IMG/VR virus record: IMGVR_UViG_3300043464_001377
Source of the DNA: an uncultured virus (IMG/VR IMGVR_UViG_3300043464_001377)
Lineage: Duplodnaviria > Heunggongvirae > Uroviricota > Caudoviricetes
Reading direction: 5' to 3' (one strand)
Length of the DNA: 64,000 nt
Part shown: positions 1-64,000 of the stretch, piece by piece
Layout: every line of letters begins with the position of its first letter
How positions within the stretch are numbered: position 1 is the stretch's first letter
Notes under the pieces: model-generated
The model's database searches: none
The model's input: the letters and a program-made list of their open reading frames with translations, nothing else
Told to the model about the DNA's origin: nothing
Translations under genes and position numbers: made by a program

Positions 1-13
1 CACTATCGGCCTG

Positions 14-127
14 ATCGCAAAGGCAGGCGGCGAGCCGTTGACCGCAGACGCCGCTAGGACGGCTGGCGAGGTGGCGGCATTCCACGCCGTGCTGGCGTAC
101 ATCAACAACGGTTGGAAGGCAGAGTAG
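14..127 (+). repeat. Direct repeat, identical to 1154-1267 (3' end of a duplicated small gene)
   Basis: atcgcaaaggcaggcggc...ggaaggcagagtag matches base for base; both copies are followed by cacAGAAC. Confidence 0.97.
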
Positions 128-131
128 CCAC

Positions 132-217
132 AGAACGTGTACGATCAACAGCCGCGAACTAAGGAGGCGGCGACTATGAGCGATACGAATGAGCGGTCTG
201 TTGCATCGGCTGGTTCT
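132..217 (-). repeat. attC-like hairpin site 1
   Basis: AGAAC-gtgta-CGAT-CAACAG-CCGC...GCGG-[T]-CTGTTG-[C]-ATCG-gctg-GTTCT: R boxes, unpaired spacer, two extrahelical bases. Confidence 0.8.
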
Positions 218-502
218 CAGCCGGTGGCGTGGAGCGTCGATTGGGATGGAGAGATAGATTGCGATTTCGTCTATCGCGACAGAGAGAGCGCGATGGATGT
301 CATTGCCGACAACGACGAAACCAGCGGCGTCGTTGTCCCGCTCTACCGCCAGCCGCAGCCCACGCTCACCGACGAGGAGCGGCACGCAATCGCGGTCGTC
401 CGCAACTGCGCCATGACGCGAGCCGAGCGGTTTCTGACGCAGAGCGATGCGGAGAGGGAAGCGACACTTGTGCTGTGGAGATTGCGGGAACGGCTTGGCT
501 AG
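176..502 (+). CDS. Hypothetical cassette protein (QPVAW...VVPLYRQPQPTLTDEER type)
   Basis: AAGGAGG RBS and ATG176 lie inside the loop of hairpin 1. Confidence 0.75.
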   Translation: MSDTNERSVASAGSQPVAWSVDWDGEIDCDFVYRDRESAMDVIADNDETSGVVVPLYRQPQPTLTDEERHAIAVVRNCAMTRAERFLTQSDAEREATLVLWRLRERLG

Positions 503-583
503 CGCTGGCGATCAGCGGCATCGAACACAGGAGCAACCATGACGAACGAGGCGAATGAGATGTCCGCTGCATCGCGTGGTTCT
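499..583 (-). repeat. attC-like hairpin site 2 (degenerate left R box)
   Basis: GCGAT-CAGCGG-CATC...GATG-[T]-CCGCTG-[C]-ATCGC-gtg-GTTCT. Confidence 0.75.
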
Positions 584-913
584 CGCGGCGACACGCTTTC
601 GGTCCTTCGCACGCTGATCGACGGCGTGCGTGGCATGGGGCTGGGCGACCCGGACAGTGGCGACCGAGTTGAGGCGAGCGATGTGGTGCGGTGGGCTGTC
701 GATGAGATTGAGCAGCAGCGAGGGAGCCTCCAGTGGCTACACGGCCTCTTGACAGAGGCAGAGGAGAGGCTTGCAAGACTGCGGCTCACCGACGAGGAGC
801 GGGCGGCGGTGGATGACGGGATTGATTCTGTGTCGGGCGATGAATCGCTGTCGCCATCACAGCGGAGGGAGATCGCCACCTCGCTACGCGGGTTGTTGCG
901 GCGACTAGGCTGA
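539..913 (+). CDS. Hypothetical cassette protein
   Basis: AGGAG RBS and ATG inside hairpin 2; C-terminus LTDEER...LLRRLG resembles that of 176-502. Confidence 0.75.
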   Translation: MTNEANEMSAASRGSRGDTLSVLRTLIDGVRGMGLGDPDSGDRVEASDVVRWAVDEIEQQRGSLQWLHGLLTEAEERLARLRLTDEERAAVDDGIDSVSGDESLSPSQRREIATSLRGLLRRLG

Positions 914-957
914 GAACGCCAGCGATCAGCGGCTCGTCCGCAGCATCGCGTGGTTCT
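913..957 (-). repeat. attC-like hairpin site 3 (45 bp, minimal)
   Basis: AGAAC-gcca-GCGAT-CAGCGG-ctcg-[T]-CCGCAG-[C]-ATCGC-gtg-GTTCT. Confidence 0.8.
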
Positions 958-991
958 GTGGTTTGTTGGATTACACAACAGGAGGATCGAA

Positions 992-1267
992 ATGCTCTAC
1001 AACGCAATCAAGCGGCGAGACAACCTCATCTCGGGGCTGCGAGACTCGCAGGAGTTTTTTTGCAACGCCATGAACAGGCAGCATGGCAGCCTCATCGACT
1101 GGATGCGGTGGCAGATTGAGAAGCGAGAGACGCGGCTAGACACCATAGGACTCATCGCAAAGGCAGGCGGCGAGCCGTTGACCGCAGACGCCGCTAGGAC
1201 GGCTGGCGAGGTGGCGGCATTCCACGCCGTGCTGGCGTACATCAACAACGGTTGGAAGGCAGAGTAG
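992..1267 (+). CDS. Hypothetical cassette protein (second copy ends at window position 127)
   Basis: AGGAGG RBS then ATG992; 3' part duplicated at 14-127. Confidence 0.8.
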   Translation: MLYNAIKRRDNLISGLRDSQEFFCNAMNRQHGSLIDWMRWQIEKRETRLDTIGLIAKAGGEPLTADAARTAGEVAAFHAVLAYINNGWKAE

Positions 1268-1271
1268 TCAC

Positions 1272-1357
1272 AGAACACGCAGGATCAGGAGCGGCGAGAC
1301 ATGAACACCGACAACACGCAGGACGCGGCCGAGCCGTCTCTTGCATCCGCTGGTTCT
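1272..1357 (-). repeat. attC-like hairpin site 4
   Basis: AGAAC-acgca-GGAT-CAGGAG-CGGC...GCCG-[T]-CTCTTG-[C]-ATCC-gctg-GTTCT; compensatory changes relative to site 1. Confidence 0.8.
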
Positions 1358-1642
1358 CACTTCGACCGCGCCGCCGAAGACCATGCCATGTCTCGCGGCT
1401 GGATGCCGCACAGACCGGAAACGTGGCCGTACCGATACGCGACACTGAAACGCGACGCTTTGATGCTGCACCTGCGAGACAGCAAGGAAGTAGAGATTCC
1501 CATTCCTGCCGGTAGCACGGTCAAACTCGTCATGGTGTCTAGGTTTGGGGACGTTGGCGTCACGGAAGACCTGACGGCAGAGAAGGGGTACGGCGTGCGA
1601 CTGCCACTATGTGACCTGTGCGACTGGCGAGACGAGCCGTAA
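1301..1642 (+). CDS. Hypothetical cassette protein
   Basis: ATG inside hairpin 4; ORF ends just before site 5. Confidence 0.75.
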   Translation: MNTDNTQDAAEPSLASAGSHFDRAAEDHAMSRGWMPHRPETWPYRYATLKRDALMLHLRDSKEVEIPIPAGSTVKLVMVSRFGDVGVTEDLTAEKGYGVRLPLCDLCDWRDEP

Positions 1643-1647
1643 GCGTG

Positions 1648-1692
1648 AGAACACCAGCGATCAGCGGCTCGTCCGCTGCATCGCGTGGTTCT
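1648..1692 (-). repeat. attC-like hairpin site 5 (45 bp)
   Basis: AGAAC-acca-GCGAT-CAGCGG-ctcg-[T]-CCGCTG-[C]-ATCGC-gtg-GTTCT. Confidence 0.8.
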
Positions 1693-1713
1693 GTGGGCGT
1701 AAAGGAGACGACG

Positions 1714-2121
1714 ATGGACGACATTATCAGTCGCATCACGAACTACTTAGCCAACGGCGGACTTTTCAACCCGGAATACATGGAGCATGAAAAAGTGCGA
1801 CGATTGCTTATGGACTGCCGCGACGAAGTGATTGCTGCCAGCACGCTAACAGGCATGATGCTTGAAGGCACTGGGCAACGGGCTGCCGAAAGTGTGGCAG
1901 AGCGTGTCATCAACGGGCAGACAGTTGGAGTGTGGATTCCCGTGAGCGAGCGACTGCCGGAAAAAAACGAACCTGTATGCGTTGTCTGTGGAGGGAAGGT
2001 AACTGTTGGCACATACAGCCCGATGATGGATGACTGGTGGGCGTTGGTGTTGCCTGTTACCGGCATTCAGCCAACCGATAGCGTCACCCACTGGTTGCCG
2101 CTGCCGGGGTCGCCGACATGA
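1714..2121 (+). CDS. Hypothetical protein with C-terminal DUF551-like domain
   Basis: WIPVSERLPE...VTHWLPLP motif; AAGGAG RBS. Confidence 0.75.
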   Translation: MDDIISRITNYLANGGLFNPEYMEHEKVRRLLMDCRDEVIAASTLTGMMLEGTGQRAAESVAERVINGQTVGVWIPVSERLPEKNEPVCVVCGGKVTVGTYSPMMDDWWALVLPVTGIQPTDSVTHWLPLPGSPT

Positions 2122-2675
2122 CTTTCTGGTTCACTTCCGACACGCACTTCAACCACGCGAACATCATCGAACACTCGCGGCGGCCATTCGCCAGCCTGGA
2201 CGAGATGACCGAGACGATGGTGGCTCGCTGGAACGAGCGAGTCTTGCCTGGAGACATGGTCTTCCATCTTGGCGACTTCGCCTTATCGTGGGGCAAGAAG
2301 CACCACGAAACCATCGACGCCATCCTGGCTCGCCTGAACGGGCAGAAGTGGCTGATCTGCGGCAACCATGACAGGGACGAGGTCAAAAAGAATCCGCGAT
2401 GGGCGATGGTCAAAGACTACCATGAGATCAAGGTCGACCTCGGCGGCGCCCATAAGCAGCGGATCGTCATGTTCCACTACGCCATGCGAGTCTGGAACCA
2501 GATGCACAGAGGGTCGTGGCTTCTGCACGGGCACAGCCACGGAAACCTGTCGGACATCGGAGGCAAGTCTCTGGACGTTGGCGTCGACTGTCACGGGTTT
2601 CGGCCGGTGAGCGTGGAAGAAGTGGCAGAGTTCATGCGTAACAGAAACCCAGTGGCCTGTGACCATCATGCGTAG
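2118..2675 (+). CDS. Calcineurin-like metallophosphoesterase
   Basis: FTSDTHFNH, HLGDF, GNHD and HGHSH motifs. Confidence 0.92.
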   Translation: MTFWFTSDTHFNHANIIEHSRRPFASLDEMTETMVARWNERVLPGDMVFHLGDFALSWGKKHHETIDAILARLNGQKWLICGNHDRDEVKKNPRWAMVKDYHEIKVDLGGAHKQRIVMFHYAMRVWNQMHRGSWLLHGHSHGNLSDIGGKSLDVGVDCHGFRPVSVEEVAEFMRNRNPVACDHHA

Positions 2676-2955
2676 GAAATCAAAACACAAGGCCTACACA
2701 CTCGTGGAGGCCCTTGTAGTGCTGGCGATCATCGCCACGCTCATTGCCCTGCTGCTGCCAGCAATCCAGACGGCACGGGGACATGTGGCAGGAAAGGCGG
2801 CGGGGCCAAGCCAGCCGCCTGGGACTTGGCTGCTCACGACCGTCAAGCATGACGATCACTGGTGGGTCATGGCGGCGGCTTCGGCGACAGTCCCGGCGGC
2901 GTTCTGCCACCACCCTGACTGCCCGTGCCAGCACAGAAAGCCGGAGGCAGAGTGA
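2668..2955 (+). CDS. Small protein with prepilin-type N-terminal cleavage/methylation motif (DUF1559-like N-terminus)
   Basis: KAYTLVEALVVLAIIATLIALLLPAIQTAR; C-terminal HHPDCPC. Confidence 0.8.
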   Translation: MRRKSKHKAYTLVEALVVLAIIATLIALLLPAIQTARGHVAGKAAGPSQPPGTWLLTTVKHDDHWWVMAAASATVPAAFCHHPDCPCQHRKPEAE

Positions 2956-3157
2956 AGGCCACGCTCACGTTTACGCTGCCTGAAGAGCAAGGCGAGTACG
3001 ACTCCGGAAGTCCGCAAACTGTGCGAGGAAGTGCGGGCGATGATCCCCGGCGAAGTACTGGACGTTTGAGATGAGCCTCGACAAGTCAATCGCGCAAAAA
3101 AACTTGACCCTCGACGGCGAAGATCGCCATGCTCTGCTCTCAACTTCCGAGGCTTGT

Positions 3158-3751
3158 ATGGACACACGCATCACCTTTCCTCGATACTCCGGCCTGCGGT
3201 GCTTGATGATGCCCTACATCCAGGGCATGCCGGGCTCGGTGCCAGCCGAGTACGACGCCTACGCCGACGTCCTGCGGGACGTCTACGTGAAGCGTGGCGA
3301 CATCGGCTACCTGACCGTCGACGAGTCGGTGGTGATGGCTGGCAGGCCGCATCGGGGCGATCGAGCCAAGCATGGCCGGGCAATTCACACTGAGGCTGGC
3401 AAGCGGCCAGGAGGGTGCTGGGGCTGGGGCTCGTCGGACCTCGTTAGGCTCGACCGAGACGTGCAGATTCTCCTGGCAAACAGCCTGGATGGGTCGTGTG
3501 CTGTCTGGGACGCGACTCACGAGGACGCGAGCCTCGATGGAGACATCGGGCACGTCGCGGACCTGTATCCCTACGAGACTGCGACCCTCATGCGGGCCGG
3601 GGATGTCCACCAGGTCGGGATTCTCACGCCTCACGAGAGCCTGCCAGTCTGGCGAGACGTGCGTCGCCAGTTTCTACGAATCGTGGGCGGCGGAGTCCAT
3701 GGCCGCGAGGAGTACTTCACAGTCAATCCGATCATGCCAGGAGTGTGCTGA
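3158..3751 (+). CDS. Putative 2OG-Fe(II) oxygenase/cupin-fold protein
   Basis: IHTE...TPHESLP...RQFLRI resembles HxE...H...R spacing; fold is inferred. Confidence 0.45.
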   Translation: MDTRITFPRYSGLRCLMMPYIQGMPGSVPAEYDAYADVLRDVYVKRGDIGYLTVDESVVMAGRPHRGDRAKHGRAIHTEAGKRPGGCWGWGSSDLVRLDRDVQILLANSLDGSCAVWDATHEDASLDGDIGHVADLYPYETATLMRAGDVHQVGILTPHESLPVWRDVRRQFLRIVGGGVHGREEYFTVNPIMPGVC

Positions 3752-4041
3752 TGGACATCGTTGAGCGACTGCGTCGAGAGATTGCCCGGGAGCCGCAACT
3801 AGGCGACACGCTGGAAGAAGCCGCGAGTGAGATCGAGAAACTCCGATCCTTGACGCGATTTCAGGATGGCGTGATTCGCAGCGGCGATGTCGCAACCTTG
3901 GCAACCGACGAGAGAATCGCTGTTCAGCATGCTGCCGACACATTCGGCGCATTCGGCTTCGACAACGACGACGAAACTTGTGCCCGCATTCAGATGACAC
4001 TGATTTCCCTCATCGAAAGGCTCTCCAAGCATGACGCTTGA
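3751..4041 (+). CDS. Hypothetical protein
   Basis: MDIVERLR...EEAASEIEKLR, a common phage N-terminus; coupled to neighbours. Confidence 0.65.
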   Translation: MDIVERLRREIAREPQLGDTLEEAASEIEKLRSLTRFQDGVIRSGDVATLATDERIAVQHAADTFGAFGFDNDDETCARIQMTLISLIERLSKHDA

Positions 4042-4336
4042 CGAACTGATCCTCGCTGTCGAAGACTGGGCTGCGGCTCGGAAGATCGTGCCGAACAGCA
4101 CGCCCCAGGCTCAACTAATGAAGACCATGAGCGAACTCGGCGAACTCGCCGACGCGACCCTCAAGAGCGACCTCGAAGGCAAGATCGACGGCCTTGGGGA
4201 CGTGCTGGTGACGCTGATCATCTACGCCCAACTCTCTGGCTTGACTCTTCGCCACAGCCTGGAGTCGGCGTACCGGACCATCAAAGATCGTCGCGGGCAT
4301 CTCACGCCCGAGGGCGTCTTCGTGAAGGAGGAGTGA
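4031..4336 (+). CDS. MazG-like NTP pyrophosphohydrolase
   Basis: QLMKTMSELGELA...DGLGDVLVTLII...AYRTIKDRRG...GVFVKE. Confidence 0.88.
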   Translation: MTLDELILAVEDWAAARKIVPNSTPQAQLMKTMSELGELADATLKSDLEGKIDGLGDVLVTLIIYAQLSGLTLRHSLESAYRTIKDRRGHLTPEGVFVKEE

Positions 4337-4746
4337 TGGCGAACAACAGGCTCTATCTTCGCGACACCGAGACCGGCGAGGAGATTCTGCTCGCCAAGGG
4401 ATACACCGGGTCGCACTGCTGGACCCTGCGGGACGGCACCGATCCACTCGCGGCGTGGCTCGAAGAGCATGACTTCGGCGCGGCAAATGGCGGCTACACG
4501 AGGCTCGTCGTCTACGACGAGAATCATCCTCCTGCTGGGACCGAGATCGCCGACAGGCTTCGAGAAAAGGGCGGGCTTTGCCTGGAGGCCGCATCGACGA
4601 TTGAGCATCTGCTCGCGATCAACGAGTCACTTCGTCGCGAGATTCGCTTGCAACGCAAAGAGATCGCTGGGCTGCGGGACGAGAGGCGAATGCTGCTCGA
4701 CGCCGAGCGGCCGAATTATGACGCGGATGGTGGGTGGCTTACTTAG
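4336..4746 (+). CDS. Hypothetical protein with coiled-coil C-terminus
   Basis: ORF coupled to the MazG gene, GGAGGAG RBS. Confidence 0.6.
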   Translation: MANNRLYLRDTETGEEILLAKGYTGSHCWTLRDGTDPLAAWLEEHDFGAANGGYTRLVVYDENHPPAGTEIADRLREKGGLCLEAASTIEHLLAINESLRREIRLQRKEIAGLRDERRMLLDAERPNYDADGGWLT

Positions 4747-4802
4747 GGTGCCGCTCTGGTCGGGCGTAAAATCGCGCTCGATTCGCACCAAGGAGGCAGG
4801 CT

Positions 4803-5156
4803 GTGGCGACGATCTCTTCACTTCCCGAGACGGTTGATCTTGAGTTCGTGATTGGCGACGAGTTCACCTTCGAGGTAAATCTAGGGCTGAATGTAACTGG
4901 ATACACTCTTCATGCAACCCTCTTCAGGGCCACGGCCTTTTCGGCCAACGGAGACATGATTGGCTGGGAGATGCTGGGCACCTTCACCCAATCGCCTATT
5001 GACCTTTCACAGGGCAGGCTCAGTCTGACTCTGAACGAGAGTCAGACTGGCTACATGAGCCCAAATGAAAACTACAGATGGAGCCTGCGATGGATCGCCC
5101 CAGGAACCATCACCAAGACTGTCCGCGCTGGAAAAGTCACTCCCAGGATGTTCTGA
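4803..5156 (+). CDS. Hypothetical beta-rich protein (possibly virion-associated)
   Basis: AAGGAGG RBS, GTG start; LEFVIGDEFTFEV...GKVT. Confidence 0.6.
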   Translation: MATISSLPETVDLEFVIGDEFTFEVNLGLNVTGYTLHATLFRATAFSANGDMIGWEMLGTFTQSPIDLSQGRLSLTLNESQTGYMSPNENYRWSLRWIAPGTITKTVRAGKVTPRMF

Positions 5157-5160
5157 TCCA

Positions 5161-5457
5161 GTGCCAGAGCGATTCCCTTTCTTCAAGCCCACGCGGGGCC
5201 GAAAGAGGCCCACGCGGGTCAGCGCCTTCCGGCGAGGCTATGGCGGCAAAGCCTGGGAGAGCCTCCGGCTGAAGGTGCTGCTCAGGGACAACTGGCAGTG
5301 CCGGGCCTGCCGCAGGGTCTGCTCTGATCCCAAAGAGGCCCACTGCGATCACATTGTGCCCAAGAGGCTGGGCGGGCCTGACTCCATGGAGAATCTCCAG
5401 TGCCTGTGTGCCCGCTGCAATGCCAAGAAGGTACATGAGGATGCCAGGCTTCAATAG
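5161..5457 (+). CDS. HNH endonuclease (terminase-associated, HK97 gp74-like)
   Basis: RRGYG..WESLRLKVLLRDNWQCRAC...DHIVPK..GG.D..NLQCLCARCN; lies upstream of terS. Confidence 0.92.
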   Translation: MPERFPFFKPTRGRKRPTRVSAFRRGYGGKAWESLRLKVLLRDNWQCRACRRVCSDPKEAHCDHIVPKRLGGPDSMENLQCLCARCNAKKVHEDARLQ

Positions 5458-6042
5458 AGGCCCCTGGCTTGCTCTCTGAGGGCCACTTGTCTGGATAGGC
5501 TATCCAGGGGCCAGAAATAAAATCAGCCCTCATATCTCAAATGAGAGCCTCCTGAGAGATTGGTACTTGGGGACTTCATTTTTCCAGTCCCCATATAGGG
5601 AAATCCTAGGAGTCTCAATTCAAAAGTAGAAGTCTTCAAGTACCAAAGAGTCAAAAACGCGAGTCAGGCTCGAATGATAATAGGGTTTTGTCTCCTATAT
5701 AGGGAAAGACTTGAACAGGAAAAGAGAAGTCATTGGGTGCCAATGAAGAGAGAGGCGGGGCTTGGCCTGGGCTCATGGGGGCAAGCAGCCCCAGGCCCTG
5801 GATGATTCAAGGAGTTCTCTGGGCGATTTTTACTTTACTGGCTTGGGCTTTTGTGCGAGGCTTGATCTTGCCCACTCCGGGGGAGTGTCTCGGCCGAAAT
5901 TGAAATTGAGGCCGAGACCCAGCCTGCGCCCTTCCGTGAGCGGCTGCAAAACTTTTCGGGGGGGCTTTTTCCCGAGAAAAACGCATATTTTGGTCGGCCA
6001 CCCTGGAAGACCGAGGAGCCGCCGAAAAAGTAGTCGGCACCC
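5458..6042. other. Non-coding, AT-richer, CpG-poor region; probable cos/packaging-initiation site
   Basis: Position between HNH and terS; palindromes TGGATAGgCTATCCA (5492-5506), GGGGACT..AGTCCCC (5569-5592), CCTATATAGG (5694-5703). Confidence 0.55.
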
Positions 6043-6507
6043 ATGGGACGTCCCCCAACTCCCACCAATCTGAAGGTCATCCGGGGAAATCCGGGCCAGC
6101 GACCGATCAACGCCGACGAGCCGAAGCCGCCTCCGGCGGACACGAATCCTCCGGCTCGTCTTGGCGGCGCCGCCCTCGACATGTGGAACGAGATCGTTCC
6201 GCTCCTGTCTGGCATGGGCGTGTTCACCCAGGCCGACCGGAGCGTCATCGAGCGGTACTGCCTCATGCACGAGCAGTGGCTCCACGTCGTGAAGCACGTT
6301 CAAGAACACGGCATGACCCAGTTGACTCAGACGGGGTACAGCCAACTGACAGCGGAGGGATCGTTGTTCAAAAGCCTGCCGGGGGAACTGATGCGGATCG
6401 AGCAACAGTTCGGCATGACTGCCGCCGCCCGGTCGACCATGAAGGTATCGAATGCCGCTGCCCAAGAAGACCCGCTGGAAGCGTATATCAAAAGCCGAGG
6501 CGCTTAG
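6043..6507 (+). CDS. terS: Terminase small subunit (P27 family)
   Basis: MGRPPTPTNLKVIRGNPGQRPIN...FGMTAAARS. Confidence 0.93.
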   Translation: MGRPPTPTNLKVIRGNPGQRPINADEPKPPPADTNPPARLGGAALDMWNEIVPLLSGMGVFTQADRSVIERYCLMHEQWLHVVKHVQEHGMTQLTQTGYSQLTAEGSLFKSLPGELMRIEQQFGMTAAARSTMKVSNAAAQEDPLEAYIKSRGA

Positions 6508-8119
6508 TCTCGGCTACGACTACTACTTCGACGAGGCCAAGGCGGCTCACGCCGTCGGCTTCTTCGAGAACTTTCTGATCCACTCCAAGGGTCAGTTCGC
6601 CGGAAAGCCGTTCACCCTCCTGCCCTGGCAGAAAGACGAGGTGATCGAGGAACTCTTCGGCTGGATGCGGGTCGACAACGACCAGCGTAGGTTCCGGGTC
6701 GGCTACATCGAGGTGCCCAAAAAAAATGGCGCCTTGGCCCCTGTGGCGTGGTAGCCACGGGGGCCAAGGTCGTCACACGGCAAATCGACTCTTCTCTCGG
6801 GCATCTCGCTCTATATGACTGTGGCTGACTCCGAGCCAGCCGCTGAGTGCTTCGGCGCGGCCACGTCCCGCGACCAAGCAGGCATTGTCTACAAGCAGAT
6901 GGCGGAACTTGTCCGCTCCAGCCCCTACCTGTCCAAGCGGCTGGAGATCGTCGACTCCCGCAAAACGATCGCCTGCGTTCCGACGAACTCGTTCTGGCGG
7001 GTCATTTCCAGCGACAGCCACCGAGCGGAAGGCCTCAACATCCACTCGCTCTGCTACGACGAGTTGCACTCAGCCAAGGACAGAAAACTCTGGGACGCGA
7101 TCCGCTACGGCGGCATTTCCCGTAGCCAAAGCCTCGTCCTGGCGATTACCACGGCTGGCTACGACCGATCGTCGATCTGCTACGAGCAGCACGAGCATGC
7201 CCTCAAGGTCATGCAAGACCCAAGTCTCGACCCCCAGTACTTCGCCTACATCGCGGCGGCCACCGCTGAAGATGACTACCGAGACCCGGAAGTCTGGCGG
7301 GCTGCGAATCCGTCGTTCGGCGTGACCATGGACGAGGAGAGTTTCAAGGCGGACGTCCGCGAGGCCGAGCAGTCGCCCTCCCGGCTCTCGTCATTCTTGC
7401 GTTATCGGCTCAACGTCTGGGTGGCGGGCACCGAGAAGTTCGTGAATCTGACTCAGTGGGAGCAGTGCAAGGGCCACTCCGGCCTGCTCGATTCGTCGCG
7501 GGTCTGGTATGGCGGGCTCGATCTTGCTCAGACCTGGGACGTCAACGCTTTCGTGGCGGTCTCGAAGGCCCACGACGACGTGTTCGACGTGATCTGCAAG
7601 TTCTGGATTCCAGCCGACAACGCCGACACTCGCCGCGAAGAGGTGCCGTACATCCAGTGGGCTAAAGACCCGAAGACCGGCCTGACGCTGACTCCCGGCG
7701 ACACATGCGACTACGAGTTCATCAAGCGGGACATCCTGAAGTTCGCCAAGGAGCGGACGGTCAGGCGGATCGCCACCGACCCATACAACTCGCATTACCT
7801 CGTCCAACAACTTCAGGCCGAAGGATTGGACGTGATAGGCTTCTCCCAGAACTTTTCGGCCATGAACGCGCCGACCCGCGCGCTCGACGGGCTGATCTCG
7901 CAGGGACGCCTGCGGACGAATGACAATCCGATCCTGAACTGGATGGCCGGAAATTGCACGATAAAGACCAACGCCGATGGCTACATCAAGATCGCCAAGC
8001 CAGCGGCCATGAGTCCAGCCCGAGTGGACGGCATGATCGCGCTCGTCATGGCTCTCGCACTTGCCAGCGATGCCGAGGCTGCTCCGAAGATGGCCGATCC
8101 GGAGATCATCTTGCTGTGA
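6452..8119 (+). CDS. terL: Terminase large subunit (Terminase_1 type), interrupted at 6731-6781 by a 51-nt insert with in-frame TAG
   Basis: LLPWQ, EVPKKNG|KST Walker A, YDELH Walker B, ITTAG, GGLDLA, RVDGMIA; both halves are in the same frame. Confidence 0.93.
6731..6781 (+). other. Hairpin insert in terL Walker A; candidate translational bypass element
   Basis: 17-bp stem 6731-6747/6754-6770 with TAG at 6752-6754, flanked by GGC 6728-6730 and GGC 6779-6781. Confidence 0.7.
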
Positions 8120-8168
8120 ACTTGTTCCATCGCGGGTCGATGACGATCAATGAGTGCAAGGGGGCACA

Positions 8169-11100
8169 GTGAGCGACTCCGAAAACAGAGCCTTGTCCGA
8201 CATTGTCTGGACACCCGCACGCGGGCTGTCCGAGCCCGAGATTCGTGGCATCTCGTGGAACAATTTCCTGCTGTCTGAAGAGACCTACGGCGGCCGGTGG
8301 CGGACTGAGGCCGAAGTTCGCGTCACGCCTGAGACAGCCCTCCAGTCGACCGTGGTGCTGGCGTGCTGCCGCATCTTGGCCGAGACGATCAGTTCCCTTC
8401 CCCTACACGTCTACCGGCGAGGGGAAGACGGCAGCAAAGACATCGCCCGCGATATTCCGCTGTATCGAGTCTTGTCGTTCGCTCCCAACTCCTGGCAGAC
8501 CAAGTTCGAGTTCTTCGAGCAGATGGTGATGAACCTCTGCCTGTGGGGGAACTCCTACACGCAGATCAAGAGCGGCCGGTACGGCGCTGTCTCGGAGTTG
8601 CTCAACCTCCACCCGTCTCGCATGGACGTGGAGCGGCTCGAAAACGGCCGCCTCCGCTACATGTACACGAATCCGGAGAACGGAAGACTAGAGCCGTACA
8701 CGCAAGACCAGATCATGCACGTCCGGTGGACCGCCGAGCCCGACGGCATCAAGGGCATGGTCCCAGTCGAAGTCGCACGCGAGTCGATCGCCCTCGCCAG
8801 GGCGTGCGAGATTCACGCCGCCAAGTTCTGGGCGAACTCAGCCCGGCCCGGCATGGTGCTACAGACCGACGGCTCGCTCTCGCCCGAGGCCGCCGAGCGG
8901 CTGCGAGATAATTGGGAGCGACTCCATCGCGGCGTCGACCGGGCGTACAAGACCGCGATCCTCACGAACGGACTCAAAGTCGAGCCCGTCGGCTTCACGG
9001 CCGAGCAGTCGCAGTTCGAGTCGACACGCCGCTTCCAGTCCGAGGAGATCGCGAGGGTCTATCGGTTGCCCCTCCGGCTCGTGCAGGGCCAGCCTGGCGG
9101 CAACCCGGAGATCGAGGGCCAGGACTTCGTCACCTACACGCTGGTGCCATGGCTGCGACGCATCGAGAGCGCGATCTCTCGGTCGCTGATCTACAACGAC
9201 GACCTGTTCGTCGCCGAGTTCGACGTGCGTGGACTGATGCGAGGGGACTCCAACTCTCGCGCGGGCTACTACTCCACGATGACGAACCTCGGGATTTTTT
9301 CGATCAACGACTGCCGTCGACTTGAGAACCTTCCGCCGCTCGAAAACGGCGACAAGCACTTCGTCGGCATGAACATGCAGACGATCGACGAGGCAGTCAA
9401 GCCGAAGCCCGACCCGGCAATGATGGGCGGCCCAGGAGCCCCGCCGCCGCCAGCCCAAGGCGGCGTCCCGAGCCTGCCTGAAGTCAAGACGGGCAAGGCT
9501 CCGAACCCGGCCGAGAAGGGTGAGCAGTCGAAGCCGAAAGAAGAAGGCATGCTTGTTTCTTACGGCGAAGGCAAGACCGGCCGCGTCAAGCACGTCATGG
9601 AGCAGGGCACGCTCGACCTCAAGTCTGGCGAGAAGATCGAAGTCCAGCCAGGCGAGCCCGTGGCCCTTGTCGTCGACGAAGAGACCGGCGAGGAAGCGGG
9701 CATCAAGGTCTCGCAACTCAAGCCGATCCAAGAGAAGCGGGCCCTCTCGCAGCAGAATCAGGCCCTGTACGACGCCCAGGAAGAGATCGTCAAGAAGAGT
9801 GGACGCTGGCCCCAGCAAGGCCCAAGCGGCGCCCACTACATGGAGAAGAACCCTTTCGCGTCTCGCGGCATCGCCTGCCGGAACTGCATCTACTACGAAG
9901 AGGGCGGCTCCTGCGAGATCGTCAAGGGCATCATCTCGCCCAACGCGATCTGCAAACTGTGGATCATTCCCGAAGAAAAACTCAGCATGCCAGAGTCTCG
10001 CGACTGCGGGACGGGCGCTGGCGGCTTCAAGGACGGCAACAAGTGCGCTGGCAGCAGCGACGACGGCGAGCCCGTTCGCGGTTTCCGTCGCGGCGAGGGC
10101 GATAAGAAGCAGTCTCGCGCTGCCAAGAAACTCTACCAGATGGGCACGTCTGAGCGACGCATCAAGGACTTGGTGCGACAACTCGGCGGCAAGCCTGGGC
10201 GATCGTCAGCCAAAGTCACCGGCGACAAGATCGGCATCAGAGTCCGCGACTCATCTGGCAAGGACATCTTCTACGTGGAGATGGGCTACAACGGCGCGGG
10301 CATTGTCCCCATCGGCAAGACGCTCTCGCGAGAGCAGGCGTCACAGATCGAGTCGCTCGCGAAGCCCGCGTTCCCCGACAAGATTAGCGATCGTCTCTAC
10401 AATCGCGGCAAACGGTATCCAGTCTCTGTTCATCGCGACGACGCCGTCCTCAAGACTGGCGGACGGATCGCCAAGAAGGGCAAGCAGCAGCGGGCGTACT
10501 GCCCCACGGGCGAAGGCGGCGGGATCGACAACTCGTGCGGCAGCACGACGGAGACCGCCAAGGCCAGGGACAATCGCCTCTCCAGGGAGGCCAATGCCAT
10601 CAAGGGCCCGATCGCCGCAAACGACGAGCGGCTCGCCGCCAAGGTGGACTTCAAGCCCGTCGCAGAGTCGTCCAAGAACTCTGACAGCATCCCGATGGCA
10701 AGCGACGACGCGATTCGCCTTGCATTGTCTGGAAACGTAAAGATCGACGGCCAGGAGATTCCCAAGCGAGAACTCGTCGGATCGCACCGCGAACTTGCTG
10801 AAGGAACTCCCGTCGCCCTGCGAATCGACATTCCAGCCTACGAGAAAAAGGACACGTACGCCGTCACGGTCCACAGCAAGGCGAAGTCCAAGAACGGCGT
10901 CGGCAAGGTCATTGGATTCGACTCGATCGTGACATTGTCTGGAGACGTGACGTTCGTCTCGCACGAGCCGACGGCCACAGCGATCGCAATGGGCCGCTCA
11001 AAGACTCCGCTTGCGACGGTCGTCGGCAAGTTCAAGCCGAGCCGCGAGGTTCCAGAGGACATCAACGACTGGACGGCGGTCGGCTACAACCCGAAGAAAG

Positions 11101-12299
11101 CCGCGTACTTCTACGACAAGAGGACCGGGCGTGAAGTCACCGGCGGCACCGACTCTGTCAGCATTGGCAACACGGTCTTCGTGCGAACGCCGAAGTACGG
11201 CGAGCGGTACGCCAGCGAGCAGTACAGGTCTCTGGATGACAACTCGTGGGGGCTGGAGCAGCGGGCGGAAGACTGCGGGAGAGTCGACGGCGGACTGTTT
11301 GGGCCTGGAAACAATTGCGCAGCCGACGGCGAAGGCGGCTCCAAGTCTGACCGGATCGCAGAAATGGCGATCAAGTCTATGGCCGAGACTGGAGGGTTCT
11401 CAATTCATCCAGTGTCAGAGTCAAGTCCGACGTCTGGTTACATGGTCTCGGTTGCGCCAGAGTCAGAGACCATTGTTCCATCAGCCCAAAAAGTCACAGG
11501 GCCGGTGATCGACAAGTTCTTGAAAGAAAACAAGTCTAAGTTCGAGGAGAGGCCTACACTTCACATCGGCGGCTGGATTGATTCCGAATCCAACCAAGTG
11601 TACCTTGACCTGTCGGAGCGATTTGATGACATCGACGACGCCATTGATGCGGCTGAGTCGACCAATCAACTCGCGATCTGGGACTTGAACGAGAAGAAAG
11701 AAATCAGAAAGGGCGACTACAGTGGCAGACGAACCAAAGGCAAAGGCGAAACTCGTGCGGTTCGACTTTCCGACGGGAGCGAAGGCGGAAGAGATCGCGG
11801 CGGCCATAGAGGCGGCTCGCGAGAAGATCATGGCCGAGAAGGCCGCCAAGCAGCAGACGCCCTCGTCGAAGAACTGAAGCAGTCTGGCGAGGCTGATCTC
11901 CCGAGCATCGTATTCAGGCCAACTACCGAGTCTCGCTCGGTAGTTGAGTACGACCTCGACACGGACGCGATCTACGTGTCCGACTCTCTGAATGACGAGG
12001 CCGTTGCCTCGTTCCGGCTCGCAGCAGCGAGGGGCTGGCTCTCGCAGCCCAATCCGCTCCTGCACGAACTGGCTCATCGGCATCATGCCGTGGCAGACGC
12101 CGAGTCGTACGACGCATCGGCGTCGCTCTCGTTTGACGCCGAGAACCGCGACGTCGCCAAGAGCGTTTCTCGCTACGCCGCCACGAGCCACCGCGAGTTC
12201 GTTGCTGAAGTCCTGGCTGGCCTGTGGGCCGGGAAAGAGTACGGCGACGACGTGATGCGGCTTCTCTCTTCGGTAACGAACGGAAAGTTTTCGACGTGA
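8169..12299 (+). CDS. HK97-family portal protein with ~950-aa multidomain C-terminal extension
   Basis: Portal motifs (VLACCRILAETISSLPL, PNSWQT, EEIARVYRLP, YTLVPWLRRIE, SINDCRRLENLPP), then Tudor-like, HiPIP-like CRNC..C..C, three Cys motifs and zincin HELAH; GTG start after GGGG. Confidence 0.9.
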   Translation: MSDSENRALSDIVWTPARGLSEPEIRGISWNNFLLSEETYGGRWRTEAEVRVTPETALQSTVVLACCRILAETISSLPLHVYRRGEDGSKDIARDIPLYRVLSFAPNSWQTKFEFFEQMVMNLCLWGNSYTQIKSGRYGAVSELLNLHPSRMDVERLENGRLRYMYTNPENGRLEPYTQDQIMHVRWTAEPDGIKGMVPVEVARESIALARACEIHAAKFWANSARPGMVLQTDGSLSPEAAERLRDNWERLHRGVDRAYKTAILTNGLKVEPVGFTAEQSQFESTRRFQSEEIARVYRLPLRLVQGQPGGNPEIEGQDFVTYTLVPWLRRIESAISRSLIYNDDLFVAEFDVRGLMRGDSNSRAGYYSTMTNLGIFSINDCRRLENLPPLENGDKHFVGMNMQTIDEAVKPKPDPAMMGGPGAPPPPAQGGVPSLPEVKTGKAPNPAEKGEQSKPKEEGMLVSYGEGKTGRVKHVMEQGTLDLKSGEKIEVQPGEPVALVVDEETGEEAGIKVSQLKPIQEKRALSQQNQALYDAQEEIVKKSGRWPQQGPSGAHYMEKNPFASRGIACRNCIYYEEGGSCEIVKGIISPNAICKLWIIPEEKLSMPESRDCGTGAGGFKDGNKCAGSSDDGEPVRGFRRGEGDKKQSRAAKKLYQMGTSERRIKDLVRQLGGKPGRSSAKVTGDKIGIRVRDSSGKDIFYVEMGYNGAGIVPIGKTLSREQASQIESLAKPAFPDKISDRLYNRGKRYPVSVHRDDAVLKTGGRIAKKGKQQRAYCPTGEGGGIDNSCGSTTETAKARDNRLSREANAIKGPIAANDERLAAKVDFKPVAESSKNSDSIPMASDDAIRLALSGNVKIDGQEIPKRELVGSHRELAEGTPVALRIDIPAYEKKDTYAVTVHSKAKSKNGVGKVIGFDSIVTLSGDVTFVSHEPTATAIAMGRSKTPLATVVGKFKPSREVPEDINDWTAVGYNPKKAAYFYDKRTGREVTGGTDSVSIGNTVFVRTPKYGERYASEQYRSLDDNSWGLEQRAEDCGRVDGGLFGPGNNCAADGEGGSKSDRIAEMAIKSMAETGGFSIHPVSESSPTSGYMVSVAPESETIVPSAQKVTGPVIDKFLKENKSKFEERPTLHIGGWIDSESNQVYLDLSERFDDIDDAIDAAESTNQLAIWDLNEKKEIRKGDYSGRRTKGKGETRAVRLSDGSEGGRDRGGHRGGSREDHGREGRQAADALVEELKQSGEADLPSIVFRPTTESRSVVEYDLDTDAIYVSDSLNDEAVASFRLAAARGWLSQPNPLLHELAHRHHAVADAESYDASASLSFDAENRDVAKSVSRYAATSHREFVAEVLAGLWAGKEYGDDVMRLLSSVTNGKFST

Positions 12300-15200
12300 T
12301 TTTTCTGGAAGAAGAGTACCGGGCATTCTGCCCCACCGGCGACGGCGGCGGCGTCAAGAACGACTGCTCGTCGCAGGACGGCAGCGGAGCAAGGACCGAC
12401 AACTCGTGGAAGCGGGAGCAGGGACCAGTTCGCATTGCCGGTGATGACCTGAAGCAGTCTCCTCCGGCCAAGTCGCTCGCTGGCGTGAAGGCAGTCGTCA
12501 TCATGGACGGCGAACTGGTCAACAAGTCGCTCCGCGAGGTCGGCGTCACGCTTGATCAAGCGGCCAGAGCATGCGCGGCCCTCGACCCGGAGGCCCAGGT
12601 CACGATATCCCACGGCGGGCTGCTTGAGATCATCGAGTTCATGGGAAGCGATGACCCGGAGCGGTACATCGAAGACACCGTGACGTTCACGAGCGAGATG
12701 CCCGTGGCTGGCATCGAGGGCGCTGCTCGGACTGCCGCATCGCTGACGAGGACCGAAGAAGACGGACTCGTCATGTCCTACACGATGCTGATGATCAGCG
12801 ACGAGGCCAAGCAGAAAGCCAGCGTCGCCGTCGCTCGTCACATGATGAAGGGCGCGATCGCAAGCATTACGCAGGCTGAGAAGATCGGCGTCGACAGGGT
12901 CGAGATGCTGGCCGCCGGTGATAGCGGCAAGAACTCTGACTTCAAGGGCTATCGCATCTGGCCGAGGCTCGGCTTCAACGGCGTGATTCCACGCAGGCAT
13001 GTCACGCCCACATGGTCGCTCGCAACTGGGTTCTTCAACTCCTACGGCAGCGGCATCCCAGACAAGATTCTCTCGCCTCGCGCTCGCAAAGAGAAGGCCG
13101 CAGGAGCCTTGACGATCCAGTCTCTGTACGAGACCAAGGAGGGCCAGGAGTGGTGGGAAGAGAACGGCGGCGAGATGGAGATGTCGCTCGCCGTCGGCAG
13201 CAACAGCGATCCTGGCTGGAAGCGATTCAAGTCCCTGCGTGACAGGTTCTCGAAGCGAGGCCTGGACTTGACTGACGCCTTCTTTGACGCCGAGGCTAGA
13301 GCCCTGCTTGATGGCGACTGGGCTGAGTTGCGTGCCTACTGCCCAACAGGCGAAGGCGGCGGCATCGACAATACGTGCAGCCCAGGCGGCCAGTCTTCTG
13401 CGGCTCCCGCCAAGGCGGACGACTCGTGGAAGGAGTCGAAGTCGTCTCTATCTATCTCTGGCGATGGGCTCAAAGACAAGCCGCCATTCACAGGTGCAGA
13501 CAAAGCAGGAAGCGTCGCTATTCCAAACCCGCAGGGACTTGCGGATGGAATGTCTGACGCTGGCATCAAGTCGCTCGACGAACTCGCTGCCATGAGCGGC
13601 GCGACAATTCGCGGGAGTAAGGTGACGTTCTTTGGAGCGTCAGGCGGCAACGACGGCACCGGCGCCTTCATCACCATTGATAACGAAATCCCGCTTGCCC
13701 GCGATGGCAGTGATTCGGAAGGCCAATTTGACGTCAACGTCGCTGTGTATCGGGACGACGGAGAGTATGTGCTTGGCTTCAACGGCATGTACCCAGACAA
13801 GGCTGCGACTGCCACTCGCGAGAGGGTCGCAAAAGCCACTAGCCTTATGCAGCAGGCTGTTATCGAGGCGATCGCCAGCGTCGAAAAGACAGGAATCTCG
13901 AAGGTCAAGATGAGTGCCGCTGGCGGCCCCGAGTATGAACTCAAGGGATATCGCCTGTGGCCGCAGTTTGGATTCGATGCCATGCTCGACAAGAGCAGCA
14001 AGCATTCGCTCTCCCAGGCCCCGCAGGCAGTGGTCGAGAAGTTGATGCGGACTGCGAGGCCCGATCTTTTTGCGACGCGGATCACGCCATCGCACGCTGC
14101 CCTTGTCGCGGCCCTGCCTCACAGCGACATCACCGTGCAGCACCTCGTCTCATTCCACGAAGGCGACGTCTGGTGGAACGAGAACGGCACAACTCTGAGC
14201 ATGACTCTCGACCTGTCGGACAAGAAGAGCCTCGGCTACGCCAAGTTCCAGAAACAAACGTCGCGGCTCAAGAGGCTCAAGGAGCGAAATCAGTCGCGGG
14301 CGTTCTTCGAGTGGCTCGAAGAAGAGGCTGAGTTCAGGGCCGGGGCTGACTGCGGTCGGGTCGATGGAGGCCGGTTTGGAAGCGGCAACGACTGCGCCAG
14401 CGATGGCTCGTCGTGGGAGGACGAAGAGAGCGTCGACATGGACGCGGAAGCCATTTCGTCGTCGCCGCCGTTCAAGGGCGCCGAAGTCCTCGATTCGTTC
14501 TCCGTGAACGATGTCCAGTCTCTGAAGGACACGCTCTCTGACTTCGGGAGAGTCAAAGGCGTCAAGGACGTTGTCGCAATCAGCGGCGGCGTTCGTCAGG
14601 GCGGATCAGTCGGAATCGACGCCTTCGGCGACTCCATTATCGTCAACTCCGCGATTCCAGTTGCGCCGGACGGCTCTGGTCGTCTTGGCAACATCAAGAA
14701 CATGGTGTCGCTGATGAAGGACGACGACGGGTATCTCGTCGTCAACTACGACAGCATGTCGCTGGATTCTGCCGCCATGTCATCCATCAGCGGAGACTTG
14801 GAAGATGACTCGGCCGACAGGCGTCGAATCGTCAGTCTCGTGTTGGAGCGAATGACGGAGTCGCTCTCTGTCGCCGAGGAGTCTGGAGCAATCCGGGCCG
14901 ACACGATCGCCGCCGGAACGTCGACCAGTGCCCTGCAAGGATATCGGCTGTGGCCGCAGTTTGGTTTCGATGGCGAACTCGATAGGGCCGACATCGACGC
15001 CATCAAGGAGGACATCAAACTCACGCCGTACCAGAAGCGTAGGGCACTCACAGGCCAGATGACCGTTCAGGACTTGATCGCCACGCCCGAAGGCGATCGC
15101 TGGTGGAACGAGAACGGCACGACGATTGAACTGACGCTCGACTTCACCGACCAGACCAATGCTGGCTACAAGCGTTTCGAGCGAATGAAGAAGATGCTTG

Positions 15201-18200
15201 CCCGGCTGAAGGAACGCAACAAGACTCGCAGTGCGTTCGACGATGGCGTCGAGCGTCGCGACGACTGCGAGCAGACCGAGAGCGGCCAGTTCGCCAAGGG
15301 CAATGACTGCGCGAAGGGCGACGGATCGCCGTCGAAGGAAAAAGAGAAGAAACCCCGCGCTGCGAAGAAGTCTGAGGAGCCAGCCAAGGAGCCGCTCAAG
15401 TGGACGCCTGGCGCGAGCCACGTCGACGTCTTCAAGGAGTCTGTCGAGAAGAGCCCAACCAAGCGGAGCGACGACGGCAAGAAGATTCTTTCCACGTCCG
15501 TCCCAGGCGCCACGCCAGTGCGTGGACTTGCAGGCAAGGACGAGATCGACCCGATCTCGGTCGGCAACTACCTCGTCGCCAGGCAGGCCGAGCATCGTGG
15601 CCGCACCATCGACACTACGAAGCCGCTCGAAGGAGATGACTTCGAGTACATGGTGTCTGGCATCGTGTCCCAGGTCGAGTCCGCGCGGGCTCGCGGAGTC
15701 TCGCCCAACTTCTACAGCCCAGAGGACCGCCGGACACAGATCGAAGAGTACGCCAAGATTCAGCCGCTCATGCGAGGCGGCAGGACAGCGTCAGGATTCT
15801 GCGTCGGCGTCGAGGGCCCCAACGGAGAGTGCGAGCCGTCTGAAGGCATCTCGCCGCAGGCAGAGTTTCTGTTCCGTGCCGCTCAGGCTTTGACTTCACC
15901 GGAAGCCAACCCGTACGAGAACATGCTCCGGGCGGACGCCGTGCTGACGGCGTTCTTCGAGGAGCCAGACCCGAGCAAGGCGAAACTCGGCAGCGGCATT
16001 CGCATTGCCGGAGCCGGAGCCGAGAACACGCTCGCTGACTTCGCGAGACTCCAGAAGATCATCGACCGCGTCGGCCTTGAGGAGGCTCGCCGGATATTCA
16101 CCGGGCCGCCGATCAAGGTCAGCGACTTCGAGAAGTTCTTCCTCTCGAAGGTTCCTGGCACCGAAGGCGATCGCTACAAGGCGAACGACTACGCCGTCGC
16201 CGAAGTTGTCCCGCCGTTCAGCATCTTCGGTCCTAAAGTTGGCCCGTTCTTCGCCAACAACACCGGCGACGATGAGGCCCTCACCGCTGACATCTGGTTC
16301 ACGCGAACGTGGGGCAGGCTCTCAGGCGAGTTGGTGTCCAAGTCTTCGGAGTCTCTCGCGAAGAAGCATGCCTCGGACTTGATGGCGTCGACCAAGGACA
16401 TCCCCCGCAAAGAACTCGCTGCGATGGGCTTGGACGGTAGGCAGTTCCGGACGCTCGTCGCGCAGATGAAGAGGACTGGCGTCATTCCGCAGCAGATCGC
16501 AGACTGGGCCGAGGCGAGAGACAAGCAGTACAAGAAGGACAAGTTCCCGAATCCCAAAAACGGAACCGGCACAGCCGAGCGATACAAACTGGATCGCTTG
16601 GCTGTTGCCATCCTGAAAAACCAAGCCAACGTCATGCGGGCGCCTACGACGTCTGTCATGCGGGCGAACATGATCCGCGCGATGCGTGAAGCCGCCAAGA
16701 GAACCGGAGTCTCGGTCGCCTACATGCAGGACATCCTGTGGCAGGACGAGCAGGATGCGTGGGGCACGCTTGGGTCTCGCACGACCACGGTCCCAGGCGA
16801 GCCCTCGCTCTACTCGGAAGTGATCCGCAAGATCGTCACCGAGCCAGCGAACTACCAGAAGCGGCGGCGAGAGAGCAAGCGTTCTCTCGGAGTCATCGCC
16901 GAGCCGATGAGCCTGCCTCTGTATTCCGACCAGAAGGGCGGCCCCGAGCAGGCTCTGTTCGCGGACTTCATCGCGAGCATGGACGACGATGAGTTCGCCG
17001 ACCTCGCGGTCGAGTTCCTGACCAAGCGAGCCAAGGAGTCTCGCGCCTTCTGCCCCACGGGCGACGGCGGCGGGCTCGACAACTCGTGCAGCGCCACCGA
17101 CGGAAAACTCAAGGCGCAGTCAGCGGAACTGTTCAGAGGAGAGCCGTCGTTCGTAGATCAAGACGACGGCTACATCTATCATGTGACGACAGAAGAGAAC
17201 GCAAAGAAAATCCTTTCCGACGGGTTCTCAAGGCCGCTTGGCTCCAAGGCAACAGTCAAGGGCGGCGCCTACGAGAACTACTCAAAAGGCAAGGTGTTCT
17301 TCACAGAAAAGAGCGGGCTTGCGGCGTGGAAGAGCAAGATCGAGGAACATCTGTTTCACTCGTCTGACGACCCGCCACCAGCGGCGATCATACGAATCAA
17401 GAAGTCCGATGTCTCGCACCTTCTGAGCGATGATCATGTTGGGACACAAGACGCCGGAAGCCAAGCCTACTTCATTGACCTGTCGAAGCGCAAGCAGAAG
17501 AGGGCCTTCTGCCCCACTGGCGACGGCGGCGGGGTCGACAACTCGTGCGGCTCTGACGACGGCTCGCCTGCGGCAGGCTCGCCTGGCCGCACGCAGGAGT
17601 CGCTGCCCAAGTCCTTCCCTCGCGGCTCCGATAAGTTCCGCGACGCCATCGACTCCGTCTCGCCCGATCCGAAGTCTGTCTGGGACAGGGCAAAGGGTCG
17701 CGCGGACACGCCGCCTGAAAAGATTCTCACGTCGGCCGCCGACGAGCAGACGTCTTCTGGGTCGTCGCTGACTCCAGAGGCCGAGAAGTCCTACGCCGAC
17801 CTCGTCGACGAGATCGGCAGGCAGTACGAGGCCCTCGTGGCGGCAGGGCTCAAGGTCAGGGCCTGGAGAGGCGAAGGCGAACCGTACGGCGACCCGCCGG
17901 GCAGCACGAAGCCAAACTCGGACAAGATGCGAGAAGAGGTCGCCAAGACCGGCGAGTTCTCGTTCTTTATGACCGAGCGAGGATTCGGCACTGGCTCGGC
18001 CACGCCCGACCACCCGATGCTTCGCGAGACGAAGTACAAGACTGCCGATGGCGAGCCCATGATCGCCAACGACCTGTTCCGTGTCGTCCATGACATGGTC
18101 GCGCACGTTCGCGGCGGCTACTCGTTCTCAACCAACGGCGAGTACAACGGCATGCTGACCCATGCCTCGACGCTTCCCGAAGGCGCGTGGCCTGCCCTGT

Positions 18201-19444
18201 TCGCTGAGACGTTCGGCCAGAACGCCGTGTACGAGAAGACCGGCAACTACGCCGCCCAAAACGCCTACGCCTCGAAGATTGGCCCCGAGATCATCAAGGC
18301 AGAGTTGGCGAAGCGGAACCGGAAGGCCCGCCGAGCCGTCGACGCCGAAGACGAGGGCGACGAGCCGCTCGGATACCAGCACCTCAAGGTGCGGCCGTGG
18401 CTGATGCGGCCAGCGACCGAGCAGCGGTCGGCCGACTGCGGCCGCGACGAGGGCGGGCGATTCGGCAGCGGCAACGACTGCGCGGCCGAGGGCAGCAGCG
18501 GCGGACCCGCCACGGCCTCGCCTCCATCGTCCAGCGGAACGTGGTCGAGCAACGAGTCGGCAACATGGCCCGCGTCCTCCCGAGACTCGTCGCCGCCGCC
18601 GATTGGCGACGGCCGGTACGGCTCGATCGACATCTCATCGCCGAAAGCAGTGAAGGCATCACTGGATGCGGCTGGCGTCGACCCGAAGTTGGCCCCCATG
18701 GTCGCCGGTGGCAGCGACGAGTCTGACGTGTTCGTCCGCCCTGCCCCAGACTTCTCCGTGGAGTTCCCAGGCTCGAAAGTCACGCCTGTGATGTTCGCCT
18801 TCGAGCGGGACTTCGCCGGGGTCGAAAGCGGCCTGCACGGCTCGTCAGTGATCGGCGTCACGGCGGCTGGCGAGACTGTCGTCTATCACAGCACTGTCAA
18901 CGTGTCAGACTCGATCAAGCAGGACGACGCGAAGCGGCACGCCGCCGCCCGAGAGTTCTATCGAGCCATGGTCTCGTCGGTGGAGGCAGCACACAAAGCG
19001 GGCGTGTCTCGCATCGTCCTCAATGCGGCCGGTAACTCGTCGGCCACGAAGGGGAGCCTGACGTCGACACCGTGGCGAGGCTACACGATCTGGCCCCGCA
19101 TGGGCTTCGACGCGCCACTCCCGTCGAGCATCAAGGCCAAACTGCCGCCAGACTTGTCTCACGCCAAGTCTCTTCTCGATCTGCACGCCACGCCCGACGG
19201 CACCCGCTGGTGGCGAGACAACGGAGAAGACCTCGACGTGAAGTTCGATCTCACGGACAGGTCGAGTCCGCAGTCCAAGATCATGGACCGCTTCATCAAG
19301 AAGTTCGGCACCGATCGTCGCGAAATGCCGCTCGGGTCTGGCGACGAGTGGCTGTCTCCCGAGGACATGCTGCGGCTTGACGAAATGTGGAACGAGATTT
19401 GGGACGACGGGGAACTGGACGACTATGAGTGGAACGATGCCTGA
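12296..19444 (+). CDS. Giant polyvalent (multi-effector) head-associated protein, ~2380 aa
   Basis: GTGA overlap with portal stop; four GYxxWPxxGF GNAT-like modules, TADIWFTR glycosylase-like, YHVT ART-like and FRVVHD zincin-like domains; seven Cys motifs. Confidence 0.8.
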   Translation: MIFLEEEYRAFCPTGDGGGVKNDCSSQDGSGARTDNSWKREQGPVRIAGDDLKQSPPAKSLAGVKAVVIMDGELVNKSLREVGVTLDQAARACAALDPEAQVTISHGGLLEIIEFMGSDDPERYIEDTVTFTSEMPVAGIEGAARTAASLTRTEEDGLVMSYTMLMISDEAKQKASVAVARHMMKGAIASITQAEKIGVDRVEMLAAGDSGKNSDFKGYRIWPRLGFNGVIPRRHVTPTWSLATGFFNSYGSGIPDKILSPRARKEKAAGALTIQSLYETKEGQEWWEENGGEMEMSLAVGSNSDPGWKRFKSLRDRFSKRGLDLTDAFFDAEARALLDGDWAELRAYCPTGEGGGIDNTCSPGGQSSAAPAKADDSWKESKSSLSISGDGLKDKPPFTGADKAGSVAIPNPQGLADGMSDAGIKSLDELAAMSGATIRGSKVTFFGASGGNDGTGAFITIDNEIPLARDGSDSEGQFDVNVAVYRDDGEYVLGFNGMYPDKAATATRERVAKATSLMQQAVIEAIASVEKTGISKVKMSAAGGPEYELKGYRLWPQFGFDAMLDKSSKHSLSQAPQAVVEKLMRTARPDLFATRITPSHAALVAALPHSDITVQHLVSFHEGDVWWNENGTTLSMTLDLSDKKSLGYAKFQKQTSRLKRLKERNQSRAFFEWLEEEAEFRAGADCGRVDGGRFGSGNDCASDGSSWEDEESVDMDAEAISSSPPFKGAEVLDSFSVNDVQSLKDTLSDFGRVKGVKDVVAISGGVRQGGSVGIDAFGDSIIVNSAIPVAPDGSGRLGNIKNMVSLMKDDDGYLVVNYDSMSLDSAAMSSISGDLEDDSADRRRIVSLVLERMTESLSVAEESGAIRADTIAAGTSTSALQGYRLWPQFGFDGELDRADIDAIKEDIKLTPYQKRRALTGQMTVQDLIATPEGDRWWNENGTTIELTLDFTDQTNAGYKRFERMKKMLARLKERNKTRSAFDDGVERRDDCEQTESGQFAKGNDCAKGDGSPSKEKEKKPRAAKKSEEPAKEPLKWTPGASHVDVFKESVEKSPTKRSDDGKKILSTSVPGATPVRGLAGKDEIDPISVGNYLVARQAEHRGRTIDTTKPLEGDDFEYMVSGIVSQVESARARGVSPNFYSPEDRRTQIEEYAKIQPLMRGGRTASGFCVGVEGPNGECEPSEGISPQAEFLFRAAQALTSPEANPYENMLRADAVLTAFFEEPDPSKAKLGSGIRIAGAGAENTLADFARLQKIIDRVGLEEARRIFTGPPIKVSDFEKFFLSKVPGTEGDRYKANDYAVAEVVPPFSIFGPKVGPFFANNTGDDEALTADIWFTRTWGRLSGELVSKSSESLAKKHASDLMASTKDIPRKELAAMGLDGRQFRTLVAQMKRTGVIPQQIADWAEARDKQYKKDKFPNPKNGTGTAERYKLDRLAVAILKNQANVMRAPTTSVMRANMIRAMREAAKRTGVSVAYMQDILWQDEQDAWGTLGSRTTTVPGEPSLYSEVIRKIVTEPANYQKRRRESKRSLGVIAEPMSLPLYSDQKGGPEQALFADFIASMDDDEFADLAVEFLTKRAKESRAFCPTGDGGGLDNSCSATDGKLKAQSAELFRGEPSFVDQDDGYIYHVTTEENAKKILSDGFSRPLGSKATVKGGAYENYSKGKVFFTEKSGLAAWKSKIEEHLFHSSDDPPPAAIIRIKKSDVSHLLSDDHVGTQDAGSQAYFIDLSKRKQKRAFCPTGDGGGVDNSCGSDDGSPAAGSPGRTQESLPKSFPRGSDKFRDAIDSVSPDPKSVWDRAKGRADTPPEKILTSAADEQTSSGSSLTPEAEKSYADLVDEIGRQYEALVAAGLKVRAWRGEGEPYGDPPGSTKPNSDKMREEVAKTGEFSFFMTERGFGTGSATPDHPMLRETKYKTADGEPMIANDLFRVVHDMVAHVRGGYSFSTNGEYNGMLTHASTLPEGAWPALFAETFGQNAVYEKTGNYAAQNAYASKIGPEIIKAELAKRNRKARRAVDAEDEGDEPLGYQHLKVRPWLMRPATEQRSADCGRDEGGRFGSGNDCAAEGSSGGPATASPPSSSGTWSSNESATWPASSRDSSPPPIGDGRYGSIDISSPKAVKASLDAAGVDPKLAPMVAGGSDESDVFVRPAPDFSVEFPGSKVTPVMFAFERDFAGVESGLHGSSVIGVTAAGETVVYHSTVNVSDSIKQDDAKRHAAAREFYRAMVSSVEAAHKAGVSRIVLNAAGNSSATKGSLTSTPWRGYTIWPRMGFDAPLPSSIKAKLPPDLSHAKSLLDLHATPDGTRWWRDNGEDLDVKFDLTDRSSPQSKIMDRFIKKFGTDRREMPLGSGDEWLSPEDMLRLDEMWNEIWDDGELDDYEWNDA

Positions 19445-21566
19445 AAAATACTCCCACATCGACTTCACCCCGCCCGACGGCGTCCGCAAAGAGGCCGAGA
19501 AGGGCCTCGCCTGGCGGCGTGAGCATGGACGCGGCGGCACGGCCGTTGGCATTGCCCGTGCGCGAGACTTGTCGAACGGCACGCAACTCTCGCCATCCAC
19601 CGTTCGTCGAATGAAGGCCTTCTTTGATCGCCACGAGATCGACAAGAAGGGCGAGGGCTGGAACCCAGGAGACGATGGCTTCCCGTCCAACGGGCGAATC
19701 GCGTGGGCTCTGTGGGGCTCCGACGCGGGGCGGGCGTACGCTCGCAAGGTCGTCGAGCAGATGAACGCCGCCGACGAGAAGGAGGGGCGGTCGCTGCGGC
19801 CATTCGGCTCGACGCAGGGCATCAAGCCCAACGTCTTTGTCGTCCACGGAGCCCCAGCCAGCGGCAAGACGTCCTACGTGATGCAGCACAAAGGCGACAA
19901 CGACGTGATCTTCGACTTCGACAAGGTGATGAGCGCCCTGTCAGGTCTGCCGCCGCACCAGAAAAACAAGAACCTGATCTCTTATTGTACGGATATCAGA
20001 GCCCTTATCATCAAAAAGGCCCTCCGGAAGCCGACAGTCGACAAGACGTGGATCATCACCACAAACATCGGCGACGAGATGAAGGGCCAACTGTCCGACA
20101 TTCCGGTCGAGTACATCCACGTCGACACTCCGAAGGAGGAGTGCCTGAAGCGAATCGAGGAAGACCCAGACCGCCAGCCCGTCGCGGAGGAGTTGCGAGA
20201 GGCTGTCGAGCGGTATTTTTCATCAGAGCAAAGGAGTGCCCCTGTGCTGCCCAACGTCGAGCGTCGGTTTCTTGGCAACTTCAGTAACGTCGAGAAGGCC
20301 GACCCCGATTTGCTTCGAGTCGAGAAGCGGGCTGATCCGAACACTGGCAAGCCGCAGACCTACGTTATCGGGTACGCGGCCCGCTTTGGGAAAGATTCGT
20401 TGCTTCTCGGGGACTTTGTCGAGAGAATTGATCCGAGTGCGTTCTCGCTTGTCGAGAGCCGCGAGGACGGCGAGGGGAGGCCGCTAGAGACTCGCTGCCT
20501 GTTCAACCACGACCCAAACCATCTCCTGGGCCGCTTTCCGACGACGATGAAGATGACCGTCGACGAGAAGGGCCTTCGGTACGAGTGTCTGCTGCCAGAG
20601 TCGCGGGCTGATTTGGCCGAGTCGATTTCTCGCGGAGACTTGCGTGGCTCAAGTTTCAGTTTCGTCGTGGCAGAAGGCGGCGAGAAGTGGAGTTACGAGA
20701 ACGGCCGGTCAACGAGACTTGTCACCAGGATCAAGTCACTGCTGGACTGCGGCCCGGTCACGTACCCTGCTTATGGCGACGCCACTGTTGCAGTAGCCAA
20801 GCGGAGTTATCAGCAGTTCCAGAAGTCTGGACACGCTGATTCCCGCAACCAGACCAAGGCTAAGGTCGCCGAAGAGTTGGCGAAGACGAAGAAGTTCCTC
20901 GAAGAGCGGGCGTTCTGTGCGACCGGCCCAGACGGAGGAATCGACAACTCGTGCAGCGCTGGCAGCGGCGGGAGCAAAGGAAGAGGAAAGTCTGGGGGCG
21001 GCAAAAAAGGCGCCAAGAAGGACAGGCCAGACACTGGAGGCTCAGGCGTAGCCAGCAGCGCAGCAAAAGGGGCGGCGATCGGGGCGGCGATCGGAGCCGT
21101 CCCAGGTGGCGCCGCTGGTGCCGGAGTTGGTGCCGTCGCAGGAGGAATCATCGGTGCGGCAAAGGCCGCCCTCGAAAAGAAGAGCGACCCGCCGTACATG
21201 GAACTCAAAAAGGGTGATCATAAAAACACTGGAAAAATGAAGGAAGCCCAAGACTTCATCGACAAGGCACGCCAGGAGCAACTCTCAAAGGGTGGCAAGG
21301 ACGGCGGCAAGTCCGACGAAGGCGGCGGCGTCCAGACATGGAGCAAGGGTGATGATTTCCCGTGGACGACCAAGCGCGTCGGCACGGACGAGGGGTATGT
21401 GCAGGGCATTCATCCAGACGGAAGCAAGACGGAGAAGTATCCGTTCAAGGGAGATGCAAGCGAGGCTTATAAGGCCGCAAGCGGCGAGATCGCCAAGAAG
21501 AAGGGCAAGCGGTCCCGCGACGTCGTTCGCGAGACGCTGGCCTTCCTGAAGGAACGGTCGAGATGA
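19437..21566 (+). CDS. HK97-family prohead protease fused to extra N-terminal domains (incl. P-loop) and a C-terminal tail
   Basis: IGYAARF, FVERIDPSAF, LFNHD, RGDLRGSSFSF, GPVTYPAY; P-loop HGAPASGKT. Confidence 0.9.
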   Translation: MPEKYSHIDFTPPDGVRKEAEKGLAWRREHGRGGTAVGIARARDLSNGTQLSPSTVRRMKAFFDRHEIDKKGEGWNPGDDGFPSNGRIAWALWGSDAGRAYARKVVEQMNAADEKEGRSLRPFGSTQGIKPNVFVVHGAPASGKTSYVMQHKGDNDVIFDFDKVMSALSGLPPHQKNKNLISYCTDIRALIIKKALRKPTVDKTWIITTNIGDEMKGQLSDIPVEYIHVDTPKEECLKRIEEDPDRQPVAEELREAVERYFSSEQRSAPVLPNVERRFLGNFSNVEKADPDLLRVEKRADPNTGKPQTYVIGYAARFGKDSLLLGDFVERIDPSAFSLVESREDGEGRPLETRCLFNHDPNHLLGRFPTTMKMTVDEKGLRYECLLPESRADLAESISRGDLRGSSFSFVVAEGGEKWSYENGRSTRLVTRIKSLLDCGPVTYPAYGDATVAVAKRSYQQFQKSGHADSRNQTKAKVAEELAKTKKFLEERAFCATGPDGGIDNSCSAGSGGSKGRGKSGGGKKGAKKDRPDTGGSGVASSAAKGAAIGAAIGAVPGGAAGAGVGAVAGGIIGAAKAALEKKSDPPYMELKKGDHKNTGKMKEAQDFIDKARQEQLSKGGKDGGKSDEGGGVQTWSKGDDFPWTTKRVGTDEGYVQGIHPDGSKTEKYPFKGDASEAYKAASGEIAKKKGKRSRDVVRETLAFLKERSR

Positions 21567-23464
21567 GTTTGCAGGCGAGGTACGCCGACCTCCTCGCCTT
21601 CGTCGAGGAGCGAGACAGGCAGTTGATGCTGCCGATGGGAGAAGACTGCGGACGTCAGTCGGGTCAGTTTGCTCCAGGCAACACCTGCGCGGCAGGCGAC
21701 GACGGAAGCCAGACAGATAGCCCGCCACGGTCTCGCCCAGACCCAGTCGCGGGCGGGCCGAGATCGAACACGTCCAACGGCTTTCCTGGGTGGTGGAACC
21801 GAGATCGTCCGCTGACGCACCGTGGAGGACTGCCTGGCCTTCCAGACATCGGATCAATCAAGGCCGACAACGCCAAGGAAGTCACGACGCTCGCCAAAGA
21901 TGCCGGGTTTCAGAGCCTCGCGTCGCTCGTGCGTTTCGGCGCCGCCGACGGCAAGAACTCAGAAATTGACATCTTGACCGAGATCGAAAGTACACGGCGG
22001 TCTGGCGAAGTCGTCAGCGCCAAGACGATCACCATCGAGTCCAAGGTTCCCGTCTACGTGGGCGGCAGGCCTTCGCCTGGGCAGCGACCAGTGGGGCACG
22101 CTGGGCTCGACGTCGCTATCCGCAAATACGGCGACGAGCCGCCGCTCGCACTATACGGGCTGTTTGACTTCGACAGCGGAGTATCTTCTGCGATCGCAAG
22201 AGAGAAGGCCTCGTCTCAGCACGGCGAGTCTGCGATCGAGCGAACTCTCGGCGCGGCGATCATTGACAAGATGATCACGTCGCTCGCCGAGGCCGAGAAA
22301 GCCGGAGCATCCAAGGCCAAGACGTTCGCAGCCGGAAGCGACTCGGATGCCACCTACAAGGGCTACAGGCTCTGGGGAAGGTTTGGCTTCGACGTCGCGC
22401 TCTCGCCTGCTCGCCTGTCTCGCATCATCGAAGACAGCAAGGGCCTGCCAGAGCCAGCCTTGTCTCCTGAGTACGAGGCCAAGGCTCTCCGTGGAGATGC
22501 TGTAACGCTCCAAGACCTTCTCAGCACCAAGGCTGGCGAGAAGTACTGGTCGAAAAACGGCAGCGGCCTGTCGCTCACGCTCGACTTCACGGACAAGAAC
22601 AGCGCCGGATACAAGCGATACCAGAAGATGCTGGAGCGAGTGAAGAAAGCCAAGGATCGAGGGCAGCGATCGTACGAGGAGTTCTGCGAGTTCGCCCTGG
22701 CGACGAGCCACGACCTCGCAGATTGGCGAGGGTTCAGGTTTGAGTCGCTGGAGTGCCGGTACGCCAGCCTGCTCGCCTTCGCCCAGTCTCGAAACTGCGG
22801 CACCGGAGAAGGCGGCTTTCAGAAGGGCAACACTTGCGCGGGCGGCAAACTCGCCGATGCCGCAGCCGGAGCGGCGTCCGGTGCGATCAAAGGCGTTGTT
22901 ATCGCCGCTGGAGCCACTGGCCCGTTCCCGCCGTACGTGATCAAGGGGGCCGCCGTCGGGGCCGCCGTCGGGGCCGTGAAGGGGCTCTACGATAACAGCA
23001 TGCAGCCCACGCGGGTCATGCAGAAGATCGACGACATCGGCACGAGCGAGAAGCAAGTGGCTGGACTTGTCGAGAGGCTCGGCGGCTCTCCGGAGTCCGT
23101 CGCGACGGTCAAGGAAGGAAAACTGAGGGTTCGCGTCAAGGACAGCAAGGGCGAGAAGGTCTTCGACGTCGAGATGGGGAAGTCTCAGTACACGATCACG
23201 CCAGCCAGAAAGTCTGGAACGCTCACGAGTGACGAGATCGCCCAGGTCAAGAAGATCGCTGAAGAGAACTCCCCCAAGGAGGTCAGCATCGTCGTGAAAT
23301 CCAAGTCGCCGTCGTATGTGGCGAAACTTGTCCGGAAGGGTTTCAAGGTCACGGCCAACGCGGCAGGCTCGTTCGTCGCCACGGTCGTCCTGCCGCTTTC
23401 GGCATCGGTTGCAGTCGCGGCAGCAGAAGGCGTAGTGGACTCTCTCAAGAAGAAGAAGCGATGA
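21563..23464 (+). CDS. Head-module protein with GNAT-like module and two Cys motifs
   Basis: GYRLWGRFGFDV...GEKYWSKNG; DCGRQSGQFAPGNTC and RNCGTGEGGFQKGNTC. Confidence 0.75.
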   Translation: MSLQARYADLLAFVEERDRQLMLPMGEDCGRQSGQFAPGNTCAAGDDGSQTDSPPRSRPDPVAGGPRSNTSNGFPGWWNRDRPLTHRGGLPGLPDIGSIKADNAKEVTTLAKDAGFQSLASLVRFGAADGKNSEIDILTEIESTRRSGEVVSAKTITIESKVPVYVGGRPSPGQRPVGHAGLDVAIRKYGDEPPLALYGLFDFDSGVSSAIAREKASSQHGESAIERTLGAAIIDKMITSLAEAEKAGASKAKTFAAGSDSDATYKGYRLWGRFGFDVALSPARLSRIIEDSKGLPEPALSPEYEAKALRGDAVTLQDLLSTKAGEKYWSKNGSGLSLTLDFTDKNSAGYKRYQKMLERVKKAKDRGQRSYEEFCEFALATSHDLADWRGFRFESLECRYASLLAFAQSRNCGTGEGGFQKGNTCAGGKLADAAAGAASGAIKGVVIAAGATGPFPPYVIKGAAVGAAVGAVKGLYDNSMQPTRVMQKIDDIGTSEKQVAGLVERLGGSPESVATVKEGKLRVRVKDSKGEKVFDVEMGKSQYTITPARKSGTLTSDEIAQVKKIAEENSPKEVSIVVKSKSPSYVAKLVRKGFKVTANAAGSFVATVVLPLSASVAVAAAEGVVDSLKKKKR

Positions 23465-23634
23465 CGCAAAGCGGCGACAAATGTCGGATGTGCGGTCGCG
23501 GTCGCATGACCACTCGCACGAGCAAGCCCTGCGGCGAATACCAAGTTCGCTATCTGCGATGCAGTGCTTGCGGAGCCCAGGCACGATCGGTCGTCTCTGC
23601 TACCCGATCGTGGCGACGAGAAAAAGTTGTGTGA
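23461..23634 (+). CDS. Small Zn-ribbon protein (Ogr/Delta-like), 57 aa, absent from the ORF track
   Basis: MTQSGDKCRMCG...RYLRCSACG; ATGA overlap with upstream stop. Confidence 0.65.
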   Translation: MTQSGDKCRMCGRGRMTTRTSKPCGEYQVRYLRCSACGAQARSVVSATRSWRREKVV

Positions 23635-23739
23635 CACAACTCTGACTCTCTTCGGGTCTCTGTTCTTTGTCTCGTAGGTTGAATCCTGTCGTTTACACGC
23701 GGCAGGAACAACTCACCACGAGACCAAGGAACAGAAAGA

Positions 23740-25227
23740 ATGGAATCGTCCGCCAAGATCAAGTCTCTCCTCGACGAACTCGCCGCTGTGCTGGCTGAGA
23801 TGGGCGCCCTTCAGGACGAGGTGTCCGACGAGCGTGCCGCAATGACCCCGCCCGTCGACGGAGAAGAGGACGAGGACGAGGACGACGTCGAGGAGAACGG
23901 CTACAAGCCCGATGGCGTCGAGGACGCCGAAGGCGCGATGCCGGAGGACGAAGAGAAGGAGAAGAAACTCCGCTGCCTCTGCGAGCGTGCTGAGAAACTC
24001 CGCGAGAAGGTCAAGTTCTACGAGGGCGTCGCCGCGAAGGAGTTGGAACTCCGTGCGGTCCTCGACAAGTCTACGCCCGCCACGGACTCGGCGGTCGCTT
24101 ACCCCAAGGCCAAGGAGGGCCGGTCTGTGTCGATCTATCACAATCTGCCGGGTGCCGGTCGTCTCAAGAACTTCAGGGGCCAGAACGCCGAAGAGCGTGC
24201 GTACCGCGCCGGTCAGTTCTACAAGGCCGCGCTGCTGAAGGATCAGAACGCCGCTCGTTGGTGTGCTGACCACGGCGTGATCGACAGCCGTGCCCTGAGC
24301 GAGGGCGTCAATTCGGCTGGCGGTCTGTTTACGGCAGAGGAAGTGCTGAATGAGGTGATCGTCCTGACTGAGTCGTACGGTGCATACCCCGCGAACGCCC
24401 GCAACCTCCAGATGAAGTCGGACACCCTCGTGATCCCCCGGCGGACTGGCGGCCTGAAGGCTTACTTTGTCGGGGAAAACGCCAGCATTCCGGATTCCGA
24501 CGCCAGTTGGGATCGGGTGCAACTTGTTTGCCGCAAGGTCGCGGTCTCGAACCGCATGAGTTCGGAGATTTTGGAAGACTCCGTTCTGAACTTGGCCGAT
24601 TACATCACGGGCGAAATCGCAAGGTCGCTGGCTGAGTTGATCGACACCGTCGGCTTCGTTGGAAATGGCAGCGGGGATCATGGCGGTATGATCGGCGTCG
24701 CCACCAAGATCAACGACGGAACCCACACGGGCGGCGTCGTGACGGCTGCGAACGGCAACACCGGGGCCCTGACTCTTGACGTGGACGATCTGATCGCCAC
24801 CGCTGGTCGGCTTCCGCTGTACGCTCGCGGCAACGCGAAGTGGTACGTGAATCCCGCCGTGTTTGCTGCCAGCGTGCAGCGTCTCGGTCTGGTCAACAAC
24901 GTGGGCCTCGCTGGTGGCAACACCTCCGCGAATCTCGCGGCCCCCACCGAGATGCGTCTGCTCGGCTACCCGGTGGTCTTTGTCCACACGCTTTCGAGCG
25001 CGGTGGGTGCCGACCCCGGCGTCGTGAAGTTCCTCTTCGGTGATCTCTCGATGAGTTCGTACTACGCGACTCGTCGTGGCCTGACTCTGAAGACCTCGAC
25101 CGACCGCTATGCGGAACTCGACCAGACGTTGATCGTCGCGACGAGCCGCTTCGACTGCGTCACCGCTGACTGCGGCGACAGCACGAAGGCTGGTCCGATC
25201 GTGGCCCTCAAGACTGCTGCTTCGTGA
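23740..25227 (+). CDS. Major capsid protein, HK97 family, with acidic/coiled-coil delta domain
   Basis: SRALSEGVNSAGG, SSEILEDS, LLGYPV, LFGDLS, RFD. Confidence 0.93.
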   Translation: MESSAKIKSLLDELAAVLAEMGALQDEVSDERAAMTPPVDGEEDEDEDDVEENGYKPDGVEDAEGAMPEDEEKEKKLRCLCERAEKLREKVKFYEGVAAKELELRAVLDKSTPATDSAVAYPKAKEGRSVSIYHNLPGAGRLKNFRGQNAEERAYRAGQFYKAALLKDQNAARWCADHGVIDSRALSEGVNSAGGLFTAEEVLNEVIVLTESYGAYPANARNLQMKSDTLVIPRRTGGLKAYFVGENASIPDSDASWDRVQLVCRKVAVSNRMSSEILEDSVLNLADYITGEIARSLAELIDTVGFVGNGSGDHGGMIGVATKINDGTHTGGVVTAANGNTGALTLDVDDLIATAGRLPLYARGNAKWYVNPAVFAASVQRLGLVNNVGLAGGNTSANLAAPTEMRLLGYPVVFVHTLSSAVGADPGVVKFLFGDLSMSSYYATRRGLTLKTSTDRYAELDQTLIVATSRFDCVTADCGDSTKAGPIVALKTAAS

Positions 25228-25277
25228 CAAGTACGGACACACTCACCCTGAACCCCCCTGACTGGAGACTCTGAAAA

Positions 25278-25712
25278 GTGAATCATCTCGAAGGAACGAA
25301 GACCTCTGCGAAGATTGCCGCGAGTGTGGCCGTGAATGCGACCCACAGCCACGAGATCGACACCTACGGTGCCGACTACGTGTCGGTCGACGTGGTGTAT
25401 AGCCACTTCACCGCCGCGACGGCCTCGTACGCCACGGTGCTGAAGGTGCAGCAGAGCGACACGGCTGGCAGCGGCCAGGCCGACGTCGCTGGCCTCTCGG
25501 TGACGGCTGGCGCTGGTCGGACGACCGGCGTCGGTGCGACCGGGGCTCTGGCTCGGTTCAACATCGACTGCCGTGGCAAGAAGCGGTATCTCACGGTCGT
25601 GACCACGCCGGGCACTCCCGCTGCGGTCGCGTCGGTGGCTCGTCTCTCGAAGATCGAGGACATGCCCATCGAGAAGACTGCTGCCGGTGTCGACGCTTTC
25701 GTGAGCGGTTGA
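25278..25712 (+). CDS. Probable head decoration/minor capsid protein
   Basis: Follows capsid gene; IDT.G...LKVQQSD...KRYLTV. Confidence 0.6.
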   Translation: MNHLEGTKTSAKIAASVAVNATHSHEIDTYGADYVSVDVVYSHFTAATASYATVLKVQQSDTAGSGQADVAGLSVTAGAGRTTGVGATGALARFNIDCRGKKRYLTVVTTPGTPAAVASVARLSKIEDMPIEKTAAGVDAFVSG

Positions 25713-25823
25713 AACAAGTTTCGGGGGGGAGCCAACAACAGGCGGCTCATCCACGGATGGTTTTGACTGGGCACGGATGCCCAAGCCGCCTCTTCGTGTA
25801 CTCCATCAAGAGGCTTGGGATAA

Positions 25824-26609
25824 ATGCGAGTCATCGTCGGTAACGTAGAGCATGATGTCCAAATCGCGGGAGCCATCTCGGTCCCGCGATTAGGCTTTAT
25901 GGACAATTACTATTGCTCCATACAGGCCTTCTCCCAATTCGGCATCCCTCTAACAAAGGGAACTGGCGCGTTCTGGGATCAAGTCATGTCTCGCATCCTC
26001 ACGGACTTGAGTCGTGAAGATTCGGGATATGACTTCGTTATCACCATGGACTACGACAGCGTATATGAACCAGAGTGCATATCGCGTCTCGTCTCGGCGT
26101 GCATGATCTCCGGCTACGACGCAGTGGCGCCGCTCCAGACCAAGCGTGACGACCAGAAGTTGATGTTCACGCCCAAGGGCTTGTCTGGCGACCACGACAG
26201 CAAGGTCACACTGCCGATGGAGTGGTGGGAGAAGCCCGTCCAGCCCGTGGACACGGCTCACTTTGGCCTGACGGTGCTGCGGACGTCAGCCCTTCGCCGG
26301 ATGCCGAAGCCCTGGTTCCTGGGCGTCCCAAACTCCGACGGCGACTGGGGCGACGTCGAGCCCGGCGACGGAAAAACCGCGAGGGTCGACCCAGACATCT
26401 ACATGTGGCGCAAGTGGCGAGAGTGCGGCAACACGCTGGCGGTCTGCCCGCAAGTCTCGATCGGCCACGCGGAACTCGTGATCACTTGGCCGGATCAGCA
26501 ACTGAAGGCGATTCATCAGTACCCGAATCACTACTGGCAAGCAGGCGGGCGGCGACCACCGGAGGCGTGGGGTTCTCCTGAGCATGCAGCGAAGTGTGAG
26601 GCACGATAG
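25824..26609 (+). CDS. Glycosyltransferase-like protein (GT-A fold)
   Basis: DYD motif (ITMDYDS), AHFGLT, KPWF, DPDIYMW, IGH. Confidence 0.65.
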   Translation: MRVIVGNVEHDVQIAGAISVPRLGFMDNYYCSIQAFSQFGIPLTKGTGAFWDQVMSRILTDLSREDSGYDFVITMDYDSVYEPECISRLVSACMISGYDAVAPLQTKRDDQKLMFTPKGLSGDHDSKVTLPMEWWEKPVQPVDTAHFGLTVLRTSALRRMPKPWFLGVPNSDGDWGDVEPGDGKTARVDPDIYMWRKWRECGNTLAVCPQVSIGHAELVITWPDQQLKAIHQYPNHYWQAGGRRPPEAWGSPEHAAKCEAR

Positions 26610-26611
26610 CG

Positions 26612-26821
26612 ATGAGAGTTCGACTCCTCCGAGATTGGTCGTACCACAAGCAGGGCGAGGTCGCCGAAGTCTTCGAGCCCACGGCTCGCAACTGGCTTCT
26701 CAATGGCATCGCCGAGGCTTTTGCCGAGTCGCGGTCCATCGACATCGAGCAGGCTGTTGAGCAGCCCGTCGAGGCCGTGGAGCGGGCAGTCGTTGGCCGC
26801 AAGCCACGGAAGCAGCCATGA
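26612..26821 (+). CDS. Small hypothetical head-module protein
   Basis: MRVRLLRDW..HKQGEV...A..W..NGIA. Confidence 0.6.
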   Translation: MRVRLLRDWSYHKQGEVAEVFEPTARNWLLNGIAEAFAESRSIDIEQAVEQPVEAVERAVVGRKPRKQP

Positions 26822-27444
26822 AGTACTACGAGGTCGTCCATCGCGGTAATCTCCGGTATCGCTCGCTGCGGCGGATCACCGAACCGGCGATTGAGCCGGT
26901 CTCGATCGGAGAGGCGAAGGCCCACCTCCGGATCGACGCCGACTTCACTGACGACGATCTCTACTTGCAAACGCTGATCTCGGCGGCTCGCATCCATGTC
27001 GAGACCGTGAGCGACCGGACTCTGATCCGGTCTCAGTGGCAGATGAAGATGGACGTGTTCCCGTCGTGGGACATTGAACTCCCCAGGCCTCCCATCGGTG
27101 TCGGCGACGTGACGGTCTCCTACATTCCGTCGGACGCCGTTTACTTGCCAGTCTCGTTCACCAACTTCCGCGTCGACAGCGACTCCACTCCCGCCGTCAT
27201 CCGGCCGCAGTGGAACGGCTCGTGGCCGTCGGCAAGAGGCGCCGAGAACGACGTGATGATCACTTACTGGGCTGGCTACGGCCCGTCTTCGCTGGACGTG
27301 CCTACGCCCGCCCGCCACTGCGTTCTCATGCTCGCGGCCTCGTGGTACGCCAACCGAGAGGCCGTCGTCCAGGGCGGCATGAATCCAGTGCCCATGGCCG
27401 TCGAGGTGCTGCTCGGGGCGATCAACTGGGGGCAGTACCGCTGA
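26818..27444 (+). CDS. Head-tail adaptor (gp6/phiE125 gp8-like)
   Basis: EPVSIGEAKAHLRID...LISAAR...YWAGYG...WYANREAV. Confidence 0.9.
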   Translation: MKYYEVVHRGNLRYRSLRRITEPAIEPVSIGEAKAHLRIDADFTDDDLYLQTLISAARIHVETVSDRTLIRSQWQMKMDVFPSWDIELPRPPIGVGDVTVSYIPSDAVYLPVSFTNFRVDSDSTPAVIRPQWNGSWPSARGAENDVMITYWAGYGPSSLDVPTPARHCVLMLAASWYANREAVVQGGMNPVPMAVEVLLGAINWGQYR

Positions 27445-27445
27445 C

Positions 27446-27781
27446 ATGCCTATTCGTGCTGGCGATCTTCGCGAGGCTGTCACGGTTCAAGTTGCGACCG
27501 AGCAGACCAACGACTACGGCGAGGCCACGCTGACGTGGTCTGACTTCGCCACCCGACGGGCAGCGATTCGCGGCCTGCGGGTCGACGAAGTGATGAGCGC
27601 TCAGGGGCCCTACACGGTCGCCACGCACGAGGTCGAGTTCCGGTACGTGCCTGGGCTCCAGGCTGGCATGCGGCTGATCTGGAGAAGCCGGACCCCGGCC
27701 AGGACTCTGGACGTCATTCAGATAACCGAGGACACCAGCCGGGAAGGCCAGAGGCTTGTTTGCAAGGAGCAAGTCTCGTGA
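27446..27781 (+). CDS. Head closure/head-tail joining protein
   Basis: IRAGDLREAVTVQ...THEVEFRY..GL..GMRL. Confidence 0.85.
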   Translation: MPIRAGDLREAVTVQVATEQTNDYGEATLTWSDFATRRAAIRGLRVDEVMSAQGPYTVATHEVEFRYVPGLQAGMRLIWRSRTPARTLDVIQITEDTSREGQRLVCKEQVS

Positions 27782-28191
27782 TTTCCGTCGAACTTCAGGG
27801 CCTGGACGAACTTCTGGAGTCCATCCGCAAAATCCCCACGTCCATCGACCGCCAAGCCGTCTTCGAGGACGTCGCCCAGCAGTTCTCGGCGAGACTCCGC
27901 GCGGCGACCCCCAAGGGCTACAGCGGCAAACTGCGGGACTCGGTGATCTATTCGGCCGACGGCGAGCAGGGCGAGGTTGGGTACGAGGCCGGAGTGGAGA
28001 CCGCCGGAGAGGCCAGCCTGGACAGCGTGATCAAGCCCAAGAAGCGGAGCAAGTCTGTCTTGGCTCGGAACTGGGTCAGGCCGTCGGAACTCGAAGCCGT
28101 GCTTCAGGAGACATTCGACGCCTACGCCTCCGAGGGATCGGTGTACATGGAGTCGCGTTTCGCCGAGGAGTTGAGCCGTGGCCTATCCTGA
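27778..28191 (+). CDS. Neck protein (HK97 gp10-like)
   Basis: GLDEL...TP..SGKLRDS; gene position. Confidence 0.6.
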   Translation: MISVELQGLDELLESIRKIPTSIDRQAVFEDVAQQFSARLRAATPKGYSGKLRDSVIYSADGEQGEVGYEAGVETAGEASLDSVIKPKKRSKSVLARNWVRPSELEAVLQETFDAYASEGSVYMESRFAEELSRGLS

Positions 28192-28585
28192 AAAGTGGCT
28201 CCGATCCAAGTTGGACGAGGCGACGGCGGCTGGCATCCATCCGATTCTCGCCCCTCAGAACGCCCCATTCCCGCTGGTCGTGTACCGCAGGACCGGCACT
28301 CGCCGGGAGCGAAACATGGGAGGCAACGTCGGCAGGCCGATTGCCACGTTCTCGGTCTCGATCGTGGCCGAGACTTACAGCCAGGCCAAGGAAATCGCCG
28401 AGGCGATTCGGCTCAACGTCGACAACTTTACGGGCGACTACTCCGGGCTGACAATTGTATTTACCTCGCTCGTGTCCGAGGCGGACAACATGGAACGTCC
28501 CCCCGAAGGTCAGGCGAAGCCGCTGTATCGCGTCGATCAAGTTTACGAAGTTCGGTATCACGAAAACGTCCAAGGAGGGGCGTAA
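28178..28585 (+). CDS. Tail terminator/completion protein
   Basis: IHP..APQNAPFPLVVYRR...A.TY.QAKEIAEAIR; gene position. Confidence 0.75.
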   Translation: MAYPEKWLRSKLDEATAAGIHPILAPQNAPFPLVVYRRTGTRRERNMGGNVGRPIATFSVSIVAETYSQAKEIAEAIRLNVDNFTGDYSGLTIVFTSLVSEADNMERPPEGQAKPLYRVDQVYEVRYHENVQGGA

Positions 28586-28588
28586 AAC

Positions 28589-28960
28589 ATGGCTTACGAA
28601 TCCGCACAGGGCTTGTCGTTCGTTTTCAGCGGCAAGACGTTTCTGCTCACGAGCATCTCGTTCAACAAGAAGGTCTCCGAGGTCGACGTCACTGACTTGA
28701 AGACGCCACACGGTTCGTTTCGTTCGTACCGCCCCGCGCCTGTCCGCGACGGCGACGAACTGTCGATCGAGTTCTTCGGCATGGACTTCCCGCAGATGAC
28801 CGCGACCGGAGTTCTCGCCTGGTCGATGGACAACTCGGGCTCCAACTCGGCGCTGATCTCGGCTCTTCCGACCGTTGCCCTCTGCACGTCGTCGCAGTTG
28901 CAGGCTGCGGCTGGCGAACTGATCAAGGGCTCCGCGACGCTCCGAATCACGCTGACTTGA
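28589..28960 (+). CDS. Tail tube-like protein 1
   Basis: VDVTDL...DGDELSIEF...GELIKGSATLRIT; gene position. Confidence 0.65.
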   Translation: MAYESAQGLSFVFSGKTFLLTSISFNKKVSEVDVTDLKTPHGSFRSYRPAPVRDGDELSIEFFGMDFPQMTATGVLAWSMDNSGSNSALISALPTVALCTSSQLQAAAGELIKGSATLRITLT

Positions 28961-28964
28961 TCGC

Positions 28965-29393
28965 ATGCCGTACGTATCGGCACACAACGCCACGTTTACG
29001 TGGGGCACGTTCACCTTCCAGATTTCATCGCTGCAAGTTGCTGCCAACGCAGGAAGCGAGATCGACATCACGTCGATGTCTTCCGAGGTTGTCAGCGACC
29101 CAGCGAACAGCAATCGAAAGATGATCGTGCCCGACTACGACTCGGCCGTGTCGGCGAGGTACGGCAGCGACTTTTCGATCGAGTTTTACGCATCACCGGA
29201 CTTCACGGCGACGAACTACTTCGACGTCGTTGGGTCTAAGCGTGCGTTCACGTTCAAACTTCCGTCCAACGAACTTGGAACGGGCGTAGGTCTTTCTATT
29301 CAGAAAACGGCAATCCTGACTCAGATGCAGTTGGGTGCGACCACCGGGGAGTATGTGAAGGGTTCGGCTACGTTTCGCGTCACGGGCATGTGA
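28965..29393 (+). CDS. Tail tube-like protein 2 (paralog)
   Basis: IDITSM...FSIEF...GEYVKGSATFRVT. Confidence 0.6.
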   Translation: MPYVSAHNATFTWGTFTFQISSLQVAANAGSEIDITSMSSEVVSDPANSNRKMIVPDYDSAVSARYGSDFSIEFYASPDFTATNYFDVVGSKRAFTFKLPSNELGTGVGLSIQKTAILTQMQLGATTGEYVKGSATFRVTGM

Positions 29394-29429
29394 TGCCCGT
29401 CGTTTTCAACAGGAAGATGAGGTAGATAG

Positions 29430-29774
29430 ATGGCTCTGAGCAAGGCGGCGATCATCGCTGCGGACGACAAGAAGATGGTCGATCACGACGTCCCCGAGTG
29501 GGGCGGCGCGGTCAAACTCCGAGTGATGACTGGCACCGAGCGAGATCGGTTCGAGTCCGAGTTCGTCAACGGCAACAAGAGCGTCGACATGGTGCGGGCG
29601 AAGTTGGTCGCCAAGTGCCTGTGCGACGAGAAGGGCGAGCGGCTCTTCACCGAGACCGAGATTCCCCAGTTGGGCGAGAAGTCCGCTGCGGTCCTCGACC
29701 GGCTCTTCGCTGAGTGCATGAAGTTGAACAGGTTCTCGAAAGAGGACGTGGACGACCTCGCAAAAAACTCCTAG
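29430..29774 (+). CDS. Tail assembly chaperone (gpG-like)
   Basis: VPEWGGAVKLRVMTGTERDRFE...AKN; precedes tape measure gene. Confidence 0.85.
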   Translation: MALSKAAIIAADDKKMVDHDVPEWGGAVKLRVMTGTERDRFESEFVNGNKSVDMVRAKLVAKCLCDEKGERLFTETEIPQLGEKSAAVLDRLFAECMKLNRFSKEDVDDLAKNS

Positions 29775-30076
29775 ACCGTCCCCGCAGGCTCTTCGAGTTC
29801 AGGCTCGCCCTCGCGCTCGGACGGTCTCACGCCGAACTTCTCGCGTCGGTCGATGCGGCCGAACTCGCAGAATGGGAGGCATATTGGACAATAGAACCAT
29901 GGGGAGACGAGTGGCGAAGGACCGCTCGTCTCGCCACGGCTCTATGCACTGCCTGGGGCTGTAAGCGTCTGGAGGAAGAGATGCTGATGCCCAGCCACCG
30001 TAAACGCCAGCAGACCACCGACGAGATGCTCGGTGAACTGTGGAAGTTGGCCGCCGCTAACGGTGCGAGGGGCTGA
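29762..30076 (+). CDS. -1 frameshift extension of tail chaperone (gpGT-like); slippery site A AAA AAC at 29762-29768
   Basis: XXXYYYZ heptamer just before TAG; open -1 frame RLALALG...EWEAY...EPWG ends at 30076. Confidence 0.85.
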   Translation, partial: KKLLDRPRRLFEFRLALALGRSHAELLASVDAAELAEWEAYWTIEPWGDEWRRTARLATALCTAWGCKRLEEEMLMPSHRKRQQTTDEMLGELWKLAAANGARG

Positions 30077-30078
30077 CC

Positions 30079-33000
30079 ATGGCTACGATCGGCAGTTTGT
30101 CTGTTGCGTTTACGGCGAACCTGAGCGATCTCGAATCGGGCATCGAAAAGGTCTTAGACCTTTTCGACGACCTGACCGAGGCCGTCGAAGATATATCGGA
30201 GAAACTTGATTCTGTCGCCGAGAAGACGATTACTGTCAAGACGAAGGCCGACACGGACGAGATCAAGAAAGCATCGAAAGATGTAGACGACCTCAAGAGC
30301 AACGCCGAGTCGAAGAACGCAAAAGTCAAGGTTTCTGCCGACACAGAAGACTTGATAAAGAGCCTTGAGTCGAGCAGCGCCATCGGAGACCAGTTGAGCC
30401 TCGCGTTTCGCGAAGAGGCGAAGGGCATGTCGGACGGCTTCGCTGCGTTCGGAGCAAAAGCCGCGACTGCGTTCAAGACGGTCGGGTCTGCTGCAACTGG
30501 CCTGGGGAATCTCCTCGACGGAACGAGGCTTTCCGTAGACGGGCTTGTTTCCTCCATGGCGAGACTAAGCGCCGCGTCGGCAAGCGTCAGGGAGTTGACA
30601 AACTCACTGGCCGACGAGGCCGGGGTTTTCCTTCAGTACGTTGGCGGCACAGGAACAGTCTTAGCGGCGTTCGCTGGCAGCGTCGCATCGTCGGCGGCTG
30701 TCATTGCCGCGTTCGGCGCTGCGGTGGCCGCTGCCGTCGTTCGGACTGTAGTGTTCCGTGGCGTTCTCGCCCTGGTCAGGGTCGCCGCGTCTGGGCTGTC
30801 AGAAGAGTCTCGCGCATTTGTTACTGAGTGGGCGGCGGTTGCGGCAGGAATTGTGTCCTCTGCCGCAGCGGCAGGGGCAGCAGCAGCAACCTTCTCAATC
30901 CTCTCTGGCTCGATAACGTCTGCGTCTGCGTCTGCTTCGCTTCTAGCGAGGGCTATGGAGGGAATCTCATCTGTCGCGAAGCAGGCAGCGTCCTCCATTG
31001 CCAGCCGCATGGGGCAGATCGTCACCCTGTTCAGCCTTGCGACGGTGGCTTCAGGCAAGTATGCGTCCGCCCTCGATTCAATCGGCGCCAAGGCCGAGTC
31101 CATCCGCAACATGGCCGAGCGTTTCGGTGCAACAACCGGCGAGATGGAGGTGCTGACGTTCGCGGCTGAGTCTGCCGGTGTGAGCATGAGCCAACTTGCT
31201 AAGGCTTCGCAGTCTTTCTACACCAACGTCAGCAAGGTCAAGATCGGGCAACTCAATGTCGACTCTGTTCAAGAGGCCAAGTTCGCCTTCGACAGGCTCG
31301 GCGTCTCCATTGATGAACTGAGAAACAAGAACCCGCAGGAAGTGTTCGGGCTTGTCTCGGAAGAACTCCTGGCCGTCAAAGACCCGGCAGACAGGGCGGC
31401 GATCGCTTTCGACCTCTTTGGTAAGCAGGCTGTCAATGTCCTGCCTGCATTGCGAGGCCTGAAGGAAGCAGCCGCTGACGCCGCAAGACTCGGCACCGTG
31501 ACCAAAGACATCGACTTCAAGATGTTCGAGGGCGTCGATGCGTCGTTTGACCGACTGAAGCAAGCCAGCGGCAACCTGTCGCAGACCATGATGGTCGCGT
31601 TTGCTCCGCTCCAGGCTGGCATCAACAACTTCCTCGCCGACCTCCAGGGCGGGCTGGCTGCCGCCCTTGGGCCCGTCCGCACTCTCATGGCCGCCGCGAC
31701 GGTGCCGATTCAAGTTTTCCTTGAGGTCGTCGGCCGCGTGATGAACATCCTGCTTCGCATGATCGGCGTCGCCGGAACTTTTGCGACGGCCCTGCTTCAG
31801 GCAACGGCGATCGCCCCAGCATGGACAGCGCTGGGGAGCGTCATCAAGGAGGCGCTCAGTTACATCGAGCAGGGCGTCAACTTCGCGCAGAACATCGCGT
31901 CGGCTTTCTCTTCGCAACTCAATCCGACGATCGACGAGTCGGCGAGCATGTTTGATCGCCTGGCGTTTGCGGTCAAGACATTCACGGCCGTGATCATCTC
32001 GGCTGGCGTTGGATCGGCCGTCATGCAGGCGTTCGGCGTTCAGGCCGGAGCAGCGCTGGCGAAGTTCGCGGCTGGTCTCCTGAAACTCAACTTCGCGACG
32101 ATCTTCGGCGGCATTCTCAAGTTGGTTCGCATGCTGACATTCGACATCGTCGCTGCATCGTCGCGATGGGTCGCGAGCATGATTCTCATGGGGACTTCGA
32201 CGATCGCTGGCCTGCTGGCGCCGTTTATGACGTCTGTAGCAACAATCATCACGGGCAACTCTGCGATCGCCGTGGCCTCAGCGGCGGCCGGATACGCCAT
32301 GGCGGCTGCGTGGGTCATCGGCACGCTAGGCCTCGCCGCGATTGCCGTGGCGATCATCGCCGTCATTCAGAACTTCGACAATCTCTATGCCTACTTCGCC
32401 GACTTCGGAAACAACGCCGCGAGGCTCTTTACGCTCGAAGGACTGGGCGAGGCGGCTACGGCCGTCGTGGATGCCATCAAGGGCGCGTTCAAGTCGTTGG
32501 CAGGATGGGTCAGCGGATTCTTTGGCGGCATCATTGGCGGCATCATCAAGGCGATCAACGGCATCAAAACTCCGGAGAAGATCAGCGCGGCCAGTGCGTC
32601 TGTCGGCGACATTGTGAAGTCTCGCCAGGATCAGCAAATGGCGACCTACCAGACCGAGGCGTCGGCGGCTGGCTTCACCGGGAAGACTCCGGAGTTGCCG
32701 ACCGAGGACTACGACGCCCTGTCTGCGTCCGTGTCTCGCGCTCGCGGTGACATGATCGGCTTGTCGCTGAACGCCGCCAAGTTCGGCGAGGCCGGAAACA
32801 AGGCCTTCATGGCTGCAAGGGCAGACTTCGATCAGTTGCAGCAGCAACTCGCCGACAACACGCTCGAACTCCGCATCGTCACTGACGAAGACGGCGTGAA
32901 GCGACAGGAGACGGCGCTGGAGGCCTTTGAGAGAAGGTCGAAGGAGATTCGCGGCAGACTCGAAGAGAACCTGAATCTCGCGGACACGATCTCCCCCGAG

Positions 33001-34725
33001 CAGTTTCAGCAATCTGCCCAGGACATGCGGAAGGCCGTCGAGGACGCCTTCGCTCAGACTCGAAACGTCATGCGGGGGTCTGACTTGGGTAGCGACCTGA
33101 ACACCGACAGGTTCTTCCCGGCGTCGTCCGAGATCAAGAAGGCCGCCAGCGACTTCGCTATGGCGTACCAAGACGAACTCATTCGCATCGAAGAAGCGTT
33201 GCAGAGCGGCGAGTTCGGACAAGGCCAGTCTGCAATGCGTGCGGCGCAGCAGGCGAGGGAAGACGCCAAGTCCAAGTTCGACAAAAACATGGGCAAGGTC
33301 AACGCCGACGTGTCGTTCGCCACCGAAATCCGCAAGGCACTGGAAGATGCCTTCCTGACGCCGGTGCAGAAGTACGAGAAGAAACTCAAGGAGATCGCCG
33401 ACAACAAGTCGCTCACTGCCCAGGAGAAGTCGCTCGCCACTATCGTGGAGCAGCAGCAGATGGTCGAGGGGACGTTCGGCAAATCGGCGGGCCAGTCGCT
33501 GCGGGAAAAGGAAGGCATGTTCGCCCAGGCGACGGCCGTCGATCAGTACGGAAGAACGGCGTTCATGTCCGCAGAAGGTTCGCAGGCCGCCGGAGAGGCA
33601 AGGGCGTCTGCCGAGCGGACGAAACTCGACATCGAGCGACGCAAGGCTGCTGGGCTCGATGCCAGCCCGGCCCAGCAACTCAAGGCAGGCGTCGACAACA
33701 TCAATGACGTGTTCGGCGTCGCTGGCAAGTCGCTCGCAGAGATTCAGAAGGAACTCGGCCCAGAGAAGTTCGCTGAGTACCAAGAGGCGATCAAGAAGAA
33801 CTCTGACGCCGTGAAGGCCAACCTGGGCGTCGAGAAGAGCGGTGCCGAGAAACTCGCCGAGTCTCGGGCAAAACTAGAGAAGGCGTTCAACGACAAGGTC
33901 ATCTCCGAGGAGGAGATGAACAAGGCTGTCAAAGAGCAGAAGGACGCCCTGCTCTCCTCGCTCGGGATTACCAAGTCTCCGGCCAAGGAGTTCGAGGACG
34001 CCGTAGCAAAGATCAAGGAGAACGCCGCCGAACTGACGCCCGAGGAGTTGCAGAAGGGCCTCAAGGAGGCGAAGGACAAACTGCTCCAGTCGCTCGGCAT
34101 CGACAAGAGCCCAGCAGCGGCGGCCGAGGAGTCGCTGAACAAACTCCGCGAGGCGTTCAACAAGGGCCAGATCAGTGCCGAAGAGTTCGCCAAGGGGTCA
34201 CAAAAGGCCAAAGATGCGCTGCTCCAGTCTCTGGGCATCCCGCTCGACCCTGTGACGCAACTCAGCGAGCGGCTCACCAATCTTCAGGATGCGTTCGATA
34301 AGGGCCTAATTTCTCAGGAGGAGTTCACGCGAGGCCAGGACGAGGCTCGTCGCTCCATGCTCCCAGGAGGCGAGGAGGAGAGCCCCGTGAAGAAGTTCGA
34401 GCGAGACCTCGATGCCGTAAATCGGGCGGTCGAGGGGGGTCTGATTTCTGACGAAGATGGCGCCCAGCGAAAGAAAGTCCTTCAAGCCCAACTCCAAGAA
34501 GACCTCAAGCCAGCCCTCGAACGGGTCGCCCCCGACCGCCGCGCCGTTGAGTCCTCAGACGTCCGCAGCAAAGAAGGCGTGGACACGTTCTTCCGGATTC
34601 TTCGCGGCAACGACAATCCGAGCCTCAAGGCTCAGTTGGAGATCGCGAGAAACACTCGCCAACTCGCCGAGGCTGCCGCCAACGCCGACGCTGCTCCAGT
34701 TATCGCTCAACTCTCAGCCACGTAG
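30079..34725 (+). CDS. Tail tape measure protein
   Basis: 1548 aa, Ala-rich helical, MATIGSLSVAFTA start; follows chaperone. Confidence 0.92.
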   Translation: MATIGSLSVAFTANLSDLESGIEKVLDLFDDLTEAVEDISEKLDSVAEKTITVKTKADTDEIKKASKDVDDLKSNAESKNAKVKVSADTEDLIKSLESSSAIGDQLSLAFREEAKGMSDGFAAFGAKAATAFKTVGSAATGLGNLLDGTRLSVDGLVSSMARLSAASASVRELTNSLADEAGVFLQYVGGTGTVLAAFAGSVASSAAVIAAFGAAVAAAVVRTVVFRGVLALVRVAASGLSEESRAFVTEWAAVAAGIVSSAAAAGAAAATFSILSGSITSASASASLLARAMEGISSVAKQAASSIASRMGQIVTLFSLATVASGKYASALDSIGAKAESIRNMAERFGATTGEMEVLTFAAESAGVSMSQLAKASQSFYTNVSKVKIGQLNVDSVQEAKFAFDRLGVSIDELRNKNPQEVFGLVSEELLAVKDPADRAAIAFDLFGKQAVNVLPALRGLKEAAADAARLGTVTKDIDFKMFEGVDASFDRLKQASGNLSQTMMVAFAPLQAGINNFLADLQGGLAAALGPVRTLMAAATVPIQVFLEVVGRVMNILLRMIGVAGTFATALLQATAIAPAWTALGSVIKEALSYIEQGVNFAQNIASAFSSQLNPTIDESASMFDRLAFAVKTFTAVIISAGVGSAVMQAFGVQAGAALAKFAAGLLKLNFATIFGGILKLVRMLTFDIVAASSRWVASMILMGTSTIAGLLAPFMTSVATIITGNSAIAVASAAAGYAMAAAWVIGTLGLAAIAVAIIAVIQNFDNLYAYFADFGNNAARLFTLEGLGEAATAVVDAIKGAFKSLAGWVSGFFGGIIGGIIKAINGIKTPEKISAASASVGDIVKSRQDQQMATYQTEASAAGFTGKTPELPTEDYDALSASVSRARGDMIGLSLNAAKFGEAGNKAFMAARADFDQLQQQLADNTLELRIVTDEDGVKRQETALEAFERRSKEIRGRLEENLNLADTISPEQFQQSAQDMRKAVEDAFAQTRNVMRGSDLGSDLNTDRFFPASSEIKKAASDFAMAYQDELIRIEEALQSGEFGQGQSAMRAAQQAREDAKSKFDKNMGKVNADVSFATEIRKALEDAFLTPVQKYEKKLKEIADNKSLTAQEKSLATIVEQQQMVEGTFGKSAGQSLREKEGMFAQATAVDQYGRTAFMSAEGSQAAGEARASAERTKLDIERRKAAGLDASPAQQLKAGVDNINDVFGVAGKSLAEIQKELGPEKFAEYQEAIKKNSDAVKANLGVEKSGAEKLAESRAKLEKAFNDKVISEEEMNKAVKEQKDALLSSLGITKSPAKEFEDAVAKIKENAAELTPEELQKGLKEAKDKLLQSLGIDKSPAAAAEESLNKLREAFNKGQISAEEFAKGSQKAKDALLQSLGIPLDPVTQLSERLTNLQDAFDKGLISQEEFTRGQDEARRSMLPGGEEESPVKKFERDLDAVNRAVEGGLISDEDGAQRKKVLQAQLQEDLKPALERVAPDRRAVESSDVRSKEGVDTFFRILRGNDNPSLKAQLEIARNTRQLAEAAANADAAPVIAQLSAT

Positions 34726-34740
34726 TACGGATACACTGCC

Positions 34741-35709
34741 ATGCCTGAACCAAACTCGCTTGGGCCGCCGTGGACAGTCGGCTTTCCAGATGTCGTCGAC
34801 TGCCGAGAACTCTTTCGTGGCCGGTCTCGGCAGGCTAATCTCGAAGGCAATCCAACGTACAGCCGCGTGTTTCTTGTCCGCGTGAACACGGTCAAGCCAA
34901 ACATGCAGCACGTAGCCGGTGCCCCAGGCATCGACTGGCGCGCGGCGTATCCCGACGACGCGAACGCCTATCTTGTCGAGTCCAGCACGCAGCAAGACGG
35001 CGATTCGCCGTTCCACTATAAGGTCTCTTACACATACAAGTACCTCGACGAGACTGAAAAGATTCCGTGGCGTCGCCCGTATGTGTACTCGTTTTCTGGC
35101 TCATTAGCCTCTGCTCCGGCGTTTTGGCACTACAGCGGCAGCGGCAGCGACAATAATACTCGGGCGATCATCGTCAACTCGGCGTCCGACCCGCTCTCGG
35201 GGCTCGCCCGCGATGAAGGTACTTTTGCCGTCACGATTCAGTACAATCAGAAGCCGCCGTTTGACTACGCGAAGGCTCAGGAGTACGTGGGTGCGATCAA
35301 CAGTGACACATGGAGCGGCGGCGGCCCGAAAACTTGGAAGGTGCAGAGCATCACTGCCAGCCGCAAGTTCGAGACGATATCAGGCCAGAATCCCAACGAA
35401 GACCCGCCGATCAAAGTGGTGTACTACGACACAACGATCAATCTTGCGTACAAGTCTACGGGCTGGGACTTGATGACGTGGGACGTTGGATTCAATGAGA
35501 TCGTCGGAGGCGCAAGGAGAAAAATCCTCGTCGGCAGCGAGCCAGCCAGCGAGCCGATGGCTCTAAGCAACGGCGTCCAGAAGCCGCCAGGCCAGCCGCC
35601 TGACATGCTGACGTTCCGCATCTACCCGGTGAAGGCATTCGCTGGCACCTTCAAGGAAATACCGAGCGACGCTTTCTCTGGATACCCATACACCATCCCG
35701 CAACTGTGA
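34741..35709 (+). CDS. Minor tail protein
   Basis: Directly follows tape measure gene; beta-rich. Confidence 0.6.
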   Translation: MPEPNSLGPPWTVGFPDVVDCRELFRGRSRQANLEGNPTYSRVFLVRVNTVKPNMQHVAGAPGIDWRAAYPDDANAYLVESSTQQDGDSPFHYKVSYTYKYLDETEKIPWRRPYVYSFSGSLASAPAFWHYSGSGSDNNTRAIIVNSASDPLSGLARDEGTFAVTIQYNQKPPFDYAKAQEYVGAINSDTWSGGGPKTWKVQSITASRKFETISGQNPNEDPPIKVVYYDTTINLAYKSTGWDLMTWDVGFNEIVGGARRKILVGSEPASEPMALSNGVQKPPGQPPDMLTFRIYPVKAFAGTFKEIPSDAFSGYPYTIPQL

Positions 35710-35712
35710 TCC

Positions 35713-36090
35713 ATGTTTGGGCCAGCAAAAAGCAAATCACCGGCCAATAAAGGCGACCAAGGCGTCCAGTTCCGGCTTCGAGACGCGGAGCGGATCAATG
35801 CGGCGGTCTTGCATCACGAGACCTCCGTTCGAGGCTCAAGCCCGAGCGAATTGCCAAGAGCCTTCTCAGTCGGCGCTAAGTGCCTCCTGGGGAAGACAAC
35901 GGCTTCGTGGACTAAGGGAGCCAGCCAGGACATCACGATCTACGACAGCGGCTCGCCGCCGAACGAAGTCGCAGGCGTGACGACGATCGAGGACGTTTGG
36001 AACAAGTTCGCAAACATTGGCGCGAACAAGTGGGTGATGATCGCGTCTTTTGGCGGCCACTATTACGTGATCGCTGCGGAGTGCGACTAG
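35713..36090 (+). CDS. Minor tail protein
   Basis: Gene position; VWNKFANI...YVIAAEC. Confidence 0.55.
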   Translation: MFGPAKSKSPANKGDQGVQFRLRDAERINAAVLHHETSVRGSSPSELPRAFSVGAKCLLGKTTASWTKGASQDITIYDSGSPPNEVAGVTTIEDVWNKFANIGANKWVMIASFGGHYYVIAAECD

Positions 36091-36092
36091 CC

Positions 36093-39000
36093 GTGGTACT
36101 CCTTCCATGCTCGCCGTGCTGTCAGTGCCACGTCTGCAAGCACTCTCCACATGACTGCCTTGAGTTGACTCTGTCTGGTTTCGGCGGCGCCCCAGGGGTC
36201 GAGTCATGCCAAACGTGCAACCACCTGGACGGCACATACATCCTCCGGCGATTTGACGCACCGGCGACCATATCGCCGTTTATTCGCCCTGCTGGCTATC
36301 CGAACCAAGGCACAAAAGGCAGCGGGGCGCAGGTCACGGCGGAACTGTCGATGGACCCCGCAACCGAGGAGTACACAATTTCCTCGGTCACACTGACGGC
36401 GCCGGGGAGCGGATACACAAATGGAGCGTACTTCGCTTACTCGATGGGAAGTGTTGCGGCAAGCCCGTGCAGCGGCGAGCCAGTCGTGAATGTGGTCGTG
36501 GGCCATGCGATGCCCACTCTCGCAGCCACAGTGTCGTCTGCGACTGGGCAAGGAGCCGCTCTTTCTGTTTCCGTTTCGGGGCCCTTTGGCCCGGAAAACG
36601 AAGAAACATATGGAGTAAGCGGCGTAACAATTCAGAGCGCTGGCGGTCGCTATCGAGACGACGACTTGATCGTTTTCACCAAGAAATCGGACACGATTGA
36701 GCAGAAAGTAGCAACGGCTAAAATTACCGTCGAAAAACGGACGCCCCAGGTTTTCGCATTCGCAAACGAAGATTTCTTCTATCGGCTTCCCGTATCCCTT
36801 ACGGATGAGTCTCCTGGGCACACATGGGGCGTCAAAAGTGCGACCCCAGGCCAGTCTGATCCCTATTACGGCGATCGCACGCATGAAGGCAAGGTTCTTT
36901 TCACTACATGGATTGACACTGTAGAACTATCTGCGGCTTCTGCGACATTCTCGGCAACTTCCAAGGTTGAGTCTGTAAGTCTTGCAAGCGGCGGATCGAA
37001 GTTCACGTCTGTGCCGGTCGTCTCGTTCAACGGCGGCGGCGGCAGCGGTGCGGCGGCGACCGCTGCTATTCGGGGCGGCGTTGATGGCGTCGCGATTGCG
37101 AACGGAGGCTCCGGCTACACTTCAAATCCGACCGTCGTCTTCTCTGGCGGCGGCGGATCGGGGGCAATGGCTGCTGCGTACATCGAGGATGGGGCCGTGA
37201 CGAGCATATCGCTCACAAGCCCCGGCTTCGGCTACGAGTCCGCACCCAGCGTGACGATCACAGGCGGCGGCGGCACCGGCGCAACAGCGTCGGCGTGGAT
37301 TGACGCGAGCGTCATCTCTCTGCAACTTACATCGCAGGGGCAAGGCTATGTCAGCGAACCCGAAGTTGTCTTCTCCGGAGGCGGCGGGAGCGGCGCAATT
37401 GCATCGGCATCGCTCGGAAGCATTATCGTCGATGTCAATGTCACGAATGGCGGCGAATACTACGGAGGCGGCGGCATTCAGTCCGTCGAGATTACTGCCC
37501 CCGGCGAGTATTATGTACCCGACGGCGTTCAGTCTGTGGACTTGGCGTACGGTGGCTCGTTTTATCCAACGCCGTTTTGCGAATATACGTGGCGGGGTTG
37601 CGAGCCGTGCGTGCCGCTGGGCTACCCGCACATTCGCGGACCTATGCGAATCACGTTCAACGCCGGTGGCGAATCGCACTCACTCAGCGTAGTCAGCGGC
37701 CTCAACTTGCCCATTGTTGACGCTGTTCAGTCGTCCGAGGGAGGCAACTGGGAGACGCTGACGTTTGCAAGCGAGTCTTTCTACCCAGGAGTTGCGTCGA
37801 TTTCCTTGCAAGCCGGTGGCTCTGGGTACACTTCGCCTCCGAGTGTTATAATCACTGGCGACGGCATCAACGCGGAAGCAACAGCAACGGTTCGCGGCTA
37901 TGTTGATTCAGTTTCAATCACCAATCAAGGCTCTGGGTACAGCAGCAGCCAGCCGCCAGCGGTCGTCTTCTCTGGCGGCGGCGGGAGCGGCGCCACGGCG
38001 ACCGTCGCAATCAGCAACGGCCGGATTACCGCTATCACCATCGGCTCGGGAGGCAGCGGCTACTCGTCAGCGCCCGCTGTGACTATCAGCGGCGGCGTCG
38101 GTTCGGGCGCGACAGCCGTCGCCACCGCGCGGCAGTCCGTCGAGTCAGTGACGGTAACGAAAAGAGGCTCTGGCTACACGGTTCCGCCTCTCGTCTCACT
38201 CGACGGCGGTGGCGGCGCTGGGGCAATTGCGACTGCCACGCTTGATCGTCAGCCTGTCGGGTGCAAGACGAGCGGCACGGCAGCCCTTAGCCCTGTGGCG
38301 TGCAGCGAGCCGTCTCGGGCAGACATCTGCGAAATGCCAGACCAGATTTCTCTGTCTCTGTCTGGCATGGGCGAGATGACGGTCCATCGCAACAACGCTG
38401 GCCTGGCCTTTCCCTGGACTATCAGCGGCCCTCTGTACGACGAGTGCGGACTGTCGCGAGACGCCACAGCGGTGATACTCTACGCTGGGGCCACGATTCC
38501 TCCTATTCTGCATCGCATTTCCGGGGTCATTCAGGACGCAGAGAACGTCATTCTCGATCTTGAGTACGCTGGCTGCGACGGCTACGTTTACCGAGGACTC
38601 CTGCCCAGCCCGATGCGCGCGACATTCGCGAGTTATGCGACATGGATTGAGCATGACTGCGGAGGCTCGCTAGGCCAGGACGCAGAAGTTCGACTCACGC
38701 CTATCGGAGTCTCCACGGCCATACAAATATCCCCCCCAACAAAGTCTTACGGTAGCACGGCTACAGCAGAGGTGTCCGCTATCGGAGAGAACGGCAGTGT
38801 CGATTCGGTTGTAATGCTGACGCAAGGCTTTGGATATGCCGTCGAGATTGTTGAGCGAGTCGAGCCGGAGGTGGTCGTTGGGATCGCTACAGAGTCAGGA
38901 GCCGGAGCCGCGTTGAGCGTCACTCTTCAGGGATACGGCGCAGGCGATGAGGCCTACTGGTCCGTGTCTTCGGTGGCAGTTGCCAGCGGCGGCACAGGGT

Positions 39001-40229
39001 ACTCGCCAGCGGAGATGGTCGCGTTCTCGACTGCCGACACCGAGGAATACCAAGCCCAAGGGTACATCGTCGTGTCTACTACAGAGCCAACGCTCTCTGC
39101 GGCAGCAGGCGGCGGCGAGGGGGCAGAGTTTAGCGTGTCGCTCGCGGAGTTCGCTGACAACTTCGGTTCAGCGCTCTGGGCCGTTGATTCTGTATCTGTC
39201 ACGAGCGGCGGCTCAGGGTACGCAGATGGATCACAGGTTGTGTTTACGGTTGTTGACGGTGAGATGCAATTTGGGGCTTCGGCAACTATTGCGACTGGCC
39301 GCGAGGAGCCAGAAGTGGCTGCTGTCGCTTCTTCTTACTACGGCGGGCAAGGGGCGGTGCTTGCAGCAACTTTGTCCCAAAGCGGCGACACATGGCATGT
39401 GTCTGGAGTCACGGTCAGCAGCGGCGGCGCGGGCTACGGCTACGGCGACTATGTGTATTTTGAAACAGATGACACTGCACTGTCGCCGGGCTACGGGTAT
39501 GCTGCCGTGGACGAGAACGGGGCGATCACGAGCGTGAGCCTTTATGATGGCGGTCAGTACTACCGTGCAAGTGACGTTATCGAGTCAGTGACTGTGACTT
39601 ACGGCGGGGCGTACTACAAGAGAGGCCCAGTCGAGTCTGTCGTTCTCTACGACGGCGGCGCATATTGGAGGGCGCAAGGCACTGGCGAGGCGGATGCTGA
39701 CGAACCAACGGTCGCTTTTGCCAGCGAGAGTGGCATCAACGCAACCGCCACGGCGACAGTTGATTCGGAAATAGGGTCGCCGACGTTCGGGCAAATTACT
39801 GGACTGGCGATCACCAACGGCGGAAGCGGCTACGCACTCAATTCGTCTGGGTGGCGAATCACTGTCTCGCTTTCTGCGTTCGACGGCAGCGTTTATACAG
39901 CAGGCTTTTCGCACCTCGATGGAGCGGCAGCGCCGCAGTCTCCGGTTCAGCAGCAAGGAGACCTGGGAGAGTACGAGTGCGCTAATTTTGCCGCCAGATA
40001 CAAGCCAATGGCAAATCGAGTGGTTGTCGGCATTTGTCCGAACGATCTACTGAACCGCGAGTTTGAGATGGCAATTCCGGTGAACCACGATAACTGGCCT
40101 ACGTGGAACAACGGAGTTGTCGGGGAGGCTGTCTTTTGCAACGCCGATACCGGCTATTATCTTTCGACGACTGAAATCTTCTACGAACTCGGCAATGGCC
40201 CATTCACAATCTCGTTGGCGCCAGCATGA
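36093..40229 (+). CDS. Large Gly/Ser-rich repetitive virion (tail fibre/adhesin-like) protein with Cys-rich N-terminus
   Basis: Many GGSGYxxxPxVxFSGGGGSGAxA repeats; N-terminal PCSPCCQCHVC. Confidence 0.7.
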   Translation: MVLLPCSPCCQCHVCKHSPHDCLELTLSGFGGAPGVESCQTCNHLDGTYILRRFDAPATISPFIRPAGYPNQGTKGSGAQVTAELSMDPATEEYTISSVTLTAPGSGYTNGAYFAYSMGSVAASPCSGEPVVNVVVGHAMPTLAATVSSATGQGAALSVSVSGPFGPENEETYGVSGVTIQSAGGRYRDDDLIVFTKKSDTIEQKVATAKITVEKRTPQVFAFANEDFFYRLPVSLTDESPGHTWGVKSATPGQSDPYYGDRTHEGKVLFTTWIDTVELSAASATFSATSKVESVSLASGGSKFTSVPVVSFNGGGGSGAAATAAIRGGVDGVAIANGGSGYTSNPTVVFSGGGGSGAMAAAYIEDGAVTSISLTSPGFGYESAPSVTITGGGGTGATASAWIDASVISLQLTSQGQGYVSEPEVVFSGGGGSGAIASASLGSIIVDVNVTNGGEYYGGGGIQSVEITAPGEYYVPDGVQSVDLAYGGSFYPTPFCEYTWRGCEPCVPLGYPHIRGPMRITFNAGGESHSLSVVSGLNLPIVDAVQSSEGGNWETLTFASESFYPGVASISLQAGGSGYTSPPSVIITGDGINAEATATVRGYVDSVSITNQGSGYSSSQPPAVVFSGGGGSGATATVAISNGRITAITIGSGGSGYSSAPAVTISGGVGSGATAVATARQSVESVTVTKRGSGYTVPPLVSLDGGGGAGAIATATLDRQPVGCKTSGTAALSPVACSEPSRADICEMPDQISLSLSGMGEMTVHRNNAGLAFPWTISGPLYDECGLSRDATAVILYAGATIPPILHRISGVIQDAENVILDLEYAGCDGYVYRGLLPSPMRATFASYATWIEHDCGGSLGQDAEVRLTPIGVSTAIQISPPTKSYGSTATAEVSAIGENGSVDSVVMLTQGFGYAVEIVERVEPEVVVGIATESGAGAALSVTLQGYGAGDEAYWSVSSVAVASGGTGYSPAEMVAFSTADTEEYQAQGYIVVSTTEPTLSAAAGGGEGAEFSVSLAEFADNFGSALWAVDSVSVTSGGSGYADGSQVVFTVVDGEMQFGASATIATGREEPEVAAVASSYYGGQGAVLAATLSQSGDTWHVSGVTVSSGGAGYGYGDYVYFETDDTALSPGYGYAAVDENGAITSVSLYDGGQYYRASDVIESVTVTYGGAYYKRGPVESVVLYDGGAYWRAQGTGEADADEPTVAFASESGINATATATVDSEIGSPTFGQITGLAITNGGSGYALNSSGWRITVSLSAFDGSVYTAGFSHLDGAAAPQSPVQQQGDLGEYECANFAARYKPMANRVVVGICPNDLLNREFEMAIPVNHDNWPTWNNGVVGEAVFCNADTGYYLSTTEIFYELGNGPFTISLAPA

Positions 40230-40510
40230 GAGTGTCGTGCTTGTTTTTGAAATCCACAGACGGCTGGCAGTGCTCCCGCTGCGGCAGGCTCGTGCGTCTT
40301 CAGTCTGAGAAGCCGCCAACGGCTGCGTGCAAGGCGTCGCCTGGTCTCGGCGACTATGTCGCCGTGGGTCTGGAGTCTGTCGGCGTCACAAAAGACCGCG
40401 TGTCGGCAGTTATCGGCATGCCTTGCAACTGCCCGGAGAGGCAAGCCAAGTTGAACTCACTGGGCAAGAAATACCTCGGTATCGGGGCGGGCGACGATGC
40501 CTCATCATGA
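40226..40510 (+). CDS. Small Cys-rich protein
   Basis: CSRCG...GLGDYVA..L..VG...PCNCPERQAKLN. Confidence 0.65.
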   Translation: MRVSCLFLKSTDGWQCSRCGRLVRLQSEKPPTAACKASPGLGDYVAVGLESVGVTKDRVSAVIGMPCNCPERQAKLNSLGKKYLGIGAGDDASS

Positions 40511-40802
40511 AGACCACCGCTTCCGAATTGGCGTCGACGGCAGCCGCTGGCTCTGGCGATATTCGCCCCTCAAGGGCGACGCCGACGGCTGGACGGAGTA
40601 CGACAAGCGCAAGGTCTTGATCCACTCGGGCCTCAAGCACCGTTCGAGACTTGAGTGCGAACTCCACGAAGGACTTCATGCAAGTCTCGGGCCCGCTGTC
40701 TCGGAGGCCGCCGTCACTCAGGCCGCGAGCGACCTCGCCATGATCCTCTACTCGCTGGGGTACAGGCTCGACCCTGAAAAATCTGCTTGTAGCCGCAAGT
40801 AG
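40497..40802 (+). CDS. Small zincin-like protein
   Basis: LHEGLHA (HExxH). Confidence 0.55.
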   Translation: MPHHEDHRFRIGVDGSRWLWRYSPLKGDADGWTEYDKRKVLIHSGLKHRSRLECELHEGLHASLGPAVSEAAVTQAASDLAMILYSLGYRLDPEKSACSRK

Positions 40803-40843
40803 TCTGGATACGCTTACTGGCCCCAGGACACAGGAGGCCACGC

Positions 40844-41464
40844 ATGGCGACGGTCACGGCAATCGACGGCGGCTACATCGAGAACATCGACGACTCCAAC
40901 AGGATCATTCGCGAGATCGTCGAGGCACGCAACGCCTCAAAGTTGCAGCACGAGGCGATTCTCGCCGACGACGATGACGGCGAACTCGAAGCCGACGTGA
41001 AGAGCGCCGCCACGATGGACGGCGCGGCGCCGCTCCCTGGCGTATTCGACGAGAACCCGAAAGACCTCGTGGGCACCGGCAAACTGCCGCTGCATCTCTG
41101 GCCGACGACGGCCACGGCCATGGGCTCAATCGCCTTGCTGAACGGCGCCCTCAAGTACGGCCGCTCCAACTGGCGAGTCGTCGGCGTACGGGCGTCGATC
41201 TACGTGGACGCCTGCCAGCGGCATCTCGCCGCGTGGTTTGAGGGGCGCGAGTGCGACGAGGAGGGCGTTCCGCACCTGTCGTCCGCCCTGGCGTGCCTCG
41301 CGATCCTCGTCGACGCCGAGGCGGCTGGCAAACTCAAAGACGACCGCCAGATCAGCGGCGGCTATGCGGAGGTCGTCAAGCGGCTCACGCCGCACGTCGA
41401 GCGGCTGCGGGCCCTGCATTCAGACAAGTCTCCGAAGCACTACACGATCGGAGACAACGCATGA
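40844..41464 (+). CDS. dATP/dGTP diphosphohydrolase-domain (DUF5664-like) protein
   Basis: NPKDLVGTGKLPLHL...GALKYGRSNWR...RHLAAWFEG...PHL..A.ACLAILVDA. Confidence 0.82.
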   Translation: MATVTAIDGGYIENIDDSNRIIREIVEARNASKLQHEAILADDDDGELEADVKSAATMDGAAPLPGVFDENPKDLVGTGKLPLHLWPTTATAMGSIALLNGALKYGRSNWRVVGVRASIYVDACQRHLAAWFEGRECDEEGVPHLSSALACLAILVDAEAAGKLKDDRQISGGYAEVVKRLTPHVERLRALHSDKSPKHYTIGDNA

Positions 41465-41829
41465 AAGTCTACCTCGCTGGCCCAATGACAGGCCTGCCGC
41501 TGTTCAACTTCCCTGCATTCGACGAGGCTGAATCGAGGCTGCGGGGCCTGGGGCACGACGTTATCAATCCGGCTCAACTCGATCGCGACGTCGGATTCAA
41601 CCCGGCGACGACGGTCGTCTCAGAGACCTTTCTCAGAGACGCTCTGCGTCGCGATCTATCGGCTCTTTGCGACGCCGACGCGATCGCGATGCTGCCTGGC
41701 TGGGAGCAGTCTGGCGGGGCCCGAGTCGAGTGGACCCTGGCGACCCACCTTGGCCTGAAAGTCGTGTATTTATCGCCATTTGGCGATATCTGCGGAAATC
41801 CGTTGGCGTCTCCTGTAGCCATGCCGTAG
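41461..41829 (+). CDS. DUF4406 / nucleoside deoxyribosyltransferase-like protein
   Basis: VYLAGPMTGLPLFNFPAF...INPA...LPGWEQSGGARVE. Confidence 0.88.
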   Translation: MKVYLAGPMTGLPLFNFPAFDEAESRLRGLGHDVINPAQLDRDVGFNPATTVVSETFLRDALRRDLSALCDADAIAMLPGWEQSGGARVEWTLATHLGLKVVYLSPFGDICGNPLASPVAMP

Positions 41830-41855
41830 GTTGCGGCTGACCCAAGGAGGAGTCC

Positions 41856-42050
41856 ATGTCTGAATGGTTTTCCTGCGGGGATAAATTACCGCAACTCGGC
41901 GACGACGTGCTTGTTTGGAACGGCAGCACTGTGACGATCGCAAGGCTGATGGGGGACGAATGCGGCCAGTACTGGGAGTCAGACGACGACGTCGCCGAAC
42001 TGATTCCGCCGACGCACTGGCACGCCATCCCCGAGCCGCCGCTTGGCTAG
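41856..42050 (+). CDS. DUF551-like small protein
   Basis: MSEWFSCGDKLP...PTHWHAIPEPP. Confidence 0.75.
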   Translation: MSEWFSCGDKLPQLGDDVLVWNGSTVTIARLMGDECGQYWESDDDVAELIPPTHWHAIPEPPLG

Positions 42051-42913
42051 TCAAGTCCAGGCAAGACTTCGCACGGCTTCGGGCCCGTGTCGATAAATCG
42101 CGGATCGAGGTACGCCTTGGTGATCCGAGGCGAACTGTGATCAAGCAGGGCTGTAGGATCGCCACCACGAGCAGCGAAGTGAGTCGCGGCCGAGCGTCTC
42201 AGTTGATGAAACTTGCTGCGTCTCCCGCCTTCGAGCCCGGCCGCCTTGACGATCTTGCCGAAGCGATTCCACAGGTACTCGTACCCTCTCGGCCACGCGA
42301 AGAGTTGCGTGCCGTTGCCTGACTTCTTCAGGACGTCGAGCAGATCGCAGACCGGGTCCGTGAACGTGTAGAGTTTGTCCCGCTTGCCTCCCTTTCGGCA
42401 CTCGGCGCGAACGAGGATGATCGGCCTCGTGTAGTCCTCCTTCATCACGGACATGATCGCGCCGATACGCTCTGCGCTCTGCCAGAGAACTTGAATGAGC
42501 GCGGTCCACCAGATGTGCGCGGGCACGTCGCCGACCTTGCCTTTCATTACCTTGGCAGTCGCGAGAAGGGCCTTGAGTTGGTCGATGCTCCAGGCTGTCG
42601 GCACACGCAGGGGGATCGGAGTCGGCGGAACGCATGGCCGCATGTCGATGAGCCGACGGTCAGCCGCGCATCGCCACAGAGCGAGTATCTGCGACCTTTC
42701 TTTTTCGGCCGTGAACACGCTTCGCTCTCTCGCTCGATGCGAGAGGTATCGCGAGACGGCTAGGTCGTTGAGATCGTCCTCGATCGTGGCGGGCCGCCCG
42801 AGGTACTTGGCGAACTGCTTCAGCGTGTTCGCGTAGAGCCTCGCCGTGTTGTCGCTGCGTCCCCGCAACTTGAGGGGGCGGTAGAAATCGTCGAAAAACT
42901 GGCTGAGAGTCAT
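42047..42913 (-). CDS. int: Tyrosine recombinase/integrase
   Basis: ERIG (R), KGGK, FHQLRR (HxxR), LDHS, KAYLDP (Y). Confidence 0.9.
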   Translation of the reverse strand: MTLSQFFDDFYRPLKLRGRSDNTARLYANTLKQFAKYLGRPATIEDDLNDLAVSRYLSHRARERSVFTAEKERSQILALWRCAADRRLIDMRPCVPPTPIPLRVPTAWSIDQLKALLATAKVMKGKVGDVPAHIWWTALIQVLWQSAERIGAIMSVMKEDYTRPIILVRAECRKGGKRDKLYTFTDPVCDLLDVLKKSGNGTQLFAWPRGYEYLWNRFGKIVKAAGLEGGRRSKFHQLRRSAATHFAARGGDPTALLDHSSPRITKAYLDPRFIDTGPKPCEVLPGLD

Positions 42914-43269
42914 CGTCGCATCTCCTGCATATGGGGAGTATGCGAGTCCTTTCGCGGGCGCCTACCCGTCATGGGTAGGGTTACATCTTGCCATGACCAA
43001 CGGTGCGGAGTTTTTATTCCGACTGTGCTTTCTTTGTCACCTTGTTCACTTGCTCGTACAGGTCTCTGGCCGCGTCGACCGCTCGCCACTGCTTCTTCGC
43101 GTCGCACTTCGCAATGAAGTCTTCGATCGCCTCAAGCAGAACGTACTTCTGGTCGACGTGGGAAAGCCTGACGATCATTTCCAATCCTCCGTGCGTGAGC
43201 ATTGCAGCGATTCCGTTGCCGCTGCGGACGATCGAATAATCCCACCCCCGCCATTGCACTGTCAAGGCT

Positions 43270-43292
43270 GGCCCCTTCGGGGGTCAGTTTTT
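43270..43292 (+). terminator. Possible intrinsic terminator
   Basis: GGCCCC-TTCG-GGGGTC stem with cUUCGg loop, followed by agTTTTTT. Confidence 0.45.
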
Positions 43293-43320
43293 TGGGCTGA
43301 ATGTACGGAGAGACAAACCC

Positions 43321-43767
43321 ATGAAGCAGCCTATTTCCGTGTCTCAGGCGGCTGAAATACTTCAAATCTCACCAGTCGCGGTTCTGAAGCGAATCGCCAA
43401 GGGGCGGGTTCTGGCGGTCCCTCTGAGCGGCAAGGGACTGTTGGTCTGCCACGAGTCGGTCCTGGGGCAGGATTGCAACCTTGAGGCGTTCAAGCGGACG
43501 TGCCGGCGGTGGATCAGCGTCCCCGAGGCATGCGACATCGTGTGCGTCACCGACGCCATGATCGGACGCATGCTGGCCGACGGCCGACTAAAGGGATTCC
43601 GGCTGAACGACAAAGCCTGGGCGGTCGACCGCGAGTCGTGCGAAAGAAACATCCGCGAGTATCTCGCCAGCCCGCCGCAGTACGGCAGGCGTAGGCGAGT
43701 CGGAGAGCGGTGCTCACCAAAGAAGAGGCCTGCCGGTCGCTCCCCAAGGCGGCGAAAAAAAACTTGA
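43321..43767 (+). CDS. Tandem HTH (excisionase/MerR-like) DNA-binding protein
   Basis: ISVSQAAEIL and ISVPEACDIV repeats; divergent from integrase. Confidence 0.75.
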   Translation: MKQPISVSQAAEILQISPVAVLKRIAKGRVLAVPLSGKGLLVCHESVLGQDCNLEAFKRTCRRWISVPEACDIVCVTDAMIGRMLADGRLKGFRLNDKAWAVDRESCERNIREYLASPPQYGRRRRVGERCSPKKRPAGRSPRRRKKT

Positions 43768-43797
43768 CCGTCGTTTGCGTGTCCATACACTCCGGGC

Positions 43798-44082
43798 ATG
43801 TCGCTGCTCCAAAGACTCTTCGGCCCACCCCGGCGCGTCTCGCCGCCTTCCGACGGCGGTTGCTGCCAGTTGCCCGACACCAACGTGATGCGGGTCCGCG
43901 CGGCCCTTCTGGCCCGCTCGGAGTCTGGACACCGAAAGTACGGCACGACCACTGACCGCACCGACATCGGCCTCGCCGGATGGCTCCAGCATCTCCAAGA
44001 AGAATTGCTCGATGCCGCCGTGTACGTGGAGAGACTCAAGGAAGAGATTCGTTTGTACGGAGACGCACACCGTGGGCAGTGA
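43798..44082 (+). CDS. MazG-like all-alpha NTP-PPase-related protein
   Basis: RSESGHRKYGTT.DR.D....WLQHLQEELLDAAVY. Confidence 0.6.
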   Translation: MSLLQRLFGPPRRVSPPSDGGCCQLPDTNVMRVRAALLARSESGHRKYGTTTDRTDIGLAGWLQHLQEELLDAAVYVERLKEEIRLYGDAHRGQ

Positions 44083-44709
44083 TTCAGGTTCAGCCGCCGA
44101 GGTCGTCGTCCGGTTCATCGTCGCGATCTTGGCATGGGCTGTTGTTCTCATGGCGGCCTCGCTCGTGTTCACGCTCGCCTGGAACGGATTCGCTCCGTCC
44201 GTGTTCGGCCTGACGCGAGTGACGTCGCTGGAGTCCCTCTGCCTGCTCTCGTGCGTGTGGATTCTCTCTCGTATGGCCGTTCCCCGCTTTGTCATGGAGA
44301 CGCGATCGTGAGACTCATCGTCGAAAAAATGGATGACGAAGTGTTCGTGTATCTGGAGTCGGAGCAGCAGTACTTCGAGAACGAGACCGCCCGTCTCGAC
44401 GAAGGCTCGCGACGGCTGCCGCCAGCCCTTCTCAGGGAGGAATGCGACCTGTCGATCTACGCCAGCGGTGTCCACTGGGTGTTCAACGTCAACGCGGAGG
44501 GAGTCGAAGACGATGAAGACGAAGAATGCTGCGACGAAGCCACGGAAGATTTCGACTGCGACGAGTCGCGCTGCGTGCGTGATTGCCCACGACGGCGAGA
44601 GAGTCGTTGATGCCCTGCTCGACATCTACGACGGCAAGCAGTCGGCCGACTCGCTGCGACGGTACGCCGAATGGCTCGTCAAGGCGGCGAAGTGGCTGGA
44701 GGACGACGC

Positions 44710-45084
44710 ATGAACGACGAACTCTCGGCTGCGATCCTCGACTATGTCGCGTCCCAGTACGGCGGGGCGTGGCCCAGCAACGTCACGGGGTGGATCACAG
44801 GCGTCGCCGTGACTCAGGAATACTCAGGCACGTCGCGACTTGAACTGAGCATGATGCTCGCTGAGTCCGATGCGCCGAAGCGAAAGCCGAAGAAAGACGA
44901 GTCTCCGTGGATCAAGGCCAAGTCTCGGCTTCCTGACGTCGACGAGCCAGTGCTGGTCTGCGTCAAAGACTCGGTCTCCGTCGGCTGCTGCGACGCGAGC
45001 GGCGTGTTCTGCAAGACCGACTCGCTGGCGACGTTCAAGCCGCAGCCCACGCACTGGATGCCGCTGCCAGCGGGCGTGGCCTGA
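44710..45084 (+). CDS. Hypothetical protein with C-terminal DUF551-like domain
   Basis: WIKAKSRLPD...PTHWMPLP. Confidence 0.65.
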   Translation: MNDELSAAILDYVASQYGGAWPSNVTGWITGVAVTQEYSGTSRLELSMMLAESDAPKRKPKKDESPWIKAKSRLPDVDEPVLVCVKDSVSVGCCDASGVFCKTDSLATFKPQPTHWMPLPAGVA

Positions 45085-45093
45085 AAAACTTTC

Positions 45094-45121
45094 TTGCACG
45101 CAGTGTGCGTATCCGTACACT
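45094..45121 (+). promoter_or_regulatory. sigma70-like promoter for the Y-RNA-like/Ro60 operon
   Basis: TTGCAC-N16-TACACT, ending 8 nt before RNA 1; overlaps an inverted GTACGGATAC motif. Confidence 0.55.
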
Positions 45122-45128
45122 GGCTCAC

Positions 45129-45197
45129 GTCGCGTAGTGCAGGCCACGGCTACTTCTTTGCAACAGAAACCGTGCCGTGTCCGTTTGTTCTCGCGGC
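45129..45197 (+). ncRNA. Y-RNA-like (Yrl-like) structured RNA 1
   Basis: 5'/3' ends pair (GTCGCG/CGCGGC); GCGTAGTGCAG...TACTTC...TGTTCTCGC; inner stem CACGGC/GCCGTG; upstream of TROVE gene. Confidence 0.65.
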
Positions 45198-45207
45198 TCT
45201 CTTCTTT

Positions 45208-45280
45208 GCTGGCGTAGTGCAGAGTCCGGATACTTCACACTAAGGCTGTTTGATTCGCCGGGCTCGCTGTTCTCGCCAGC
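45208..45280 (+). ncRNA. Y-RNA-like (Yrl-like) structured RNA 2
   Basis: GCTGGCG/CGCCAGC terminal stem; same GCGTAGTGCAG, TACTTC and TGTTCTCGC blocks; inner stem AGTCCGG/CCGGGCT. Confidence 0.7.
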
Positions 45281-45310
45281 ATTTCTCTTTCTTCAGCCAG
45301 GAGCCCAACC

Positions 45311-46639
45311 GTGCGAATCAACACCGCTCCCGCCTCGACGGCCACGTTCACGCACGAGGGTGCCCCGGCTGTGCGGATCACGCCCAGCCAGGAACTGCGT
45401 CGCACCGTCCTGACGTGCCTGCTCTGGGAGTCGACGCACTACGAGGACGGCGTCGACGTCGCGAGCCGCATCCTCTCGCTGTGCGAGAAGGTCAGGCCTG
45501 AAGAGATCGCGGCTCTTGCTGTCGAGGCCCGCTCGAAGTTCCATCTGCGTCACGCGCCGCTGCTCTTGCTCAAGGGGCTGATCAAGCACGGCTCGGGCAA
45601 ACTCGTCTCCCAGGCGATCGTCGACACGATCCAGCGAGCGGACGAACTCGCGGAACTCGTCGCCATCTACTGGGCCGACGGCAAGAAGCCGCTCTCGAAC
45701 CCGATGAAGAAGGGGCTCGCGGCGGCGCTCAAGAAGTTCAACGCCTACCAACTCGCCAAGTACAACAAGCCCGCGTCTGTCAAACTTCGCGACGTCCTGT
45801 TCCTGTGCCATGCCAAGCCAGACACGCCGGAGCAAGCAGACTTGTGGCGGTCGCTCGTCGAGGGCACGCTCGTGTCGCCCGATACATGGGAGGTCTCGCT
45901 CTCCAGCGGCGCCGACAAGAAGGCCACGTTCGAGCGGCTCATCCGCGAGCAGAAGATCGGCTACCTCGCGTTGCTCCGCAACTTGCGAAACATGGTCGAG
46001 GCTGGCGTCGAGACGTCGCTGATCAAGAACGCGATCCTGGGCAGGCTCGGCGCCGAGCGGGTGCTGCCGTTCCGGTACGTGGCGGCGGCCAAGGCGGCGC
46101 CGTCGCTGGAGCCGACTCTCGACATCGCGATGCTCGCCACGATCCACGAGATGCCCAGGCTCTCAGGCAAGACGATCGCACTGGTCGACGTCTCGGGCTC
46201 GATGAACGTGCCCCTGTCGAGCCGCGCAGACTTGACGAGACTTGACGCAGCGGCGTCGCTCGCGGCGATCCTGAACTGCGACGACCTCCGCGTATTCTCG
46301 TTCTCTGACACCATCGTCGAGGTGCCGCCTCGTCGCGGCCTGGCTGGCGTCGAGGCCGTTCAGGTCTCGCAGCCCCACGGCGGGACACGCCTGGGAGAGG
46401 CGATTCGGGCCGTCGAGCAGTTCGATCATGATCGTCTCATCGTGATTACCGACGAGCAGTCCCACGACCGTGTCGTTCGTCCCAAGGCCGACGCGGCGTA
46501 CATGGTCAACGTCGCGCCGTACCAGAACGGTGTCGGCTACAACGACGGCTGGATTCACGTCGACGGCTTCGCCGAAAACGTGATCCGTTTCATCGTCGAG
46601 TCCGAGGCTCTTGCACGAGCCGACGATCGCAGCCTATGA
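45311..46639 (+). CDS. rsr: Ro60/Rsr-like TROVE-vWA RNA-binding protein
   Basis: THEGAPA, ELRRTVLTCLLWE, RADE, YQLAKY, TWE, ALLRNLRN, LPFRY, DVSGSM (MIDAS), VITDEQ. Confidence 0.9.
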   Translation: MRINTAPASTATFTHEGAPAVRITPSQELRRTVLTCLLWESTHYEDGVDVASRILSLCEKVRPEEIAALAVEARSKFHLRHAPLLLLKGLIKHGSGKLVSQAIVDTIQRADELAELVAIYWADGKKPLSNPMKKGLAAALKKFNAYQLAKYNKPASVKLRDVLFLCHAKPDTPEQADLWRSLVEGTLVSPDTWEVSLSSGADKKATFERLIREQKIGYLALLRNLRNMVEAGVETSLIKNAILGRLGAERVLPFRYVAAAKAAPSLEPTLDIAMLATIHEMPRLSGKTIALVDVSGSMNVPLSSRADLTRLDAAASLAAILNCDDLRVFSFSDTIVEVPPRRGLAGVEAVQVSQPHGGTRLGEAIRAVEQFDHDRLIVITDEQSHDRVVRPKADAAYMVNVAPYQNGVGYNDGWIHVDGFAENVIRFIVESEALARADDRSL

Positions 46640-47140
46640 TCTCCGCGTGACGCTGGTAGTACGGATACGCTACCCGGGCCACGGAGGGACGGATCATGCG
46701 ACTGCGTCGTGTCGACGAGACTCACTACGTGACCGAGGACGGTCGCTACATCGTTCGTCAGTCTGACGTCGATGCGCTGTGGTACGTTGCTCTCGCTGGC
46801 GACGACGGTTCGCGTCGCTGCGTCTCTTCAAGTCTTCGCGAGTCCGCTGCTGCGCTCGCGAGACTTCTCGGCGAGCAGCGAGCGAGTGCATGATGAACAC
46901 GAACGACGTGCTTGAAGTTCTGACGTCTCCCAGGCGAGACCTCTATCTACGGGTCTTCGATGCCGTGATCGCTACGGCGACGGGCCCGGTCGACGTCGAG
47001 TGGCTCCTGCCTGCGGTGGTCTGGTACTGCCAGCACCACGAGGAATCGGAGGCCGTCGCCCACCTGTCCGCCCGGCTGGCCGAGCAGCCCTCCGGCCGGA
47101 AACCCTCGTTTTAGGCCGAAAAACAGGGGTTTTTGGGGGT

Positions 47141-47193
47141 TGTGTCATAGGCCAAAGAATCCGCTTGACATCATGCCGGAAATCGGCAATACT
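47141..47193 (+). promoter_or_regulatory. Repeated promoter copy 1 (TGTGTCATA box, then TTGACA-N17-AATACT)
   Basis: Same architecture at 50312, 55593, 57109, 58163 and 58806. Confidence 0.8.
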
Positions 47194-47260
47194 TGTCGCA
47201 TGACGAGTGGACGTCACCCGTCGTAAAGCCCAGTCGATTCGATTTCCAAGGAGCAGCCCA

Positions 47261-48556
47261 GTGAACAACAACGTCGTCAACAACAACTCGTGGCAGTCGT
47301 ACAAGGTCGGTGCCGTCATCCGCGTCGCGGACGGCCGGGAGTTCACGATCGAGCGGGTCGAGACCCGCGAGACCGAGAAGGGTCGCCAGACCCGTCTCTT
47401 CCATCTCGTCGGACCCAACGGTGAGCGGGTCGTCAAGACGTCCCGTGGCCTGAGCCTGTGGGCGAGCGGTGCCGAGAAGTCTGGACACGATACCGGCTCG
47501 GACGTCGTGGCCGAGGAGGCGGAACGGATCGCCGTCCGCGACCACTACGCCGAGGGCGGCAACAAGAGCCTCGCCGAGATCATCGCCGAGGCCGTTCGCG
47601 ACACCGGGCTCGTGACCGCCGAGGGCGGCACCGGCGGCGGCGTCGATATCGACGAGGTCACCAAGATCGTCGACGAGCGGATCGCGGCCCTGATCCCGCA
47701 GCGGATCGAGGTCGTGACCGTCGAGGGCGTCGCCAACGACGTGGGCGTCCAGCACGTCCAGTTCGAGGCCCTGCTCGCCGCCGTCGCCGCCCGCCGGAAC
47801 TGCTGGCTCGTCGGCCCGGCCGGGTCCGGAAAAACCTCGTCGGCGCACGCCGTCGCCGACTCGCTCGGCCTGCCGTTCTACGCCAAGAGCGTGGGACCGC
47901 AGACGTCGGAGTCGAGCCTGCTCGGCTACCACGATGCCAACGGGAAGGTCGTGCGGACGCAACTCCGCGACGCCTACGAACACGGCGGCGTGTTCCTGCT
48001 CGACGAGGTCGACGCGGCCAATCCGGCCGTGCTGGTCGTGATCAACCAGTTGCTCGCCAACGGGCACGCCTCGTTCCCCGACGCCGTCGTCGCGAAGCAT
48101 GCCGACTTCGTGCTGATCGCCGGGGCCAACACGATCGGGCAGGGTGCCGATCGGCAGTACGTGGGTCGGCAGCAGATCGACGCGGCGACGCTTGATCGGT
48201 TCGTGCTGGTCGACTGGCCCTACGATCCCCGGATCGAGGCGGCGGCCTGCGGTCTGTCCCTGGAGTTGTTCGCCGAGGCCCCGCAGGCCAAGGGGATCAA
48301 GGTGCATCCGGTGAAGACCGAGGTCGAGAAGGCCGTCGCCGAGGAGCGGGTCACGGCGTACGTGAAGAAGGTCGTCGCCGTCCGCAACGCCATTGCCTCG
48401 CTCGGCAAGGGCGTGCGGGTGATCGTCTCGCCGAGAGCGTCCATCAACGGCGTCGCCCTGCTTCGGGCGGGCTGGCCCGTCGATGCCACTCTCGATGCCT
48501 GCGTCTGGAAGGGTCTCGACAAGGACACCCGCAGCAAGATCGAGGCGAACCTCTAG
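47261..48556 (+). CDS. AAA+ ATPase (MoxR/CbbQ/CobS-like)
   Basis: GPAGSGKT, FLLDEVD, GANTIG.G, IDAATLDRF, SPRA. Confidence 0.9.
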   Translation: MNNNVVNNNSWQSYKVGAVIRVADGREFTIERVETRETEKGRQTRLFHLVGPNGERVVKTSRGLSLWASGAEKSGHDTGSDVVAEEAERIAVRDHYAEGGNKSLAEIIAEAVRDTGLVTAEGGTGGGVDIDEVTKIVDERIAALIPQRIEVVTVEGVANDVGVQHVQFEALLAAVAARRNCWLVGPAGSGKTSSAHAVADSLGLPFYAKSVGPQTSESSLLGYHDANGKVVRTQLRDAYEHGGVFLLDEVDAANPAVLVVINQLLANGHASFPDAVVAKHADFVLIAGANTIGQGADRQYVGRQQIDAATLDRFVLVDWPYDPRIEAAACGLSLELFAEAPQAKGIKVHPVKTEVEKAVAEERVTAYVKKVVAVRNAIASLGKGVRVIVSPRASINGVALLRAGWPVDATLDACVWKGLDKDTRSKIEANL

Positions 48557-48647
48557 TCGAGTTGTCTGGACACGCTCCCCGGCTGGCTATGGGCTTGCCA
48601 GCCGGGGAGCGGGGAAACACGAGCCAATGCCCAGGAGCAGCACCCCC

Positions 48648-49478
48648 GTGAAGACAATCACCAAAGACTACGAGACCGTCAGCGACTACCTCGCGGACCT
48701 CGCCCGCAGCGACAAGGGCGTGTCGCAGAACAGCCAGTCGACCGGCCGCCGCGACTTCTTCTGGACTGAGACCTACGCCGAGGCTGGCGAGTTGTTCGCG
48801 AAGGGCTGGGCCGACGGTGTCGCTCGCGTGAACAAGCACCGCGAGGGGCTCTCGGCGTTCATCGCCGCCGCCAAGACTGCCAAGTCTCGGACGTTCGGCT
48901 GGGACGTCACCGGCGACTTCATCGACGTCGGCCGCGTCCTGTCTGGCGAGCCCGAGTGCTGCGGCCAGGAGTTCGAGAGCGGCGAGACGGTGTCGACCAA
49001 GGTCGTGTCGATCCGCCTGAACCAGTGCGTGAGCGGGGCCGTGAGCGCCGACGCGATCGCGGCTCGTGGCGTGGCTGTGCTGGTGGCGGTCGACCTGCTG
49101 GAGTCGTGCGGGATTCGCTGCGAAGTCGTCTGCTCGACTGCGACGAGCGGCAGCGGCCTGCATCTCACGGCCAACGTCGTCGCCAAGCGGCCCGGCGAGA
49201 TTGTCGACCCTGACCGGCTCGCGTTCACAGTCGCGCACCCGTCGTTCTTCCGGCGGTTCGGGTTTCGCTGGATGGAGTTGTACGGGCACTGCCCGTCGAA
49301 CTGCCACCCGGCGGCGGTCGACGACTACGGCAAGCGGCAGGGCACGGTCGAGATCGACGAGATTCTGTCGGCGGTCAACCTGTCCCCGAAGAGCCTGAAA
49401 GAGAACGTGATCAAGATCGCCGAGAAGTGTGGCCTCACGTTCGACGACGAGCAGATCGCCGAGTTGGTCAAGTCCTGA
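48648..49478 (+). CDS. vWA-like ATPase partner protein, paralog 1
   Basis: GW..G, WDVTGDFIDVGRVLSGEPEC, VAHPSFFRR. Confidence 0.65.
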   Translation: MKTITKDYETVSDYLADLARSDKGVSQNSQSTGRRDFFWTETYAEAGELFAKGWADGVARVNKHREGLSAFIAAAKTAKSRTFGWDVTGDFIDVGRVLSGEPECCGQEFESGETVSTKVVSIRLNQCVSGAVSADAIAARGVAVLVAVDLLESCGIRCEVVCSTATSGSGLHLTANVVAKRPGEIVDPDRLAFTVAHPSFFRRFGFRWMELYGHCPSNCHPAAVDDYGKRQGTVEIDEILSAVNLSPKSLKENVIKIAEKCGLTFDDEQIAELVKS

Positions 49479-49496
49479 AACGCAACGGAGCCTCCC

Positions 49497-50321
49497 GTGA
49501 ATCACCAAGTCGTAACCTTCGAGACCGTCGGCGAGTTCATCGCCGCCGCCGATACCAAGAAGGGCCAGAACACCAAGGTCTCGCACACCGGCACCGATCC
49601 ATGCTTCCATGGCACGGAGACGTTCGGCGAGGCCGTCACGCTCGCCACCAAGGGCTGGCCCGAGGGCGCCGAGCGACTGACCAAACTCCGCGCCGAGTTG
49701 GAGAGCGTCGTCGACAAGGCTATCGCCGCCAGGTCGTGCAGGCTGGAGTGGGACGTCACCGGAGACTTCCTCGACGTCGGCCGCGTCCTGTCTGGCGAGC
49801 CCGAGGCCTGCGGCTCGTTCCGCGAGGGACAAGACTCGCAGCCGTCGACGCGAGTCATCAAGTTGGTCGCGAACCTGTCCGCGCTCTGCGGCGTCAAGCA
49901 GAACAGCATCTTCAGCGCCGGGGCCGCCGTCTTCGCGGCCGTCGACGTGCTGGAGACGCTCGGTCACCGCGTCGAACTGTGGCTCGGCTCCGGCTCGCAC
50001 AGTCGCATCAGAGGCGACAAGTTGACCGTGCTGGTCAAGGCCAAAGATGCCAGCCAGCCGTTCGAGCCTGATCGGATCGCGTTCTTCCTGGCCCACAACG
50101 CAAGCCTGCGTCGGTTGTTCTTTTCGGTCGAGGAAGACCTGGGCTTCTCCCCCAACTCCACCGGGACGTCCTCGCTCCTCGTCGAGGAGGGTGCGGTTGC
50201 CACGCCCGAGGTCAACCAGGCCGACACGTCGGCAGCGGCGAGGGCGGCCCGAGTCTTGCAAGTCTGCGAGTCGTGCGGCGTGTCCTTCTCGGCCGAGGAG
50301 CGGGAAGCCATTGTGTCATAG
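49497..50321 (+). CDS. vWA-like ATPase partner protein, paralog 2
   Basis: WDVTGDFLDVGRVLSGEPEAC, LAHNASLRR. Confidence 0.65.
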   Translation: MNHQVVTFETVGEFIAAADTKKGQNTKVSHTGTDPCFHGTETFGEAVTLATKGWPEGAERLTKLRAELESVVDKAIAARSCRLEWDVTGDFLDVGRVLSGEPEACGSFREGQDSQPSTRVIKLVANLSALCGVKQNSIFSAGAAVFAAVDVLETLGHRVELWLGSGSHSRIRGDKLTVLVKAKDASQPFEPDRIAFFLAHNASLRRLFFSVEEDLGFSPNSTGTSSLLVEEGAVATPEVNQADTSAAARAARVLQVCESCGVSFSAEEREAIVS

Positions 50322-50365
50322 GGCCAGACCGGCCGCTTGACTTCACTCCGGAAATCGGCAATACT
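50312..50365 (+). promoter_or_regulatory. Repeated promoter copy 2
   Basis: TGTGTCATA...TTGACT-N17-AATACT. Confidence 0.78.
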
Positions 50366-50390
50366 TGGGCATCCCCAGGAGACAGCAGAC

Positions 50391-51212
50391 ATGAGCAACA
50401 TCCGCCACGCCTTCGACTCGTACGAGGCCTTCGTTGAGGACGTCCAGCAGGTGCCGAAGGTCAAGGACACCAGCAGCCGCGACGTCGGCCGCGACTCGCA
50501 CTTCGGCACGCATACGTTCGAGCAGGCTGTCGAGTTGGCCCACGTCGGCTGGCCCGAGGGTGCGGTTCGCGTCGCCGAGATTCGGGCCAGCCTCGACAGG
50601 TACGTGGAGGCCTCGAAGGTCGCCGCCTGCCAGCAGTTTGCCTGGGACGTCACTGGCGACTTCGTGGACGTCGGCCGCGTCCTGTCTGGCGAGCCCGAGG
50701 CCTGCGGCTCGTACAACGAGTACGAGACCGGCCGGTTCGGTTCGCAGCGAGTCGTGCGGCTGTACGCCAACCTTGGCGTCAGCGCGGGCGTGAAAGCCGA
50801 GGCGATATTCGCTCGTGGTGCCGTCGTCCTGGCGGCCGTCGACGTGCTGGAGAGCCTTGGACTGCGAGTCGAACTGTGGGCAGGCAAGGCCACGTCTCGC
50901 GTGTCTGGCGGCCCCGCCCAGCACCAAGTCGAAGTGCTGGTCAAGGCCGCAAATCAGCCGGTCGACGTCGACCGTCTTGCGTTCGCCCTTTGTCACAACG
51001 CCAGCCTGCGTCGGCTGTGTTGGTCGCACCAAGAGCGGTTCGGGTTTTTGCCCAGCAAGTGTTCCCCGGCACCGCTGACGGTCGACGATGGCTGCGTGGC
51101 GACGAGCGAGGCCCGCCGCGTCGGCTCGCACACGCAGGAGGAACTCGCGGCCGAGGTCGCGAAACTCTGCGAGCAGTGCGGAGTCGTGATCCCGAGTCTT
51201 GAGTCTTGCTAA
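50391..51212 (+). CDS. vWA-like ATPase partner protein, paralog 3
   Basis: WDVTGDFVDVGRVLSGEPEAC, LCHNASLRR. Confidence 0.65.
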   Translation: MSNIRHAFDSYEAFVEDVQQVPKVKDTSSRDVGRDSHFGTHTFEQAVELAHVGWPEGAVRVAEIRASLDRYVEASKVAACQQFAWDVTGDFVDVGRVLSGEPEACGSYNEYETGRFGSQRVVRLYANLGVSAGVKAEAIFARGAVVLAAVDVLESLGLRVELWAGKATSRVSGGPAQHQVEVLVKAANQPVDVDRLAFALCHNASLRRLCWSHQERFGFLPSKCSPAPLTVDDGCVATSEARRVGSHTQEELAAEVAKLCEQCGVVIPSLESC

Positions 51213-51229
51213 GTCTGGACACACCACCC

Positions 51230-51568
51230 ATGAACACACAGAACGAACAGCGGCTCCGCGCGGAGCAGCAGGCAGCGATCGAGTTCTTCAAGAAAAGCGA
51301 GGCAGCACGCATGAGCCGACACCACGACGCAATGGCGATCCAGCAGGGGGCATGCAATCCCGTGGCCGTCACGAAGCGGCTGCACGACCATGTCCAGGCA
51401 ATGTTCCAGAGCGGTGCCGACTGGCAGTCGATCCGGAGCGACGCTGCCCTGCGATTGATCGCCCACCAACTCGCCTACCTGTTCAGCACGTCGAGCCTCG
51501 ACGGGGCAGGCGGCGACTACGATCGGTGCATCGACGAGTGCCGCGCAGCAGAAGGAGCATCCAAGTGA
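51230..51568 (+). CDS. Hypothetical protein
   Basis: ORF with coding-like composition, coupled to next gene. Confidence 0.6.
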   Translation: MNTQNEQRLRAEQQAAIEFFKKSEAARMSRHHDAMAIQQGACNPVAVTKRLHDHVQAMFQSGADWQSIRSDAALRLIAHQLAYLFSTSSLDGAGGDYDRCIDECRAAEGASK

Positions 51569-51852
51569 ACGCAACGCAATTACCACTCGGTCAGGTCGTC
51601 GCAACGGCTGGCGTCGACTCGTGGGTCAAGGAGAGTCCGGAGTCAAGAGTCCCTGGCATCGTGCAGGCCGTCATGCGGCACCGCAGCGGCGACTGGGGCG
51701 ATGTCTGCGACGAGGACAAGAAACTCAACGACGAGGCTGTCGACGGTGAGGGCCGCATCCTGTCCGCCTACACGGTCGACGGCGAGAAGGTCTGGGTGAT
51801 TACCGAGTGGGACCGCAGCGTGACCACCGTTCTGTTCCCGAGCGAGTACTGA
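51565..51852 (+). CDS. Conserved mobile-element hypothetical protein
   Basis: RH.SGDWGD...D...ND.A...GRILSAY...WVITEWDRSVTTVLFPSEY. Confidence 0.75.
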   Translation: MNATQLPLGQVVATAGVDSWVKESPESRVPGIVQAVMRHRSGDWGDVCDEDKKLNDEAVDGEGRILSAYTVDGEKVWVITEWDRSVTTVLFPSEY

Positions 51853-52234
51853 CCCATGAAGCAGACCCTCGATAAACTCCTGTACTCTCTCCTGCTCGTG
51901 CGAGCAGGGCAGGAACTCGGCACGGACTCCAGGCTCGCGAGACTTGTCCGAGACTTGATCGACACGTTGGTCAGCACGCTAGGAGGATGATTGCTATGGC
52001 CGGAAACATCGGTGACATCGTGACGTGGGGCGACGGCTCGCAGACCGGCGTCATCTCCGGATGGGACGGCCCCTACTACGCCTTCGTCGACGATCACTAC
52101 CCGTCGACGAACCGTACCCTGCGGCCGTACTCCAGCCTACGAGCCACCGAAACCCGCGAGGTTCGGCTGGAGCGAGCCCTGCGGCGACGCGCGGCGATTC
52201 GGCAGGCTGCGTCCAAGAAGCGGAGGGCTCGATC

Positions 52235-52936
52235 GTGAACGCACTGCTCTATCACGGCACGACGGACAAGCACCTCGACCGCATCCTGTCTCACGGCCTC
52301 AAGCCGCGAGGCAAACGACGCAAGGGGAACTGGGACTCGTACCCGAGCCATCCGGACTTCGTGTACCTGTCCACAGCGTACTCGCCGTACTTCGCCTGGA
52401 ACGCGACCGACGACAATAAGGGCGAGAAGGCGCTCGTCGTCGAGGTCGACTCGCGGCTGCTCGCCGAGACGCGGCTGTTTCCAGACGAGGACTTCGTCGC
52501 CCAGGTGATCTCGAAGACCGAGGGCCGCCCGCTCGACGAGGTACATCCCAAGGTCCGCGACACGATCCTGTACTACGGAGACTTGGCTCAGGCGAGCATC
52601 GAGCATCTCGGCAACGTCGCCCACCGTGGCGACGTGCCCGTCGAGGCGATCACGCGATACGCGACCATAGACTTGGGCAAGCAGATGGACTTGGCCTGGG
52701 CCTGCATGGACCCGTCGATCTCGCTGACCAACTACCGCATCTGCGGCAACAAGTATCGTTCGATCATCGCGTGGATTTTCGGCGACCGCTCCGACTTCGA
52801 CGTCGGCAGCGGCATGCCCAACGAGCAGTATCTGCCGATGATCGAGCAGTTGCAGCCCGGCTACTCGGACAGCGTGCGACGTGTCTGGCAGAACCGGGAC
52901 GGGATCGAGGTTGTTTCTCTCAGCAAAGCGATTTGA
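52235..52936 (+). CDS. ADP-ribosyltransferase-fold (Tpt1/KptA-like) protein
   Basis: LYHGT...LDRILSHGLKPR...VYLS. Confidence 0.6.
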   Translation: MNALLYHGTTDKHLDRILSHGLKPRGKRRKGNWDSYPSHPDFVYLSTAYSPYFAWNATDDNKGEKALVVEVDSRLLAETRLFPDEDFVAQVISKTEGRPLDEVHPKVRDTILYYGDLAQASIEHLGNVAHRGDVPVEAITRYATIDLGKQMDLAWACMDPSISLTNYRICGNKYRSIIAWIFGDRSDFDVGSGMPNEQYLPMIEQLQPGYSDSVRRVWQNRDGIEVVSLSKAI

Positions 52937-52966
52937 CTCACTCCCTTTATCCGTTATTGTTCGGAC

Positions 52967-53395
52967 ATGGAAACCATCCTCCTCGACAACACGAAGCACG
53001 AGATCGACCCCCGTCGCGTGACGCTGGTCTTCAACCGGACGTTCGGCCAGTCGGCCTATCCGGAGCGGACCATGATCACGCCCGAGGACTCGCTCTCACA
53101 CTTCCGCAGCCTCGACGGCATCGACCCGCTCGTGGCCCGGCTGTTCGGCGTCGTGTTCCCAGACTTCGACCGGCCCGTCACAAAGGAACATCTCGACGAG
53201 TGTGCAGTTGGGTGCCAGCATGTCGCTGGCTTGCTCGACCTGTCACTGCGAATGATCCTCGACGGCGTGAAGTTCGGCTGGAAGTTTCCCGAGACCGGCC
53301 TGCACCCGAGACATCAATCCAACCTCGCCGACGTCGTGCTGATCCTGTCGGACCCAGCCAGGCTTCGGAGACTTGCCCAGGAGACCAAGACATGA
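52967..53395 (+). CDS. Hypothetical protein
   Basis: ORF in the run of early-type genes. Confidence 0.55.
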   Translation: METILLDNTKHEIDPRRVTLVFNRTFGQSAYPERTMITPEDSLSHFRSLDGIDPLVARLFGVVFPDFDRPVTKEHLDECAVGCQHVAGLLDLSLRMILDGVKFGWKFPETGLHPRHQSNLADVVLILSDPARLRRLAQETKT

Positions 53396-53763
53396 CATCA
53401 CTCAGTCACGACCGTGTCGTCGACGTGTTCGAGGCCCACGGGCTGCGGTGCGTCATCGCGCTCGGTGGCCCCATGAGCATGAACTACAACGGCTACGTGG
53501 AGGCTCCGGCTGGCGTTCAAGCCAGCGACGGGTCGCTCGACGTCCACGGCGGCGTGACGTGGTCGGACTGGAGACTGCCATGGGAGGCCGAGTGCGGCGA
53601 CCGCTGGTGGCTGGGATTCGACACGGCTCACGCCGGTGACGCCGTGCCGGGCCTGAGCAGTCTCGGCCTGGAGTCCACGGGAGTCTTCCGCGACGTCGAC
53701 TACGTTCGAGCAGAGTGCATCAAACTGGCCTCGCAACTGGCCGAGAAAGGACAACCATCGTGA
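53392..53763 (+). CDS. Conserved phage hypothetical protein
   Basis: NGYV...VHGGVTW...WWLGFDTAHAGD...YVRAEC..LA.QL. Confidence 0.75.
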   Translation: MTSLSHDRVVDVFEAHGLRCVIALGGPMSMNYNGYVEAPAGVQASDGSLDVHGGVTWSDWRLPWEAECGDRWWLGFDTAHAGDAVPGLSSLGLESTGVFRDVDYVRAECIKLASQLAEKGQPS

Positions 53764-55287
53764 CCAAGAAGAAGTCCGTCGCCGACTCGATCAACGACAG
53801 CCTCCAGTACGTGCGTGAGTTCGCACCGGGTCTCGTCGTGGCTCGCGCGAGTCTGCTGCCGTTCAACGACACCATCATGGAGGAGCGGGCTGGGCCGCAG
53901 CCCGACGCTGGCGACTACGACCCCGACGAGGAGCCGCACTTCGCGATCGTCGTGCAAGACCCGGTCTACGAGCGATGCACAATCGAGGCCCACGTCACGG
54001 CGAAGTCCGTCGTGATCCGGACCCTGGTCGAGCAGCCCGACGACGGACGCATCGAGATCGAGGACATCTACACGACCACGCTCGCGGGGCTCTGGGAGTT
54101 TCTGCGGCAACTGCCACGGCCGCCGTCGAGTTTCTTCGGCGGCACCCACGAGCCCATCACGGAATGATGGGCACGAGACTTGTCTGGACACGCCAAATGA
54201 GGAGAAGCACTGATGTTCACCGGCAACGAAAAGAGCAGCCTGCGTGCCATCGTCGACTTGCTCGACAAGAACAGCCTCATCCCCAGGACGTTCGAGCCGC
54301 ACATCCGGGCGGCGAGGGCGAAACTTGAATCCCAGCATGACCTCACCGCGTCTGACGCGGCGGGGCTGTGCGCGGCGGCGTGGGAGTTTCTCAAGAAGGC
54401 CGACGTCGAGTCCATGCCGTGCGAACTGCGGAACGTCGTCGAGTCGGCTTGGAGAAAACTGCTTGAGGCGCAGCACGATCAGCCGGTCCTCGTCTTCAGC
54501 GACGACGGCGACGAGGACGACGGCTGGCACGTCTGCCTCAACGGCTCGATCGTCTGCGGGCCGTTCGAGACCGAGGACCGAGCCCTCTTCTTCTGGAGCA
54601 TCCGCCCATGTCCGCTGAGTTGAGCAACTACTTCCGCGCAGTCTGCGAGGCGTTCGGGTACTGCCCGACGACGGGCCAAGTCGTGTTCTCCACGAAGGGG
54701 GACGACAAGGCCTACTGCGGCTGCGGCGAGCATCATCTTGTCAGGCTCCTCAAACCAGCGACGGCCGAGGACATGGCGACACAGTTCGAGCAGGAACGAA
54801 GGAGGAACGTCTGATGGTCGCTTTTTCATATCCGCAATCAACGCTAGACTGGTGCCAGTGGGTCGTCGACTCACTGAACGACGGAGGCGTATGGATGGTC
54901 CCACGGTCTGGCGTCGCGTTTCGCGTCGACAAGTCGTCGCAGACGTTGACGCTCGTCGTCGGCGACGCTGGCGATCCGGACGTGCTTGAGACGCGGCGAG
55001 CCTTTGCCTGCATCGGCTGGGAGGTCATCTCGTGAACGACGACACCCACCACAAGACTGAACTATCGCTCCAGGCCTGGGAGAAGGTGCGAGGAGACTTG
55101 CCCGAGCCCGACGTCATGCCTCGCCCCGGCGAGACTGGCCGATGCTGCTACGTGAAGAACCTCCGAGTCGCCAAGCAAGTGCTGGCGGCGCTGAGGAAAC
55201 ATGCAGGCGATCCATACGTGGATCGAGACATCTGGATCATCGAATCATCACTGCGATCGAGACTTTCACCCCGAGGAGACGAGACCC

Positions 55288-55572
55288 ATGACTGAAAAAG
55301 TGAAAGCGACACCGGCCGACAAACGGCAACTGATCCTGACTCGCGAGGCGGCGAAGGTCATCGGCTGCTCGATGAGCAACCTCCGGTGGCTCGCTCGAAC
55401 CGGACGTCTGAGTTCGTGGCGACTGGGCCCGCGATCCCTGGCGTTCGACCTCGAAGAGTGCAAGACCTACAAGAAGACCCAGGCCGCCCTGCGGGCCCAG
55501 GCCGCCAAGGAGGGCCGCCAGGGACGAGGCAAGCCTCCGCAGGGATTCATGCCAGACAAGTTCAACGGCTGA
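55288..55572 (+). CDS. Excisionase-like HTH DNA-binding protein
   Basis: LTREAAKVIGCSMSNLRWLARTGRL. Confidence 0.75.
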   Translation: MTEKVKATPADKRQLILTREAAKVIGCSMSNLRWLARTGRLSSWRLGPRSLAFDLEECKTYKKTQAALRAQAAKEGRQGRGKPPQGFMPDKFNG

Positions 55573-55592
55573 AAAACAGGGGGTTTTTGACT

Positions 55593-55645
55593 TGTGTCAT
55601 AACCCCCATTTTTCACTTGACTTCACTCCGGATATCGGCGATACT
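55593..55645 (+). promoter_or_regulatory. Repeated promoter copy 3
   Basis: TGTGTCATA...TTGACT-N17-GATACT. Confidence 0.8.
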
Positions 55646-55689
55646 TGTCGCAGACGAGTGAACGACGTCACTGACCACAGGAGCCCGCC

Positions 55690-56505
55690 ATGACCACCTT
55701 CCACCGCTTCGCCAACCTGACCAAGCCCGCCAAGCAGGCCGCGTGCCCGTGCATCCGCTGCGGTGGCGGCGGCTACGTTCACAGCGTCGTCGAGGGCGGC
55801 GTGTGCTTCCGGTGCCGTGGACACCGTCAAGACCCGACGCACCGGGACTGGGCATTCCCGCAGGCCTGGACCGACGAGCAGTGCCAGGGCTTCCTCGACG
55901 GCAAGCACGAGGCCGCCAAGGCTCGCCGCGAGGCCAAGGCCGCTGCGGAGAAAGCCTCGATCGCCGCCGCCTGGAACGCGAACCTCGAAGCCTGCCCGGC
56001 CCTGGCCGAGTTCGCCCAGTTCGTGAACTTCGTTCCCGGTGACGAGCCCAAGGCGACGTGGCCCGACGTCCCACGGTTCTCGACAGCCTGGGAATCTCAG
56101 TTCGCTGCCGACATCGTCCACAAGGCACGCCGGTACAGGCTCTCGGACAAGCAAGTCTCGCTAGTCTCGTCCGTCCGGGCCAAGATCACGGAGCGGGCCA
56201 CGAAGGCCGCTATCGAGGCCGAGACGGCTGTCGCCGTCGAGCCGGGGCGGCGGGAGATCACCGGCGAAGTGCTGGCGGTCAAGGCGTACTCCCAGTCGTA
56301 CGGACACCGCCTGACCACGACGATCAAGATTCTCGTCCGGTGCGACGGCTTCAAGGCCTTCGGGACGGCTCCTGCCTCGATCGCCGACACGGTCGCCAGG
56401 GGCGACCGGGTCACCCTGACGGCGACGATCAAGCCCAAGGAAGTCGGATTCGTGACGTTCTCGCGGCCGACGAACGCGACCCTCGACAAGCCCGTTCCGG
56501 CTTGA
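55690..56505 (+). CDS. Zn-finger plus probable OB-fold protein
   Basis: CIRCGGGG...GVCFRCRG; C-terminal RGDRVTLTATI...FSRP. Confidence 0.7.
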   Translation: MTTFHRFANLTKPAKQAACPCIRCGGGGYVHSVVEGGVCFRCRGHRQDPTHRDWAFPQAWTDEQCQGFLDGKHEAAKARREAKAAAEKASIAAAWNANLEACPALAEFAQFVNFVPGDEPKATWPDVPRFSTAWESQFAADIVHKARRYRLSDKQVSLVSSVRAKITERATKAAIEAETAVAVEPGRREITGEVLAVKAYSQSYGHRLTTTIKILVRCDGFKAFGTAPASIADTVARGDRVTLTATIKPKEVGFVTFSRPTNATLDKPVPA

Positions 56506-56555
56506 GTTGTACGGACACAGACACCCCTTCACCCCGAGACAAGGAGACTTGAGAC

Positions 56556-56987
56556 ATGGGAATCGACATCGGACCTCGCGAGGCTGTCACGAGCCGGTTT
56601 TTCACGCTGCCGCAGGACGTGCCCAATCCGCACCACGACAAGCGGTGCAAGTACGGGCTCCGGGGCGTGAGGAAGTTCGGCGCCGGGGTCGTCGTTCACG
56701 CCGTGGACTACGAGCAGAAGTACGTGATCGACGGCGTCGAGAAGGTGCAGCAGACGACGGAGTACCGCACCGACGGGGCTGGGTTTCTGCCGCCAGACCT
56801 CGCCGAGGCCTTCGCGAAACTTGACCCCCGCGACGATCGTGGGCCGCAGACCCTCAAGGAGGCCGCTGCCGAGTGCGGAATCTCTGTCGGCTGTCTGTGC
56901 GAGTACGCCGTGAAGCATCTGCTCAACAGCGGCAAGTTGACGGTGCAGGACGTTATCGACGCCTACGATTCAGCCCCGGTTGAGTGA
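56556..56987 (+). CDS. Hypothetical protein
   Basis: AAGGAG RBS and ORF. Confidence 0.6.
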   Translation: MGIDIGPREAVTSRFFTLPQDVPNPHHDKRCKYGLRGVRKFGAGVVVHAVDYEQKYVIDGVEKVQQTTEYRTDGAGFLPPDLAEAFAKLDPRDDRGPQTLKEAAAECGISVGCLCEYAVKHLLNSGKLTVQDVIDAYDSAPVE

Positions 56988-57108
56988 AGGAGAGACTTCC
57001 CAGGACTGACTGACGGCGGCCAAGGCGGCGGCCGTCCTGTCCAGACTGTCCAGGCAGGCGGGCTGAAAAAAGGCCTCAAAAACCCCTGTTTTTCCCGTGT
57101 TTTCAGGG

Positions 57109-57160
57109 TGTGTCATACGGAAAGATTTTCCTTGACTTCACTCCGGATATCAGCGATACT
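57109..57160 (+). promoter_or_regulatory. Repeated promoter copy 4
   Basis: TGTGTCATA...TTGACT-N17-GATACT; about 50 nt near-identical to copy 3. Confidence 0.8.
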
Positions 57161-57205
57161 TGTCGCAGACGAGTGAACGACGCCCGTCGCCAAAGGAGCC
57201 AAGAC

Positions 57206-58156
57206 ATGAACAACCTGAGCCCCGTCGAAGTCGACGTCCTGTACCTCGCCCGCCTCGCGGCGGCCGACGTCGCACAGCGTCAGTTCGGCTACGCCTGCGA
57301 CCGTCTCCTCTACGCCTTCGCCCACAAGGTCTACGCTCACAGCAAGCAGTGGTTTCTGCATCCCGATTCGACGCTCGACTCCAAGGCGTCGTTCGGTGAA
57401 CTGGCCCAGGCGAGCATCTCGCTGACCGACCTCGTCGCCGTGCTGCGGGGCCGCAATGCCTCTGGCGCCGCCAGGGAGATCGCCGCCTGGGAGCAGGCCA
57501 AGGACAAGGCCGCCGAGGCCTGGGATTCCTGCGAAGAGTGCGAGACGGAGTACCAGTCGCGGCCCTGGTCGCGGTACTGGCTCGTGACGTCGAGCGACGG
57601 TCATATCCACGCCAGCCGGGGCTGCTCGACGTGCAACAAGGGCCGCAACGCGACCGGGTTCGCGCTGGCCGCCTACCTGAGCGGCAAGCCCGTTGCCGAG
57701 GCCGTCGCGGACCTGGGGCCCGCCCTGTGTTCGGTCTGCTTCCCCGACGCCCCCGTCGAGTCCACGGAGCAAGCCCGCATCTCGGCGAGGCTCGCCCTCG
57801 CTCTCCGCGAGGAGGGCTGCGAGGCCTTCAAGAGGGCCCGCCTGGAGGCCGCAGACAAGGCTGTCGCCAAGGCTGCGTTGCAGTGCCCAGGCTCAGGCCA
57901 GCAGGGCGTGAAGGACGCCAGGCCTGGGTACACGTACTGGCATGTCTGCCCGTGCTGCGGCGAGGCCAGCCGCAAGACCTCGACGGGCAAGATTCGCCCG
58001 CACCGCAAGCCGCTGTTCTACGTGGAGAACGCCGACTATAAATGCTGGACCGGCGCTGGCTGGGGCCCGGCCACGAAGAAGGCGATCTTCGAGAACAAGA
58101 CCGAGGCGGCGACCGTCGCGGCGACGTGCCCCGGCGCCATCGTCCGGAGGAAGTGA
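57206..58156 (+). CDS. Cys/His-rich phage protein
   Basis: WSRYWLV..GHIH..CSTC...LCSVCFP.AP...CPGSG...CPCCG...IRPH. Confidence 0.7.
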   Translation: MNNLSPVEVDVLYLARLAAADVAQRQFGYACDRLLYAFAHKVYAHSKQWFLHPDSTLDSKASFGELAQASISLTDLVAVLRGRNASGAAREIAAWEQAKDKAAEAWDSCEECETEYQSRPWSRYWLVTSSDGHIHASRGCSTCNKGRNATGFALAAYLSGKPVAEAVADLGPALCSVCFPDAPVESTEQARISARLALALREEGCEAFKRARLEAADKAVAKAALQCPGSGQQGVKDARPGYTYWHVCPCCGEASRKTSTGKIRPHRKPLFYVENADYKCWTGAGWGPATKKAIFENKTEAATVAATCPGAIVRRK

Positions 58157-58162
58157 AGGCCC

Positions 58163-58215
58163 TGTGTCATAGCCCATGCCGGGCTCTTGACATCACTGCG
58201 GATAACGCATATGAT
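58163..58215 (+). promoter_or_regulatory. Repeated promoter copy 5
   Basis: TGTGTCATA...TTGACA-N17-TATGAT. Confidence 0.8.
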
Positions 58216-58805
58216 CTAGGCAGACGGTTGAACGAGACGCAAGCCCAAGGAGACAGGACGATGAGACACAAAAAGACGGCACGGCCGAGCAGGGCGCAGT
58301 TGACTGCAATTGGCAAGGTTCACTCGGAGTGCAAGCGGCTTGGAGCCAACTGCTGCAAGCGGCCCGACGGCATCGCAGGCAGAACGTGGAGCAAGTGCTA
58401 CGAGATGGGCTACATCACGACTGCGGCCAGAGATGGCAGCACGCCGCTGGTGCGAGTCGGCTCGCACGGCATGGGCTGGGTGTCGTCGATCGTGGACGGC
58501 TGATTGTCTGGACATCATCACCTACAGGAGTCACGACCGTGACCGACAAACTGATCCGCGTCCCTGCGAAGTTCTACCACGACCACGACGAGCGCGGCTG
58601 CGAGCCGTTCTGCGAGCCCGTGAAGCAGTCGAGCCGATTCGTCTGGCTGCGGCCCGACGACCCCGGCCTCGACGAACTGCTCGACGACGCCCGGCACTAT
58701 TCGGACGAAGACCAGTTCGGCGAGTGGGGTTCCGAGAACCGTGGCATCTGCAAATCCGCAGCGGCGACTGTCAGGGCGATCGAAGCAGCCAGGAAATGAA
58801 TGTCT

Positions 58806-58857
58806 TGTGTCATAGGCTGACCGTCCGCTTGACTTCACTACGCATGTCGCATATGAT
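58806..58857 (+). promoter_or_regulatory. Repeated promoter copy 6
   Basis: TGTGTCATA...TTGACT-N17-TATGAT; leader shared with copy 5. Confidence 0.8.
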
Positions 58858-58903
58858 CTAGGCAGACGGTCGAACGAGACGCAAGCCCAAGGAGCAGAAA
58901 CCC

Positions 58904-59185
58904 ATGAGCGATTTTCAAGTCGGTGAAAACGTGTTCGCCCTCGTGAACGACAGGACGGCCGTCGTCGAGTGCAAGATCGTGAGCGTCACGGGCTGGATCG
59001 GCGCGGAGTACATCGTCGAGTCCCTGGGCGGCCACGAACTGAGCGGCAGGGACCGATACAAGGGAGATAGCAGCCTGTTCCGGAGCAAGCCCAAGGCCTG
59101 GGCCGCCGTCGCCGCGAAGTGGGCTGCGGTGCGAGACGTCGCCGAGTTGAACCGCGCGAGGGCTGTCGACCAGTCGATCGCCTGA
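58904..59185 (+). CDS. Hypothetical protein
   Basis: AAGGAG RBS downstream of promoter 6. Confidence 0.6.
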   Translation: MSDFQVGENVFALVNDRTAVVECKIVSVTGWIGAEYIVESLGGHELSGRDRYKGDSSLFRSKPKAWAAVAAKWAAVRDVAELNRARAVDQSIA

Positions 59186-61254
59186 CCGAGACTTGCAGAC
59201 TTGTTCGGACACACACACAAGCAAGGGAGCCATGCCGTGAAGTCACACTTTTACATCTCGTTCCGGCCAGACCTGAGTCAGGCTCGACCTTACGCCGCCG
59301 TGCAATGCGGGGCTGGGTTTTTGCATCGGCTGCTGTCTGGCCTCCGTGGATTCGAGACGCTCGAAGACGCGGTCGCGTGGTCTCGCAAGTTCGAGAAGGA
59401 GAGCGGGTTCGTTCTCGTGTCGGCAGACTCGCTGCCGGAGTGGTTCGTGAAGTGGGGCCCCAAACCCACCGGCGCCGTGACGCTGCCGGTCGAAGTTGTC
59501 TACTCGAACTAGGAGACCATCCGTTCGCAACCACAGAGATCAACTCGATCCTGAAACTCGCGACGGTCGCGAGTTCGGCAACGCAGGCCAAGCGGGGCGT
59601 GAGCCTCGCGGTGACGGAGAAGGCCAAGTGAACAGCGCAACCATCAATCCCGACGGAAAGTTCCACAGGCACCCAGACGGCGGCTACTACTGCGGCTGCA
59701 TCACGACGCTCGACGGGGCTCCGGCCTTGATCGTCTTCCGGACGGTCAAGGGCCAGAACGGCGGGGGCCGCGACCCTTACTGGGCCACGACCGCGACCGT
59801 GCGGCCGTACCCGGACGCAGTGGCGAGCGAACTCCAGGCAATAGGGCGGGAGGGCTCGCCCATCATCAAGAACGGCTTCACCAAGAAGCAGGCCACGGAC
59901 GTGTATCGGGTCGTGCGTGGCGGGTTCGTGACCGACGGCACCGTCGCGCGGAGAGTTGTCTGAGGCTCGAAGAATCGTTTGGACACGCACACACAAAGGA
60001 GACCCAATCGTGAAGACCAAGACCAAGATCGAGATCGGCACCACGTACCCGCACTACTGGCAGAACCGCTACGTGACTGCGGAAGTGGTGTCCCGCCAGA
60101 AGAACGGACGCCGGTGGCTGTGGAGGGTTCGGCTCACGGAAAGCCAGCAGCCCGTTCGCCGAGCGGAGTCGCAGTGCATCGTCGAGTTCGACACCACTAC
60201 GAAGGGCATCAAGGACAGTATCGACTACATTGCCTCGCTGCCGTGCTACGGCCCGGTGAGCCGGAGTACGTGCGTCGTGCAGTGGATCGACTTCCCAGGC
60301 CACGGCCTGTGGTGCGAGATTCGCGAGGAGATCACCTACAACCAGGGCCGCAACACGCACTGGACGAAGAGCGAGTACGGCGACGCCGAGTCGCTGCTCG
60401 CCAGCGGAGATGCCGTTCGAGTTTCGTGAGACTTGACCTAGACTTGCACCAATCATTGGGAGACTTGAGCCATGAAAGAGTACAGAATCGCGTTCGTGAC
60501 TGCCGCAGGAGACTGGGACATCGCAGAGACCTTCACGGCCGTGGACGACGAAGCAGCCAACGCATACGCCGAGGAGAACTACCCCGGCCAGGAGTGGTAC
60601 GTGCTGGACGACCAGTTGGTGAACATCAACGGAGACACCTACCCATGACCACCCGCGACTACTCAGGCGTGTACCTGGGCCTCACGACGCACGCCAAGTT
60701 CTGGGCCGCGCTGGAGGCGATTCAGCAGTACATCGACAACGGCAACGACGCGATCTACGACATCGAGCCGGAGCGGCGAGACGAGTTCAACGCGAGGCTC
60801 GCGGCGGCGGAAGAACTGCGGGACAAGTTGGAAGACGTGCTGGCCTCGCTGGGAGATAAGGCGTGAAGAACGCACCTTGACAGATTTTGTACGGACACGC
60901 TACCACTTGCCACGCTACGGAGGAGCCATGAACGATCGCCAGCCAGTCACCATCACGCTCACGCCAGCCCAGGCCGACCTCGTCGCGAAGTTGCTCGCCA
61001 ACGAGGCGATCAAGGTTCGCCGCCTCGTCGACAAGGCGAACGAGAGCATCGCGTACTGCGACCTGAGCGGAAAGTACACCGGCTTCGCGGAGATGCGGCA
61101 GCAGAGGCACGAGCAAACCGAGCGTCTCGTTCGCGAGGCTCTCGCAGTTCTGTCATACGCACGAACGACCCCTTGACGATCTCGCAACCATTCCCGATAG
61201 TTCGCACAGTTGTACGGATACGCAACACTACGCAACACAAGGAGACGCAAAGCA

Positions 61255-61722
61255 ATGCAAACATTCCTGCCCCTGCCATCGTTTCGCGACTCGGCCCGCT
61301 GCCTCGACGACCGTCGTCTCGGCAAGCAGCGAGTCGAGGCCAAGCAAATCCTCATCGCTCTCGGCGTGCCCGTCGGCCAGCACGACGGCAACCCGGCGAG
61401 CCGCTGGAAGAATCATCCCGCCGTCAAGGCCTGGTACGGCTTCGAGCGTGCCCTGGCCCACTACGCGATCGCCGTCTGCGACGAGTGGGTCGCGCGGGGT
61501 TTTCAGGACACACTAACCTCGCAGTTCGTTGAGGCCAGCGAGTGGATTCGCCTGACCTACGCCGACATCGCGCCGAGCAGCGTCGCCGGTCTTCCTGGGT
61601 GGCTGGGGCTCCCTGAGTTCCATGCCAGCCATCGCTCCAACCTTCTCCGGAAACTGCCGGAGCATTACTCGCGGTTCGGGTGGTCCGAGCCCGCTGATCT
61701 TCCGTACGTGTGGCCCGTCTGA
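61255..61722 (+). CDS. Pyrimidine-dimer DNA glycosylase/endonuclease V-like (MSMEG_6728 family)
   Basis: MQTFLP..F..SA..LD.RRLGKQRVEA.QIL...W.NHPAV..W...HASHRSNLLRK...Y...LPYVWP. Confidence 0.88.
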   Translation: MQTFLPLPSFRDSARCLDDRRLGKQRVEAKQILIALGVPVGQHDGNPASRWKNHPAVKAWYGFERALAHYAIAVCDEWVARGFQDTLTSQFVEASEWIRLTYADIAPSSVAGLPGWLGLPEFHASHRSNLLRKLPEHYSRFGWSEPADLPYVWPV

Positions 61723-61748
61723 CAACCAAGAAGAAAGGAATCTTGACC

Positions 61749-62333
61749 ATGGAAACGATTGTTGTGTCTCGCGAAATCAAGTTCGATCGGAAGTCGCAGC
61801 CGGAAGTGCTGCGAGACCTCGAACGCCTCAAGGAGGCAGGGTTTTCGGTCTTCCGCAAGGAAGAGCAGCAAGCCCCTGTCGCTGAAGTGAAAGCGAAGCC
61901 GAAGACGGACGAGGCCAATGACATTCGCCGTGTAGTCGAGTCGATCCGTGAGCGGCACGGCATCAGCCTGGACCGCATCGGCGCCCTCGTTGGCGTGACC
62001 GGAGGCGCCGTGGCTAACTGGGCTTCGGGCCGACGTTCGGCGTCGGCCGAGTCGTGGCGGCTGCTGTCTCGGCTCAAGCGGCGATCAGACTCGCTGCCGC
62101 CGCGAAGCGAAACGCTGATCGCCGAGGCCAGCGGTGCGCTGAAGGGCCGACGACTCGTCAAGGGCCGTGGATGGCAGCATCGGAGAACAAGCGAGGACGA
62201 TCGACTCCAGATGGCGATCCTGCGGTTCGACGAAGGCGTCGGCATCGAGGAGATCGCCGAGAAGTTTAGCGTCTCGGCCGGGACCGTGTATCGAGTGATC
62301 CGTGACTTTGAAACCAAGAAGGAGGAAGTCTGA
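61749..62333 (+). CDS. Double-HTH regulator (XRE-like plus C-terminal HTH)
   Basis: ISLDRIGALVGVTGGAVANWASG; IEEIAEKFSVSAGTVYRVI. Confidence 0.75.
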   Translation: METIVVSREIKFDRKSQPEVLRDLERLKEAGFSVFRKEEQQAPVAEVKAKPKTDEANDIRRVVESIRERHGISLDRIGALVGVTGGAVANWASGRRSASAESWRLLSRLKRRSDSLPPRSETLIAEASGALKGRRLVKGRGWQHRRTSEDDRLQMAILRFDEGVGIEEIAEKFSVSAGTVYRVIRDFETKKEEV

Positions 62334-62335
62334 CC

Positions 62336-62731
62336 ATGCCCAAGATCACCATCGAGATCGAAGACACGCTGCAAGAGCGTGTCGACTCGGCGATCGACGA
62401 AGTTCGAGACTTGCTCAAGTCTTACGTTCGACGCGAGGAGCCCGAAGACCTGCCGTGCCTGCACAACGACCTCGACTACTCGGGAGACGTTCACTCGATC
62501 ATCGACGGATCGGTGCCGTTCCGGACGAGCGAGATCGAGGCGACGTGGTACTTGCACGGCCAAGACTTGGAGGAGGCGTACGAGACCGTCGGGATCGGCA
62601 CGAATCCCCGCGAGAACCATGGCATGACGGCTATCTACTGCTACATCGAGCAGAAGGTGGCTGAGTGGTATCACGGCCACGCCCAAGCAGTGTTCGATGA
62701 GGCCCTCAAAGAAGAAGGAGACGACGAATGA
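62336..62731 (+). CDS. Hypothetical protein
   Basis: AAGGAGG RBS and ORF. Confidence 0.6.
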   Translation: MPKITIEIEDTLQERVDSAIDEVRDLLKSYVRREEPEDLPCLHNDLDYSGDVHSIIDGSVPFRTSEIEATWYLHGQDLEEAYETVGIGTNPRENHGMTAIYCYIEQKVAEWYHGHAQAVFDEALKEEGDDE

Positions 62732-63081
62732 AGAACTCGATTCGTGTGATCCATCCCTACTGGGACAACGGCTCCCTCGTGTTCGACGACCCCGCCGTGG
62801 GGCTCGTCAAGGAGCCGTTCGTCGCCGGTGCGGATTCGGTGCTGGGCTCCCTGGCGGAACGAGTCCCAGGCTGCTCAGAGCAGTTCACGCTGGTGTTCTC
62901 GGACGAGAAGTTCCCTGGACATCAGACGTCGTTCCGGCTCGTTGGGCCGGAGTACGGCGGCAACTGGTATGCGTGCGATGACCTGGGTGGAGTTCATGGA
63001 TGGCTCTGCCCGGCGCTCTTCAAGTACTTCGCGAAGGCGCCGGAGCGTCTCTACATCCAGATCAAGGAGTGCGAGGCATGA
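62728..63081 (+). CDS. DUF6717-like protein
   Basis: NSI.VIHPY...VFDD..GLVKEPFVAGAD...GGNWY...GWLCPALFKYF..AP..LY. Confidence 0.75.
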   Translation: MKNSIRVIHPYWDNGSLVFDDPAVGLVKEPFVAGADSVLGSLAERVPGCSEQFTLVFSDEKFPGHQTSFRLVGPEYGGNWYACDDLGGVHGWLCPALFKYFAKAPERLYIQIKECEA

Positions 63082-63688
63082 TGAAGATTGTCGTCTCCGA
63101 AACGTATCGCGTCAGCGAGCGAGTTGTGCTGGCTCGCGGCGATACGTTTCGGGCGTCGGGAGGGCCGTACTGGAAAGGCCCAAACGGCGAGAAAGTCGCC
63201 GTGAAGGCCAGAGGTCCGTACACGTTCCACTCGCACTGCGCGAAAGGCTCCTGCGAGTGGATCAACGCTACAGACCGCGACGGCCAGTACGCTGTCTTGC
63301 ATATCGCCGGGCGACGAAAAAGCCCGGCGGGGCTGGTGCCGAGGCCCCATAAGATTCTCGGCAAGAAACGAAAGGGGAAGAAAAATGCTCGCTGATGGAC
63401 GCTCAGTGTGGGTCGCCTGGGCTGGGATATCGACCAGCGAACGGGTGGCAGTAACCGAACTTTACCAAGCCGACGTCGTGAGCGGGGCAGACCGTCTCGT
63501 GCGGCGGCGAGAAGACGGAAGGCTGCGAGTCTTGTGCTTCGAGAAAGTCTTTGAAAAAGAGGCCGAAGCGAAGTCGCACATCGCTGCCACGCTCGACTCA
63601 TATGTCTCTGCGATTCAGACGATCGCCAGTCGGTATCGGTAGTTTTTGTACGGACACACTCTCTCGCAGAACAGAAAGGATTCTGGAC

Positions 63689-63970
63689 ATGCTCGACACG
63701 TATACCCAGGTCATCGTCGACGAGTTCCGCAAGCACGAAGCCTTCGCAGAGCGGGCCAGGAAGTGGCTCGCCGATGCCGACACGCAGTCGCTCTCGGCGT
63801 CTGAACGTGAGGCCTACCTCGCCAAGTCCATACAGGCGACGTGCCTGCTCTCCATGATGAAAGTCCGGGCGCCTGACTTCGCTCACTCGATCCTGCTCAG
63901 GGCCTTCGACGAGATCGACTGGCAGGAGGCAGCGAAGGCCCTGTATTTCGTGAAACCGGAACTCAACTAG
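63689..63970 (+). CDS. Hypothetical protein
   Basis: AAGGA RBS and ORF. Confidence 0.55.
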   Translation: MLDTYTQVIVDEFRKHEAFAERARKWLADADTQSLSASEREAYLAKSIQATCLLSMMKVRAPDFAHSILLRAFDEIDWQEAAKALYFVKPELN

Positions 63971-64000
63971 GAGGCGTACCAATGGACAAGAACAAGTTCT

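Follow-up and report, generated by a model that had tools for sequence, protein, structure and literature searches.

Near the left end of the 64,000 nucleotides (nt) of phage DNA analysed here (the window), five imperfect inverted repeats alternate with small genes, and both the repeats and the genes lie on the plus strand. The phage is tailed and temperate, and the array belongs to its early accessory region, directly upstream of the HNH and terminase genes. An earlier note on this DNA had described the repeats as hairpins resembling the attC recombination sites of integrons, and all five are confirmed in place. Site 1 (132–217, 86 nt; covariance-model match at 129–220, 85 bits) is of a long form, with the boxes AGAAC (132–136) and GTTCT (213–217), the bulged nucleotides T197 and C204, and a loop that carries a ribosome-binding site and an ATG (176). 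Site 2 (499–583, 85 nt; match at 496–586, 70.9 bits) is likewise long, with bulged T563 and C570, an ATG (539) in the loop, and a degenerate left box, CTAGC (499–503), as the earlier note had remarked. In site 4 (1272–1357, 86 nt; match at 1269–1360, 85.9 bits), also a long site, the L box reads GGAT/ATCC, T1337 and C1344 are bulged, and the loop ATG is at 1301. Sites 3 (913–957; match at 910–960, 52.8 bits) and 5 (1648–1692; match at 1645–1695, 58.4 bits) represent a short form of 45 nt measured from AGAAC to GTTCT, and are 96% identical to each other. The loop of site 3 is CTCGT, with bulged C944 and with T937 as the final loop base, whereas C1679 and T1672 are bulged in site 5, where the array ends.

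The sites follow one plan, whose AGAAC and GTTCT boxes are intact in four of the five. Reading 5′ to 3′ on the plus strand, the 5′ arm consists of AGAAC, five nt of any identity, (C/G)GAT, CA, and four base pairs (bp) leading to the upper stem and loop. The 3′ arm then presents a bulged T, four bp, TG, a bulged C, ATC(G/C), four nt of any identity, and GTTCT. Exact or one-mismatch matches to either half of this pattern are confined to the five sites in the 64-kb window, and matches with two mismatches occur at chance level. A covariance model derived from related sequences identifies exactly the same five sites, all on the plus strand, and no further site on either strand of the 64-kb window at E ≤ 10. 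The array itself is longer, however: a viral contig (L011) that is 100% identical to window positions 1–9817 carries four additional sites in the sequence upstream of the window. Therefore, the phage array contains at least nine sites, and the window begins within it.

The four cassette genes between the sites are small and encode proteins of no assigned family. A gene ahead of site 1 (2–127) is represented by its 3′ end because it is truncated by the window start; it is a paralogue of the gene at 992–1267 (positions 1–157 are a 92% repeat of 1141–1297), and a complete copy is present upstream in the longer contig. Cassette genes 1 (176–502, 108 aa), 2 (539–913, 124 aa), and 4 (1301–1642, 113 aa) start within the loops of sites 1, 2, and 4, whereas the ribosome-binding site and ATG of cassette gene 3 (992–1267, 91 aa) lie 3′ of short site 3. 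The TGA stop codon of cassette gene 2 (911–913) touches the left box of site 3, such that A913 is common to the stop codon and AGAAC. Searches of PHROGs and Pfam assigned no function to cassette genes 1–4. Beyond the last site is a gene for a DUF551-domain protein (1714–2121), which has no site behind it.

The proposal that the site arm encodes the amino terminus of the downstream protein is borne out, in that the three right arms following loop starts read SVASAGS, SAASRGS, and SLASAGS. This arrangement is common in related arrays, where an ATG is found within the loop in 49 of 62 long sites, and 47 of these 49 share a single reading frame through the right arm. The long-form loop therein supplies a ribosome-binding site and a start codon, from which approximately 19 codons extend through the right arm. 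At the other side of the hairpin, the stop codon of the upstream gene lies inside the left box or within 12 nt of it in 114 of 132 sites. Intervals between sites are at least 90% open on the site strand in 83 of 95 cases, compared to 48 of 95 on the opposite strand. Because open-frame length is uninformative in GC-rich DNA, the assignment of the coding strand rests on the loop ATGs and the stop positions.

Outside the window, the site family is represented by 146 matches in 39 other viral loci, with arrays of up to 16 sites. Orientation is uniform inside every locus, and none of the 39 has matches on both strands. No match to this phage lineage was found among 50,697 GenBank phage records. Among 73 aligned family members, 95.8% of the cells in paired columns can pair (85.6 ± 0.5% after shuffling), and 122 cells are compensatory (37 ± 4.4 after shuffling); neither value was reached in any of 500 shuffles. 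When the partner column is slid as a control, pairing falls to 28–44%. Among 108 distinct sites, the bulged C is retained in all 108 and the bulged T in 106, whereas pairs in the L box and stem are exchanged (CG in 66 and GC in 33; CG in 98 and AT in 8; GC in 78 and AT in 27). Some variants have exchanged the entire L box through compensatory changes while retaining both bulges. The covariation of the stems around fixed unpaired bases that had been noticed in the window is also seen among these family members.

Conservation of structure over sequence is shared with attC sites, and further points of comparison are available. Integron attC sites have AAC as their sole conserved stretch and are cleaved between A and C in the bottom-strand R box; the arm facing AAC bears the extrahelical bases, of which one occupies position 16 and the other, a conserved T, position 23 or 24, with a 6-bp stem required between the bulges and a variable loop (Nivina et al. 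2016, PMC5027507). In the phage sites, the bulges are C16 and T23, 6 bp apart and on the arm opposite AAC, when numbered from the outer (3′) end of the 7-nt R box, a starting point that we infer. All but one of the 73 aligned members retain AAC paired with GTT, and loop length ranges from 3–5 to 28–39 nt. The sites share with the attC sites of sedentary chromosomal integrons the R boxes with AAC and GTT, a candidate spacer, an L box, a variable loop, and the bulge geometry.

Several features depart from the published descriptions. The first bulge is usually a G in attC sites (PMC5027507), whereas it is a C in the phage family. Beyond AAC and GTT, the phage R boxes are mostly (N)(N)AGAAC and GTTCT(N)(N), which do not match the published consensus RYYYAAC/GTTRRRY. 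The central spacers vary in sequence, as do the unpaired spacers of 5–6 nt per arm in attC sites, but are of 5 (sometimes 4) and 4 nt and can pair partially in predicted folds. When minimum-energy folds are predicted, AAC pairs with GTT in just 54 of the 108 sites. The short form, at 45 nt (about 49 nt with 7-nt boxes), falls below the published attC length range of 57–141 bp (PMC5027507).

A further difference is the polarity of the genes. In the phage, the plus strand both shows the geometry of the folded attC bottom strand and encodes the genes; the cassettes therefore run opposite to those of canonical integrons, as the earlier note had suggested. As a control, the phage sites were used to build a covariance model, which was run on arrays beside canonically placed integron integrase (intI) genes. 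There, 13 of 14 matches are located upstream of intI and on the strand that encodes it, which corresponds to the canonical bottom strand, whereas in the phage the model matches the coding strand of the cassette genes. A phage gene resides on the putatively recombining, bottom-strand-like strand, so that the site precedes its gene. The same strand is favored by pairing and folding: noncanonical pairs on the plus strand comprise 22 G·T and 7 A·C, and the plus-strand fold is better by 0.4 kcal/mol on average and is the more stable one in 65 of 108 sites.

Related phages provide evidence that the units are mobile. In two viral loci, L014 and L016, a 430-nt unit and a block of approximately 790 nt are 100% identical but permuted in order. 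Identity begins at AGAAC and ends just past the next AGAAC, flanked by unrelated cores, and the breakpoints are resolved to the shared 5 nt. These units break in the AAC box, which agrees with the way in which integron cassettes are bounded and upholds the suggestion of accessory-gene shuffling. In all four pairs of 100%-identical segments, the core travels with the downstream gene. High-identity matches have 34 ends in total, of which 19 lie within 400 nt of a site. Nine of the 11 left ends near sites are at the A of AGAAC or one base earlier, and the other two are 7 nt past the C of AAC; among the eight right ends, two are at the C of AAC, four reach the next conserved core, and two are between sites. 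Although these numbers are small, the positions agree with what attC-type exchange would predict.

The ends of the units are also distinctive. In 61 of 96 consecutive pairs, the trinucleotide that follows GTTCT of one site is exactly complementary to the one that precedes AGAAC of the next (12.3 ± 3.1 in shuffles, with a maximum of 25 in 10,000), whereas the same complementarity is seen across a single site in 18 of 132. One small gene per unit, complementary ends, and breakpoints at the AAC box are all common to these cassettes and those of sedentary chromosomal integrons.

The phage is of lake-water origin. The window stretch is present as assembled contigs in 24 lake or freshwater sequencing runs, four of which were compared with the window. 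The unitigs of these four runs break at every site, where the joints listed have sides of 20–36 nt and represent a mixed population.

The same family of sites is found next to bona fide integron integrases. One contig (L044) is chromosomal, as judged by its efflux, RecR, and lipoyl-synthase-like genes, and encodes an IntI whose score of 457 bits far exceeds the cut-off of 265. Behind this gene is an array that includes MazE/MazF cassettes together with six sites of the phage family. One of these sites carries the exact short core (32 nt) of the phage family, and another, of the long form, has an ATG in its loop from which a 128-aa frame begins. Neighboring MazEF genes in this array are on the other strand. 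Positions 9679–10334 are the sole segment of this contig with nucleotide homology to the phage arrays. Its array also includes CTAAC/GTTAG boxes and sites in which the first bulge is G or A. The site family adjoins IntI in a second contig, L053, as well, and at least two cassettes are common to phage and a bacterial chromosomal integron.

A tblastn search with the IntI from the chromosomal contig returned no homologue from the window or from related viral loci totaling 514,664 bases, and no intI, attI, or Pc lies near the phage array. The putative enzyme would therefore be encoded on another replicon. A cluster of attC sites lacking integron integrase (CALIN) is defined by the presence of at least two attC sites and the absence of a neighboring intI (Qi et al. 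2023, PMC9892861), and the five sites of the window, or the nine of the same phage, fit this description.

Based on the geometry of the sites, their conserved structure, gene turnover bounded by AAC, and the occurrence of the same family beside integron integrase, we conclude, with a probability of roughly 80%, that the five hairpins are integron-type attC sites forming a CALIN on which a host IntI probably acts in trans. Structure, polarity, permutation with breaks in AAC, inverted-repeat ends, and the neighborhood of bacterial IntI can be read directly from the sequences.

A plausible series of events begins with the plus strand folding as single-stranded DNA. An integron integrase supplied by the host would bind this fold, and the two bulges of the 3′ arm, C and T, would set its polarity. 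The enzyme would then exchange one strand within the 5′ AGAAC box, at the A–C step (in site 1, presumably between A135 and C136), and the joint would be resolved by replication. If exchange occurs at this position, the mobile unit comprises the C, the hairpin, and the gene behind it, up to the next AGAA. The enzyme, this chemistry, and any exchange with host integrons are inferences.

The earlier note had left the driver open between a host IntI and a phage recombinase, and our analyses favor the first and speak against the second. The candidate phage enzyme is an Xer-like tyrosine integrase of 288 aa (42047–42913, minus strand), the only tyrosine recombinase in the window, and its homologues (26–42% identity) lie within 10 kb of arrays in eight related loci. 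However, approximately 40 kb separate its gene from the array, and the adjacent gene is excisionase-like, which would be expected for an integrase serving lysogeny. Its NCBIfam matches of 33–52 bits are far below cut-offs, and one weak Protein Data Bank match is XerC-like. As a candidate integron integrase it was rejected, since it has no match to the integron-integrase model and BLASTP against bacterial IntI gives E = 6.9. Moreover, the same sites adjoin true IntI genes in bacteria. We therefore consider it unlikely that this protein recombines the sites in place of a host IntI, which probably serves them in trans.

Another explanation is that the hairpins are RNA elements of a polycistronic early transcript, serving in processing, stabilization, or translation initiation, and that the repeats merely provide homology for occasional recombination. 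All sites lie on the sense strand between cistrons, the loop starts and stop positions described above would fit such a role, and G·T pairs in DNA would become G·U pairs in RNA. However, complementarity belongs to the ends of the gene segments rather than to those of the hairpins, and an RNA function leaves unexplained both the attC-like bulge geometry and the presence of the same sites beside intI in a chromosomal array with MazEF on the other strand. In addition, no Rfam family fits: a search of positions 1–3000 at E ≤ 10 gave no match at a site and four weak, chance-level matches elsewhere, and the whole window gave no match at gathering scores. An RNA role as the primary function is thus very improbable, although a secondary RNA effect is possible given that all sites are on the sense strand.

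Least probable of the three is shuffling with no dedicated enzyme, wherein RecT-type phage proteins would promote relaxed homologous or microhomology recombination at conserved intergenic repeats. Relaxed recombination of this kind at repeats has been proposed for the promoter/stem-loop cassettes of T4-type phages. RecT-family genes are located upstream of arrays in two of four related loci scanned with Pfam (L016 and L036), and a stretch of about 24 nt is common to the right arms of several site classes. In addition, homologous cassettes that are 93–95% identical have a different upstream core and a junction at the right box in 4 of 12 pairs, and these older swaps go beyond what bottom-strand exchange alone predicts. 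However, the cores brought together by recent events are unrelated and have no more than a box of 5–6 nt in common, conservation within the family concerns structure and bulges instead of sequence, and the sites are part of arrays adjoining IntI. The alternative that the hairpins act only as terminators can be dismissed, as none of the five is terminator-like. No promoter-like site was detected in positions 1–3000.

Conserved hairpins among small early genes in plastic regions have precedents in the promoter/stem-loop “mobile regulatory cassettes” of T4-type phages and in the RNase III sites between early genes of T7. Those elements act as RNA or promoters and are not known to have attC geometry, conserved bulges, or a link to integrase, whereas in the present arrays complementarity is a property of gene-segment ends and not of hairpin ends.

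Closer relatives are the CALINs reported in sequenced GenBank phages, which number 17, each with at least two predicted sites; five of six phage attC sites tested were recombined by IntI1 (Qi et al. 2023, PMC9892861). Both sets of phage genomes carry attC clusters without intI, and phage attC clusters are therefore already known. One phage with divergently oriented attC sites was reported in the same study, whose section 3.4 describes neither reversed cassette genes nor loop starts. Relative to the published descriptions considered here, the reversed polarity, the start-in-loop design, and the 45-nt sites are new variants. The present lineage is further distinguished by its 9 to 16 sites per array, its occurrence in dozens of viral contigs, and its recent permutation.

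The phage host may belong to the Planctomycetota or the picocyanobacteria, which we regard as candidates. For the phage terminase, an Atlas search returned no informative taxa, and the only matches (70–75% identity) are to small contigs belonging to a single metagenome-assembled genome. Separately, the three genome hits are a Pirellulales metagenome-assembled genome, an unclassified one, and a Cyanobium assembly. Chromosomal attC sets are known for both Cyanobacteria and Planctomycetes (Ghaly et al. 2021, PMC8352920).

It is conceivable, at a little less than even odds in our judgment, that this lineage maintains its own pool of reverse-polarity cassettes, which host IntI moves among co-infecting or resident phages and the host chromosomal integron. 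In such a pool, the loop would represent a portable translation-start and leader module that can be paired anew with gene bodies at the second R box. Because reverse cassettes are read from the recombining strand, they would be expressed in the phage and silent in the host integron.

Integrons are regarded as bacterial devices, and the mosaicism of small genes in the replication-packaging interval of phages is usually ascribed to homologous or illegitimate recombination. In this uncultured phage lineage, the interval is arranged as attC-bounded cassettes with up to 16 sites, and some events are recent, as indicated by 100%-identical units in a new order. These findings suggest that phages and bacterial chromosomes trade small genes via the same machinery. 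If host IntI drives the shuffling, a defined site-specific route would exist for the exchange of phage accessory genes, among which functions in host takeover or counter-defence are likely. Sedentary integrons may then archive phage genes in a silent orientation, and the minimum size of a functional attC site, as well as the bulge bases that it tolerates, would have to be revised. The start-in-loop design, for its part, would be a natural case of an attC site embedded in coding sequence.

The five hairpins lie exactly where the earlier note had placed them, at window positions 132-217, 499-583, 913-957, 1272-1357 and 1648-1692 (sites 1 to 5), all on the + strand, and each begins 0-6 nt after the small ORF before it has ended in its stop codon. 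They share a layout composed of AGAAC, N5, (C/G)GAT, CA, a 4-bp stem, an upper stem with its loop, a bulged T, 4 bp, TG, a bulged C, ATC(G/C), N4 and GTTCT, with a degenerate left box in site 2. Sites 3 and 5 are of a short, 45-nt form with the loop CTCGT and are 96% identical to each other. Sites 1, 2 and 4 are long (85-86 nt), and the start codons claimed to reside in their loops are indeed found there: a Shine-Dalgarno-like run precedes the ATG of the next ORF at 176, 539 and 1301, and the right arm reads SVASAGS, SAASRGS and SLASAGS. When the 64-kb window was searched, matches to either half of this pattern with 0-1 mismatch were confined to the five sites, and matches with 2 mismatches occurred at chance level. 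A covariance model built from related phages recovered the same five sites, all on the + strand, with no sixth match at E ≤ 10 on either strand. Assembled contigs from sequencing runs break at each site. The four cassette genes (176-502, 539-913, 992-1267 and 1301-1642, +) match no family in Pfam or PHROG. The sole terminator-like hairpin with a T run in window 1-3000 (1037-1051) is inside the third of these genes, away from the sites.

The array occupies the end of the early region, directly before the packaging genes, in a window of ~61% GC with tailed-phage gene content. An HNH gene (5065-5457) is followed by genes for the small terminase (6043-6507), large terminase (6815-8119), portal (from 8154) and capsid (23740-25227), with protease, head-tail and tail genes among the other late genes. 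A Xer-like tyrosine integrase is encoded at 42047-42913 on the - strand, adjoined by an excisionase-like gene. Pfam scans of four related loci place replication and recombination genes (RecT, sliding clamp, methylases, helicase) on one flank of the array, and RusA, DUF551, HNH and terminase genes on the opposite flank. The window start cuts into the array. Because a viral contig (L011), 100% identical to window 1-9817, extends 1293 nt further upstream and holds four extra sites, the phage carries at least nine. Positions 1-157 and 1141-1297 form a 157-nt direct repeat (92% identity), so the cassette gene at 992-1267 is present twice in the array, the 3′ end of its other copy being what positions 1-157 hold. 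A different hairpin class follows each copy, and identity falls directly past AGAAC.

Several other features of the window were recorded. A phosphoesterase gene (2118-2675) lies outside the array with no site on either side, and a homologue with 84% identity is placed as a cassette between two sites in another locus (L042 720-1241). Similarly, a MazG-like pyrophosphohydrolase gene (4031-4336) is located 2.3 kb beyond the last site, and its homologue (84% identity) directly follows a site within the array of L024 (7188-7495). Within 45311-51212, where GC is higher (64-67%), a TROVE/VWA (Ro60-like) protein is encoded at 45311-46639, an AAA_5 ATPase at 47207-48556 and DUF7192 paralogues, three in tandem, at 48483-51212; an Rfam search of the window found no Y-RNA-like or other family. 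Long open frames encode 1381 amino acids with an N-terminal portal domain (8154-12299) and 2406 amino acids without a Pfam match (12224-19444). A small protein (2659-2955) carries a prepilin-type N-terminal methylation motif that we take to resemble the one in Planctomycetota proteins, a weak hint regarding the host.

The site family is widespread among viral contigs, where exact copies of the 34-nt short-form core occur in 41 stretches. Across 39 of the loci so identified (three that represent one contig are counted once), the covariance model detects 146 sites, with the longest arrays holding 16 (L005) and 14 (L024) sites, and no locus has sites on both strands. Among 50,697 GenBank phage records, none has similar DNA and none reaches 40% identity to the window terminase; the lineage is an uncultured one. 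At 114 of 132 sites, a site-strand ORF of ≥40 codons ends within -12 to +2 nt of the left box, often with its stop codon within the box (TGAGAAC 45, TAG..CAGAAC 30, ATAAC 12). A loop ATG opens a frame extending >90 nt beyond the site in 49 of 62 long sites, and 47 of these 49 share a frame through the right arm. One leader-bearing long site (L005 5963-6054) precedes a cassette having its own RBS and ATG, and, read by eye, the frame from its loop ATG seems to run for only ~24 codons before stopping at that real start.

The fold is conserved. The bulged C is present in 108 of 108 distinct sites and the bulged T in 106, the outer L-box pair is CG in 66 and GC in 33, the CA/TG pair is CG in 98, AT in 8 and GC in 1, and stem pairs change on both sides (CG 84 and GC 23; GC 78 and AT 27). 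Some members exchange the whole L box (such as CATT...AATG, CCCT...AGGG), and both bulges stay put. In an alignment of 73 sequences, 95.8% of cells are paired versus 85.6 ± 0.5 after shuffling, and compensatory cells number 122 versus 37 ± 4.4 (each reached in 0 of 500 shuffles); sliding the partners leaves 28-44% paired. One site class (L010, reverse-complement coordinate 3397; L030 9616-9702) combines an L box unlike that of the others, CATT..AATG, with GA/TC and the same two bulges, and gene bodies that follow it are elsewhere found behind other classes.

According to Nivina 2016 (PMC5027507), the recombinogenic form of attC is the folded bottom strand, 57-141 bp long with a variable terminal structure. 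Its sole conserved stretch is AAC, with R-box cleavage between A and C, and its extrahelical bases are on the arm opposite AAC. The first of these (position 16) is usually G, position 23 or 24 is occupied by a conserved T, and the two must be separated by a 6-bp stem; the central spacer has 5-6 nt per arm. If numbering starts with a 7-nt R box at the 3′ end, as we assume the published one does, site 1 places C at 16, behind a 4-nt spacer and 4 bp, and T at 23, behind a further 6 bp; all five window sites conform. The phage sites differ from attC in having C as the first bulge, AGAAC in place of RYYYAAC in the R box, and spacers of 5/4 nt for which partial pairing is possible; their short form falls below the entire published size range.

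Reversed polarity relative to canonical integrons, as the earlier note had claimed, is borne out by the strand on which the model finds its matches. In 53 IntI-bearing viral-collection loci, 8 of 8 matches (E ≤ 0.01) lie upstream of intI and on the strand that encodes it, as does the single match in L053. Four of five matches beside IntI in two large chromosomal contigs are placed likewise, the fifth (E 0.08) being on the opposite strand. These control matches are weak (22-39 bits) because they represent other attC families. In a canonical integron the bottom strand is the one that encodes IntI, so the model-matched strand is the bottom-strand analogue, and in the phage this same strand is the coding strand. 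On the + strand, G.T mismatched pairs outnumber A.C (22 versus 7), and DNA folding gives the + strand a mean stability advantage of 0.4 kcal/mol over the - strand and favors it at 65 of 108 sites (Wilcoxon p ~1e-4).

Gene turnover bounded by AAC, one of the checks proposed in the earlier note, is evident among the related arrays. Inter-site segments form >100 nucleotide clusters whose order varies between contigs. In the clearest case, two related loci (L014 and L016) share a 430-nt unit (hairpin core plus gene) and a two-unit block of ~790 nt, each at 100% identity but in different places. Identity runs from AGAAC to directly past the next AGAAC, and adjoining cores are unrelated. Thus, the hairpin moves with the gene behind it, and the junction falls in the left AAC box, which is the expectation if the + strand recombines. 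Among 12 segment pairs at ≥90% identity, the upstream core is kept in 8, including all 4 pairs at 100% identity, and the downstream core differs in 9. In 4 pairs (93-95% identity), the upstream core differs and the junction is N4|GTTCT; thus, gene bodies have also acquired different leader-bearing cores through junctions at the second box, which bottom-strand exchange alone does not explain. Moreover, the 3 nt past GTTCT exactly complement the 3 nt before the next AGAAC in 61 of 96 consecutive pairs after duplicate loci were removed (54 of 90 in a first version of the count), compared to 12.3 ± 3.1 when shuffled (maximum 25 in 10,000). Fifteen distinct triplet pairs contribute to this count, and the same complementarity occurs within a single site in only 18 of 132 cases. 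Such inverted-repeat ends would be the signature of former circles with a fully paired R box.

The same sites are found in bacterial integrons. A 32-nt core is exact in three species-representative genomes. On a bacterial contig (L044), chromosomal genes (outer-membrane efflux, HlyD, RecR, radical-SAM lipoyl-synthase-like) come first, next an integron integrase (ORF 6118-7206; 457 bits, cut-off 265) and then an array with MazE/MazF cassettes. The 3′ end of intI faces the array, a layout we take to be that of an “inverted” integron. All six family sites are on the - strand. Four of phage type lie at 9284-10416, one of which (9700-9791) starts an intact 128-aa frame in its loop, on the - strand; the two adjoining mazF have CTAAC/GTTAG boxes, with mazEF on the opposite strand, the canonical orientation. 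Nucleotide homology to the phage arrays is limited to 9679-10334 (80-90%). At 10344-11842, a mazE-mazF pair is followed by a second mazF copy of equal Pfam score, with a near-identical attC (CTAAC/GTTAG boxes) behind each copy. IntI scores above cut-off in 12 of 21 genomes searched around, and including, that of L044. A Pirellulales-titled genome has two such genes, with a family site 1.2 kb upstream of one.

The earlier note had proposed either a host IntI or a phage recombinase as the driver, and the evidence favors the former. A search for intI with the L044 protein (tblastn) found none in the window and none across related loci totalling 514,664 bases, and IntI is present beside family sites in L044. 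In 8 loci, homologues of the window integrase do occur no more than 10 kb from the array, so it may have a role. This protein scores only 33-52 bits against Xer models, well below cut-offs, has one weak, XerC-like match in the PDB, and does not match the integron-integrase model. With the site family present beside IntI, host IntI is the better reading.

The placement of the sites on the sense strand, with starts in their loops, could suggest that the hairpins are RNA elements only, and a secondary effect on translation is possible. However, an RNA-only role fits neither the complementary segment ends nor the attC geometry, nor does it fit the setting in a chromosomal integron. Homologous recombination alone likewise does not explain the shuffling, given that unrelated cores are exchanged at a 5-6-nt box. 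Terminators are ruled out by the lack of T tracts.

In the literature consulted, including parts of Qi 2023 (PMC9892861), neither reversed cassettes with starts in the attC loop nor long arrays across one phage lineage are described. That study reports 17 CALINs (attC clusters without an integrase) from sequenced phages, with two or more predicted sites in each, and IntI1 recombined 5 of 6 phage sites tested. Phage attC clusters are thus of a known kind. For the arrays described here, we predict that recombination is driven by a host IntI acting in trans, because the site family adjoins IntI in bacterial chromosomes.

Follow-up and report, generated by a model that had tools for sequence, protein, structure and literature searches.

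The gene for the large terminase subunit (terL) of an uncultured tailed phage is interrupted, within the codons of its ATP-binding loop, by a 51-nt insert that folds into a long hairpin, and the IMG/VR contigs interrupted at this very codon number 49, come from 46 dataset ids and carry 31 distinct hairpin inserts. Comparison of these sequences suggests, with a probability that can be put at roughly 0.6, that the insert belongs to a new family of translational bypass elements, which would be crossed by the ribosome in the manner of the coding gap of bacteriophage T4 gene 60 and which, to judge by its anatomy, is probably not homologous to that gap.

The interrupted terminase gene

The 64-kb stretch of phage DNA that was analysed (here termed the 'window') carries no second terL by Pfam or PHROGs, so that the interrupted copy is the only one found. 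The insert is the sole departure from what is otherwise an ordinary member of the HK97-type large terminases (PF03354 and PF20441). The 3' part of the gene matches the Pfam models TerL_ATPase (5.4e-21) and TerL_nuclease (8e-35), and an insertless relative aligns over residues 28-522 with a solved terminase (PDB chain 6z6d_A, E 3.9e-52), with PKKNGKS placed opposite ARKNGKT. A first-pass annotation, made earlier from the sequence alone, had judged the rest of terL and the virion module to be intact, and the ATPase and nuclease domains and the portal, head and tail genes were all found by Pfam and PHROGs. The window also encodes an integrase and a Ro/TROVE-like RNA-binding protein (phrog_850, 5.3e-49); a tRNA scan found nothing.

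The layout of the locus is given in Table 1. The same annotation had placed two matched GGC codons, a 17-bp stem with two G-U pairs and an in-frame TAG, and each of these was confirmed to the base (the G.U pairs are 6731.6770 and 6742.6759); five extra pairs of the hairpin can take in the take-off codon. Beyond the landing GGC, the codons AAA TCG ACT supply the KST of the Walker A motif, and the frame is open to the stop at 8117-8119. The removal of exactly 51 nt had been said to restore EVPKKNGKST, and a natural counterpart of that deletion exists in the insertless protein P0001 (538 aa, 95% identical), which lacks precisely the 17 codons, reads EVPKKNGKSTLLSG and aligns through its residues 1-93 with the 5' part of the interrupted gene. 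A compact PKKNGKST loop is found in insertless relatives at 95-99% identity.

Table 1. Coordinates of the terL locus and of the parts of its insert, numbered along the window
Feature	Position	Strand	Remarks
HNH endonuclease gene	5065..5457	+	Pfam HNH 3e-10; 5' of terS and terL; context, outside the cassette
terS, small terminase	6043..6507	+	Pfam Terminase_4 4.3e-17; overlaps the start of terL
terL, 5' coding part	6452..6730	+	93 codons; ATG at 6452; ends ...YIEVPKKN plus take-off Gly (GGC)
Lys-Lys-Asn codons	6719..6727	+	spelled AAAAAAAAT, an A8U run; directly 5' of the take-off codon
Take-off Gly codon GGC	6728..6730		
RNA hairpin	6731..6770	+	17-bp stem (6731-6747 with 6754-6770), 6-nt loop; RNA folding and covariation
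5' arm	6731..6747		GCCTTGGCCCCTGTGGC
Loop	6748..6753		GTGGTA
In-frame stop TAG	6752..6754	+	border of loop and 3' arm
3' arm	6754..6770		GCCACGGGGGCCAAGGT
Spacer	6771..6778	+	CGTCACAC; unpaired, A/C-rich, no GG
Landing Gly codon GGC	6779..6781	+	under the bypass model re-paired, not decoded; skipped stretch 6731-6781 (51 nt)
terL, 3' coding part	6782..8119	+	includes the stop; KSTLLSG (rest of Walker A), remaining ATPase domain, nuclease domain
Portal gene	8154..12299	+	Pfam Phage_portal 3e-93; long C-terminal extension; directly after terL

The predicted folding energy of positions 6700-6810 is -61.5 kcal/mol, against -36.7 +/- 3.5 for 200 shuffled sequences (z -7.07), none of which folded as well. 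A single copy of the 40-nt hairpin is present in the window, where chance alone would give 0. An inverted-repeat scan of the window listed no similar hairpin; that scan missed the terL hairpin as well, and it therefore says little about uniqueness.

An assembly or sequencing artefact at the palindrome, the possibility that the first-pass annotation had itself raised, would account for the contigs of run X13, which are broken at 6680 and at 6828, to either side of the hairpin. Contigs from lake runs X1 (2016), X2 (2020) and X5 (2024) nevertheless cross the whole of positions 6300-7300 without a single difference or indel; the window may itself derive from some of these runs, though it cannot come from all three years. 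The nearest record, a 19-kb viral contig identical over terL, was not counted as independent. A search of sequencing runs listed no RNA run that carries the stretch; three possible RNA runs shared 5-6% of its sequence words, a result with no bearing on expression. Together with the 31 variants, whose stems carry compensatory changes in 49 other contigs, these observations refute an artefact for practical purposes.

A family of hairpins at one codon

The first-pass annotation proposed aligning terL from related phages in search of hairpins that vary in sequence yet share the codon and have matched flanks, and such relatives proved to exist, with Gly codons on both sides of the insert in 28 of the 31 variants. 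The number of added nucleotides is 39 (1 variant), 46 (3), 47 (9), 48 (5), 49 (3), 50 (6) or 51 (4), so that 30 of the 31 fall between 46 and 51 nt and all three frames are represented; the earlier description of the gap as in frame is correct for the window and does not hold for the family. Hairpin stems range from 17 to 22 bp and from -33 to -48 kcal/mol. Where a take-off codon is present, the hairpin always starts within it or 0-2 nt from it.

The first and last triplets of the 28 Gly-flanked variants are GGN and GGN, with only the third position varying in either: the pairs are GGC/GGC (19), GGC/GGA (4), GGT/GGC (2), GGC/GGT, GGG/GGT and GGT/GGA (1 each). Take-off and landing codons are accordingly identical in 19, both GGY in 3 more, and mismatched at the third position in 6; five variants combine a GGY take-off with a GGA landing, for which a third-position mismatch would be needed. 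There are three exceptions to the matched-Gly pattern. One (L018) has GGC/TGC; the other two (L027, together with protein P0041, and L178) lack a Gly codon on the 5' side. In L178, matched Asn triplets (AAT ... AAC) occur one codon upstream instead; L027 pairs a take-off AAT with an ATC just ahead of the resumed GGC, a match at two of three positions, as in L018.

On the 3' side, the first GG reached beyond the hairpin belongs to the landing GGN in all 31 variants, with no GG lying between the two. The spacer that separates them measures anywhere from 0 to about 8 nt, so that sequence, rather than distance from the stem, fixes the 3' boundary. On the 5' side, the Lys-Lys-Asn codons have the spelling seen in the window in 25 of the 31 gap variants, as compared with 1 of 10 insertless junction types.

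The extent of the family was probed with several searches. A hairpin-core pattern gave 52 matches, of which 35 were newly examined; 15 of these lie at a terL P-loop and 20 outside a GKS/T coding context. Several of the matches outside terL precede runs of T and resemble terminators. A dispersed palindromic repeat (REP- or MITE-like), or a multi-copy element of the byp kind, was rejected as an identity for the insert, given its single copy in the window and the position of the non-terL core matches outside GKS/T context. A pattern scan of metagenomes produced 19 matches, comprising four true terL hairpin gaps already in the IMG/VR set and 15 chance matches with no hairpin or terL context. A scan of genome contigs gave three loci, none with the junction region, and the cultured phages yielded neither a two-piece match nor a TerL of more than 40% identity. 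Further types of insert are seen in the N-termini of proteins P0031, P0037, P0041, P0043 and P0054.

The case against translation of the insert or a split terminase

Two explanations would leave the insert to standard or nearly standard decoding. The first is that it is translated, either by read-through of the stop or by a frameshift, at the A-run, that the hairpin stimulates, so that 13-17 extra residues enter the P-loop. The sequence A AAA AAU with a strong hairpin a few bases downstream does resemble a -1 frameshift site, and a stop-free path is present in 18 of the 31 variants if one frameshift is granted. The remaining 13, the window included, have no such path even then. An in-frame stop (TAA, TAG or TGA) is present in 10 of the 10 variants whose length is a multiple of three, as if read-through had been selected against, and in 5 of the 21 that are out of frame (Fisher 6.8e-5, uncorrected for relatedness). 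The encoded peptide changes with frame between variants, and the compact loop of the insertless relatives at 95-99% identity speaks against any expanded version. The occurrence of inserts in all three frames rules out read-through more firmly than the first-pass annotation could, and translation of the insert by either route is very unlikely. The possibility that the insert is itself an intein was rejected for its three frames and its stops.

The second is that the two halves of the terminase act as separate polypeptides. Public gene callers do annotate the 3' part alone, as a protein of 434-466 aa. In 18 of the 31 variants, however, including the window, there is no ATG, GTG or TTG in the landing frame upstream of GKST, and the first in-frame start of the 3' part in the window, ATG 6815, lies past the Walker A lysine; in the other 13 variants the start codon is buried in the hairpin with no Shine-Dalgarno (SD)-like motif. 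(An SD-like motif 4-16 nt before the landing codon occurs in 23 of the 31 and is uninformative, because the 3' arm is G-rich in any case.) The cut of a split terminase would moreover fall within the P-loop, and this model leaves the duplicated Gly codon without a role. This arrangement must be considered highly improbable.

A conserved RNA hairpin in a gene under purifying selection

Across the variants, 97.0% of 525 stem cells are paired, 11 of the 17 pairs have changes on both sides, and 0 of 500 shuffles scored as high; slid controls gave 41-52% pairing. A hand count of the stem table contains 65 G.U cells as against 16 unpaired cells. Since G.U pairs correspond to A.C mismatches on the other strand, the structure acts as sense-strand RNA. 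The first-pass annotation had offered ribosome hopping or a precise excision of RNA or DNA as explanations; the 31 inserts and the selection described below support hopping or RNA excision, and excision at the DNA level is disfavoured by a stem whose G.U pairs exist in the sense RNA alone.

All full-length gap-bearing loci have an intact N-terminal part (at least 93 codons) and an intact C-terminal part (443-451 codons). In two clades in which every member carries a gap, the C part has dN/dS values of 0.10 and 0.07, and the N part values of 0.16 and 0.145 (28 and 15 pairs, pS 0.32-0.54). These within-clade values are the ones used, the set of all gap-gap pairs being near synonymous saturation (median pS 0.64); medians over that whole set were 0.23 (C part) and 0.28 (N part). 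Both halves of the gene are under purifying selection in the gap-bearers.

The gene as written gives no terminase by standard decoding, and the integrase in the window could mark a prophage; a selfish or accidental insertion might therefore have killed terL, leaving phages that are defective or packaged by a helper. Against such a history stand the intact halves in every full-length gap locus, the dN/dS of 0.07-0.16 in the all-gap clades, the intact remainder of the head and tail module, and the recurrence of the insert in 49 contigs from 46 datasets, with one identical sequence persisting from 2016 to 2024. A dead terL is strongly disfavoured. An insert whose translation would give no working enzyme, within a gene that is under purifying selection, must be skipped exactly.

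Probable ribosomal bypassing, or possible RNA excision

Under the bypass reading, the ribosome would decode ...Lys-Lys-Asn-Gly until peptidyl-tRNA(Gly) occupies the take-off GGY, where the hairpin begins. The ribosome would then let go of that codon and slide past the hairpin without decoding, with forward drive probably provided by refolding of the hairpin behind it, scan the unstructured, G-poor tail, and re-pair at the first GGN that it meets. Decoding would restart at AAR-TCN (Lys-Ser), yielding PKKNGKST. Ribosomes that fail to hop would be halted (by the TAG, in the window), so that no terminase with a disrupted P-loop would be made.

The alternative at the RNA level is a protein-dependent mini-intron, in which an endoribonuclease of host or phage would cut the hairpin at its foot and the transcript again within the tail, after which an RNA ligase (of RtcB type or similar) would join ...AAUG to G[N]AAR, producing an uninterrupted terL mRNA. 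By inspection, all 31 variants fit that one cutting rule, and this fixed pair of junctions covers the three exceptions to the matched-Gly pattern, which would be more simply explained by nucleic-acid-level excision than by bypassing. The sense-strand hairpin is also unusually conserved in sequence (81% mean column identity, with an invariant CCC/GGG core), as would suit recognition by a sequence-specific RNA-binding enzyme; the stop codons of the in-frame variants are equally expected of an intron that is incompletely spliced; and the phage encodes the Ro/TROVE-like protein noted above.

On the other hand, Pfam and PHROGs revealed no RNA ligase, RtcB or splicing endonuclease in the window, and a 3' junction whose distance from the stem ranges between 0 and about 8 nt would be awkward for a nuclease that measures structure. 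GGN flanks with a free third position in 28 of 31 variants, together with the Asn pair of L178, are not predicted by an intron. To our knowledge, no such RNA excision system has been described in bacteria or their phages. The window had 0 Rfam matches, to any family or ribozyme, at gathering score, and an E-value search of positions 6600-6900 returned one miRNA model and one HCV stem-loop model (E 0.06-0.09), both far below gathering. A group I or group II intron or a known ribozyme was rejected, since 39-51 nt is far too small and there is no Rfam match. Excision from the RNA is a rather unlikely explanation, and bypassing by the ribosome is the reading preferred here.

Mobility and the neighbouring intein site

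The element as it recurs between genes, here called the cassette, comprises the GC-rich hairpin, its short A/C-rich tail, and coding flanks of about 20 nt (5') and about 14 nt (3'); it is found between the Gly and Lys codons of Walker A in genes for HK97-type large terminases. TerLs that are only about 40% identical carry inserts that are 92-98% identical, with short identical flanks (the A8U run AAAAAAAAT belongs to a flank common to distant terL genes), which indicates that the cassette moves horizontally.

Sister alleles contain LAGLIDADG inteins between Lys and Ser (GK|ST), at a distance of 3 nt from where the hairpin lies. Three states (nothing, a hairpin or an intein) occur among alleles separated by no more than about 0.04 substitutions per site, and no allele among 49 gap contigs and 7 intein contigs has both. 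Inteins and hairpin cassettes thus have in common the same P-loop hot spot and a patchy distribution with fast turnover. They differ in that the intein is translated, removed at the level of the protein and the carrier of its own endonuclease gene, whereas the cassette encodes nothing. Of 24 loci whose flanks are long enough, tblastn places an HNH gene 5' of terL in 23, among gap, insertless and intein alleles; it was rejected as a gap-specific homing endonuclease, since HNH and terS are upstream in every allele state.

The cassette may persist as a selfish element, or by breaking the target of the LAGLIDADG intein endonuclease in the neighbouring codon. The suggestion in the first-pass annotation that the insert serves as a timer or switch on DNA packaging found no support, the data favouring a selfish or protective cassette that moves horizontally.

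Relation to known bypassing systems

The coding gap of T4 gene 60 measures 50 nt (bioRxiv 10.1101/2022.08.31.505936), and a driving role in its bypassing has been proposed for pairing of the mRNA that leaves the ribosome (bioRxiv 10.1101/2024.12.09.627546). As described there, gene 60 and its homologues among myovirus topoisomerases share much with the terL cassette: a gap of about 50 nt in the gene of an essential phage enzyme, Gly triplets for take-off and landing (in 28 of the 31 terL variants), a stem-loop whose start coincides with take-off, a 3' portion of the gap that has no structure and would be open to scanning, and a stop that would catch ribosomes that do not hop. Both are mobile, both bring along short flanking coding sequence, and both have been inserted repeatedly at one site.

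The differences are nonetheless extensive. Gene 60 encodes a topoisomerase subunit, whereas the cassette lies in the Walker A motif of a terminase. The T4 element has a linked homing-endonuclease gene, mobA, and none travels with the cassette. Gene 60 has a stop or 'hungry' codon directly after take-off, where the terL variants have GCC, GTC, CGC, TCC or GTG, that is, no stop or rare codon; the 0 frame runs through the gap with no stop in 16 of the 21 out-of-frame variants, and stops, where present, come 18-24 nt in (7-8 codons), in the loop. The small take-off stem-loop and accessory structures described for gene 60 are replaced by one GC-rich hairpin of 17-22 bp, and an AU-rich gap tail by an A/C-rich one. 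The sequence YIEVPKKNG upstream of take-off is conserved, as the P-loop strand that it encodes would be anyway; because the cassette sits in TerLs only about 40% identical, any signal from the nascent peptide must be that strand itself. Nothing in the anatomy of the terL cassette suggests homology with that of gene 60.

A second comparison is with the Streptomyces phage phiHau3 and two prophages, for which one report describes candidate bypassing of 7-10-nt blocks in the large terminase, each gap beginning with a rare UUA codon proposed to sense tRNA availability (PMC10732093). The first of these gaps (...KGWG|KD) reads as a Walker A-like G|K junction, an interpretation made here and not in that paper. 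The shared features are the gene and the adjacency of the flanks in insertless relatives, and the terL gaps described here differ in their length (39-51 nt), in being dominated by a hairpin, in having no rare codon, and in their occurrence in dozens of uncultured freshwater phages.

The byp elements of Magnusiomyces capitatus, of which each mitochondrial genome has 81, spread over many genes and sites (bioRxiv 10.1101/2022.08.31.505936), resemble the cassette in being short, non-coding and mobile in behaviour, and in interrupting essential genes whose expression requires them to be bypassed. They differ in their many genes and sites, where the cassette has one codon of one gene. The M. capitatus elements are reportedly also GC-rich and hairpin-forming.

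The features just compared allow a more specific and distinctly tentative proposal, which goes beyond the assignment of the insert to a bypass family. The cassette might be a protein-free, self-spreading RNA element of about 90 nt that invades the Walker A codons of terminase genes in phages whose TerLs share only about 40% identity, and it would carry any bacterial ribosome across about 50 nt, with hairpin refolding as its motor and the first GGN as its landing site, and with no use for the stop, the homing endonuclease or the dedicated nascent peptide of gene 60; it could be kept in populations because it destroys the target of an intein endonuclease.

Implications

Long-range, efficient bypassing has for decades had one model, T4 gene 60 and its homologues. 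A literature search on coding gaps and bypassing in terminases, which did not extend to subscription journals, returned phiHau3, gene 60 and unrelated work, with no paper on these hairpin gaps; the other bypass cases that it brought up were the yeast mitochondrial byps and the weakly supported short gaps of phiHau3. The terL gaps may offer a second, unrelated family of bypass elements in bacterial viruses, with an anatomy much simpler than that of gene 60 (one hairpin and one tail). The 31 natural variants amount to a ready-made mutational series, spanning three frames, various gap lengths and take-off and landing pairs, the presence or absence of a stop, and compensatory changes in the stem. 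If hopping is true, they would show which of the gene 60 signals are dispensable and would test refolding of the exiting mRNA as the drive; if RNA excision takes place instead, the cassette would be a bacterial mini-intron of a kind not described before.

Whichever mechanism applies, the practical consequences are the same: terminase is the commonest marker in phage classification, and gene callers split or truncate these terminases (proteins of 434-466 aa in public data). The link to inteins, finally, provides a concrete and testable case in which one selfish element may shield a site from another.

The interrupted terminase gene

The window is that of a temperate siphovirus-like genome, with a single terL gene accompanied by genes for a portal, prohead protease, tail chaperone pair, tape measure and integrase. 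The terL gene, which is preceded by terS and an HNH gene and followed by the portal gene, is interrupted within its Walker A (P-loop) codons by a hairpin that occurs only once in the window. The stem, loop, in-frame TAG, matched GGC triplets and reading frame described in the first-pass annotation were confirmed on the window sequence, as was the claim that removing 51 nt restores the P-loop: an insertless public protein, P0001 (538 amino acids, 95% identical), reads EVPKKNGKSTLLSG and is missing exactly those 17 codons. The folding energy of the hairpin region is -61.5 kcal/mol, against -36.7 +/- 3.5 for shuffled sequences (z -7.07). The TerL_ATPase and TerL_nuclease domains fall on the part of terL 3' of the insert, and the P-loop stretch aligns to ARKNGKT of the only solved relative (6z6d_A, E 3.9e-52).

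Features of the window and coordinates of two related intein insertions
Feature	Position	Remarks
terL frame start	6452	reads ...YIEVPKKN up to the first Gly codon
First Gly codon (GGC)	6728-6730	
Stem, 17 bp	6731-6747 paired with 6754-6770	two G.U pairs; loop GTGGTA
In-frame TAG	6752-6754	
Spacer		CGTCACAC, 3' of the TAG
Second GGC	6779-6781	then AAA TCG ACT... (KSTLLSG), same frame up to the stop
terL stop	8117-8119	
Portal gene	8154-12299	fused to a C-terminal extension of roughly 1000 aa; weak Phage_L5_gp82-like stretch, residues 909-998
2406-aa ORF	12224-19441	directly 3' of portal; no Pfam family, one weak PHROG of unknown function
Prohead protease (Peptidase_S78)	19377-21563	fused to an N-terminal part matching AAA_33 / 'terminase small subunit' PHROG, residues 150-287
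Tail assembly chaperone and Phage_tail_T ORFs	29430-29771 and 29714-30073	overlapping
Ro/TROVE-like RNA-binding protein and adjoining AAA_5 (MoxR-like) ATPase	45311-46636 and 47207-48553	phrog_850, 5.3e-49; Pfam TROVE 3.5e-13
Intein in related terL, locus L040	L040:2038-3063	
Intein in related terL, locus L059	L059:792-1817	

Elsewhere in the window, the two tail ORFs overlap in the manner typical of genes expressed by a programmed -1 frameshift (G/T-like), and no tRNA or Y-RNA-like Rfam match was found.

The metagenomes show that the insert is not an assembly artefact. Twelve lake or freshwater runs (2016, 2020 and 2024) contain 98-100% of the words of a 1-kb stretch around the insert, which contigs from the runs X1, X2 and X5 cross with 0 differences and 0 indels. 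The window itself could derive from one or more of these runs, but not from all three years at once, and the insert is unchanged in spanning contigs of each year. In run X13, contigs break on either side of the hairpin (window 6680-6828), either because the assembler stopped at the palindrome or because insert-bearing and insertless alleles coexist in the sample.

A family of variable inserts

Protein searches returned relatives of three classes: full-length proteins (538-545 aa); many proteins of 404-466 aa that start at a Met after Walker A or within a non-homologous stretch abutting GKSTLLSG; and forms of 778-877 aa, three with intein and homing-endonuclease domains. From 463 relatives detected in an IMG/VR scan, the best 80 were retrieved; among these, 60 loci, together with the window, had a recognisable junction anchor. 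Leaving out L007 (the same record as the nearest viral contig, G001, and identical to the window) and L063 (a C part of only 108 aa), the 59 tree rows drawn from those best 80 and the window comprise 32 gap, 21 insertless and 6 intein alleles. A flank-plus-gap pattern scan gave 28 matches, two of them new, and a hairpin-core scan gave 52, with 35 on contigs not seen before; 15 of these 35 mark the P-loop in additional terL lineages that are far more remote, while the other 20 have no GKS/T coding context. The IMG/VR contigs total 49 with a gap (46 dataset ids, 31 distinct insert sequences), 21 insertless and 7 with an intein. Five public gene calls of 463-466 aa (P0031, P0037, P0041, P0043 and P0054) begin inside further insert types, as in MVPWPPRLDAVGAKVPT-GKST and VAPAGLRWRGQAS-GKST, and thus more variants exist than the 31 analysed.

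The first-pass annotation had proposed looking in related phages for variable hairpins at the same codon with matched flanks, and such hairpins are found: the 31 variants begin and end with GGN/GGN triplets in 28 cases (GGC/GGC 19, GGC/GGA 4, GGT/GGC 2, and GGC/GGT, GGG/GGT and GGT/GGA 1 each). Relative to insertless alleles they add 39 (1 variant), 46 (3), 47 (9), 48 (5), 49 (3), 50 (6) or 51 nt (4), so that 10 are in frame, 6 in +1 and 15 in +2. The hairpin (17-22 pairs, a 3-6-nt loop, dG -33 to -48 kcal/mol) always starts 0-2 nt from the codon after Asn and is followed by a spacer rich in A and C, from 0 to about 8 nt long; since no spacer contains GG, the putative landing GGN is the first GG past the hairpin in 31/31. 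Among the exceptions to the triplet rule, L018 ends in TGC, while L027 and L178 lack the 5' Gly codon (as does P0041, judged from its N-terminus); L178 instead has AAT before the gap and AAC at its end, matched Asn triplets shifted by one codon, and L027 has AAT and ATC in the corresponding places. Lys-Lys-Asn is spelled AAAAAAAAT in 25/31 gap variants versus 1/10 insertless junction types. The shortest variant, in L148 (IMGVR_UViG_3300010354_012981), has 39 extra nt, a TAA in the loop and no spacer, its landing GGC being therefore part of the 3' arm; its host gene, seen with 150-nt flanks only, is a distant TerL (GKTTLMAAL...).

Selection on the gene and on the RNA

Could the interrupted genes simply be dead? 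The 5' part (at least 93 codons) and the 3' part (443-451 codons) are intact in every full-length gap-bearing locus. In two all-gap clades the 3' part evolves at dN/dS 0.10 and 0.07, and the 5' part at 0.16 and 0.145 (pS 0.32-0.54; 8 sequences/28 pairs and 6 sequences/15 pairs); pooling every gap-gap pair gives 0.23 and 0.28, values that cannot be relied on with synonymous sites so close to saturation. By these measures gap-bearing terL genes are alive. In each of the 10 in-frame variants the loop contains an in-frame stop (TAA, TAG or TGA by lineage), but the gap has a 0-frame stop in only 5/21 of the out-of-frame ones (Fisher 6.8e-5, with no correction for relatedness), so the stop is kept exactly where read-through would yield a terminase with a bloated P-loop; 13/31 variants offer no stop-free path even with one frameshift allowed. 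As for two separate polypeptides, an outcome that the first-pass annotation regarded as fatal to its proposal, 18/31 variants, the window included, have no start codon for a C-terminal protein containing GKST, and in the other 13 such a codon lies within the hairpin and lacks an SD-like motif. Jointly, a dead gene, read-through or frameshift, a split protein and an artefact are quite improbable, and the gene sequences indicate that the insert must be skipped.

The structure itself is maintained as RNA of the sense strand. In the alignment of the 31 variants, 17 stem pairs form in 97.0% of 525 cells, 11 of the 17 have changed on both sides, and sliding the partner by 1-3 columns lowers pairing to 41-52%; 0/500 shuffles reach the observed covariation values, a count that is not a probability, the rows being kin. 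The per-pair table holds 65 G.U cells versus 16 unpaired. Since a G.U pair would be an A.C mismatch in antisense RNA and a G.T mismatch in DNA, it is the mRNA that carries the selected structure. This speaks against any mechanism acting on DNA, including the DNA excision that the first-pass annotation had allowed. An Rfam search gave no matching family.

Mobility, and inteins at the same site

On the TerL tree (59 rows) the gap state requires 9 changes, and well-supported branches make at least 6 of these unavoidable; in the window's clade, 7 rows within about 0.04 substitutions per site, 4 alleles are insertless, 2 have the gap and 1 has the intein. Inserts of L201, L221 and L198 are 87-92% identical to that of L204 (clade 1), with TerL identities of 38-43% (protein) and 51-53% (DNA), and the L201 and L041 inserts differ once in 50 nt; closer TerLs (73% identical) have inserts only 81% identical. 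In distant pairs identity reaches about 18-23 nt into the upstream flank (TACATYGAGGTGCCCAAAAAAAAT), at synonymous sites as well, and about 14 nt into the downstream flank, with background beyond. These similarities indicate that the insert moves between terL genes, the spreading unit being the insert with short coding flanks. No endonuclease gene travelling with the cassette was found: HNH and terS lie upstream in 23/24 loci whatever the site state, and HNH genes adjoining HK97-type terminases are packaging co-factors. The gene 60 cassette of T4 is likewise described as an insert plus short coding flanks (bioRxiv 10.1101/2022.08.31.505936).

Seven alleles (L040, L059, L029, L031, L036, L047 and L063) instead have GK|ST split between Lys and Ser by about 336 aa that end in ...THN|S and match LAGLIDADG or Hom_end. 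On these features the insert is an intein encoding a homing endonuclease, and its site lies 3 nt from that of the hairpin; inteins are also present in public proteins P0002, P0024 and P0045. The host TerL of L040 is 95% identical to insertless P0001. Gap and intein together were seen in 0 of 56 alleles. In L063 (IMGVR_UViG_3300034101_002327), where the C part of the intein-bearing terL closes at 108 aa, the match exceeds the others in length by about 450 nt, and there may be a second interruption further downstream.

Mechanism of skipping

Translational bypassing (‘ribosome hopping’), to which we assign a probability of roughly 0.58, would explain most features at once: the Gly triplets, stem, tail, boundary, gap length and stops. 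The matched Gly triplets, constrained at their first two positions on both sides, would be take-off and landing sites; the stem would sequester the take-off codon; the first GGN in the otherwise G-free tail would be the landing site, the 3' boundary being set by sequence and not by distance; and the stops would catch ribosomes that do not hop. Hopping would also account for L178, where the matched triplets are Asn and lie one codon away, and for the centring of gap length on 47-50 nt. With a single long hairpin, the motor could be pairing of the mRNA leaving the ribosome, as proposed for forward movement on gene 60 (bioRxiv 10.1101/2024.12.09.627546).

Against hopping, there is no slow codon at take-off, the hairpin far exceeds that of gene 60 in size, 5 variants would land on GGA after a GGY take-off, and the matched-Gly rule is broken in 3. 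Moreover, 31/31 variants obey one and the same rule of cutting and rejoining (...AAUG / G[N]AAR), which with these misfits makes enzyme-mediated RNA excision a live, if less probable, rival. We know of no such system in bacteria, and Pfam and PHROGs searches of the window yielded no candidate ligase or nuclease for it. Of the options raised in the first-pass annotation, hopping is thus favoured and RNA excision ranks well below it; the remaining probability is assigned to explanations not thought of.

Precedents and implications

A literature search, with most subscription journals outside its coverage, gave no report of hairpin gaps of about 50 nt in terminases, returning only gene 60 work and the phiHau3 terminase, whose gaps are of 7-10 nt and UUA-led (PMC10732093), unlike the longer hairpin gaps here. 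By our reading, the first phiHau3 gap likewise falls between G and K (G|K) of a motif resembling Walker A.

The terL hairpin feature is real, conserved, selected and mobile, and the terL gaps, whose mechanism of skipping we infer from sequence, best fit the description of a new family of terminase coding gaps, gene-60-like but non-homologous. Because an insert of 46-51 nt placed 3 nt from the intein point would split an endonuclease target spanning it, the benefit of the hairpin cassette may plausibly be protection from intein homing.

What the first reader, a model, noticed from the sequence alone, without database searches (positions are those of the whole stretch)
9999..22840. Thirteen copies of a Cys-Gly-Cys motif punctuate four consecutive head genes: possible capsid-loading tag or protease-processed polyprotein system
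Seen: motifs of type R-A-[FY]-C-P-T-G-[DE]-G-G-G-[IVL]-D-N-S-C or R-x(1-3)-D-C-G-R-x-x-G-G-R-F-G-x-G-N-x-C-A start at about 9999, 10491, 11262 (portal); 12320, 13331, 14336, 15254, 17042, 17501, 18425 (giant ORF); 20907 (protease); 21641, 22790 (633-aa ORF). Each opens a new domain and nearly all follow [EQS]-x-R. The same R|A/S context occurs at domain ends (QSRAFF, KTRSAF, GQRSYE, EQRSAP) and at the likely capsid maturation site (DSR|ALSEG). Established: HK97-type prohead proteases process head proteins. Inference: the protease cuts after Arg and frees many cargo domains, each with an N-terminal two-Cys tag (disulfide or metal loop) that may direct packaging or ejection, giving a modular effector-delivery system built onto portal and protease.
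Basis: partly seen in the sequence, partly recalled or inferred. Interest (0 to 1): 0.85.

Follow-up and report, generated by a model that had tools for sequence, protein, structure and literature searches.

The report
Two-cysteine tag on phage head cargo
An uncultured phage marks the start of every add-on domain in its giant head proteins with the same short two-cysteine loop, placed just after what looks like the cutting site of its head-maturation protease, and the same loop recurs in hundreds of unrelated uncultured phages.

Summary
All 13 copies lie at the stated places in four overlapping head genes: portal fusion, giant ORF, S78 protease fusion and ORF633. There are two forms, C-P-T-G-x-G-G-G-[IVL]-[DK]-N-x-C (6 copies) and C-G-x(3-4)-G-x-F-x-x-G-N-x-C (7 copies). 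Shuffled sequence gives none.

A profile of the motif finds 1067 protein clusters among 1.84 billion, with up to 10 copies per protein. No hit covering it came from Pfam, NCBIfam or PHROGs, and no paper holds the motif strings.

The loop is constant, but the residue three places before it depends on the lineage (R, N, K, L or aromatic). That residue is uniform within 125 of 134 multi-copy proteins. In three lineages it matches the junction between propeptide and shell domain of that lineage's major capsid protein.

AlphaFold leaves leader, loop and linker disordered ahead of a confident GNAT-like domain.

Best reading: these are packaged polyvalent head proteins, cut by the prohead protease just before each loop, so each released module keeps the loop at its new N-terminus. 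Cleavage, packaging and the loop's chemistry are inferred, not shown. The exact bond cut (R|A or two residues later) is unresolved. A related window of this scan had already noted the five GNAT-like domains, but not this motif.

The parts
8154..12299 (+). Portal fusion ORF (1381 aa). It holds an HK97-type portal domain (aa 67-392) followed by three motif-started modules. Its stop TGA overlaps the GTG start of the next gene.
   Evidence: Pfam PF04860 E 3e-93 and Phage_L5_gp82 at aa 909-998; TIGR01537; overlap read.
10005..10046 (+). Motif copy 1, variant B (CGTGAGGFKDGNKC), preceded by PESRD.
10500..10538 (+). Motif copy 2, variant A (CPTGEGGGIDNSC), preceded by QQRAY.
11274..11318 (+). Motif copy 3, variant B (CGRVDGGLFGPGNNC), preceded by EQRAED.
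11859..12296 (+). C-terminal HExxH domain of the portal fusion (HELAHRHH ... SRYAATxxxEFVAE), a candidate zincin-like metallopeptidase.
   Evidence: H69, E70 and H73 are invariant in 5 of 5 aligned homologues. HExxH is also found in the aligned stretch of more distant hits. The AlphaFold model reached only pLDDT 58.6, so the fold is not established.
12296..19444 (+). Giant ORF. The ORF listing gives it from 12224; the likely start is GTG 12296. It has seven motif-started modules, four of which are paralogous modules of about 300-335 aa with a GNAT-like fold.
   Evidence: fold.
12329..12367 (+). Motif copy 4, variant A, 11 residues after the likely start codon.
13340..13378 (+). Motif copy 5, variant A.
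14351..14395 (+). Motif copy 6, variant B.
15266..15310 (+). Motif copy 7, variant B (CEQTESGQFAKGNDC).
17051..17089 (+). Motif copy 8, variant A.
17510..17548 (+). Motif copy 9, variant A.
18437..18481 (+). Motif copy 10, variant B.
19437..21566 (+). Prohead protease fusion. The likely start is ATG 19437, overlapping the end of the giant ORF. In the numbering of the ORF from 19377 it holds a conserved N-terminal domain, an AAA_33 P-loop domain (aa 153-276), an S78 protease domain (aa 325-483), a motif at aa 514 and a Gly-zipper-like tail. The ORF ends ...FLKERSR.
   Evidence: Pfam PF04586 E 3.3e-29 and AAA_33; TIGR01543; alignment A3; start read.
20916..20954 (+). Motif copy 11, variant A (CATGPDGGIDNSC), 31 residues after the S78 domain.
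21563..23464 (+). ORF633, with an ATGA overlap onto the protease stop. It holds leader + motif + a fifth GNAT-like module, then motif + Gly-zipper + a small domain paralogous to portal aa 618-782.
21647..21688 (+). Motif copy 12, variant B, after a 28-residue leader.
22796..22837 (+). Motif copy 13, variant B.
23740..25227 (+). Major capsid protein with an N-terminal propeptide (delta-like) of about 185 aa.
   Evidence: Pfam PF05065 at aa 194-474; sequence.
24283..24306 (+). Predicted capsid maturation site D-S-R-A-L-S-E-G (aa 182-189), which shares [DE]-[SQ]-R-A with the motif flanks.
   Evidence: Conserved in 14 of 14 capsid homologues down to 41% identity. It aligns to ETRALSTG of PDB 9GYI, whose capsid protein is reported as N-terminally processed.

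Best explanation
The four genes encode 'polyvalent' head proteins: strings of accessory domains fused to, or encoded next to, the portal and the prohead protease of an uncultured tailed phage. Each module starts with a two-part signal.

Part 1 is a short leader ending in a lineage-specific protease site, here E-x-R-[AG]-[FYW]. The same site separates the capsid protein's propeptide from its shell domain.

Part 2 is a universal 13-15-residue glycine-rich loop closed by two invariant cysteines, followed by a flexible G/S/D-rich linker and then the folded domain.

The most likely mechanism is as follows. The polyproteins co-assemble into the prohead, anchored by the portal, the protease or leader helices. 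The prohead protease then cuts within the 3 residues before the first Cys. This frees each module inside the capsid with the Cys loop at or next to its new N-terminus.

Shown here: the anatomy, the spread of the motif, the boundary position, the disorder of the tag region, and the covariation of the flank with the capsid junction.

Inferred: cleavage, the enzyme responsible, packaging and ejection.

The loop's own job is open. It is the same in lineages with unrelated portal, protease and capsid families. Its partner is therefore more likely something common to all of them (a metal ion, a disulfide or redox switch, DNA, the shared protease fold, or another loop) than a lineage-specific structural protein.
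For: 1. Motif and statistics: (13 copies; 0 of 100 shuffles reach the 6 variant-A DNA matches).

2. Spread. The variant-A DNA pattern occurs in 98 stretches of IMG/VR contigs. The profile A1 finds 1067 proteins at E<=1e-3, 346 at <=1e-10 and 47 at <=1e-30 among 1.84e9 representatives, with up to 10 stretches per protein.

3. Head context. Of the 98 non-redundant motif ORFs, 89 were scanned (9 short fragments were dropped). Among them 17 carry portal PF04860, 14 S78, 1 Portal_Mu, 3 MuF, 6 ART-PolyVal and 2 ADPrib_exo_Tox; 45 have no Pfam family. In every portal and S78 fusion whose motif position I checked, the motifs lie C-terminal to that domain (positions against domains).

4. Boundary position: spacing and terminal distances. 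Residues 1-36 (leader + loop + linker) have pLDDT below 50, against about 90 for residues 40-340. The 12 residues after the loop are G/S/D/A-rich.

5. Both Cys are kept in 532 of 540 profile hits. Seven of the rest are truncated local alignments and one has C...R.

6. Lineage-specific flank. Residue -3 is uniform in 125 of 134 proteins with at least 2 copies; label shuffling gives a mean of 32.4 and a maximum of 49 in 1000 trials. Positions -14 to -6 and -4 are uniform in only 1-7 of 130 proteins. N only occurs in 74 proteins, R only in 53, K only in 10 and L only in 3.

7. Covariation with the capsid junction.
- R lineage: [DE]-[SQ]-R-A in 14 of 14 capsids.
- N lineage (portal PF06381, DUF2213/phrog_760, capsid DUF6260): N-A in 14 of 14 capsids at the start of the Pfam domain, mostly in P-V-[FTVL]-N-A-T-S-L-R-K-E-E-W. 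The motif flank there is [TV]-x-N-[AV]-F-C.
- K lineage (PF04860, S78, PF05065): E-Q-K-[SA]-L-I-D-D-x-T-S-G-G or W-H-K-T-I-F-A-D-A-T-S-G-G in 3 of 3 capsids. The motif flank there is x-x-K-[AQ]-F-C.
- The rare variant-B copies of the N lineage also have N where the R lineage has R.

8. Natural termini match the predicted product ends. Most full-length protease ORFs end ...F-L-K-[ED]-R-x-R, and in L077 the same position reads on in frame into S-R-G-F-C-P-T-G. The giant ORF starts 11 residues before its first Cys.

9. Precedents. T4 internal proteins carry 10-residue capsid-targeting propeptides removed by gp21 at L/I-x-E, the motif also used in the capsid protein (PMC9026906, passages). Iyer et al. 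2017 predicted processing of phage polyvalent proteins by embedded peptidases, including assemblin-like ones (PMC5512222, passages). The capsid protein of 9GYI, which carries the aligned ETRALSTG, is reported as N-terminally cleaved.
Against: No protein-level data exist for any member, and all relatives are metagenomic.

Flank types could partly reflect common descent of the copies within a lineage rather than protease specificity. The match to the capsid junction was recognised after the fact, and in the K lineage it rests on only 3 capsids.

The loci of the N, K and L lineages were fetched with patterns that fixed the -3 residue. The unbiased evidence for uniformity comes only from the profile hits.

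The bond cut is ambiguous. R-A is invariant, while the next residue is L, Q or M in capsids. Yet the 9GYI authors give residue 93 as the first mature residue, which implies A-L|S.

Variant B has its R at -4 or -2, not -3. One of the 13 copies has no nearby R.

The capsid site has no loop, so the loop is not needed for cleavage and its role is unexplained.

The GNAT-like assignment of the main cargo module is weak: no Foldseek hit at E<=1e-3, and VIA Z of 5.2-6.9.
Confidence: 0.5

Rival explanations
1. The motif is an uncleaved structural element. In this reading it is a small disulfide- or metal-stabilised knuckle that acts as a hinge or staple between domains of polyproteins that stay intact, and the lineage-specific flank is inherited along with the loop.
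For: Both Cys are essentially invariant. The -1 aromatic residue is conserved in 139 of 139 variant-A copies, though the collection pattern did not fix that position. Some phage polyvalent proteins are known to be transferred full-length (PMC5512222 passage). AlphaFold gives no fold for the region.
Against: Two Cys without His cannot form a self-contained tetrahedral metal site. The flank matches the capsid propeptide junction in three lineages, which an inert hinge does not explain. Stand-alone genes keep a leader of 10-35 residues before the loop, and protease ORFs end at the flank sequence.
Confidence: 0.2
2. Cleavage does occur at the motif, but a different enzyme does it. The candidates are the zincin-like HExxH domain at the end of the portal fusion, or a host protease acting after injection.
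For: HExxH plus a downstream E-F-V-A-E is conserved in 5 of 5 homologues and in more distant motif-bearing proteins. Iyer et al. proposed zincin-like metallopeptidases as the main processing enzymes of polyvalent proteins (PMC5512222, abstract and passages).
Against: The flank covaries with the capsid maturation junction, and capsid maturation is the prohead protease's job. The flank type also follows the head-protease family: S78 for R and K, DUF2213/phrog_760 for N, and Mu-type for the aromatic type. I did not survey how many motif-bearing phages carry the HExxH domain.
Confidence: 0.12
3. The conserved stretch is chiefly a recombination junction. Here a shared sequence at module borders lets phages swap cargo domains, with no role for the peptide itself.
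For: The same domain families follow either variant A or variant B and occur in portal, giant, protease or stand-alone genes (232 motif-started segments fall into 83 clusters, and the largest has 24 A-started and 21 B-started members).
Against: Third codon positions differ freely among the six variant-A copies of the window. The motif is kept across lineages that share no detectable DNA similarity. Both Cys are invariant at the protein level.
Confidence: 0.05
4. The loop is self-cleaving, with intein-, Hedgehog- or Ntn-like chemistry using the first Cys or the conserved Asn.
For: A Cys follows the predicted cut, and an Asn lies two residues before the second Cys in many copies.
Against: The element is 13-15 residues long and is predicted to be unstructured, far short of a Hint or Ntn fold. 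The Asn is replaced by Pro in most N-lineage copies (D-P-T-C). The lineage-specific -3 residue argues for an external protease.
Confidence: 0.03

Closest known systems
T4 capsid targeting sequences of internal proteins (IPI-III, Alt), processed by prohead protease gp21
   Same: A short N-terminal propeptide on proteins packaged in the head. It is removed at a short motif that the same protease also uses on the major capsid protein. It is modular and can be moved to unrelated cargo (PMC9026906, passages).
   Different: T4 uses L/I-x-E and has nothing like a conserved Cys loop after the cut. Here the signal is repeated internally in polyproteins, and the part after the cut is the most conserved part and is shared across unrelated phage lineages. 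There is no sequence similarity to the T4 motif.
Polyvalent proteins of phages and conjugative elements (Iyer, Burroughs, Anand, de Souza, Aravind 2017, PMC5512222)
   Same: Giant multidomain proteins encoded beside portal and terminase, with fusions to portal, MuF and assemblin-like protease. GNAT, ART and zincin-type domains are present, and processing by embedded peptidases is predicted.
   Different: The main text of that paper contains neither 'cysteine' nor 'linker', so no boundary motif of this kind is described there. Its supplementary files on an FTP site were not seen. Most domains here have no Pfam match.
Propeptide processing of head and ejection proteins in giant phages (phiKZ gp175, SPN3US gp245)
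   Same: One prohead protease cuts many head proteins at a short shared motif (PMC9026906 passages; PMC5694885, PMC7411985 and PMC10052503 seen as search listing and abstract starts only).
   Different: Those proteases cut after Glu in separate gene products. No conserved element after the cleavage site is reported in what I read.
HK97 capsid maturation and the cf-PICI EcCIEDL933 capsid (PDB 9GYI)
   Same: An S78-type protease removes an N-terminal delta domain. The window's D-S-R-A-L-S-E-G aligns to E-T-R-A-L-S-T-G of 9GYI, which is reported to be cleaved.
   Different: These are capsid proteins only, without cargo polyproteins or a Cys loop. That HK97 cuts at K|S is recalled from memory and was not checked here.
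MuF-fused toxins and encapsulin cargo-loading peptides
   Same: Short or modular elements that bring variable cargo into an HK97-fold shell. MuF, ART-PolyVal and ADPrib_exo_Tox domains occur in motif-bearing proteins of Mu-type lineages.
   Different: Encapsulin loading peptides are C-terminal, lack Cys and are not cleaved (recalled). MuF is a folded domain, not a 13-residue loop.

Membership tests
Polyvalent proteins (Iyer et al. 2017) | One polypeptide with 2 to 15 disparate domains | tested here: met
   The portal fusion has at least 5 segments, the giant ORF has 7 motif-started modules, and the protease fusion has at least 4 parts.
Polyvalent proteins (Iyer et al. 2017) | Encoded in a phage head/packaging module with a portal-terminase system | tested here: met
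   TerL 6815-8119, portal, S78 protease and capsid lie in one co-directional, overlapping gene string.
Polyvalent proteins (Iyer et al. 2017) | Hallmark effector or processing domains (MPTase, ART, GNAT, MuF and others) | tested here: inconclusive
   The GNAT-like fold is only weakly supported (no Foldseek hit at E<=1e-3; VIA Z 5.2-6.9, with acetyltransferase-type entries making up most of the top 50). HExxH is conserved but its fold model is poor. ART-PolyVal, MuF and ADPrib_exo_Tox are found in relatives, not in the window.
Polyvalent proteins (Iyer et al. 2017) | Packaged in the virion and delivered with the DNA | not testable with these tools
   There is no cultured member and no proteomics.
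Capsid-targeting, protease-removed propeptides (T4 CTS type) | A short N-terminal leader ahead of the mature protein | tested here: met
   The giant ORF has an 11-residue leader and ORF633 a 28-residue leader. The first motif lies within 60 aa of the N-terminus in 53 of 150 profile hits.
Capsid-targeting, protease-removed propeptides (T4 CTS type) | The cleavage motif is shared with the major capsid protein's maturation site | tested here: met
   The flank matches the capsid junction in the R (14/14), N (14/14) and K (3/3) lineages. This is sequence correspondence only.
Capsid-targeting, protease-removed propeptides (T4 CTS type) | Demonstrated cleavage by the prohead protease and targeting into proheads | not testable with these tools
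   This needs protein experiments.
Capsid-targeting, protease-removed propeptides (T4 CTS type) | The T4-type L/I-x-E motif | tested here: not met
   The flanks are E-x-R-[AG]-F, [TV]-x-N-[AV]-F, x-x-K-[AQ]-F or G-[LVI]-x-L-A-F. The system works like a CTS but is not a sequence relative of it.
HK97-family prohead protease (Pfam PF04586 / TIGR01543) | A profile match above the curated cut-off | tested here: met
   PF04586 scores 102.6 bits against a cut-off of 21. TIGR01543 scores 57.1 bits, just under its cut-off of 59.
HK97-family prohead protease (Pfam PF04586 / TIGR01543) | Conserved catalytic His and Ser | tested here: inconclusive
   H378 and S425/S426/S428 are invariant in 15 of 15 aligned proteases. 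I did not map them onto a solved protease.
Self-contained zinc knuckle or zinc ribbon | Four Cys/His ligands within the element | tested here: not met
   The element has only two Cys and no His. A site shared between two chains is not excluded.
Intein / Hint autoprocessing domain | A Hint fold of more than 100 residues with a conserved terminal Asn | tested here: not met
   The element is 13-15 residues long with pLDDT below 50. The Asn is replaced by Pro in most N-lineage copies.
Bacterial lipoprotein lipobox | [LVI]-[ASTVI]-[GAS]-C after a signal peptide (consensus recalled) | tested here: not met
   Position -1 is F, Y or W (variant A) or mostly D (variant B). The motifs are internal and repeated.
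RTX calcium-binding repeats | Tandem GGxGxD nonapeptides forming a beta-roll (consensus recalled) | tested here: not met
   Single copies lie at least 83 residues apart.

The most novel reading that the evidence does not exclude
The leader-plus-loop is a universal, portable 'cargo cassette' of tailed phages. Any domain placed behind it is loaded into the prohead and released by whichever maturation protease the phage uses. The two-cysteine loop left at the new N-terminus would then act as a redox or metal switch. Oxidised or metal-bridged in the virion, it would hold cargo together or to a partner Cys; a conserved Cys lies just upstream of the capsid cleavage site in 14 of 14 R-lineage and 12 of 14 N-lineage capsids. 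Reduced in the host cytoplasm, it would release the cargo.
Probability: 0.15. Interest if true: 0.85.

Novelty: new variant of a known kind. Interest (0 to 1): 0.7.

Why it matters
Phages that inject proteins with their DNA are a large and poorly charted source of host-takeover and anti-defence enzymes. What is missing is a way to recognise which proteins are cargo and where one cargo unit ends.

If this reading holds, a 13-residue signature marks cargo modules in more than a thousand protein clusters of uncultured phages. It also gives their boundaries, and it reads out each phage's protease specificity from sequence alone.

It would also offer a compact tag for loading foreign proteins into HK97-type shells. 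Finally, it raises a defined chemical question: what does an invariant Cys-x11-13-Cys loop do inside a capsid?

Tried and rejected
- A complex prediction of the S78 domain (aa 290-500, alignment A3) with the 31-residue leader-loop peptide (alignment A1) gave no verdict: score 0.00 against a mark of 0.32, and controls were not run. It says nothing either way.
- tblastn of a repeated module against 50,697 GenBank phage records found nothing. The protease and capsid gave only distant hits outside the motif.
- The genome-contig scan found 3 stretches on 2 MAG contigs among 185,579 species genomes.
- A literature string search for five motif fragments found only two unrelated parechovirus papers. 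A search for DUF2213 gave nothing useful on function (listing only).
- The idea that a C-L-C in the capsid propeptide pairs with the loop was dropped as a general mechanism, because it is present in only 11 of 14 capsids and is absent from three motif-bearing lineage members.
- The AlphaFold model of the HExxH domain was too poor (pLDDT 58.6) to search with.
- Single-linkage clustering of the segments lumped everything together and was replaced by clustering with a coverage filter.
- The capsid gene of the L-type and Mu-type (aromatic) lineages was not within the fetched loci, so the covariation test could not be extended to them.
- The window's own assembly is not held. The nearest record, G001, is a 19-kb fragment of nearly the same phage.

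Full report
**What is there**

The window is a phage genome segment. TerL lies at 6815-8119. A 1381-aa portal fusion, a giant ORF, an HK97-type (S78) prohead protease fusion and a 633-aa ORF follow, then the major capsid protein, a head-tail connector, very large tail-region ORFs and an integrase.

The four motif-bearing genes are chained by overlaps. The portal stop TGA overlaps a GTG at 12296, which is the likely start of the giant ORF. The protease ATG at 19437 overlaps the giant ORF's last codons. ORF633 starts with an ATGA overlap on the protease stop.

Six are variant A, C-P-T-G-[DE]-G-G-G-[IVL]-[DK]-N-x-C, with one copy reading C-A-T-G-P-D-G-G-I-D-N-S-C. Seven are variant B, C-G-[RT]-x(1-2)-x-G-G-x-F-x-x-G-N-x-C, with one copy reading C-E-Q-T-E-S-G-Q-F-A-K-G-N-D-C.

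A back-translated variant-A pattern hits six times in the window and never in 100 shuffles. The six DNA copies differ at synonymous positions. In the giant ORF 14 of 17 cysteines belong to motifs.

**Module architecture**

Cutting the proteins at the motifs and comparing the pieces shows five paralogous modules of about 300-335 aa, 23-35% identical to each other: four in the giant ORF and one in ORF633. There is also a pair of related small domains (portal aa 618-782 and ORF633 aa 412-633). Several unrelated modules complete the set, each preceded by a motif.

AlphaFold on one module with its upstream flank (45-row alignment) gives mean pLDDT 81.6. Residues 40-340 are at about 90, but residues 1-36 (leader, loop and linker) are below 50.

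The domain's structural neighbours are almost all GNAT acetyltransferases, though weakly so. Foldseek's best E-value is 6.4e-3, and VIA Z-scores are 5.2-6.9, with acetyltransferase-type entries making up most of the top 50 rows.

Other parts of these proteins:
- a Phage_L5_gp82-like piece;
- a conserved HExxH ... E-F-V-A-E domain at the end of the portal fusion, whose fold model was poor;
- an AAA_33 P-loop domain inside the protease ORF;
- glycine-zipper-like hydrophobic stretches right after the motif in the protease tail and in ORF633 (sub-threshold).

**Spread**

The variant-A DNA pattern occurs in 98 stretches of IMG/VR contigs. It occurs in only 3 stretches, on two MAG contigs, among the genomes of 185,579 species. 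GenBank phages hold no relative of the repeated module.

From the IMG/VR loci I collected 139 distinct variant-A and 54 variant-B instances. Variant A reads:

E(-5, 108/139)-x-R(-3, 126/139)-[AG](-2, 133/139)-[FYW](-1, 139/139)-C-[PA]-T-G-x-G-G-G-[IVL]-[DK]-N-[SDT]-C-[GS]

At least 12 G/S/D/A-rich residues follow. The Cys, Thr and Gly positions were fixed by the search pattern, but the flanks were not.

Of the 98 non-redundant motif ORFs, 89 were scanned with Pfam; nine fragments of 148-213 aa were dropped. The result was 17 HK97-type portals, 14 S78 proteases, 1 Mu-type portal, 3 MuF, 6 ART-PolyVal, 2 ADPrib_exo_Tox, 2 DUF5824, 1 DUF7178 and 1 GNAT, with 45 ORFs matching no family. In every portal and protease fusion whose motif position I checked, the motifs follow the portal or protease domain.

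A profile of 115 diverse 31-residue instances (A1) was run against 1.84 billion representative proteins. It found 1067 proteins at E<=1e-3, 346 at <=1e-10 and 47 at <=1e-30. Proteins reach 4059 aa and carry up to 10 stretches each. Only the best 150 were examined further.

Ten of these were looked up. All come from metagenome sources, and the only names given are 'hypothetical protein' or 'GNAT superfamily N-acetyltransferase'.

No Pfam, PHROGs or NCBIfam hit covers the motif in the proteins scanned. No paper in the library contains the motif strings. The polyvalent-protein paper contains neither 'cysteine' nor 'linker' in its main text; its FTP supplements were not seen.

**The key result: a constant loop with a lineage-specific flank**

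In the 150 best profile hits there are 456 variant-A copies. Spacing between motifs is at least 83 aa (median 262, n=335). The last motif lies at least 30 aa (median 348) from the C-terminus. The first motif lies within 60 aa of the N-terminus in 53 of 150 proteins. Both cysteines are present in 532 of 540 profile matches; seven of the others are truncated alignments and one has C...R.

The residue at -3 is N in 271 copies, R in 117, K in 38 and L in 18. It is uniform within a protein: N only in 74 proteins, R only in 53, K only in 10 and L only in 3. Of the 134 proteins with at least two copies, 125 are uniform at -3. Label shuffling gives a mean of 32.4 and a maximum of 49 in 1000 trials. 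Positions -14 to -6 and -4 are uniform in only 1-7 of 130 proteins. The copies within a protein have therefore diverged everywhere except in the loop and at -3, -2, -1 and partly -5.

The flank types go with different head machineries:
- R and K types: PF04860 portal, S78 protease and PF05065 capsid.
- N type: PF06381 portal, a DUF2213/phrog_760 protein and a DUF6260/linocin-like capsid. Of 14 ORFs tested in that position, 12 match phrog_760, and two of those also match 'head maturation protease' PHROGs.
- Aromatic type (Y/F/H-A-F): Mu-type portal, MuF and a Mu-type head protease.

**Covariation with the capsid maturation junction**

In the window's lineage the capsid has H-G-V-x-[DE]-[SQ]-R-A-[LQM]-x-[EG]-[GA]-[VI]-N-[SA]-x-G-G in 14 of 14 homologues down to 41% identity. 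This is the same [DE]-[SQ]-R-A that precedes the loops.

In the N lineage N-A stands exactly where the Pfam capsid domain begins in 14 of 14 capsids, mostly in the context P-V-[FTVL]-N-A-T-S-L-R-K-E-E-W. The loop flank there is [TV]-x-N-[AV]-F-C.

In the K lineage 3 of 3 capsids have E-Q-K-[SA]-L-I-D-D-x-T-S-G-G or W-H-K-T-I-F-A-D-A-T-S-G-G. The flank there is x-x-K-[AQ]-F-C.

Even the two variant-B copies found in N-lineage loci have N where the R lineage has R.

Natural gene ends fit the same picture. Most full-length protease ORFs stop at ...F-L-K-[ED]-R-x-R. In one relative (L077) the same position runs on in frame into S-R-G-F-C-P-T-G and a further module.

**An experimental anchor, and a caveat**

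The closest solved capsid by sequence is PDB 9GYI (E 8.4e-5). Its E-T-R-A-L-S-T-G-V-P-A-D-G-G aligns to the window's D-S-R-A-L-S-E-G-V-N-S-A-G-G. The preprint that deposited it says the protein 'undergoes N-terminal cleavage' to a mature form starting at residue 93. It also says the protein shares the N-terminal motif SxGxxAD with HK97 (10.1101/2025.02.11.637232, passages).

By the numbering, residue 93 is the Ser after A-L. That supports maturation within this element. However, it would put the cut two residues after R-A, corresponding to [AG]-[FYW]|C in the cargo and so to an N-terminal cysteine.

Two points argue for R|A instead. R-A is invariant while the next residue varies (L/Q/M). The spacing to the G-G also matches HK97's K|S site as I recall it. 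The bond is therefore unresolved. Both options lie within the three residues before the first Cys.

**Interpretation**

The anatomy matches the logic of T4's capsid-targeting propeptides. There, a 10-residue leader brings internal proteins into the prohead core and is removed by gp21 at the same short motif used in the capsid protein (PMC9026906, passages). It also matches the prediction that phage polyvalent proteins are processed by embedded or neighbouring peptidases (PMC5512222, passages).

What is new is the second half of the signal. The loop is retained after the cut, is more conserved than the cut site, and is identical across lineages whose portal, protease and capsid belong to different families. 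Its partner is therefore unlikely to be a lineage-specific structural protein.

Two cysteines alone cannot build a closed zinc site. A disulfide, or a metal site shared between chains, a contact with DNA, or docking on the shared protease fold all remain possible. I could not discriminate among them. The one complex prediction attempted gave no verdict.

**Rivals**

- An uncleaved hinge or staple does not explain the capsid-junction match.
- Cleavage by the HExxH domain is possible, but it fits less well with the flank tracking the head-protease family.
- A pure recombination junction is contradicted by the free synonymous variation.
- Self-cleavage is implausible for a 13-residue unstructured element whose Asn is not universal.

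**Limits**

Everything about cleavage, packaging and ejection is inferred. The loci of the N, K and L lineages were fetched with patterns that fixed the -3 residue, so the independence of the flank types rests on the profile search. The K-lineage test has three capsids. The L and aromatic lineages could not be tested because no capsid gene lay in the fetched DNA. Only 150 of the 1067 profile hits were inspected.

Noticed in passing
window 11859-12296 (+): The portal fusion ends in a small domain with invariant W-x-S-Q-P-N-P-x-L-H-E-L-A-H-R-H-H and S-R-Y-A-A-T-x-x-x-E-F-V-A-E. This looks like a zincin-type metallopeptidase. Homologues occur in other motif-bearing proteins (HEASH, HELGH).
   Followed up: partly
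window 9876-9953 (+), portal fusion aa 575-600: A separate four-cysteine cluster, C-R-N-C ... C ... C, lies just before the first motif. It may be a zinc ribbon. Only a sub-threshold Pfam hit (DUF7346) was found nearby.
   Followed up: no
window 21063-21212 and 22838-22987 (+): Gly/Ala-rich hydrophobic 'glycine-zipper'-like stretches directly follow the motif in the protease tail and in ORF633 (sub-threshold Gly-zipper_YMGG hits). They are conserved in position across 12 protease homologues and could be membrane-active or self-associating segments.
   Followed up: partly
window 19437-20300 (+): The protease ORF carries two extra N-terminal parts. One is a highly conserved domain of about 110 aa (phrog_2859, unknown function). 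The other is an AAA_33 P-loop kinase-like insert that is present in some relatives and absent in others.
   Followed up: partly
window 23740-24290 (+), capsid propeptide: R-W-C-x-D-H-G lies just upstream of the predicted cut and is conserved in 14 of 14 capsid homologues. A C-L-C at aa 78-80 is conserved in 11 of 14. N-lineage capsid propeptides also keep one Cys (G-R-P-C-V-T-V-N-T-G, 12 of 14). This Cys is a possible partner for the cargo loops, but that is untested.
   Followed up: partly
   Followed up: partly
window 40844-41464 (+): An ORF matches the N-terminal domain of dATP/dGTP diphosphohydrolase (PF18909, E 6e-22). This may hint at modified DNA bases in this phage.
   Followed up: no
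window 45311-46639 and 47207-48556 (+): A TROVE (Ro60-like) + VWA protein lies beside an AAA_5 MoxR-like ATPase in the higher-GC right-hand part of the window.
   Followed up: no
L181:728-2272 (-) and L181:16257-17174 (-): In an L-type motif phage the locus around the five-motif protein also encodes a thioredoxin-like domain protein and a 5-hmdU DNA kinase. The former may bear on the redox state of the loops.
   Followed up: no
L138:11240-13702 (-), L104:12735-14564 (+), L135:4979-5797 (-): N-lineage head modules include a portal fused to ADPrib_exo_Tox, a NUDIX-MuF fusion and a class 3 lipase. Sigma-70-like genes lie between the portal and capsid genes in L125 and L159.
   Followed up: no
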